Source of the DNA: Perkinsus olseni
Lineage: Eukaryota
Direction: 5' to 3'
NCBI GenBank assembly: GCA_013115125.1
Contig: JABANN010000062.1
Span: 1 to 64,000, forward strand
Length of the DNA: 64,000 nt
Shown here: one piece after another, positions 1 through 64,000 of the stretch
Position numbering within the stretch: position 1 is the stretch's first letter
Layout: each line of letters begins with the position of its first letter
The notes under the pieces: generated by a model
What the model was told of the DNA's origin: nothing
The model's input: the letters and a program-made list of their open reading frames with translations, nothing else
The model's database searches: none
Translations under genes and position numbers: made by a program

Positions 1-165
1 GCAACGGCCTTATCCGCCAAATAGACTTCTGAATGGTATAGATATCCTCGACCCCCATATAGGCAACGGCCTTATCCGCCAAATAGACTTCTGAATGGTA
101 TAGATATCCTCAACCCCCATATAGGCAACGGCCTTGTCCGCCAAATAGACTTCTGAATGGTATAG
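1..165. repeat. 62-bp tandem minisatellite (~2.7 copies visible, may extend beyond window start)
   Basis: Unit GCAACGGCCTTATCCGCCAAATAGACTTCTGAATGGTATAGATATCCTCGACCCCCATATAG at 1-62 and 63-124, partial at 125-165; probably intronic in the Rad16-like gene. Confidence 0.95.
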
Positions 166-191
166 TACTACTCAAATATTCTTAGCTGATT

Positions 192-3100
192 CTACCTGCC
201 CCCACGCTGGTTGCGAAATATGCATGAAGGCGACTCGAATGTAAACGAAGGCGGAGGTGTTCGATGGCTAGGAGATATACTCACCGTGCCAAGAGTGATC
301 TCGACCTGCTCAAGACATGCCGGACACTCGACGGGGTCAGCTGACAGTTCGTCACCGATCCACTGACGGATACACTCACTGAATGATGAAGAGCAATGCA
401 AGAGTTGACATCAAGAATAGCAGAGGAAATCAGCGATGAGAGTCGGTAGCTAGAGGTGTCAGAACATTCCTGGTCAGCGTCACGATCTCAGCGGAAAGAG
501 GGGCAGATGATGGTGCTGCGCTAGTGCAGCAGCGCCACCGAGCCAGTCACCACAGCGAACTCCCCTCACTTGTGAAAACGATCCCCGCAGCTGCTTCGCG
601 CCATGGCTTCTCCTTCAACAGGCGGCCTCTGTGAGATCTCGTCGTGACAGATCATCTGATGAACCGGCAGGGGTACATCGCAAAAGCTAAAAAGACCATC
701 ATGCTCTTGTCCTTGAATTCGGCTATTATTAGGACTCTCAGATTTTAGTGTCGAATTTTCGGATAGCTATCTGGGTCATCCGCGCCCCAGCCCGGTTTGG
801 ACTAAACCGTAGATTCAACATATTAGTCTAGTTCCGTCCCCAGTCGATGCGAAGACCCTGATCTGACATCTTAGTCACAATGAGTGTGAAAGATCTGTCA
901 CGAGTGTCGAAGTGTCACGAGTCAAGAAGTCACTATTCGAGCCCCTCGATCAGATCTCAGATGATGATGTGGATGCGGCTTTCATTGGTGAGCTGTGAGC
1001 CCTGCCTGAGTATCGGGAAGCAGACCCAGCGGTACTTATCCGCTGCTGTTTGAGTAGCAACTATGAGAGCTAAAGCGAGTGGGTATTATCTTCAGAGGAG
1101 CCGCGCTTATCCAACGTAGTAAATACCTCTCCAACTGAGCGATCCCCGGACTCACACATTCCACGCGGCCCTTCATCGCCTCACGAAACTTAATCAGGAG
1201 ACCACTGTTAGCCGCCTGAGAAACAATTACATAACTACCACTAAGTCGCGGTCAGATGAATATAACTCACCGCCGCGCGGTGATAGGTCGGGTCCGATCA
1301 CTCTTCGTCTCTCTCCTTCTCAACCCTCCCGCAGAGATGACGGACCATCGACCATTTATCAAGAGCTACTACGAGACCCGCCCTGACCGAGCTCACTTGT
1401 CTAAGCCTCATAAGGAGGACTAACAGCTCCGAGATTTTCGCCTCGAGCATGCCCTCCTCAGCGAGCTGCTCCACCTTATCCTGATACTGCTTGGCAAGGT
1501 CATCATAGAACGCCTGCTCCTCAGGCGCAAGCCGTACGAAGCGCGTGTCCATGATAAGCTTTGGCAAGCGAATATCTTCATCACGTTCCAATTTCGTGCG
1601 CCGCAGAAGTATGTTGCCGAAAATTTTCCGCAGCAGCTGAAGAGCTTGCCGACCTTCGGCAGAGTTTGCACTCCTGATAAAAATTTCGAGGGACCTCACC
1701 AAGGATCCAACTCGGGCATCTCTCGCCCGAGTTGCAATCCCGACTTACTTCACCGTGATGGGCTTAGTGATGTGTCGCCGAAAGTATGACCAATGACTCC
1801 GGCGTGAATGCTCGCATTTCATACAGCGAGTACGCGAGTCAAAGGGGCCGAAGTTGAGAGACTTACAATCACACTGGGAGCAGAAGTAATGCGAGAAGGG
1901 GTCAAGCTTTAGGAACCTAGACAAGCGATATCATCGATATCACTAATTGGTATATAAGACGCCAAAGAGTGGATAGATTCATTATACTTTCATTCAGACA
2001 GTGCAAGCGCCGATCGCCAAGTGGTGCATTGACAATGCAGCATTGTACAGTAGAGCAATAAGTAGGAGTCATGAGGCTCAGTAAAATTTGTACTGAGCCT
2101 ACTGTATGGCTCTATGAAGAAACTCACCTGACCAGGGCATACAAGTCTCCTACACGATTCTGAAAAGGTGTACCGCTCACAGCCCATCGATTGGTAGCAC
2201 GGAGATGGTATCTGGACAACCAAAGTGCAGGAAAAGGGCTGCCAGGGCCTCAGGGTGCAGTGACGGACATCGCCTTTGCCGTACTATTGGTACGGCCTTT
2301 TATGCGGTGGGCCTCATCTAAGATGACACGGCTCCACTGCACGCTATGCGGACCGTTGCCCTGTTCCAAGGCCCTACGCTGCTGCCCTGAGAAAACAAAA
2401 GCCCATATCAAGCAGTCCTTCGATGCGTGCGCGCTCGCAAACCGTACCACCGTACCCGGCTTGCAAAGATATGACGAAGCTAGAGCGGCAACAGTGCTAC
2501 AGAGAACCACCCGAAAATATCGATCGTGGCGGACTGTCGCCCACAGCTCCGCTTCGAGAGTCCAGGACTCTGAGTCCTCACTGTAAGATATGACGCGTTT
2601 CATTGCACTGTGACGTTTCCGTACGACTACAAATTCAAAGTGCTCACGAATGTCCAGACAACAACAAAGCACGACCAACGCCAAGCCACTTACTTCGGAT
2701 ACGACGGACCGACCGAGGCGTACTCCGCTTGATGGTCTTCCGGACCGGAGTCAACGCCACCTCCGATTTCACCTTCGACCCACCGCTGGTCTTGGTCATA
2801 CCACTCCCTCTGCCGCTGGGGCTCCCCTCCGGCTTCACCACCGATTTGCCCCCCCGGTCCGGCGTCCTGTACTTCTGGCACCCCATCTCCCTCTTTACCG
2901 ACTCTCGCGACTTCACGCCAATCGCATCAATCTTCTTCTTCTGGTACTTGAGGATACAGTGGCGCTGGTGAGCTGCCAGAGAGTTCATTCTGAAACCCTC
3001 CTTGCAATAATCACAGATGACGGTCTCGAAGACGGCGGTGAGGGTGCGGTACTGACTCTCCAGTGTGTTGTACGACGTGATAACCACGTCGTACTGCTCC

Positions 3101-4517
3101 AACTCCGCCTTCCCCGATTTCTTCGTCCCATGGTAGACGTAGACCTTGAGCAGCCCTGGCGGAGTCACGCTCCGTCGTATCTCCTCTTCCCATACCACTA
3201 TCGCCGCCAGCGGGCACACCACCAGGGTGGGGCCCTTAACTTGCTGGCGGCGTTTCACGATCAGGGCGATCATCTGCAGAGTCTTCCCCATGCCCATCTC
3301 ATCAGCGAGGACCCCACCCCTGCAGGCAGCCTCCTCCTCCTGGTTGCACATCCAGGCCAAGCCCTCGTGTTGGTAGGGGAGTAGGTGAGTCACCAGCTGA
3401 GAGAGAGCGACACATGCAGGTGTGGTTCTAGGACACAATCTATGGCAGCGTTGCAGCCTGTCTTTGACACTGAATTGCCAGGGCTGATGTAGTAATCGTG
3501 CATGCTTCACAGTCTGTAGTCGATAGCGAGGCCATGTTAGTGACTACGACTACTATGGACTACAGTGTAGTCACGATATCCAGCCTATAGTAATTCCTTG
3601 GTTGCTTAACGCGACCCCACGGTTGGGTCACGTAGAGCAAGAGTATGCCTGTTGTTCTCTACAGCGACCCTGCAGTTGTCTATAATGAGTGTACGGCCTT
3701 TACCGTATTCCTACTGTTGCCTGTAGTCAGTCTATTGTTGTGCAAAGAAGGCTATGACTCTCTACAGTGTGCCTGTTGTTCTCTACAGTGTGCCTATTGT
3801 TCTCTACAGTGTGCCTATTGTTCTCTACAGTGTGCCTATTGTCCTCTATAGTGTGCCTATCGTTGTCTATAGTGTGCCTATTGTTCTCTATAGTGTGCCT
3901 ATTGTTCTCTACAGTGTGCCTATTGTTCTCTATAGTGTGCCTATCGTTGTCTATAGTGTGCCTATCGTTGTCTATAGTGTGCCTATCGTTGTCTATAGTG
4001 TGCCTATTGTTCTCTATAGTGTGCCATCGTTGTCTATAGTGTGCCTATTGTTCTCTATAGTGTGCCTATTCTTGCTCTTAAGTGAGACTACCATCCTCCC
4101 TAACGAGCTTGTATTGTCTACAACGAGCCTAGCGTCTTCTGCGTCGCGCCTATTGTTGTCGCACGAACCTGAAGCCGCCTAAAGTAAGCCTAATGTTGTC
4201 TAATTTAGACAGTCTAAAGCGAAACTATAATCGCCAAAGCCGCGCCAACAATTGCCTACAGCCATCCTGTCGTTGCCTCAAGAGAGAGCCCACCGTTGAA
4301 AGCCCCACCCGATATCTTCCTCCTTCACCCAGCTTACTTCTTCCGGTGGGTCGAATCGACCTACCAGCTCCCTTGAGACCACCCTAGAGTTGTCAGGCAG
4401 CCTCAAATCCAGATTCATAGTCTCCATCTTTTCGATCTCCTCGACGAAGCTCCTCTCAGTCACTTCGGAAGCCACGGACTCGGTGTCAGAGTTGTCACTC
4501 GCGTCTTGCGAATCCAT
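192..4517 (-). CDS. Rad16/Rad5-like SNF2 helicase with RING finger (multi-exon; C-terminal helicase domain presumably beyond window start)
   Basis: ATG at 4517 (MDSQDASD...PPEE) splices to LVTHLLPYQHEGLAWM; GGVLADEMGMGKT (motif I), TLVVCP, YDVVITSY, WSRVILDEAHRIK (motif II), Rad16-type FCSQCDCKS..CMKCEH insert (~1750-1915), LLRRTK, LLMRLRQ, RING pieces CGDRFH..ECIRQW..CPAC (~270-600). Confidence 0.88.
3757..4070. repeat. 21-bp minisatellite (~15 copies) in intron 1 (3397-4337) of the Rad16-like gene
   Basis: Unit CTCTA(C/T)AGTGTGCCTA(T/C)(T/G)GTT-like, repeated directly, with degenerate flanks; the intron is bounded by a GTAAGC donor at 4337 and an AG acceptor at 3397 on the minus strand. 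Confidence 0.95.
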
Positions 4518-4826
4518 TCCAATGAAAACCGTTTCAAAACTAATGGTTGGTACCAACTCGAAGCGATCCGGCAGCGGAATGCAGATGAGAACCCCAGAAG
4601 CGATCATGACAGAAGCCTCCCTCAGTGGGCTCCATTCGCACCCATACTAGTGCACAATAGAAGAGCAGGCTCCAAGCGAGCGACCCGTTGCTCCTCAGTA
4701 GCTCCCAGTATGACGACCCCCTACCCCTGCCCTTCGACATACACTCCCCTTGAACCCCCATGAACCCGTGTGACAAACTAACGCGAACCCTCCGACGAGT
4801 ACTGCAAATTTACTGTGAGTGCATCG

Positions 4827-7800
4827 TCACCCAGCCACGATATTCTGAGTCAACAACAACCTATCAGCCTCCGACAGCTCTTGAGGGCTCATATCATCAC
4901 TGCCACCGCTTGAGTCGGGGCCTTCCACGGGCAGTTCTGAGAGGGCCAAGGCGATACTCAAGTCCGAGTGTACAAATTGAAGCACTCACTTGGCTGCGCA
5001 GCATCCACCCCTCTCACACGGGCTGGACTATTGAGTAAGCCACCAGAACGGTTATCCCTCATCCAGAGGAGCGCACCGACACCGATGGAAGCTGTGCCGA
5101 TGAAAAAGAAGAATCTTTCCACAGCTAGGTAGGAGCCCGCAGATGAGCCTGTCAAGGAAGAAGGAGTAAGATCTCAGAAGGTGAGATCGATGAGTATCAA
5201 CGGTAGAGTACATGTGGCCCACGATGAGGGAAGACCGACTCACGCCAGCAATCCAGAGGCGTAGACCACCTGCTCGAAAGAGCAGAGAACAAACGACATC
5301 GAGAAGGGACGACCGAACACGACGACCAATCTCGTCTGCCGTGCCGGCTGAGACCGCCGAGTGCTCGTAAACTTACGTATATGAGCCACGATAACCGGCG
5401 TTACTGCCAAACCGAAATTCTGTGCTGCCGTCGTCACGCCATAGGCTGCACCTACAGGAAAGAGTGAAGACGGTAGACAGAAGGACAGAAAAAGAGAAAA
5501 GACAGAAGGAGGGGCCGATGGATCAGTCGAGCCACCCGACTGGAGCGGGGCGGTGCGCCCGTACATACGAGGGCTGTGAGAGGGTCGCCAGTTCTACCCC
5601 AGTGGCGACATTTTGGACCGGAAAAACTCCAAATACCTCGGTGATCGCGACATGGAAAGCGATGACATGAGAGAAAGCAATGCTGTTATTCATGGTTCAT
5701 ATGACATGCTTCCCCACTAGGTTACTAACAATCGTAAGAGCCCCGGCGAATCACTCACCAGTCTTCCTAGGTGGTACTGTCGCTGCCACCAATGGCCATA
5801 CAGCAGAAGCGAACACTGTATAAGATATCCCCAACAATGCCATTGATATAACCTTAGCAACAATAGTGGACAAGAGCAGTGAAAGATGGCCCCGATATTA
5901 CTGGATCTACGAGAGGCAACATGACGTGTGCCAGTGTGGCCATTGTGAAACTCGCCAGAAGGAAATGTATCCGGTAGCCCAATTTGTCTATGCAAATTCC
6001 AGCGATTGGCGAACCAAGCGCCGAGACTCCAAAGAGTATCTGAAAGTGATAACCTCAGGGAAGAGGAAGTCAAAGAGGAGAATCATAGCGAATTGGAGTG
6101 TAGGAAAGATAAGATATGTACCCAAGGGCAACTAAGTAATGGTGGGACTGGATCGAGAGCACTCATTTGGGCTCCAAAGACAAGGACTCCTCGCCGAGGA
6201 GAGAACACTACGTCGAGTCCAAAGACGCGAGCACTTGAAAACAAGTAGGCGATGCCAAGACCAACAACGCCAGGCGAACTACATAAGTGACAAGATTTGA
6301 TGGAACAGCACTAATGCGAGAGACCTCAAGCTTAAGAACTACGCCACGCAGAGAAAGATACCAGCTACGTCAAGATCTAACACGGGGAAGCGATGATCCG
6401 AGAGAAGACGGTTAAGAGGACAGCTCAGCTCCACTACCCCCATGATCTGTCCAACTCTGATATGCACAGCCTCTTTCTTCATTGTGGGGTACCACACTTC
6501 AACGAAGAAGGCGGCCGCTATGTTGTTGAAGGGTAATATCATCGCATAGGTCAGGACGCAGCCCAGGCATACCAACCAAAACTCCACAGAAAACGACAGG
6601 GATGATCGGAGGCTGAAGGACAAAGAGCTGACATAAGCACTCCGTGAGATTATATATTATTTCCAGTCCCATATGGCCCCCATGGGATGCTAGTATATCA
6701 GCAGCGGATAAATACATCGTCGCAAGGCCATATAACGGAGTTTCGTATCCTAGTTTCACATCACCGCGCTCCTCGGCACGTACCTTATTTTACTTGCACA
6801 GTCCGTACGACGATTATAGTACACTTATACGACATGACCACACCTATCGTTGAAGCCTTGCATCAGGTCGCTATATCGTTATCCCACTGAGAGTTATCAC
6901 GAGGGAGGGTAATAGTTTGGACGAAAAAGTTTACATGCTCCGACACCACTGGCCAAGAGTGCGCGAAAGAGCCCTTATCGAATGAAATGAGTCGGAACTC
7001 TCTCAGAAAGATTCCAGCCGTTAATAACGGCCCGTTGTCATTACTTTTCTCCGACGCTCTCACTAGGATTCTCCTCCACTTTAGCATCCTCATTAGTATA
7101 CTGGGCGAAGCGACACAGCGCCAAGGTAAGTACGACTGTACCTATTAAGATCGGTAAAGGGGAAAGAATCGCATGCACAAGAAAGTCACCACCGATGAGC
7201 CACTATCTAGGGCGTTCACTCGGCCGGTACCATGACGACAAACAGAGAAGAAGACCGACGGCTCCTCCCCGGACTTACTTGCTACTGCTATCAGACCCGC
7301 TACGAACGCTCCTGTCACCTGACCAATACAACTAGTCTCATCGGCCTAGTTCCTGCCTCTCACCCCGTAGTGGGCCTCTATACCAGGCGATAGCAGGTCG
7401 TTGAGGACCGAGCCGAAACGGGCCACTGAGAGATTGAGCCCCAGAGCGAAGGCAATCTGATGGCCTCTGAACCACTCAGCCAGGAGGGTCGTCTGCGCCA
7501 CCTGCCGGTTCACGGCATCGCAAAGACATCCGAAAGCCCTTCTCACATTCATGCTTTCCCCGCCAAGTCCGTAGACAACCCTCCCCAACAACACTGTGCC
7601 CATCGAGAGGCGATATGTGCCGATACACTGCAGCAGCTGGCCGATGAACAATAGTACTGCGAGGAGTAGTAGCATAGACCTGAGCGGTCGCTGCTGCTGG
7701 TACGGTTCCGATCCGCAGCGAGAAATGAGACCCAGTCAGAACATTGGAAATGCTACAACTGCTGAAGTATTATCAACCAAAATATCCACTCTTTCTGCGG

Positions 7801-8513
7801 CGTTTCTATCGTGGTCGACCAGAAAAATACCGAGTATTCCGGGACTCTCCTTGTTCGGCCGTAAGGGCCTTACGGTAAGGCAGTGCTGATGAACTCAGAC
7901 TCTGCTATGTGCTTGAAGACCCCGACTATGACCCGTCCGGGAAGTCCTTCTTTCTCTATTCGGACGCGCTTGAAGAAGCGTTCTTTCCCGGTAAAAACGA
8001 CTTTGAGTGACACTGACTATCAATAGTCATTTTCAGAAAAAGAAAATGGCTTTCAGGGCCTGGATAAGGCCCGGTGACAAAGCGACGCTAGGAGTATCAC
8101 CGGACCTAGTCCCAGCACGTACTGCAAACGAGTGATAAACAGAGTCAATTGTGAAGCCCTCATTCCGTCCAAAAGTTCCACACAGTCATGGTTGCAGCAC
8201 CCACCTTATCCCCATCCATTCCATCGATACTCCGAGTACCAGAGGGGTGATCATGTTGGGCAAGGCATAGACCGTGTAAAGGAGGTTGAAGTAGTAGGTG
8301 TACTCCTCCTCCGTCATACGGCTGTCCTCACCTGTGCAGACACACCTCGAACCCTCCGGGCTCCGCAGTACGCTCACCCATGAAGCGCGCCTTCATCTGG
8401 TCGTTTATCGCAGAGGGGATATCATAGGCGTAGTATTGGCCAGAGAGCGCTAAGCACGCCAGAGCCAGTACAACCCATCTCAAGTTCACCGCTGGGGCCT
8501 CGGTAGTTGACAT
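4827..8513 (-). CDS. Major facilitator superfamily transporter, MFSD1-like (multi-exon; 3' end approximate)
   Basis: MSTTEAPAVNLRWVVLALACLALSGQYYAYDIPSA; FNLLYTVYALPN; LLGRVVYGLGGES; VAQTTLLAEWFRGHQIAFALGLNLSVARFGSV; FWLVCLGCVLTYAMILPFNNIA; GAAYGVTTAAQNFGLA. These match my recollection of MFSD1-family motifs. Confidence 0.85.
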
Positions 8514-9425
8514 TTTAAAATCATTGCTGCAAAAGCAGTACGGCGATCCCTGCAGCTCGTCCGATGGAACAGCGGATAAAACCTGAGCCTTCCTTCCCGT
8601 ATGGCGAAGAACCCTAGCCGGTGAAACGATTGAAGCCGGTGAAACGATTGAAGCTTTCCTCATACATCGTGCTGTACATGATACACTCGCCCCGTCTCTC
8701 GGCACAAAGGGCGCAGCCGCCGGCTGTCATCACGCCAAAAATACTGATTAATGGTCTAAATCACACCTACCCATTTCCGCCCTCTTTTAACAACCCAACA
8801 TGCAGCAGTATGAAACAACGCGAGCCTGAACTATATAGTACTTCGCTGTCACCACAGGCAAGGCCAATGGCACCCACACCGGTGACAGCGGCGGTGACAG
8901 CCTTTTTAGAGTGGGGTCGTGAGTCGAAGGAATCAATCCATAGCAACATGGAAAGACCCGTACCAAATACATGTATTTCAACATCAAGAGCGAGTGCGGT
9001 TCGGCTAAGTGTGGCAGGAAGTCCTGTTGAGCCTCGTCATCATCGTAACCGACAAGACTAGGAATAAAAAGTAAAACATCATATGCCACACCAAGCGAGA
9101 GAACAGCAACTACGCTCCTGGGTACATGATAAAAAATCGTAAGCCACAGTAGATTGCCACCTGTCCTAGCGGCATTATAAACAAAGAGATCATCACCGCC
9201 AAGGACAGCCTCCGCTGCTTGACGGTAACGCCATCGACTATATATTAGAGCCTACTCACGAAGCCTACTTTATACTCTTATCGTCAAGAGAAGCAGCAGT
9301 TAATACAGGAAAACAACAGGGCAAACGACCAGAGGTCAGATTGCTGAGACAAGGCAGCACATCGAGGCCCTTCTGAGGTGAGACAACGAGAAGGCAGTGG
9401 GCTAGATGGTAGCCACTCATCTGCC

Positions 9426-11009
9426 TTAGCTGCTCCAGAAACCCAATAACCACCAGTAGCCGAAGCCAATGCTGATGAGCTCAACGAAATTGACACAGAG
9501 GACCACAAATCCACAGCCCCACCACTGCTTGTTGGTGACATATCCCAATCCAAAGAAGGCTGGATTAGGAGCAGAAGTATAGGGTGTCAGATTGCCTGAC
9601 CAAGTGCAAGTTGCCAAAGCACGGCATGCAACCTCAGGGTCAACACCAGCGGACAGAGCGATCTGAATGAAGGCTGGGTAAAGGGCCGAGACATGGGCTG
9701 TGATAGAGGCGAAGACGTATTGTGTAGCATAGAAGATCAGACATACGACCAAGAGGCATGCATAGGGAGGCAACGAGCTCAGATCTATGAGATCGGCTAG
9801 CCAGATCCAAAAGCCCTTGGCCTTCAACTCAGAAGCCAACATTACCAGTACAGAGAACCACAGCAACAAATTGAAGGCCCCCTTGTTACTGATGACGTTG
9901 TCTTTAATAGTAATCACTCCACACAGTAACATCACCGATACACCCATCGCCGCAACTTCGGTACTCGAGAAGGGGAAGATAGACTTGACCGTAGACGATA
10001 AGATCCACAACAAAACCACACCAAGGAAGACAGCAAGCATTGTGATCTCCAACGGCTTCATACGGCCCATCTCTTTCAACTGGTCCTCTGCGACCTTCTT
10101 TGCCTCAGGAGTTTTCTTGATCTCTGGCTTCAATAGGAAGTACATCTCGATCGGCACTAAAGCTAATACAATGATGCCAACAGGAGCTTGTGAGGCTGCA
10201 AAAGATACCCAGGAAAGATGCACCCCGACGTCCTCCATGAAAGTAACCATCATCGCATTCCAGGCCCCACCAGTAAGCCAGCAGGGAGCAGCCAAAGCGT
10301 TAGCGGTGATCTCTACCATTACAATGTAAGTTCCTATGCGATTCTGGGTACCCATTTCAGGATCCGACTGGAAGGCATCTCTCGCTAGTGGATGTAAGAT
10401 TAGTAACATCACACCAGCTCCTCGTGCTGTGCAAGAGGGTATTGCCAAGGCCAGTATAAGCTCACAGATACAAATACCATAACCCAGGCCTATGGTCGTT
10501 GACCCGACGTACTTGAGAACGATGAAGCACATGCGCTTGCCCAAACCAGTGGTGACGAAACCAGCGGATATAAAGTAAGCGAAGATAATAAGCCACACAG
10601 AAGAGTTAGAGAAGCCCGACAACATCTCGGCCGTGGTCAGTACTCCTGTTACAGAGCAAATACCAATTGCCACTATACACACACCGGCAAGGGGTAAGGG
10701 CTCCAAAACAGCAGCGATGATAGTGCAAAGGAAGACGATGAAGAGGTCCCATGTGTTGGAGCCAAGTCCCGGCGGAACTATCCACCACAGTATCAAGCCT
10801 ACGATGAAGATACCAGCGATCTTTGGGATGTTGGCCCCCGGCCAGACGTTTTGATGCCAATCCCGCAGCTGTTGCCATCTAGTCTTGAAGGCACCTTTGT
10901 GACCCTTCGAGTCAGCAAACTTGGTAGACGACGGTGAGGACTCGACGACCTCATCCTCGGACAGAGGTAACTTGTTGGACTCGACTTCCTTGACCACTGC
11001 CGTTGGCAT
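9426..11009 (-). CDS. DASS-family (CitT/DiT-like) di/tricarboxylate transporter, copy 1 (intronless)
   Basis: Uninterrupted ORF of ~527 aa from first ATG at 11009, many TM segments, LSGFSNSSVWLI, TGLGKR, IPSCTARGAG, PEIKKTP, FASITAH, LTPY..PAFFGLGYV..WW. Confidence 0.93.
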   Translation of the reverse strand: MPTAVVKEVESNKLPLSEDEVVESSPSSTKFADSKGHKGAFKTRWQQLRDWHQNVWPGANIPKIAGIFIVGLILWWIVPPGLGSNTWDLFIVFLCTIIAAVLEPLPLAGVCIVAIGICSVTGVLTTAEMLSGFSNSSVWLIIFAYFISAGFVTTGLGKRMCFIVLKYVGSTTIGLGYGICICELILALAIPSCTARGAGVMLLILHPLARDAFQSDPEMGTQNRIGTYIVMVEITANALAAPCWLTGGAWNAMMVTFMEDVGVHLSWVSFAASQAPVGIIVLALVPIEMYFLLKPEIKKTPEAKKVAEDQLKEMGRMKPLEITMLAVFLGVVLLWILSSTVKSIFPFSSTEVAAMGVSVMLLCGVITIKDNVISNKGAFNLLLWFSVLVMLASELKAKGFWIWLADLIDLSSLPPYACLLVVCLIFYATQYVFASITAHVSALYPAFIQIALSAGVDPEVACRALATCTWSGNLTPYTSAPNPAFFGLGYVTNKQWWGCGFVVLCVNFVELISIGFGYWWLLGFWSS

Positions 11010-11769
11010 TACCTCCAATTCGGAAAAATGAAATTAAAGCTGAGTACAAGGCCCCAGATCTGTACCAGCCTTCCTATCATATATTAGCGCATGTAAAAGA
11101 GAAATCGCTAGATACTATACGTGAAGGCCGCAAGCTCCATAGCACAACAATAATCCAATTCGCCCCTTCTTGCTCGCCTCAGTGCGAGTCTTCAGCCCCG
11201 CCAAGATGCACTTTCCGGTGCCTCCCGCTCGGGTCACTGCTGCTCCGAGTTATCCCCATCATCGCTAACCCCACTCGCATTGTCATTACCCGGTAATCGT
11301 GCCATCTTGGCGTCTATGCAGTGCCCTTCCTCAAAAGTTCCAAGATCATCGTGCAAGCACAGCGCTGCACCCAAGGCTACACAATACCGCCAATGGCTCC
11401 GTACGACACAATTCGGCACTGACTGGGACCCATCGAGACATCCTGACTTGCATTCTCAGGGCTCCCCGGTAGGGAGCTCGACCCGGCCTGTGAGACTACC
11501 ACCGGTCAGTTTCCACGCCACGTTGTGTCTATGGTCCACGCTCGTATACCCCTTCTCTCCCTGTCACAGAACACAACCAGAAATTACCCGGGAAAAGTCG
11601 TACGCAAATAATAAAACTCTAGAATCAATACTCAGAGTGTCAAACTCGAAACCACTTCCGTTCACTTACATCGGAAAGAAGAAAACTTTGGCCTCCATAA
11701 AACGCGAAGAGAGAGCGCTTGGGTTCAACGTGACCACAGAGTTAGAACCCAATAAGCGAAGCGCTGCTA

Positions 11770-13299
11770 TTACCAGTATCCGAGGAGCCACCAGTAGCCA
11801 AAGCCAATGGTAACAAGATTAACCAAGTTGATCGCCATCACAATAGCACCGACGACCCACCACTGCTTTGCCGTGACATACCCTAAACCGTAGTAAGCAG
11901 GGTTGGCTGAGCTCGTGTAAGGAGTTAGATGGCCACATACGGTCGACCAAGCTAAAGCCCGGCATACGACCTGAGCACTGACACCAGCCTCCTCAGCAAC
12001 GAGCACAGCGGCTACGAAGAGCGCCGAGACATGCGCTGTGATTGAGGCGAAGCCGTATTGTGTGACGTAGAATACGACACAGACCAAGACCAGGCACGGG
12101 TAGGGCGGGAGTGAGCTGAAGTCTATGCGAGCCGCCAGCCATTCGAAGAAGCCTTTCTTCTTTAGCTCAGTGGCGAACGTCAGTAAAATGGAAAACCACA
12201 AAAATAAATCAAACGCTGCAGTGTTGCAGATGATATGGTCCTTCAGAGAAAGTACGCCGAGAAGCAAAAGCACAGCAACGCCCATCGCTGCTACTCCGGT
12301 CATTGAGAAGGGGAAGACACTGGGCATAGTCGAAGACAAAATCCATAACCCTAGTACGCCTAAGAAGCATATAAGCATAGTCCACTCGCGAACCGACAAA
12401 GGCCCCATCGCCTCGAGGCGCGACTGAGCGACCCCCGGGGCCTCCGGTGTTCTACGTATTTCCGGCTTGACGAGCACAAGCATAACCAAAGGTATGAGCA
12501 AAAGGGACACCAAGGCCACTGGTGCTTGCGAGTAGGCCCAGCTGATCCAGGTCAGTTCAACACCGACTTCCTTCATAAATTGAAGCATCAGTGCGTTCCA
12601 TGCCCCACCCGTGAGCCAGCATGCAGCCACCGTAGCATTGGCGGTAATCTCAACCAAGACGATATAGCTGCCGATTCGCTGGGCAGTGTCAAGGTCAGGA
12701 TCTGACTGGAAGGCTTCTTTCATCAACGGCAGTAGGATAGGCATCATAACACCAACTCCTCTGGCCGAATTAGCGGGGATGGCTAAAGCGAGAACGAGCT
12801 CACAGAAGCAAATGCCGTAGCCAAGGCCAATAGTCGTGGAACCGGCATATTTCAGTATGATAAAACACATACGTTTCCCCAGCCCCGTAACCACAAAACC
12901 CGAGGCGAAGAAAGATGCGTACATGATTAACCACACGGAAGGGGACGAGAATCCAGAGAGCATCTCGGAGGTCGTGAGGACTCCTGTGGCTGATACCACT
13001 CCAATGCTGATAAGGCACACCGCCGATAACGGCAAAGGCTCCAGGATAGCCCCGACGATCGTACACATGAATAGCACAAAGAGTTGCCACACATCGGAGG
13101 CCAAGCCTGATGGGGCTAGCCACCAAAGGGCTAGTGCCAGCATCACGATGGCTAGAACGACTGGTATGTTGGCGCCTGGCCACACTGTGGCGTGCCAGTG
13201 GTGCAACCGGGCGAGGAAGGTTTTAGAGTTGCTGGCTTCTTTCATCAAGGCGACTGGTGGAGCTCGTTCAGCTCTGTGAGGTTTCAAAAGGCCTACCAT
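11770..13299 (-). CDS. DASS-family transporter, copy 2 (intronless)
   Basis: 509-aa ORF with LSGFSSPSVW, TGLGKR, IPANSARG, FASITAH, HLTPY..YYGLGYV. Confidence 0.93.
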   Translation of the reverse strand: MVGLLKPHRAERAPPVALMKEASNSKTFLARLHHWHATVWPGANIPVVLAIVMLALALWWLAPSGLASDVWQLFVLFMCTIVGAILEPLPLSAVCLISIGVVSATGVLTTSEMLSGFSSPSVWLIMYASFFASGFVVTGLGKRMCFIILKYAGSTTIGLGYGICFCELVLALAIPANSARGVGVMMPILLPLMKEAFQSDPDLDTAQRIGSYIVLVEITANATVAACWLTGGAWNALMLQFMKEVGVELTWISWAYSQAPVALVSLLLIPLVMLVLVKPEIRRTPEAPGVAQSRLEAMGPLSVREWTMLICFLGVLGLWILSSTMPSVFPFSMTGVAAMGVAVLLLLGVLSLKDHIICNTAAFDLFLWFSILLTFATELKKKGFFEWLAARIDFSSLPPYPCLVLVCVVFYVTQYGFASITAHVSALFVAAVLVAEEAGVSAQVVCRALAWSTVCGHLTPYTSSANPAYYGLGYVTAKQWWVVGAIVMAINLVNLVTIGFGYWWLLGYW

Positions 13300-13592
13300 G
13301 AGTCACGGAGTGAAAAAATACGCTGCCGCTGACGCCAATTTGCGTAGAGAAATTAGCGCTCGCCCGGTTCTTAACGCGCCACGTCGCACCATCCGTCCTC
13401 GTCGAGGATGTGACAGTCAGCCCTGGACGCAAAAATCGGCGTCAGAATTATGCTTATTATCCCCCTTCCGCGAATGCTGTAGCAACCAAACACGGGGAAG
13501 TAAGAACAGTAATATCATTAAGGATTCGAGTGATGAGAAAAAATACTAACCCTGTGACATCGTAATCGTAGTGACACATGAAACAAGTCTTC

Positions 13593-16500
13593 TCAAGCGC
13601 AAGTCTTCTTGTGAACCTTCCAGTCCTGTCGCTGACACTTGACGTAGCAGTAATAAACATTCTTGCATCTAGAGCACAGCAAGGTGCCCGCCCCGCCGCA
13701 AGTTTGACAGCGACGCTTGTCCCTCGCAGGACCACCAGCACTTGTGGTAGCAGAAGGAACATTTCTCACGAGCGCTGGATTCTGAGGGCTACTTCACGGA
13801 GATATGTGGCTCAGCTTCGTCAAGGGTGAGTAGAGCGGGAACAACACTATAGGACTGAAATAGGACATACCTCGAGGGGACGTCGGCAGCCGGCTGCCAC
13901 CGAGCCAGGTTAACCAGAACTTCTGAGCCCTCTTGCAGTTCCGGCCATGATGTTCATCAGAGCCACAGACGCACTTGGGTGTACCAGAAAGTCCCCGAGT
14001 GACCCTGGCTAGTTCTGCCGCCGCCGGTAGGTACTGATCTCTCCACAGAGAAGCTTCACCGGAGCTCGGATCCAAAGATTCCGGCCGGATCTGCAGCGGG
14101 AGCGAGCCGAAGATTTCTGTGTTGGCTTTCTTCATAACCTCTTCCGTCAGGACACAAGCAGCGCCGTTGACGAGTAGCCCGTACGTCCAATCATAACGGA
14201 CCTCAGCCGATAGGAGAACCAGCACATCCGCTGACCCATCCTTGGCACGTAAGAGCACAGGGCCTCGACCGCCCCAGTACTTACCATGCACTCTGTCTCC
14301 CAGTACACGAGAATGACCATACTGAGCATTCAAGGTGTCCCGCAACTTGTACATTCCACATGCCTGACTAGCTCGAATCGGCAGGGGAATCGACCGGCTG
14401 TAGAGATCGAGGTTGAGCCAGCCGCCGGGCGACGACAAAGACCCCAACACTTCATCTGAAGCTCGCGGAAGAGGTCCTAAGTGACCGTCGGGAGACCCAT
14501 CAAGGATAGCCCGGGGGAGAGGCGTGTCCCTGCTCAATGGAGAGCACTGAGCTACCGGGATGGAAACGTCGAGGGTTCCACTCGTGCGACCGACCTTGAC
14601 GACAATGTCATCCAGAGAGACTGCAACTGGTAGGAACAGCGTGGCCACCTTAACGGCGTTGGCGGTAATGACGACCGCCCATGGCTGGTCCGGCAGCAGC
14701 TTCACATCAACCTTCTCGCGACGTTCCAAGGCGGCTCTCCTTTTCTCATCATTCACCTTCATGACGAAGTGCACAGTACCATTGCGTAGGCGCTCACGAG
14801 TGGGAAAGGTCAACCCCTCTTCGGATTCACTAGGGGCCTCCTGTTTTACAGGAGACCTGCCGTTAGCTCTCGAAGCACCATCAGGGACGGTTGTGATAGT
14901 AGCAGGGACCTCAATCAAGTCGCCAGCGCTATTACGCATGGACTTTAATGGAAGCAGCCTTACTAAAGCCGTTCCTATTTTCAGATCGTCCGGGACTAGA
15001 AGTCTGAACCCGTCCTTACTGACGCTGCAAACTGGAAAATTGACCACCTTGTCCGTGGTCGAATGGAGAACAGCCTCAGGGATCCTCACGTCCGGAAGCA
15101 TAGAGCTCTTCAAGTCAGTATTACGTTCCGATGGGCACTTACTGTCGGATACCAGGTGTACTTCCCGAAAGAATACTGAGTGGACGATAGACCGTGAAGG
15201 GGTAGCAGAGACTTCACCGCCGGCGTCAACAACCGGGCGTTCCCAGCTTGTGCGACCTCGGCAAGTAGACCGCACAGCTCCCCCACATCAACAAGGGAGC
15301 CCGAGGTGGCGAGCATATCCAAGAAACGCACCCAGGTCGAAATCCCGCAAGGCGAATCACGAATGGAGCGAGAACATCCACCAATGAAGTTCACGATGGC
15401 TGCCTTCAACTCTATGGACTGGCCGATGCTTATCTTCTCGAAGGTCGACTGGCACCGTCGCCATCGGACTGGTGTAGCGCCAAACATGCCAGGACTGAGT
15501 ATGGCAGCAGAGATGCTAACCGTTGACTGCGGGTATGCCGTCCACAGCCTGCTGAGATCACTCCTCGCAGCACTGTCGCAGGAGTTCTCCGCGTGCATGA
15601 AGTCCACCTGGAGTCCACAGGCGAGAGGGATCAACCACAGCGGCACCTCGCATAAGTGTCGCCGAAACAAGTCCTCATAACTATCTCCTTTCGGACTCAT
15701 CAAGTCTGTCGCCAACGTCGCTCGGCCGTTGTCACTCCGGTCAGCCAGAAGAGGACCGGCGGCAACCAACAGAGGCAAAAACATCGAATAGTCGGCAAGG
15801 TTCGAAGTGTCAATGATGTCAAATTTATGAGGGGCTTTAGCCCTTCCCAGATCCCTCGCTAGCTCTTCCACTTTTGGAACCTCACTCGGTAGCCAAGCCC
15901 GTGGCTGAGCAAGGAGTGCATCACAAAGGGCGAAAGCATCTCCGCAATTGAGCACAATTCGATGATCGACAACGCCATTCAAGGCAGCCACTAGAGCCGC
16001 AGACCGTTGACCAAAGAGCTCGAAGGCCCACTGCAAAGGAGTCGCGCCCTTTCCTTCGGGAGCCCTTATATACCGAGCCTTCGAGAAATGTGTTTCCTGC
16101 ATAAACTTCCTCAAGTTCCCGGGAATGCACATGTAGGGATTCATGTACACCTGGACACGCCAAACCTTAGCAATGGTCTCGGTCGTAGCACTTGTCGAGA
16201 GCGCGGTCTCGATAGCACGACGGAACTGGCAGGTATCCGCGAAGAAGGTGGGGTTGACGACAGTCCGACAAGCCCCTTTAGCCGGGGACAACGCGGAATC
16301 CCCATCGCTTGATGAGACCGAGGAAACACCAGCATAGCCAACTTCCCGATAGGAATGGACGTAGTTTTCGAAGGTCTTATCACCGTTGAATTGTGCAGCA
16401 GCAATCATGTCAGGCCACATGACGAGCATCTCGCCTTCTGTCGAGCCTCGCAAAAACCCACCGGTCTTCTTGAACCACGAAAGACGCACATTTTGATCCT

Positions 16501-17065
16501 TGCGTGCTACGTCATCACCGACACAATCGTCTTTCACTAGGGCACTCCACCACTCAAGAATGTCAACGACGGCTTGCCGGTCACCAGTGAGGGAGAGAGA
16601 TCTCCCGCTGCTCCGCTCGGACTTGAGGTGCTCAAGGATCCTAGCTACCGCCTTGGATAGGAGGGTCGAACACTGAGGCGTGATAAAGACAGAGTAAACC
16701 ACCTCCCAGGCCACGGTCACCGTCTTGGTGGAGAGCTCGGCACCAGCAGAGCTCAACAGTTCTAAGTAGACCAACGATCAAGCGATGACCGCAGGTTCCA
16801 CATCACAGCAGACTGCGTGGATAGGCGTATCCTGCCATGCTGCATCGGAGCCACAGGTCTTCGAAACCTGGTTAAGATACAGGGTGTGGGCCACTGACGA
16901 CAGATCACTGCAGCCCAGTAGCAATGCACGGGTAGGCAGAGACTTGCCAGCACCACGGGAACTCGCACAGAGGTCTCTGAGTGGGGTGTTGGCGAAGGGG
17001 TAGTAGTAGGTCCAGTTGCTGACAGTCGGGTCCAGCGGTGGGCAGCTGAGGGCGGTGGGGGCCAT
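13593..17065 (-). pseudogene. DUF4470-domain + C-terminal MYND zinc-finger gene with two in-frame TGA codons (pseudogene or recoded)
   Basis: N-terminus YYYPFANTP..LLLGCSDL..CCDVEPAVIA*SLVYL (DUF4470-like); FDIIDTSNLADY; probable 35-nt intron 15108-15142 (GTAAGT..CTGAC..AAG) joins the two long ORFs in phase; after the TGA at 13794-13796 the same frame continues to CQTCGGAGTLLCSRCKNVYYCYVKCQRQDWKVHKKTCA* (MYND, stop 13593-13595). Confidence 0.8.
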
Positions 17066-18190
17066 CGTGGCGAGGGAAAACTAAAGAGAATGGCGCCTCT
17101 AGTGAAAAAGCGATGGAACAAGGCGAGTAACTTGAGACGTTCTGGTCGGCCGTTATTATTGATAGGAAATGGACTGATGAAGTACATAGCCGTCATACGA
17201 ATGGTTCACATCATCTTCAACTGCGTGTCATTTCAGTAATTCAGGAGTCAAAATAACCAAAGCGACTTTCTTTGTGGGTGTTAGTGATTGACCAAGAGGA
17301 CGAACAACCAGGAACGCGATGCTACCAACGCGAGTCTAGCGGGACGCTAGCCAACCACAGCAGTGAAGGACGCAGATGGACTGAGAGCCTCAAGTCAGTG
17401 AGGCTCCTCAACGCCGCATGACAGTTTGCAAACTGGTCTGGTAGCGTGACATAGTACACAACCGGGACTGGCCGATTAGATTGCTCCGAGCAGAAGGCGA
17501 AGATCGCAACCCGAGGATTCCCTATAAATTCCTCGTACAAGTTGCTCAAGTTTGGAGTTCTCGCGTGCCCTCCGATGAGTCAGAAGCAGCCACGATACGA
17601 TCTCTTAACACGGTTCAACTGCTTTTACTGATGCGCCGGTACCGCTCAAGTTCAAATCCGGCCGCCAAAATCAACGGTCACCTGAGTGGGATCCACTAAC
17701 CCCCTCAGACGAGCGACGTACTAGGCTAGTAAACTCTGGCTCCACTCCTAAGCTTTGCCCCTCCCCCTACGTCCCAGAACTCTCCCAATTAACACAACCC
17801 CCTGATGCACTAAATTAGAAACTGTCTTTTCAGACTATGTGAAAGGCAGAAACGAACACGTAGCCGCACTTCTAGCGACTACTGATAATTCACATCGACG
17901 TTAAGAAGATCTCGGTCTTTGAATAGAGTAGTTGCGCATGAGCGACAACAAGACCGGTCTATCGTACGTAAACAGATAGCATGCGCCTCGAGCCAGTGAA
18001 ACCACCGGCTGAGGACTTATAACAACAGCGAATAACAAGTACAAGCGTAGATAGCCAAGCTGTGACAGACAGGCTTTTACAGCCAAGCATCCTTCAGTTG
18101 GTTATGGGATAGCGCCAAATAAATATCACATCTTGATAATACTCTACCTAATTTCTCACTAGACTGATGATAGCCAACATATGCTGTTGC

Positions 18191-19756
18191 TTACCAGAAG
18201 CCAAGCAACCACCAATAACCCCAGCACACCGTGTTCATGACAACTATGTTCACAACCATCACGATGACACCTTGGAACCACCAGAGCTTCAATGGGACGT
18301 ACCCGAGGTTGAAGAAAGGCGGATTGGTGGAGCTCGTGTAGTGAGTTAGATGTCCAGATAGAGTAGTATAAGCAAGGGCTCTGCATCCAAGCTCCATAGG
18401 AACACCAGCTGCCTGCATGATCTGCAGGAAGACTGGGAACATAGCGGACACATGGGCAGTGATACTTGCGAAAAGATACTGCGACACGTAGAAGATAGCC
18501 GTGCAAATCCATACGCTTCCGTAAGCCGCCACACTCGACAAATCGATTTTCTCGGCAAACCACTCAAAGAAGCCGGTCTCCTTCAGCTCGGTGGCCAACA
18601 TCAGCAAGACGCCGAACCAAAGGAACAAATCCCAAGCTCCGCTGTTGTTCACAATATCCCTCTTCACATCGAGAATACCAGTCATGAGCAGCACACTAAG
18701 GCCTAGCATAGCCACACCAGTAGTCGTATAGGGCACACTATCAACCGAGGAAGATACGATCCAGAGGATGATGATCAGAGCGAAAACACCAAGCATGACG
18801 ATCTCAAAGGCACTAATGCGTCCCATCTCGTTCAACTTCTCGTTGGCCAACTTCTTAGCCTGGGGAGTTTTCTTGATCTGGGGAGGGAAGAGGAAGTACA
18901 GGATGATAGGAGCATAGATCAACGGCAAAACACCAACCGGCGCCATACTGTAGGCCCACTGACCCCAATTGATCTTCACGCCAACTGCTTCCATGAAGTT
19001 GGCCATCATAGCATTCCAGGCACCACCCGTCAACCAGCACACAGAGGAGGTGGTATTGGCAACGATCTCGACCATAATCATGTACATGCCAATAGACTTC
19101 TCTGTACCCAACGCGGGATCGGATTGGAAACCTTCCTTGAGCAGAGGCTCCAAGATCGGCAGTAGGATACCCGCACCTCTTGCAGTGGACGAGGGAATTG
19201 CCATAGCCAAGATGAACTCGCAAATACAGAAAGCATAAGCGAGTCCAAGAGTGGTCGAGCCGATGTACTTTAGAATAATGAAACATAACCGCTTGCCCAA
19301 ACCGGTGGTGACGAAACCGCTTGCAATGAAGCATGCGAAGACAATCAACCATACGGTATCGTTACCGAATCCGGACAGAATCTGCGCAGTTGTCAGAATA
19401 TTAGTTAATGTACAGAAACCCAACGCGACCAGGCAAATACCGGACATCGGGATGGGCTCTGTAACAGCACCAATGATAGTGACCAAGAACGTGACGAAGA
19501 CTTGCCATGTATGGGGACTCAGATCACTTGGATTAGCCCACCATAGGGCCAAGATGAGGATAATCAACATCAGCAATATGGGGAGGTTGATACCGGGCCA
19601 CTTGTTCTTGTGCCAATCAAGGAACTTCCTGACAACGCTTCCACCAGGGACCTTGTCCCATTTTGAAGGAACCACCTTCTCCTCAACAGCAGGCGATTTA
19701 CTCTCAGTCAAAGGAAGCACTGGTTGATCGGCCACCGGCGCAGACTCAGCGGACAT
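18191..19756 (-). CDS. DASS-family transporter, copy 3 (intronless)
   Basis: 521-aa ORF; LSGFGNDTVW, IPSSTARGAG, FASITAH, YTTLSGHLTHY. Confidence 0.93.
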   Translation of the reverse strand: MSAESAPVADQPVLPLTESKSPAVEEKVVPSKWDKVPGGSVVRKFLDWHKNKWPGINLPILLMLIILILALWWANPSDLSPHTWQVFVTFLVTIIGAVTEPIPMSGICLVALGFCTLTNILTTAQILSGFGNDTVWLIVFACFIASGFVTTGLGKRLCFIILKYIGSTTLGLAYAFCICEFILAMAIPSSTARGAGILLPILEPLLKEGFQSDPALGTEKSIGMYMIMVEIVANTTSSVCWLTGGAWNAMMANFMEAVGVKINWGQWAYSMAPVGVLPLIYAPIILYFLFPPQIKKTPQAKKLANEKLNEMGRISAFEIVMLGVFALIIILWIVSSSVDSVPYTTTGVAMLGLSVLLMTGILDVKRDIVNNSGAWDLFLWFGVLLMLATELKETGFFEWFAEKIDLSSVAAYGSVWICTAIFYVSQYLFASITAHVSAMFPVFLQIMQAAGVPMELGCRALAYTTLSGHLTHYTSSTNPPFFNLGYVPLKLWWFQGVIVMVVNIVVMNTVCWGYWWLLGFW

Positions 19757-21249
19757 CTTTGCGATGGGGCTTTAACAAATAAAATCTGAAATAATAAAAT
19801 ACGATGGATCACGAAAGTGAGCACTAGGCCGCTCCACACACAAACAAGAGACCTACATTATCGCATACCGAATCCAACTCCTCACACTGAAAGACCAACG
19901 CGATGATAGCCCAAGCGATCCTCATGAATACGCTTCCTGCTCACAACCCGACTCATGTCGTACGACGTTAAAGGAATGCAACCCACCGATCTAGCGAGCA
20001 TCAATATCTTGGCGCTAGTCTAGCGTCGACACAAAGAGACTATCGACCGCTGTCCCCTTCTTCACTGACCAGCGCCTCGGAGATCATTCTTAACGGGAAC
20101 TGTAGTCTATCCACTTCACGGCCTGCAAATTCCCTATGGTGAGGTCAGTGATCGGTTAAAAAATTGTCGTACAGTTGAAACGAACTAGACACACATCACC
20201 GTACTGTAAAACATCAACACTAAACCGTCTCGAGGTGTACTTTGGTTTTGGTAAGATCGATGCCGTCGGTCGTACCACTATGTCACGCTATGACATGCCC
20301 TGATAAAACCACCTCCGCAAGCCACGAGACAGGAAGAACAATTTCGACAAGACGTCAAACTACTATAATTCCGCCGTCACACCCAGAACAACTTCAATTT
20401 GACGGGTAGTACACCAATTTCGCTCGGCTCGAGCGAAAAATCCTATCTTAATCCAATAACGATCATCGATCACGGACCCCATAGCGGCCCGCCCGGCGGT
20501 GTCAACCCTACTAGAACCGAAATAGACCTTCACAGGGGCTAGACAAAACACTACGCACACATTTCATCGTCCCGAACGTCACGCATTCCAAACTCGAATG
20601 GTAACCATGCCCAATCACGCTCCTCTGAGGAGGACAACTGAGCTAATACCGCGCTACGTCTCGAGATTATCCGGGCCGCAGTAAAAAACACCGACAGCCC
20701 CAATATTGATGAACTCAAGCCTTGAGAGATAGAGATCAATCCCCAGAGGAAGATTTATTGCTTTAAACAAACTATCAATGAACCCCAGGTGGTCAGTACA
20801 CCAACTGACCTTGAGAATAGAACACATTGGGACATTCTTCAATGGTCCCATGGGCAATGAGAGCGCCCTATTGTAAGCCCGATTGTACCATGTACTTCGG
20901 GAAATAAGAGTAACAACCTGCTTTCTATCCGAAAGCAGCATAAACGTGATGAAAAGGAATATCGCAGTACCTATATTATAGTAGGAGCAAAGTAACACTA
21001 TCACTACAATATCGTCGTAACCACAGAGCGAACCACGAGGACGGAAGAATGCAATCCTCGATGCTCATAGTTCTAAACATTGTTATCAGTCATGAACTTT
21101 ACCAAAACAAGCATAAACCAACAGGGTCATATACGGCCACATGTGGGCATGCCGAGGAAGTGAGGCTATGAACAGTGTGGATAGTGATATACTGGACAGC
21201 GAGAGAATTCAAAATATTATATTCGAAAACATCGCCGGCTGGACACCCT

Positions 21250-22821
21250 TTACCAGAACCCAAGCAACCACCAATATCCCCAACATACTGTGTTAAGGAC
21301 GATCAAGTTGATGATCATGACGATCAAACCTTGTAGCCACCAACGACCCATGGGTACGTACTTCAAGTTGAAGTAAGGTGGATTGGTAGAACTTGTGTAC
21401 TGGGTAAGATGACCAGATAAAGTAGTGTACGCAAGTGCACGCGCGCCTAGCTGCATTGGTACTCCAGCTCTCTGCATAATCTGCAGGAAGACTGGGAACA
21501 TAGCGGACACATGGGCAGTGATACTTGCAAAGAGGTACTGTGATATATAAAAGATTGCAGTGCAAATCCATACACTGAGATACGCGGGAACACTCGACAA
21601 ATCAATTAGCGTAGCAAACCACTCAAAGAAGCCGGTTTCCTTCAACTCGGTGGCCAACATCAGCAAGACACCGAACCAAAGGAACAAATCCCAGGCCCCC
21701 TTGTTGGCGACAATATCCTTCTTCACATCGAGAATACCGGTCATAAGCAGGACGCTCAAACCGAGAATGGCCACACCAGTAGTGCTATACGGCACGAAGG
21801 CGATAGAAGAAGAGACAATCCACAGGATAATAACCATGAGGAACACCAGAGCCATGACAGCTTCGAAAACTCCGATGCGACCCATCTCGGCCAATTTGTC
21901 ATTGGCCAACTGCTTGGCCTCTGGAGTCTTCTTGATCTCCGGGGGGTATAGGAAGAACAGTACAATGGGACCATAGATCAAAGGGAGAATCCCCGGGGGT
22001 GCCATACTATAAGCCCACTGACCCCAACTGAGATGCACTCCTACATCTGTCATGAAGTTGGCCATCATAGCATTCCAAGCGCCACCCGTTAACCAGCACA
22101 CAGAAGAGGTGGTATTGGCAACAATCTCGACCATAATCATGTACGAGCCGATTCTTCTTTCAGTTCCCAACGCGGGATCGGATTGGAAACCTTCCTTAAG
22201 AAGAGGTTCTATGATAGGTAGAAGGATACCTGCACCTCTTGCAGTGGACGAGGGAATTGCCATAGCCAAGATGAACTCGCAAATACAGAAAGCATAAGCG
22301 AGTCCAAGAGTGGTCGAGCCGATGTACTTTAGAATAATGAAACATAACCGCTTGCCCAAACCGGTGGTGACGAAACCGCTTGCAATGAAGCATGCGAAGA
22401 CAATCAACCATACGGTATCGTTACCGAATCCGGACAGAATCTGATCGGTCGTCAGAATATTGGTTACCGTGCAGAATCCTAGCGACACCAGGCAAATACC
22501 AGACATCGGAAGAGGTTCTGTGACAGCACCAATAATAGTGACCAAGAACGTAACGAACACCTGCCAAGTGTGGATGCCCAAACCGCTGGGTGGTATCCAC
22601 CAGAGAACCAGAACGATAATGACCAAGATAAGAAATGTGGGTATCTTGATACCCGGCCACTTGTTCTTCTCCCAATCATTGAACTTTCTCAGGTAAGTAA
22701 TGCCTGGGATCTTATCGATGGTTCTCTTCCAGAGGGACGGTGGCTTCACCTCCTTAGCGGGACTGTCGGATTCGGATAAAGGCAAAGTCGGCTCTTCAGA
22801 TTTAATGGAAAGGCTCGGCAT
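21250..22821 (-). CDS. DASS-family transporter, copy 4 (intronless)
   Basis: 523-aa ORF; same motifs as copy 3, its closest paralogue. Confidence 0.93.
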   Translation of the reverse strand: MPSLSIKSEEPTLPLSESDSPAKEVKPPSLWKRTIDKIPGITYLRKFNDWEKNKWPGIKIPTFLILVIIVLVLWWIPPSGLGIHTWQVFVTFLVTIIGAVTEPLPMSGICLVSLGFCTVTNILTTDQILSGFGNDTVWLIVFACFIASGFVTTGLGKRLCFIILKYIGSTTLGLAYAFCICEFILAMAIPSSTARGAGILLPIIEPLLKEGFQSDPALGTERRIGSYMIMVEIVANTTSSVCWLTGGAWNAMMANFMTDVGVHLSWGQWAYSMAPPGILPLIYGPIVLFFLYPPEIKKTPEAKQLANDKLAEMGRIGVFEAVMALVFLMVIILWIVSSSIAFVPYSTTGVAILGLSVLLMTGILDVKKDIVANKGAWDLFLWFGVLLMLATELKETGFFEWFATLIDLSSVPAYLSVWICTAIFYISQYLFASITAHVSAMFPVFLQIMQRAGVPMQLGARALAYTTLSGHLTQYTSSTNPPYFNLKYVPMGRWWLQGLIVMIINLIVLNTVCWGYWWLLGFW

Positions 22822-23855
22822 TGTCGAGGTAAAAAGAAAGAACTTGAACTAACGAACACGAAGTTAAGTCTTCCTGCACGATCTAGGGACAGACAAAACC
22901 GACCGGGCGATACGTAAGTAAGCGAGTGCTGCTACCGAGTCAGCTAACAGTGCTAGCAAAGTACACAAAGCTTAGTGTCCCCGAATCTGGGGCTCGGATC
23001 CGTCCTGCGTGAACATCGCGCGCGCCCGAAAATTCAGCCGTATCGCACGCAGTGGAGTCGTACCGGCGCTCTCGGGAGACCTCACTAACGCACACGCAAG
23101 CGTAGTCGAGTCTTCGACGACACCAAGAGAACCCCTATTCAGGTCACGACTCCCGACAGACAGTATTTGACCATACACCTTCTGAGTGCCAAGCAGGTAG
23201 AAAAAGAGAAGAACTTACACTCATGTTCGCACTGTGCAAAGCACGAGCCAACAAGACGCATGGAAACAGCATGGCCTCAGAATCTTCATGGTTAGTCACT
23301 TGTTCTAGGACACGGTACCAATAGCACTATCCCGATCGTCACGCCATTCCCAACAACACTACAACAACACAACACATGAGAGTAAATGAAGTGTAATAGT
23401 CACCTCTAATGACGTGCACTGAACGGTACTAACCTGAACAGTATCACGCCATTAATGCTTTACAAACCTTCAACTTGTACGACAGCAGGTAAGAGAAGGA
23501 TCGTCAAAGAACCTATTTACGGAAACAATCGTAGCTGACCAACAAGTGACAGGGAATGCATTCCTAGTCATAGTTGTTAAGGTACATCTGTACGGTGGTT
23601 TCACAATGCTGGATAACCAGCAACTAAAGAAGATACATTACACAACCGGATTCTCAAGCACGAGAGTTGTTAGTCACGTTATCCAGTAGTAGTAGAAGAA
23701 GAAGGAACAGTAGAAGAAGAAGGAACAGTAGAAGAAGAGACAGTGTTGTAAGAATAGTGCGATACACTATGATTGAGAGAAGACGAAAGAATCGTCTGGT
23801 CCCAGATATATAGTAATGATACGGGTTGAAAGTCTAGTATTCGGTACTAACCAGT

Positions 23856-25409
23856 TTACCAGAAACCCAGGAGCCACCAGTAACCCCAGCCAACAGTGTT
23901 AATGTAGATGACGTTAACGATCATCACACAAACACCTTGCCACAACCACCTCGACAGCTTAACGTAGCCCATAATGTAGTATGGGGGGTTAGAGGAGGAT
24001 GTATAATGAGTCAAATGCCCGGAAAGTGTCGTGTATGCTAAAGCACGGCAGCCGAGTTCCATAGGAACACCGGCATGCTGCATGATCTCGAGGAACAAAG
24101 AGAACATAGCAGAAACATGAGCAGTAATGGACGCGAAGAGGTACTGAGAGACATAGAAAATGAAAGTGCAAATCCACACAGCCGCGTAAGGGGGCAAAGA
24201 CGAGAGATCGATCTTGATAGCGAGCCATTGGAAGAAACCAGTATCCTTAAGCTGGGTGGCGATCATAAGAAGGACACCGAACCACAGGAAAAGATCCCAG
24301 GCAGAGCTGTTCTGAGCAATATCTTTCTTAACATCAATGATGCCAAGAAGAAGCAGCATGGACACACCCAAGATGGCGACACCAGTGGTACTGTAGGGCA
24401 CGTAAGCAATCATAGAAGATACAATCCACAAGATGATAATGCCGATGAAGACGCAAAGCATTGCGATCTCCTGCTTGGACATGCTACCCATTTCGGCGAG
24501 CTTCTCATTGGCAATGCTCTTGGCCTGAGGAGTTCTCTTGATCTCCGGGGGCATGATGCAGAAGACAACCAAAGGAGCATAGATAAGGGTGATGATACCC
24601 AAAGGGGCCATGCTGTAAGCCCAGCCACCCCAACCAATGTTCACACCGACATCAGCGCAGAACTTGGCCATCATAGCGTTCCAAGCACCTCCTGTGAGCC
24701 AGCAAACAGAGGAAGAGGTATTGGCGACGATCTCGTTCATGACGAGGTAAGTACCGATCCTCTTCTCAGTACCCTTGGCAGGATCAGAGCCGAAACCTTC
24801 CTTCAACAAAGGCGTAATAATAGGCAACAGAATACCGGCTGCACGGGCAGTTGAAGAAGGAATGGCAATAGCCAAGACGAACTCGCACAAGCAGAAACCG
24901 TAGGCAAGACCAAGAGTGGTAGATCCAAGATACTTCAGAATGATGAAGCAGATTCTCTTACCCAAACCACTTGTCACGAAACCACTGGCAATGAAGAATG
25001 CCATAACGACTAGCCACACGGTATCGTTACCGAATCCGGAAAGGACCTGGTCTGTTGACAGAATACTAGTAACAGTACAGAAACCCAAACCCACAATGCA
25101 ACTGGCAGACATGGGAAGGGGCTCCAGAACAGCACCGAGAATGATGACCAAGAAAGCAACGAACACTTGCCAAGTATGCGGCTCCAAATCAGAGGGATGG
25201 ACCCACCATAATGCTAGGGCGATGATAGCAAGGAGGATGAAGATAGGGATGTTGATACCCTTCCACTCATGCTCTTGCCAGTACTCCCATCTCTCCCACA
25301 TTTGACCCACTTTCGAGCCTTTGATCTTGTCCGACCACCGAGTAGTCCATTTCACGGGCTTCTCTTCGTGTACGTCCGACTCATAGACAGGGAGGTCTAC
25401 CTCGGACAT
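23856..25409 (-). CDS. DASS-family transporter, copy 5 (intronless)
   Basis: ORF from first ATG at 25409; GFGNDTVW, IPSSTARAAG, FASITAH, YTTLSGHLTHY. Confidence 0.93.
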   Translation of the reverse strand: MSEVDLPVYESDVHEEKPVKWTTRWSDKIKGSKVGQMWERWEYWQEHEWKGINIPIFILLAIIALALWWVHPSDLEPHTWQVFVAFLVIILGAVLEPLPMSASCIVGLGFCTVTSILSTDQVLSGFGNDTVWLVVMAFFIASGFVTSGLGKRICFIILKYLGSTTLGLAYGFCLCEFVLAIAIPSSTARAAGILLPIITPLLKEGFGSDPAKGTEKRIGTYLVMNEIVANTSSSVCWLTGGAWNAMMAKFCADVGVNIGWGGWAYSMAPLGIITLIYAPLVVFCIMPPEIKRTPQAKSIANEKLAEMGSMSKQEIAMLCVFIGIIILWIVSSMIAYVPYSTTGVAILGVSMLLLLGIIDVKKDIAQNSSAWDLFLWFGVLLMIATQLKDTGFFQWLAIKIDLSSLPPYAAVWICTFIFYVSQYLFASITAHVSAMFSLFLEIMQHAGVPMELGCRALAYTTLSGHLTHYTSSSNPPYYIMGYVKLSRWLWQGVCVMIVNVIYINTVGWGYWWLLGFW

Positions 25410-26817
25410 GGTTAGCAAATAACGTATCGCACTAAAATAAGAAAGTGTAAAACGAGCGTCCGCGCTAAAATCTTTTGCCCTTCCGCCTCAGCCGCGGAGC
25501 ACACAACTTTTTGTCCCTTTTCGAATAGCTATCCCGTTAGCACGCAAGCGCAACCTCACGTTTCTTGTCTACGATCGCGTGTGTGATAGCCCCTTGACAG
25601 AGTAAACAAAGCACCCGTGTATCAGCTTCACCCTACCCACCCCTTCAGAGTACCATTCGAAGTCGCCGTTCAACAGCTCGAGTGAACGTTCGAACCAGGG
25701 TCATGCGCATGCGTGCAAAATTGCCTCGCTCCCTCACGGAGTTTGGAATGGCGGGGCAAGCTCTTCCCAAGAGGGAATGGTCCTCGCCATCAAATCCGCT
25801 CAAGGATCGAATAGCGCCCTCCGGACTATCACCACGACCTCTTAAAGAGTCTCTCTGAGTATTGCACGTATGCGCGAAGGCCAACCGCGCCGGGTGGGAT
25901 GTGAGCGAAGTTCAGTGGCTGACCTTCAGGCACTCCGCTGAGTAATCGTTGGTCATGCCAAATTCACCATCATTGAATCACTGAATCCTTTCCGTCTTCC
26001 TAAGGAGTCGGTGATTGATTGTGCAAAATTTGGAGTACACTCGCACTGATCACAATTGCCTCCCTAATATTCGAAGACTCACGCTTGAGCATAGTCCACT
26101 CGGAGGAGCATTCAGTCATCCTCCCACTGGTTACCCATTAACCCATCCCCACCGACAGTATGATGCGACATGCATACTGATGCCCGAGGTTCCAAGGCTG
26201 TAAGACGCAGCTGTGTGATAAGGGGACTAGCAGTTCTTGGAACTATCACATTCCGTTCTCGGATTGAACGAAGGAGGTGTGGTGATCGCTTGCTTCAGCC
26301 TTAGGACCCCGCAAGCACAGCACGCAGAACTTATTGAATCAGGCTGATTCAATCAGCTATGGCTATGGCAAAGACACCTTGACTAGCTAACACCTCACAC
26401 AACTGGGGTATGGGTCCTCGGGTAAGGCCATAGCACAAGTTCTCATTAAGTTTAGGCTGCATAACCTTAACGTCACGTAGGCGACAGGCCCCCACGCCAC
26501 ACTTACTCATTCTTACCACTAAACTCAACAGGAATGCACACAATCTGACTAGATAAACTCACTTCGGGGTCACAAACAAGCAGCAGCTAGCACGCTGTTC
26601 ACAGCGAACATGATAGCCGCCAAATGCTCAATGGGAAATTTCGGAGAGGAAAAATATATTTACTTGGGGTACAATAAGGAGGCGTGCCTAGGCGCGATGC
26701 CAGGCCAGGGAGTGTCTGCTCCCACGTAGAATCGCGTTTAAGAAACTAAATAATACAATATTCGACAAAGGAAGGGAGACACAACTAAAATAAAGAATAT
26801 GAACTAAACAATAAGCA

Positions 26818-28524
26818 TCAATGCTTCCAGTAGCCAAGAAGCCACCAGTAGCCGAAGCTTACAGATATGAGCAAAACAAAATTGACACACAGCACAGCTA
26901 TGCCTGTAACCCACCACTGCTTGTTAGTGACATAACCCATGCCAAAGTATGCCGGATTGGCCGCCGAGGTATAGGGAGTCAAATGCCCCGACCAAGTACA
27001 CAGGGCCAGGGCGCGACAAGCAACCTGCGGCGGCACTCCAGCGGCCAAGGCCACTTGCAACAGAGCGGGGTACAGAGCCGATACGTGTGCTGTGATAGAG
27101 GCGAAGACATACTGGGTTACATAGAAAATCAAGCACACAACGAGAAGGCAAGCATACGGAGGAAGGGAGCTGAGGTCGATGAGGTCGGCCAACCAAACCC
27201 AGAAACCCTTGTTCTTCAACTCCGAGGCGAGCATGAGGAGGACTGAGAACCACAACAATAGGTTGAAGGCACCCTTATCAGTGATGATGTGTTTCTTGAC
27301 ATCGATGATACCACATAATAAGAGTACACCAACACCCATAGCGGCAACACCGGTAGATGTGAAGGGGAATATGTTCTTGACAATTGATGACAAGATCCAC
27401 AGTAAAACCATACCGATGAAGACCACGAGCATCGTAAGCTCCCTAGGCCCCATGGGGCCCATCTCCTCCAGCTTCTTTGTGGCCAGTTTTGGTGCCTCAG
27501 GAGTCTTCTTGACTTCGGGAGGGTAGAGAAAGTAGACTGTTAACGGAATACAGGCCAACTGTATGAGGCCGGCGGGCGCTTGGGAATATGCCCAGCCGAC
27601 CCAAGAGAGGTTCACACCAACGTCGTTCATGAACTGAACCATCATCGCATTCCAAGCGCCACCAGTGAGCCAGAAGGCAGCGGCGACAGCATCAGCGCTG
27701 ATCTCAACCAGAACGATGTAGGTCCCGATACGTCCTTGGGTCCCCAACTCGGGGTCCGATTGGAACGCTTCTTTCATGAGGGGGTGGAGGATAGGTAACA
27801 GGACACCAGCAGCTCTAGCAGTGCACGACGGGATGGCCAAGGAGAGGACTAGCTCGCAGAGACAGATACCATAACCAAGACCGAGAGTCGTGGAGCCCAC
27901 ATACTTGAGCACCATGAAGCACATACGCTTACCAAGGCCAGTGGCAGCGAAGCCGCTCGAAAAGAAGAAAGCAAACATGACGAGCCACACCGAACTGTTA
28001 GCAAAGCCCGATAGCATCTCCTTGGTGGTGAGAACACCAGTGACGGCGCAAACACCGAGACTGACCAAGCATACGCCGGCCAAAGGTAACGGTTCCGCGA
28101 CAGCAGCAACAATCGTGCAGACGAAGAGCACAAACACTTGCCACGTATCATGACCAAGTCCCTCGGGTACCAGCCACCACAGGATTAATCCAAGAGCGAA
28201 GATGGCCGCGACCTTCGGTATGCTCGCACCAGGCCATACATTCTCATGCCACTCCTTCAGCTGTAACCACTTGCGCTTAATCCCAGTAGGGGGCTCAGCA
28301 GGCTCCTTAGGGGCATCAGTGGTCATGGGCAAGACCTCGGTCGCATCACTAACGGTCTGCTTCTTGCGCCAGAAGCGCAGCCGGTCCCACTTCCCTCGGC
28401 TGATCGTGTTCGCTTCAGCTCTCGTATCAACCGAGCTCTCGTTCGCGGAAGAATCCGTTACAGGGCTGACCAAAGGCGCGGGCGCGTTTCCTTGCGGCGG
28501 CAGTACTTCACAAGCTCCACTCAT
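26818..28524 (-). CDS. DASS-family transporter, copy 6 (intronless, long N-terminal tail)
   Basis: ORF from first ATG at 28524; GFANSSVW, IPSCTARAAG, FASITAH; most similar to copy 1. Confidence 0.93.
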   Translation of the reverse strand: MSGACEVLPPQGNAPAPLVSPVTDSSANESSVDTRAEANTISRGKWDRLRFWRKKQTVSDATEVLPMTTDAPKEPAEPPTGIKRKWLQLKEWHENVWPGASIPKVAAIFALGLILWWLVPEGLGHDTWQVFVLFVCTIVAAVAEPLPLAGVCLVSLGVCAVTGVLTTKEMLSGFANSSVWLVMFAFFFSSGFAATGLGKRMCFMVLKYVGSTTLGLGYGICLCELVLSLAIPSCTARAAGVLLPILHPLMKEAFQSDPELGTQGRIGTYIVLVEISADAVAAAFWLTGGAWNAMMVQFMNDVGVNLSWVGWAYSQAPAGLIQLACIPLTVYFLYPPEVKKTPEAPKLATKKLEEMGPMGPRELTMLVVFIGMVLLWILSSIVKNIFPFTSTGVAAMGVGVLLLCGIIDVKKHIITDKGAFNLLLWFSVLLMLASELKNKGFWVWLADLIDLSSLPPYACLLVVCLIFYVTQYVFASITAHVSALYPALLQVALAAGVPPQVACRALALCTWSGHLTPYTSAANPAYFGMGYVTNKQWWVTGIAVLCVNFVLLISVSFGYWWLLGYWKH

Positions 28525-29702
28525 GACGAGGACCAAAAAGGGGTATCAAATGGACCGACGGTAGACGATAAGCACGTCACAAAACTCGGACGTTGGAGCG
28601 AATCGATAAAAAAGCTACAGCGACTCCTCCCGAGGACCGCTCCGCCTCATCGTACATTTTGACGGTCGGGGACAGATGACACAAAAGTCCATGATACGCC
28701 GGCTTGGGAGTCTTACAGCCTGTAAGTCTTCAAGCCTTAAGCCTGTAGGCCTGTAAGTCACAGGAGTTAATTGCGAACAACAGGATCCAGCATGTGGTTC
28801 TCAACAGTGATACCAGAGGGACTCCCGCGTCTTGCGAATCAAATTTTTACGTGACGCGCTCGGAAGCCTATTAAAATTCAGAGCTACCGTGGAAGGACCA
28901 TCGATGCTGGCTAGGAAACAAACACAGAAACACAGACAATTGAAGACTCTCTCGCATGGCACCCAATACTGTGCAAGTGGTCCCTTTCAATCTCTTCTGC
29001 TCCGGTATCGGTATATCCACTGTACCCACCCAAAGCATCGCTAACTCGACGCTCCCGTCCCTTGGCTGCAGAAAACCGGACCATTGAGCGACCATGTGTA
29101 TCCCGGAGTGAACAACGTCCTACACAGTGGGCATGGCTTGCAGTGCAACCATGACTACAGTCAATCGTGATTAGCCAAGCCACCTCGCTCAATGGAACCT
29201 GCCCGCGGGTGGTAGAGGGTGGGAAAAAAAGAATCGGACAGTCTCAGATACAACTAGCAATCGAATGAAGTAAACAGGTATCGTAACCACTACTCTTAGA
29301 CCTAGTTAGTAACGAGGAATGCAGGCACGTGCCGTAACATCATCATGATCACGAACACCATCATCATCATAGCCATCGTCATCATAACCAACTATCAGCC
29401 TGCCCTTGCACTCTTGCAATTCCTCCATTACCCTCGCGCCGATCTTGAACTCTCAAGCAAGGGTCCTTGCTTTTCCAATCAACTACATGGGCGTCTGCCA
29501 CAGCACAAAATTAAAAATATTCCATGGCTGCGATGCACAACTCAACACACTGGCAAAACAGAAATCACGGGCCGGAGAAGACGCTGCATTCACTCGAAGG
29601 AGCTTCGATAAAAACGAAGCGAACTGAAGTGGTTCACGAATCTACAGAGGTAGCACATGCTGATACCTTCGGCATCGTTACTAAAGGCAGTAAAACCGCT
29701 GG

Positions 29703-31325
29703 CTACTTCCAATACCCTAGAATCCACCAGTACCCGAACCCCACGGTAATCAGAATAATATAATTTACAACCATGACGACGATGCCCACCAACCACCAGC
29801 GCTTCGACGTCACGTAGCCGAGACCGTAGTAGGCTGGGTTCGAGGTACAGCCATAAGGAGTTATGTGCCCGGCCCAAGTGCACACCGCCAAAGCACGGCA
29901 GGCCACTTCAACTGGTACACCGGCACTCACACTGATCTGGACAAAGGCCGGGTAAAGGGCAGCCACTCGAGCTGTGATAGATGCGAAAGCATATTGGGAT
30001 AGGGTGAAAAGGAGACAGATGACACAAAGACAAGGGTAAGGCGGCAAAGAACGGAGATTGATCTTGCCGGATAGCCAGCTCCAAAAGCCGGCTTTTTCGA
30101 GTTGAGCCGCATACATAACGATCACAGCGAACCATATAAGTAAGTCAAAGGCACCACTGTCTGATACGATATCTCGCTTAACATCTATAACGCCTAGCAT
30201 AAGGAGGGCGGCAACTCCCAGCGTGGCCACTTCCGTGGCTGTGAGTGTAAAGATGGCAGGGAGCGATGACGACAATACCCATAACAAAATGATGAGAATG
30301 AAAACTATCAGCAGCGCTTTTTCTGGTAAGACCATCCGACCAATTTGCCTTAGTCGCTCTTCGGCGGCAGTGCGCGCTTCAGGAGTTCGTACGATCTCAG
30401 GACGACAAAGTGCAAAAATGAGAAGCGGCACAGCCGCCAAAGCGACCAAAACCACCGGAGCCAACGAGTAGGCCCAACCAAGCCAAGTGAGTTCCACGCC
30501 AGCATCGGCCATGAACTTGACCATCAGGGCATTCCAAGCACCAGCCGTGAGCCAACAGATCGCTGACATGGACGTGGCAGCATTCTGCACCATGACAAGG
30601 TAAATGCCGATCCGCCTCTGCGTCCCCATGGCTGGATCTGATTGGAAAGCTTCCTTAAGGAGAGGCTCTATTATAGGGAGGAGTATGCCCACAGCTTTGG
30701 CGGCGGCTGAGGGAATCCCGAGGCCTAGCACCACTCCACAGATACAGATGCCGTACGCCAAGCCGATGGTAGTTGAGCCGAGATACTTGAATACGATGAA
30801 GCAAATACGCCTACCAAGATCTGTAGCGACGAAGGCGGATGAAATAAAGAACGCAAATATGACAAGCCACACCGCTGCGTCAGCGAAGCCTGATAGGACT
30901 TGGTCCTCAGTGAGCGCTCCAGTTAAGGTGGCCAAGGCGATGCTGATCAAGCACACGCCCGTCAAGGGCAGTGGCTGAAAAACAGCGCCGACAATCGTAC
31001 AGAAGAAGACGACAAAAGTGTGCCAAACCTGAGGGCTCAGGCCAGAGGGGACAAGCCACCACAAGACGAGACCAAGAGCCAGAATGAGAAGGGCTACCGG
31101 AATGTGAATACCCGGCCAAACGTCTCTATGCCACCTTCTTGCGCTAGACCAGAAGCGAAACTCTCGCACGTTCGTCGGGGAGTCGAGAGCATCTCCCGTT
31201 GGCTTGTTTTCAGGCGGACATGCCCCACCTTCGGCACCTTCGAGGTAAGAGGCCCGAGGAGGGGTTGTGGAGATACTGATCGACTCTTTGGCCGACTGAG
31301 GAAGACCTTCTTCGGATGAACTCAT
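29703..31325 (-). CDS. DASS-family transporter, copy 7 (intronless, divergent substrate loops)
   Basis: 540-aa ORF; GFADAAVW, TDLGRR, IPSAAAKAVG, FASITARV. Confidence 0.92.
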   Translation of the reverse strand: MSSSEEGLPQSAKESISISTTPPRASYLEGAEGGACPPENKPTGDALDSPTNVREFRFWSSARRWHRDVWPGIHIPVALLILALGLVLWWLVPSGLSPQVWHTFVVFFCTIVGAVFQPLPLTGVCLISIALATLTGALTEDQVLSGFADAAVWLVIFAFFISSAFVATDLGRRICFIVFKYLGSTTIGLAYGICICGVVLGLGIPSAAAKAVGILLPIIEPLLKEAFQSDPAMGTQRRIGIYLVMVQNAATSMSAICWLTAGAWNALMVKFMADAGVELTWLGWAYSLAPVVLVALAAVPLLIFALCRPEIVRTPEARTAAEERLRQIGRMVLPEKALLIVFILIILLWVLSSSLPAIFTLTATEVATLGVAALLMLGVIDVKRDIVSDSGAFDLLIWFAVIVMYAAQLEKAGFWSWLSGKINLRSLPPYPCLCVICLLFTLSQYAFASITARVAALYPAFVQISVSAGVPVEVACRALAVCTWAGHITPYGCTSNPAYYGLGYVTSKRWWLVGIVVMVVNYIILITVGFGYWWILGYWK

Positions 31326-31495
31326 ACCCCCTGATGGGCTCTAGAGACAGAACTGCTACACTGCCTTGACTCATTACTAAACCAAACTCCCAAGTCGCGG
31401 TATGAAATTCGTTATGATCGTTGGAAGAAAGCAGTGGAGACTTATGGCCATGAAGACCAGCCACTCAAAGCAGTGGTACAGCAAGAATATATTCT

Positions 31496-33076
31496 TCATG
31501 ACTTCCAGTAACCCAATATCCACCAGAAGCCGAAGCCCACCGACATCAGCAGACACATGTTGACCACGAAAAGGACAACACCGAGCAACCACCACTCGCC
31601 AGTCTTGACGTATCCCATTGCGAAGAGGGGCGGGTTGGAGGAGGAAGTGTACGGAGTCAGGTGGCCAGACAACGTCGTGTAGGCCAGAGCACGGCAGCCC
31701 ATCTCCATCGGCACACCAGCCTGTTGCATGATGGATAGGAAGACCGGGAAGAGGGCCGACACATGAGCGGTGATAGAGGCGAAGGCATATTGTGTAGCGT
31801 AGAAAATGAAGGTAATCAGAATGGTAACAGGGACAGGAGACATCCCAGAGAGGTTGATCAGAGAGGCAAACCAGTCGAAGAATCCCTTCTCCTTGAGTTG
31901 AGTCGCCAGCATCAATAATACACCAAACCATATCAGCAGATCGAAGGCTCCCTGGTTACTAACAATGTCGTCTTTAACGTTTATGATACCCAGAAGCAAT
32001 AGACACGCCACTCCGACAGAGGCCACAGCAGCTGTGGAGAAGGGAAAGATGTCCTTGAGCATAGACGACAGAATCCAAAGCAGCACAACAAAGATGAAGA
32101 CTATCGTCATTTGTATTTCCCCGGCCGACATCGAACCCATCTCCTTCAACTTGTTCTCAGCGATACTCCTCGCCTCCGGCGTTTTCTTGATCTCAGGTGG
32201 GAAGATCAGGAAGATGACCAAAGGCGCGACGGCAAGGGGAAAGATGCCAACAGGAGCCATACTGTAGGCCCATTCAACCCACCCCACATTAACGCCCTCA
32301 TGCAGCATGAACTTGGCCATCAGAGCATTCCAAGCCCCACCAGTGAGCCAACTTATCGAGGAGATAGCGTTGGCAGCGGCCTCTACCAGGACCAGGTACT
32401 TTCCTATCAACTTCTCGGTGCCTTGCTTGGGCGTAGAACTGAAGCCTTCCTCCAATAAAGGCTGGAGGATCGGCAACATAATGCCGGCCGCTCGAGCCGT
32501 TGACGATGGTATGGCGATCGCCAGGATCAGCTCACAGAGGCAGAAACCGTAGGCCAGACCAAGGGTCGTTGTGCCCACCAACTTCAATACGTAGAAGCAG
32601 ATACGCTTGCCCAGGCCAGTAGAGACGAAGCCACTAGATATGAAGAAGGCGAAGACGATCAGCCAAACCGTGTCGTTGCCGAAGCCCGAGAGCATCTCCG
32701 CCGTAGTGAGGGTTTGAGTGAGGGCGATGATGGCGAGCATGACCAGGCACACGCCCGACATTGGCAGAGGCTCCATAATGGCTCCTAGAATGGTGACCAA
32801 GAAGAGAACAAAGATATGCCAAGTCTTTGGAGGGAGGCCCGATGGTACCACCCACCAGAGGGCCAAGGCGACCGCTACTAGAAGTAAGCACTCGAAAAGG
32901 TTAGCACCACGCCATTGTGTCTTATGCCAATACCACACCTTCTCGAACACATTCTTCTTTTTGGGTATACCGGTCTGCGGAGCTGGTAAAGCATCAACAT
33001 CAATACTAGACATAGATCTTCCACCCGAAGGACGACGCTCCTCCTTCGCAACAGTCGACGGACGACGGAAAGCCAT
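31496..33076 (-). CDS. DASS-family transporter, copy 8 (intronless)
   Basis: 526-aa ORF; GFGNDTVW, IPSSTARAAG, FASITAH, YTTLSGHLTPY. Confidence 0.93.
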   Translation of the reverse strand: MAFRRPSTVAKEERRPSGGRSMSSIDVDALPAPQTGIPKKKNVFEKVWYWHKTQWRGANLFECLLLVAVALALWWVVPSGLPPKTWHIFVLFLVTILGAIMEPLPMSGVCLVMLAIIALTQTLTTAEMLSGFGNDTVWLIVFAFFISSGFVSTGLGKRICFYVLKLVGTTTLGLAYGFCLCELILAIAIPSSTARAAGIMLPILQPLLEEGFSSTPKQGTEKLIGKYLVLVEAAANAISSISWLTGGAWNALMAKFMLHEGVNVGWVEWAYSMAPVGIFPLAVAPLVIFLIFPPEIKKTPEARSIAENKLKEMGSMSAGEIQMTIVFIFVVLLWILSSMLKDIFPFSTAAVASVGVACLLLLGIINVKDDIVSNQGAFDLLIWFGVLLMLATQLKEKGFFDWFASLINLSGMSPVPVTILITFIFYATQYAFASITAHVSALFPVFLSIMQQAGVPMEMGCRALAYTTLSGHLTPYTSSSNPPLFAMGYVKTGEWWLLGVVLFVVNMCLLMSVGFGFWWILGYWKS

Positions 33077-33189
33077 TGTCAGCAGCTTCTACGGCCAGAA
33101 CTACCAAAACCCACTATCACCCCCAGAACCAGGCACAAGCCGGCACCATAGAAACCTCACATGCAGTAAAGGAAATAATACAAACAACA

Positions 33190-36100
33190 CTATACATCCC
33201 CATTCAGCCGCACCGCTGCCGTCCCCCGATGCGCTCCATCGTGTGTTGACACCAGTCTCGCTCCGCTGCTCTGCAGATGCCGAATCAAAGCGGCCTCGAT
33301 GCTCTGAGCCTCTCCCTTTCCTCGAGCCAAGATACAGTCAATCGCGCTAATAACATGACTCCCTTCGAAGCGTCTCCGGTGCTGCTCCAGCCTCTGTGAG
33401 AGGTTCTCCGTCTCCCCAACATAGTACTCGCGTACTGCTTCGTCATCACAAGTACTCAAGGCGAGGATGTACACAACAGAGCTGGCCTGATACACAGGAG
33501 GGGGCATTGAATCTGGGCTAAGGTGCAGCAGGGTGTCAACGTGGTCCTGACTCGACACGGCAAGGAGAGCCTGTCCAAGGTCCACCTCCGCGGGCTTCTC
33601 GGGGAGGCCCAGAAGTTGCTCCACTGTTCTCTCATCCGCCAGCAGCCGGCGTAGCTGCATGGCTCGAGACACCATCGATGCTGGCAGGCCCGTCTGGCTG
33701 GCCGTGTAGATACCCATAGAATTACTGCATACCCCGGGCTCTATCTTGTACGTAACTTTTCGAGACGGGTGCGAGCTGTCCCCAGAGAGGCTATCCTCCT
33801 CGACCCGCATGCGCCAGCTGTCAATAGACTTCACCACTGCTGGTGACAGCACCCGCAACACATCAGCCTGTAGATGAGTAGCCCACAGACAGGCTATCCC
33901 GGCCGACACAAACCTCTCCAACTGGCTGCCCGTCAACGCAGCGCCGTCCACCGGTGACGTAGCCCGGCCAAACTCATCAACAACCACCAACGCCTTCGCC
34001 CCTGGCCTAGAAGCGTCCCGGTCAACAACCTTCAACGTAGCACACTCCAGTGCGTGCGCACTGAGCTGATCCGAAGGGCGATCTCCTCTAGGGAACATGA
34101 CCAGGACATCCGTAAGCCTGCTGATAGCCGTGCCCTCCGCACAAGGGGAGAAGAGGCCGGTGTTGGAGGTGAGGGCCAAGGCACAGATGCTCCTCAAGAA
34201 CGTGCTCTTCCCCGACTCATTACACCCAGTAATGAGAGCCAGCGGGGACCCCTGCCCCAGACAAAAATCGTTGACCCTGGCTGTACCCCTCGGAGGGCTG
34301 TCCATCCAATACGGCATCAACCCCTTCACACCGAGCTCCACCTTGTCCCCTTCGACCAAGTGAGCCATAGCCCATCCCCGTCTTAAGGCGTTCTCGGTAT
34401 GAAGATAGGCAAAGGTCAGCACTACGCACCAGTGAGAAGCTGCTATCAGCCCCTCTAGCAGAGTCGTCAGCTCAGCACACAACTCCCTCAGCATCCTCCT
34501 CGCCTTCGACCCCGCTGAGTCACAGGCAGTGATGTACCGCACAGCAGCCGCCTCCACCCCTTTGGTCGTCCAGTACTTCGAGGTCCCTTCACCTCTAGCA
34601 CGCCCTCGGCCCACAGTCGGATGATAGAAAGCCGCACTCCTGCCCTCCCTCGGCCTCCGCCTCAGCCCCACTGTATTACAGGAACTCTCATAGACAACCG
34701 CTGCTTCAGACGCTGCTGGCCACTCCCTGGTCATAGCCTCGAGAAGAGCCTCCCGAGCGGCCACTACCTCCGACCAATCGCCCTTCACTGAGCCAATAAA
34801 ACCGCTCTCATTCCGCTGAGTGAAGGCCTCCGGTAGAGGATAATGGTCATCGCCATTCACCTTGTCACTTCCGAACACCAACACCCGCTCTATCGCCTCT
34901 GCCGCTGCATCACACTGTTGCCGCATACGTCCCACATCACAACCACTTTCCGCTGCCACTATTCGACACAACGCCTCGGTGACCTCGGGGCTTTCGGCTG
35001 TCAGTGTGTCATAAGAAGCGACGACCGATCGAGAGCAGTCGTGGATGTCCTTGAGGAGGGCTATGTTGGCGTTGCCTGTCTGCAAGTACTGAACCTAGAA
35101 ACAACTCGAATGAATGAGGCATGACTGAGATCACAATCACGCGAGACATTCCGTGATATGCCAGCATCAACATTGGATACGTTAGAGGACAGGTCGGGAA
35201 GCGCAACCGGACGGGTAATACCATCTTCGGGACGTTGGTCGGCCTGAGCTGGGGCAGCGGACTCCTCATCGTCCGCAGAAACGACAGCAGGTGTCTCATG
35301 TCGTCAACGTACGCCCCCGAGGGTGGTCTCAGCAACCACCGTCGGGCGAATCGCAGTGTGTGAGCAGGAGCCGCTGGAGGCAACAAACTGTATACCTAGA
35401 AGAGAAGAAGCCCTGCAGCCGAGGGACCCCCGAGTAAATCAGCGCAGATGGTCGTTTGTCGGTATACCGAGACAAAAGGACATATGCTGGAGAAACAACA
35501 CAGCGTATAAGCCCTGGGCAAAGGGTTGTGCCGCTGACACTGAAACGCCTCTGTAAACTGCGTGCACTGTTGCAAAGTAACCTCCCTCAGCCAAACTCAC
35601 CAGATCCGGCACTCCCCCCTCGGACCCCCTCCCACCAAGAGGGCCATCGCTGCCCCCTGCCGATCTCCCACCGAAGGTTATCCCAACACAGTTGATGGCA
35701 TCCGTGTAGGGCGGGGATAGACCAGGAGGCCCCTTAGTCGTCCGCTCAACAGCTCTAAACTCATCGATAACCTTATCCCCCTCAGAGGCCAGCGACAGGC
35801 AGAAGGCCTCCTCTGACACCTTCCTCAAGACAGCATCAATAAAGCCGCCCACACCATCTAGCATCGGACACTCTACAGGATCCAGAGACACCGCGAAGGC
35901 TGGCGTAGGCTGAGGGAAGTGCCAGGTGCTCAGCCGTCGTGGCCTCTATCGTCCTACCTGCCCTTCAGCAGCTTCCACTGGTAGCCAGGCTGGAGGTAGA
36001 CCGATATCAGAGGACACTACCAACGGCAGGGCCGTGGCGCGATACCAACCAGATGCCGCCGCAAGGAGACCCATCACACCCTCTGGAGTGAGACAAGGGT

Positions 36101-64000: not shown

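Follow-up and report, generated by a model that had tools for sequence, protein, structure and literature searches.

The best-described relatives of the genes analyzed here belong to the DASS superfamily. LaINDY, the dicarboxylate exchanger of Lactobacillus acidophilus, serves as the model of sodium-independent elevator exchange, and the hallmark residues of exchangers (LaINDY Arg159, Glu146, His392 and His401) were defined together with a charge-compensation model in which two fixed positive charges are needed (PMC7553777). The exchanger branch, DASS-E, also includes the bacterial CitT and TtdT antiporters, which exchange citrate or tartrate for succinate, and the chloroplast carriers DiT1 and DiT2.1 (PDB 9mcr and 9mcu). 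DASS-C proteins (VcINDY, SLC13/NaDC/NaCT and INDY) share superfamily and fold with these, but are described as relying on sodium ions bound at SNT motifs where exchangers have their Arg and His stand-ins (PMC7553777). As for gene arrangement, tandem arrays reported from dinoflagellates consist of near-identical same-strand copies with spliced-leader (SL) trans-splicing and short inter-transcript gaps (PMC2488372).

The window, a stretch of 64 kb of Perkinsus olseni DNA, was found by ORF calling to contain eight DASS ORFs, all on the minus strand and each intact from ATG to stop, encoding 509–568 aa. The copies, numbered c1 to c8, are the following:

9426..11009, minus strand: c1, 527 aa, subfamily A; PF00939 E 3.6e-109, TIGR00785 298.8 bits
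11770..13299, minus strand: c2, 509 aa, subfamily A; PF00939 E 2.8e-105
18191..19756, minus strand: c3, 521 aa, subfamily B; PF00939 E 8e-115
21250..22821, minus strand: c4, 523 aa, subfamily B; PF00939 E 2.7e-114
23856..25409, minus strand: c5, 517 aa, subfamily B; PF00939 E 7.9e-113
26818..28524, minus strand: c6, 568 aa, subfamily A, with the longest N-terminal tail of the eight; PF00939 E 5.9e-114
29703..31325, minus strand: c7, 540 aa, subfamily A, the most derived copy; PF00939 E 9.5e-108
31496..33076, minus strand: c8, 526 aa, subfamily B; PF00939 E 1.6e-120

The explanation favored here, with a probability of roughly 0.8, is that an old myzozoan DASS-E gene was multiplied in Perkinsus, and that the copies are constrained, transcribed and probably carboxylate exchangers.

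All eight copies matched PF00939 (Na_sulph_symp) with 353–404 bits against a cut-off of 27, and covered the profile from position 4–8 to 472 of 472 (E from 2.8e-105 to 1.6e-120), which leaves no space for an intron. NCBIfam TIGR00785 ('dass', cut-off 198.6) was passed by all three copies tried (c1, c3 and c7; 299–319 bits). No extra DASS fragments were detected in the window by tblastn with four copies, as all 32 HSPs lay inside the eight ORFs. An earlier note on this DNA had described an array of eight intact, intron-free ORFs. Integrity and the absence of introns were confirmed, and the motifs it quoted are present in the alignment of the eight copies (the hairpin motif of c2 reads IPANSAR). 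The array itself was confirmed as eight copies on one strand, but its run is broken by a non-DASS gene at about 13.6–17.4 kb, between c2 and c3.

Introns in the surroundings were surveyed by scanning 219 ORF pieces from the flanks and the c2–c3 gap. The transaldolase gene (PF00923) was split over two frames, matching profile positions 105–146 and 145–283, with a gt...ag intron of about 57 nt at roughly 41456–41400; the SNF2 match was spread over three pieces and the PP2C match over two. The introns previously ascribed to flanking genes are thus present. Long exons were also observed in the immediate neighbors, namely 634 aa in a MutS-like gene and 497 and 555 aa in an unknown gene. Since intron-free genes made up 32 of 104 in a published Perkinsus survey (PMC3101222) and the neighbors carry such long exons, the intron-free state of the eight copies is unremarkable. 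The base composition of the copies is native, their GC3 being 0.57–0.66 compared to 0.58–0.71 in six neighboring exons.

A profile built from the eight copies matched 12 PDB sequences, with chloroplast DiT1 (341.7 bits) and DiT2.1 (336.9 bits) as the best solved-structure matches, over the whole length. LaINDY followed with 312.4 and 308.4 bits (PDB 6wu1 and 6wtw), whereas VcINDY, NaDC3, NaCT, INDY and SLC13A2 reached just 24–47 bits. By these profile scores all eight copies classify as DASS-E and not as SLC13, in agreement with the earlier assignment to the exchanger clade rather than to animal SLC13. The DiT proteins and the Perkinsus copies have in common the hairpin motifs IPSxxAR and FASxxxH, including the R and H stand-ins; the DiT proteins differ in having transit peptides and in keeping His392, whereas a leader of that kind is absent from the Perkinsus copies, which carry Gln at the His392 site. 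LaINDY differs in being bacterial and in having no N-terminal tail. CitT and TtdT share the DASS-E branch with the copies, and proteins labelled by JGI as 'L-tartrate/succinate antiporter' were among the matches, at 31–35% identity. A sequence labelled TtdT-like (P0065) was distant from the myzozoan clade in each of the four trees containing it, these trees being without an E. coli reference.

The sodium-site residues were mostly of the exchanger type. The Arg159 equivalent (Na1 site) is R in seven of the eight copies and in 125 of 126 other DASS-E representatives, the Glu146 equivalent (partner of Arg159) is E in seven copies, and the His401 equivalent (the second His near Na2) is H in seven. 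The exception is always c7, whose key sites read K/G/Q/R compared to R/E/Q/H in the other copies. At the His392 equivalent, the Na2 stand-in, Gln was found in 8/8 window copies and in four of five other Perkinsus proteins, so that strictly sodium-independent exchange cannot be taken for granted. This site is His in Alphamonas, Chromera and 97 of the 126 other representatives, among which Q, R and M occur in six each.

The two interleaved subfamilies named in the earlier note, c1/c2/c6/c7 (A) and c3/c4/c5/c8 (B), were recovered in trees and are intermixed along the DNA. Identity between copies within the window was 50–82%, which sets the array apart from the near-identical dinoflagellate repeats. 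Copies c2, c3 and c8 were letter-identical to database proteins (c2 to the protein P0347), and c6 was 99% identical to P. olseni FOZ60_015556. The last 400 aa of c1 were 99.75% identical to P. olseni proteins and 96–97% identical to proteins of P. chesapeaki and P. marinus, and c8 reached 89% identity with a P. marinus protein. Three P. chesapeaki genes on one 131-kb contig (FOL47_003753, 003755 and 003757) pair with c4 (FOL47_003753, 91%), c5 (85%) and subfamily A. These pairings indicate that tandem duplication had given rise to the two subfamilies before the known species P. olseni, P. chesapeaki and P. marinus split. Of the 28 copy pairs, 27 had a dS that was saturated or exceeded 1.7; the sole measurable pair, c3–c4, yielded dN 0.11, dS 0.78 and dN/dS 0.14, values that indicate retention of the copies under purifying selection. 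The expansion into a repertoire suggested earlier was thus recovered as an old and constrained one.

An exhaustive profile search gave 5544 matches, the best after Perkinsus being an Alphamonas edax protein (EukProt EP00386_P007510, 473 bits), an unnamed protein of 473 aa (403 bits) and Chromera velia Cvel_1916 (387 bits). The Alphamonas and Chromera proteins are full-length DASS-E, 38–46% identical to the window copies; one sequence was retrieved from each of these two species, compared to at least eight in Perkinsus. Perkinsus, Alphamonas and Chromera formed one clade in five of five trees, unrooted and displayed with midpoint only, in which these two species were the only non-Perkinsus alveolates, one of them known from a transcriptome. 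Support was 99 by FastTree (141 rows), 99 in each of two quick IQ-TREE runs (LG+C20 with 62 rows, and LG+G4), 100 in a 63-row tree with the bacterial sequences nearest to Alphamonas and Chromera included, and 100/99 (UFBoot/SH-aLRT) in a careful 32-row tree. The recurrence of this clade shows that the gene is older than Perkinsus and that the copies descend from a single gene which the shared ancestor of Perkinsus, Chromera and Alphamonas possessed. The gene is thus an old one among myzozoans, and of bacterial type. In the careful tree the myzozoan clade joined MAG proteins labelled Legionellales and Rickettsiales (97/97), and bacterial sisters are tentatively favored for its deeper origin, while the tests described below did not reject a union with green DiT.

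Transcription was evaluated by comparing RNA-library contigs of two sets (X6, with RNA on record, and X1) with the 20-kb stretch holding c3–c8. X1 is taken as RNA signal because its word depth varies more than 1000-fold along the sequence, a spread not expected of a DNA library. All six copies compared were covered, so the lack of expression that the earlier note had listed as evidence against it was not observed. At least 99% identity to the DNA was found in 24/24 placed contig records of X6 and 61/66 of X1, and the sole splice joint reported lies outside the ORFs, in a stretch compared without a confirmed-intron gene as positive control. Contigs of c3 were colinear with the DNA, as was an X6 contig of c5 (23390–25433), which was also gap-free. 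Word depth, a poor measure of expression, was about 5400–7200 in X1 and 69–128 in X6 for c4, about 6000–7000 and 337–386 for c5, and about 200–357 and 7–20 for c3. Copy c6 was represented by an X1 contig (26616–29015, depth 37.4) and by X6 depths of 1.9–2.9, barely over the intergenic 0–0.43. X1 contigs were also obtained for c7 (29231–31354, depth 114.7) and c8 (31407–33069, depth 142), the latter matched by an X6 contig (31498–33090). About 52 nt separate the 3' end of the c8 transcript from the 5' end of that of c7, and the short gaps and single strand recall the dinoflagellate arrays.

Transcript ends were identified at three sites, using for the first two the Perkinsus SL sequence from the primer table of PMC3101222:

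19786..19787, minus strand: AG at which c3 accepts the SL, about 30 nt before its ATG; the X1 loose end behind 19787 is the reverse complement of the 3' part of the Perkinsus SL, followed by adapter
22849..22850, minus strand: AG at which c4 accepts the SL, 28 nt before its ATG; X1 and X6 loose ends behind 22850 are the SL reverse complement (genomic sequence ...cgtt ag/ttcaag)
23383..23390, minus strand: poly(A) site of the c5 mRNA; a 23-T run stands loose before 23383 on the plus strand (X1), with the X6 contig stopping at 23390

The 3' UTR of c5 is about 470 nt long. At least six copies (c3–c8) are thus transcribed; c3 and c4 receive the SL, and c5 is polyadenylated.

A different account of the origin, proposed in the earlier note, is lateral acquisition, in which the Perkinsus lineage itself took up a CitT/DiT-type gene from bacteria and expanded it afterwards. 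The genes are intron-free, a word-indexed search returned Brenneria, Legionellales, Sodalis and Chlamydiota as the next named matches after Perkinsus (35–41% identity), and all named DASS-E outside alveolates and the green lineage were prokaryotic in the searches made. Yet the alveolates Alphamonas and Chromera, missed by the word-indexed search, stand beside Perkinsus in the exhaustive search and in the five trees, the composition is native, and the expansion predates the split of the three Perkinsus species, so that such a recent transfer is highly improbable. The earlier note had itself set grouping with intron-containing alveolate orthologues as a refutation; the grouping half of this was found and speaks against transfer. 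Being intron-free and bacteria-like is too little to call lateral transfer here. Somewhat less improbable, though still doubtful, is a single eukaryotic origin with green DiT1/DiT2 via plastid or 'green' gene transfer, the proteins serving a relic plastid. Besides the PDB ranking, the nearest Atlas cluster, a mostly Streptophyta family (score 0.97), agrees with it; with 62 rows the tree constrained to unite myzozoan and green sequences exceeded the quick free tree by 3.12 lnL (p-AU 0.578), and with 32 rows it fell 19.04 lnL short of the free tree, still without being rejected (p-AU 0.067). The green proteins nevertheless stood apart from the myzozoan clade in all five trees and, in both mixture-model trees resolving the point, united with a Chlamydiota protein in one clade (97 with 62 rows; 98/93 with 32 rows), while the myzozoan proteins joined the MAG proteins mentioned above. 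Nor was a hydrophobic N-terminal leader found in Alphamonas, Chromera or any of the eight copies, in which a crude Kyte-Doolittle scan placed the first hydrophobic 15-aa window at core TM1 (residues 38–100). Because of the missing leader, a plasma-membrane or signal-anchored internal location appears likelier than classical relic-plastid import.

The intron-free state could also stem from a retrogene founder, a reverse-transcribed SL-bearing mRNA, as the earlier note had suggested with its retroposed ancestor. Such retroposition has been postulated for dinoflagellate genomes, and certain P. marinus genes are reported to be preceded by SL exons (PMC3101222); moreover, c3 and c4 are SL trans-spliced today, and an exact 16-nt SL relic directly abuts an ATG at 54505–54525 in the same window. 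However, seven of the eight copies had no SL-like match (up to 4 mismatches to 16 nt) within 400 nt upstream, and the single match, at −260 of c8 with 4 mismatches, falls inside the MutS-like ORF; a convincing relic was thus found upstream of 0/8 copies, and a run of at least 7 A within 700 nt downstream also in 0/8. Across the window, a 15-nt SL pattern with up to 3 mismatches occurred 5 times compared to 2.2 expected, a count reached in 9 of 100 shuffles. After dS saturation such marks are expected to have been erased, so that an old event would leave none by now; the proposal was not borne out, and with an intron-free bacterial-type ancestor explaining the state equally well, and nearly a third of surveyed Perkinsus genes intron-free anyway, it is considered unlikely. 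A further alternative is altered coupling, in which Gln in place of the Na2-surrogate His would mean that the proteins are not strict divalent-anion exchangers and might carry monovalent carboxylates or act as uniporters or proton-linked carriers. The uniform Gln in the window, set against the His of Alphamonas and Chromera, the dependence of the exchanger model on two fixed positive charges (PMC7553777), and the further changes in c7 (Arg159 to K, Glu146 to G, His401 to R) point this way, but the site is variable within DASS-E, and His401 and Arg159 are kept in seven copies; altered coupling may be regarded as a minority possibility.

Judging from the family, each protein would be a sodium-free homodimeric carrier of the elevator type, swapping one di- or tricarboxylate for another (malate, succinate, 2-oxoglutarate and the like), and the paralogues may be specialized for different substrates, membranes or expression levels. 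Oysters and clams have major parasites in the genus Perkinsus, whose carbon exchange with the host is, to our knowledge, little understood; the succinate/malate exchange proposed earlier is a conjecture. A more far-reaching and speculative scenario, about as doubtful as the shared DiT origin, is that myzozoans took DASS-E from a Legionellales- or Rickettsiales-like intracellular bacterium, independently of the chlamydia-like green DiT. Perkinsus would then have multiplied the gene at least eightfold and swapped the Na2-surrogate His for Gln, changing the charge balance, and c4 and c5 would have become very abundant transcripts and the main route of carboxylate trade with the host. If this were true, the family would be a parasite-specific target, since bivalve hosts have, as far as we know, the SLC13 type only.

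No paper treating Perkinsus DASS genes was found in the literature searched; dicarboxylate, sulfate and citrate all go unmentioned in the EST paper on P. marinus. The proteins define a branch of DASS exchangers in alveolates that is well supported and has so far been met in Perkinsus, Chromera and Alphamonas, and the Perkinsus genes are annotated in databases just as 'hypothetical protein' or 'sodium/sulfate symporter'.

Eight intron-free ORFs of the DASS family, each 1530–1707 bp from ATG to stop, were located between 9426 and 33076, all on the minus strand. They are listed here with the other features referred to in the text.

Features of the array and its surroundings
9426..11009, minus, DASS ORF c1, subfamily A
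11770..13299, minus, DASS ORF c2, subfamily A
13619..17382, minus, non-DASS gene, RNA-library contig
18191..19756, minus, DASS ORF c3, subfamily B
21250..22821, minus, DASS ORF c4, subfamily B
23856..25409, minus, DASS ORF c5, subfamily B
26818..28524, minus, DASS ORF c6, subfamily A
29703..31325, minus, DASS ORF c7, subfamily A
31496..33076, minus, DASS ORF c8, subfamily B
33193..35094, minus, MutS domain V protein
54505..54525, plus, exact 16-nt spliced-leader copy

Barring one MutS-like exon, these were the longest ORFs in the window. All eight copies matched PF00939 (Na_sulph_symp), with profile starts at 4–8, ends at 472 of 472 and E-values of 2.8e-105 to 1.6e-120, and the three copies scored against NCBIfam TIGR00785 'dass' (c1, c3, and c7) reached 299–319 bits, above the cut-off of 198.6. 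The copies are thus colinear with the family model over its full length, leaving no room for an intron. When the window was searched by tblastn with four copies as queries, no extra DASS fragments were found outside the eight ORFs (32 HSPs, all within ORFs). In public annotation these genes are named 'hypothetical protein' or 'sodium/sulfate symporter', and no paper on Perkinsus DASS genes was found in the literature on Perkinsus transporters, horizontal transfer, Chromera DiT and genome assemblies, whose supplements might list them. The Perkinsus genes are a well-delimited addition to the known exchanger clade (DASS-E), distinguished by a single peculiarity at residue level and by a considerable expansion in this lineage.

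The class of the copies was determined by scoring a profile built from all eight against sequences of solved structures. The fold can be regarded as settled by full-length matches to these structures, with E-values of about 1e-100.

Scores against the eight-copy profile
Chloroplast DiT1: 341.7 bits
Chloroplast DiT2.1: 336.9 bits
LaINDY exchanger, two constructs: 312.4 and 308.4 bits
VcINDY constructs: 41–47 bits
Human and fly SLC13-type carriers: 24–31 bits

According to Sauer et al., DASS-E is defined by fixed positive side chains at both sodium sites, represented in LaINDY by Arg159, held by Glu146, and by His392, with His401 nearby (PMC7553777). These sites were mapped through an alignment of c8 with LaINDY, in which the chain numbering offset of 3 was checked on both residue pairs, and the columns were then read in the 141-row alignment.

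Hallmark residues in the eight copies and in other representatives
Arg159 site: seven copies R, c7 K; elsewhere R in 125 of 126 representatives
Glu146 site: seven copies E, c7 G; elsewhere D or E in 116 of 126 representatives
His401 site: seven copies H, c7 R; elsewhere H in 94 of 126 representatives
His392 site: all eight copies Gln, as are 4 of 5 further Perkinsus proteins; Alphamonas and Chromera His; elsewhere His in 97 and Q in 6 of 126 representatives

Judged by similarity and by three of the four hallmark residues, the copies are DASS-E, and the fourth hallmark, from the same alignment, is changed lineage-wide in the Perkinsus copies (His392 to Gln). Copy c7 alone carries the three further substitutions, and it reads TDLGRR where the remaining copies read TGLGKR; it may have another substrate or coupling.

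It was evident that the method of searching had a substantial impact on the apparent origin of the genes. A word-indexed search with c3 as query listed Perkinsus proteins and then bacteria at 35–41% identity, an order that would have pointed to lateral transfer. This search had overlooked Alphamonas, Chromera and the plant DiTs, all of which were recovered by an exhaustive profile search (5544 matches, E up to 1e-3). The top match beyond Perkinsus was then the colpodellid Alphamonas edax (473 bits), followed by an unnamed protein of 473 aa (403 bits) and, further down, by Chromera velia Cvel_1916 (387 bits), Prunus DiT1 (346 bits), and Vigna DiT2.1 (344 bits).

Five trees were calculated, all unrooted. 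For the FastTree tree, representatives among the database proteins P0123–P0267 were kept only if they had 440 aa or more; the subsets for the smaller trees were hand-picked to sample every subclade, and P0125, a long-branch P. olseni paralogue, was excluded from the 62-row and later trees. The bacteria nearest to Alphamonas and Chromera, added in the 63-row tree, were Bacillota and others at 41–47% identity.

Support for a clade of Perkinsus, Alphamonas and Chromera
FastTree, 141 rows: 99
IQ-TREE LG+C20 PMSF, quick, 62 rows: 99
IQ-TREE LG+G4, quick, 62 rows: 99
Quick tree with nearest bacteria added, 63 rows: 100
Careful tree, 32 rows: UFBoot/SH-aLRT 100/99

Since the three lineages formed one clade in all five trees, the gene is older than Perkinsus. 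The earlier note had proposed a laterally acquired or retroposed founder and had named grouping with vertically inherited, intron-containing alveolate orthologues as evidence to the contrary; with respect to transfer into Perkinsus, the grouping part of this, with the alveolates Alphamonas and Chromera, is what was obtained. A compositional test likewise gave no sign of foreign origin, as GC and GC3 matched those of neighbouring exons (GC3 of 0.57–0.66 in the copies vs 0.58–0.71 in six neighbouring exons).

The deeper placement of this myzozoan clade differed between trees. Green DiT1 and DiT2 (rows from Prunus, Vigna, Tetraselmis and a marine green picoplankton-like source) were separate from it in each of the five. 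They formed a clade with a Chlamydiota protein in both mixture-model trees that resolved this part, supported by 97 (62 rows, quick) and 98/93 (32 rows, careful); in the FastTree tree they were one clade without the Chlamydiota sister, and under LG+G4 they were not united. In the careful tree, the neighbours of the myzozoan clade were MAG proteins labelled Legionellales and Rickettsiales, together with three unnamed proteins (97/97), a sister relation lost under LG+G4. When myzozoan and green sequences were constrained together, the result was 3.12 lnL above the quick free tree with 62 rows (p-AU 0.578) and 19.04 lnL below the free tree with 32 rows (p-AU 0.067), and the constraint was rejected in neither case. 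Dinoflagellate DiT2 has been treated as a separate transfer (PMC2246286), which argues against simple inheritance via the red-derived plastid.

The other proposed source of the founder, retroposition, was examined by scanning the 400 nt in front of every start codon for the last 16 nt, at the 3' side, of the spliced leader known from Perkinsus. For seven of the eight copies no match with at most 4 mismatches was found in this interval, and no A-run of at least 7 was present within 700 nt downstream of any of the eight. One spliced-leader-like match, at -260 of c8 with 4 mismatches, falls within the MutS-like ORF and was rejected. The scan was able to detect relics, as it returned the exact copy at 54505–54525, which abuts an ATG. 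No convincing spliced-leader relic or poly(A) remnant therefore accompanies the copies, and the retroposed founder was not borne out; an old retroposition may nevertheless lie behind them, because dS is saturated and leaves room for such an event despite the absent relics. As regards the copy at 54505–54525 itself, the GT that would follow in an SL RNA gene is absent, and the ORF behind the copy ends after 37 codons. The copy resembles a trace left by retroposition of an mRNA that carried the spliced leader.

The contrast in intron content to which the earlier note had drawn attention is real but weaker than described. A Pfam scan of 219 ORF pieces (minimum length 75 aa) from the flanks and the c2–c3 gap revealed split genes: transaldolase, at about 40.9–41.7 kb, lay in two frames with adjoining profile ranges (105–146 and 145–283) around an intron of about 57 nt with gt...ag ends, SNF2 in three pieces and PP2C in two. 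Long exons also occur near the copies, however, with 634 aa in the MutS-like neighbour and ORFs of 497 and 555 aa in the c2–c3 gap gene. Zhang et al. gave 72 of 104 Perkinsus genes with introns and 32 without (PMC3101222). Moreover, the intron-free state of eight paralogues is a single event, not eight.

Identity among the eight copies ranged from 50 to 82%. Subfamily B was supported by 83–98 (82/68 in the careful tree) and the core of subfamily A (c1, c2, and c6) by 93–99; c7 joined the latter at 82–93 in four trees and was unresolved under LG+G4. The interleaving of the two subfamilies described earlier was confirmed, with a minus-strand order of B A A B B B, the non-DASS gene, A A. Every P. 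chesapeaki or P. marinus protein paired with one window copy, which places most duplications before speciation. Values of dS were saturated or above 1.7 in 27 of 28 copy pairs, where pairwise dN/dS is uninformative; for the pair c3–c4, dN was 0.11, dS 0.78 and dN/dS 0.14.

Database proteins included letter-identical matches to c2, c3, and c8, as well as P. olseni FOZ60_015556 (99% identity to c6), a partial P. olseni protein (96% to c2), and FOZ61_007283 and FOZ62_029340 of P. olseni (99.75% to the last 400 aa of c1). These matches identify the window as P. olseni DNA. Three P. chesapeaki orthologues (FOL47_003753, 003755 and 003757) lie on one 131-kb contig; their identity is 91% with c4, 85% with c5 and, for subfamily A, about 60%. 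The last 400 aa of c1 were 96% identical to a P. chesapeaki and 97% to a P. marinus protein, a conservation between species far beyond that of c4 (91%), c5 (85%), and c8 (89%). Encoded outside the window, the P0125 cluster (P. olseni FOZ62_025601 and others) brings the Perkinsus DASS paralogues to nine. This protein of 514 aa is highly divergent, with 31–35% identity to the window copies, Ser at the His392 site and a long branch of 1.54. Sequence near-identical to 23800–33200 was present in 20 of the 24 public runs considered; these come from 11 studies, and most carry a second coded organism label.

Expression was evaluated over 13300–33299, which contains c3 to c8, in four public runs. X6, available as Logan contigs, is recorded as metatranscriptomic RNA, and X1 was only guessed to be RNA. 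All 24 matched contigs of X6 and 61 of 66 of X1 were at least 99% alike. No raw reads matched in X22 and X24, of which about 4 and 6 per 100 of each run were sampled, so that these runs are no test of expression. The earlier note had regarded silence of most copies as contrary evidence; the ORFs of c3 to c8 were all covered by contigs of X1 and X6. The contigs were colinear across these six ORFs, in a stretch that holds no confirmed intron and hence no positive control for splicing.

Word depth of contigs, a poor measure of expression
c4: X1 about 5400–7200; X6 69–128
c5: X1 about 6000–7000; X6 337–386
c3: X1 200–357; X6 7–20
c8: X1 100–142; X6 6–8
c7: X1 115; X6 3.5–5.7
c6: X1 37; X6 1.9–2.9
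Non-DASS gene inside the array: X1 30.6; X6 0–1
Intergenic bins: X1 5.6–10.5; X6 0–0.43

The depth ranking agreed between both runs. X1 behaves as cDNA, with spliced-leader ends, a poly(T) end and a depth that varied more than 1000-fold over the stretch. Loose ends behind 19787 and 22850 (X1; the latter in X6 too) corresponded, in reverse complement, to the 3' end of the spliced leader, which places the acceptor AG 28–30 nt ahead of the ATG in c3 and c4, and a loose run of 23 T before 23383 (X1) marked the c5 poly(A) site. The only joint, 29078 to 29231, lay outside the ORFs, where 152 nt located between the region upstream of c6 and the 3' end of c7 are missing from an X1 contig; the borders of the joint are non-canonical (GA..AA, plus strand), its shorter side is only 30 nt, and the contig may be chimeric. 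A gap of only about 52 nt (31354–31407) lies between the c8 transcript contig, at its 3' end, and the c7 contig, at its 5' end. Given the shared strand and the trans-splicing of the spliced leader, this spacing would fit a read-through transcript that is separated into single mRNAs by trans-splicing.

From their homology with LaINDY and DiT, each copy would be a homodimeric elevator carrier, independent of sodium, in which di- or tricarboxylates are exchanged against each other, and the His392-to-Gln change and the extra substitutions in c7 leave room for altered coupling. In a crude scan, no hydrophobic segment was found ahead of the first core helix in any of the eight copies, Alphamonas or Chromera, and the N-terminal tails were hydrophilic (37–99 aa; 115 aa in Chromera); there was thus no sign of a classical relic-plastid leader. 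Such a leader is dispensable for some polytopic envelope proteins. The main text of a P. marinus mitochondrial complexome paper makes no mention of DASS or a dicarboxylate carrier.

The gene separating c2 from c3, and so splitting the array, was represented by a single 3764-nt X1 contig colinear with the DNA. Its coding potential was distributed over three overlapping ORFs in differing frames (16765–17205, 15113–16777, and 13797–15287), with DUF4470 (16781–17080) as the sole Pfam match; possible readings are unspliced RNA, a background of DNA, frameshifts or a pseudogene. In the protein adjoining c8, Pfam gave only MutS_V and a weak AAA_23, and it ends in a stretch resembling the GIY-YIG nuclease motif of MSH1 from plant organelles.
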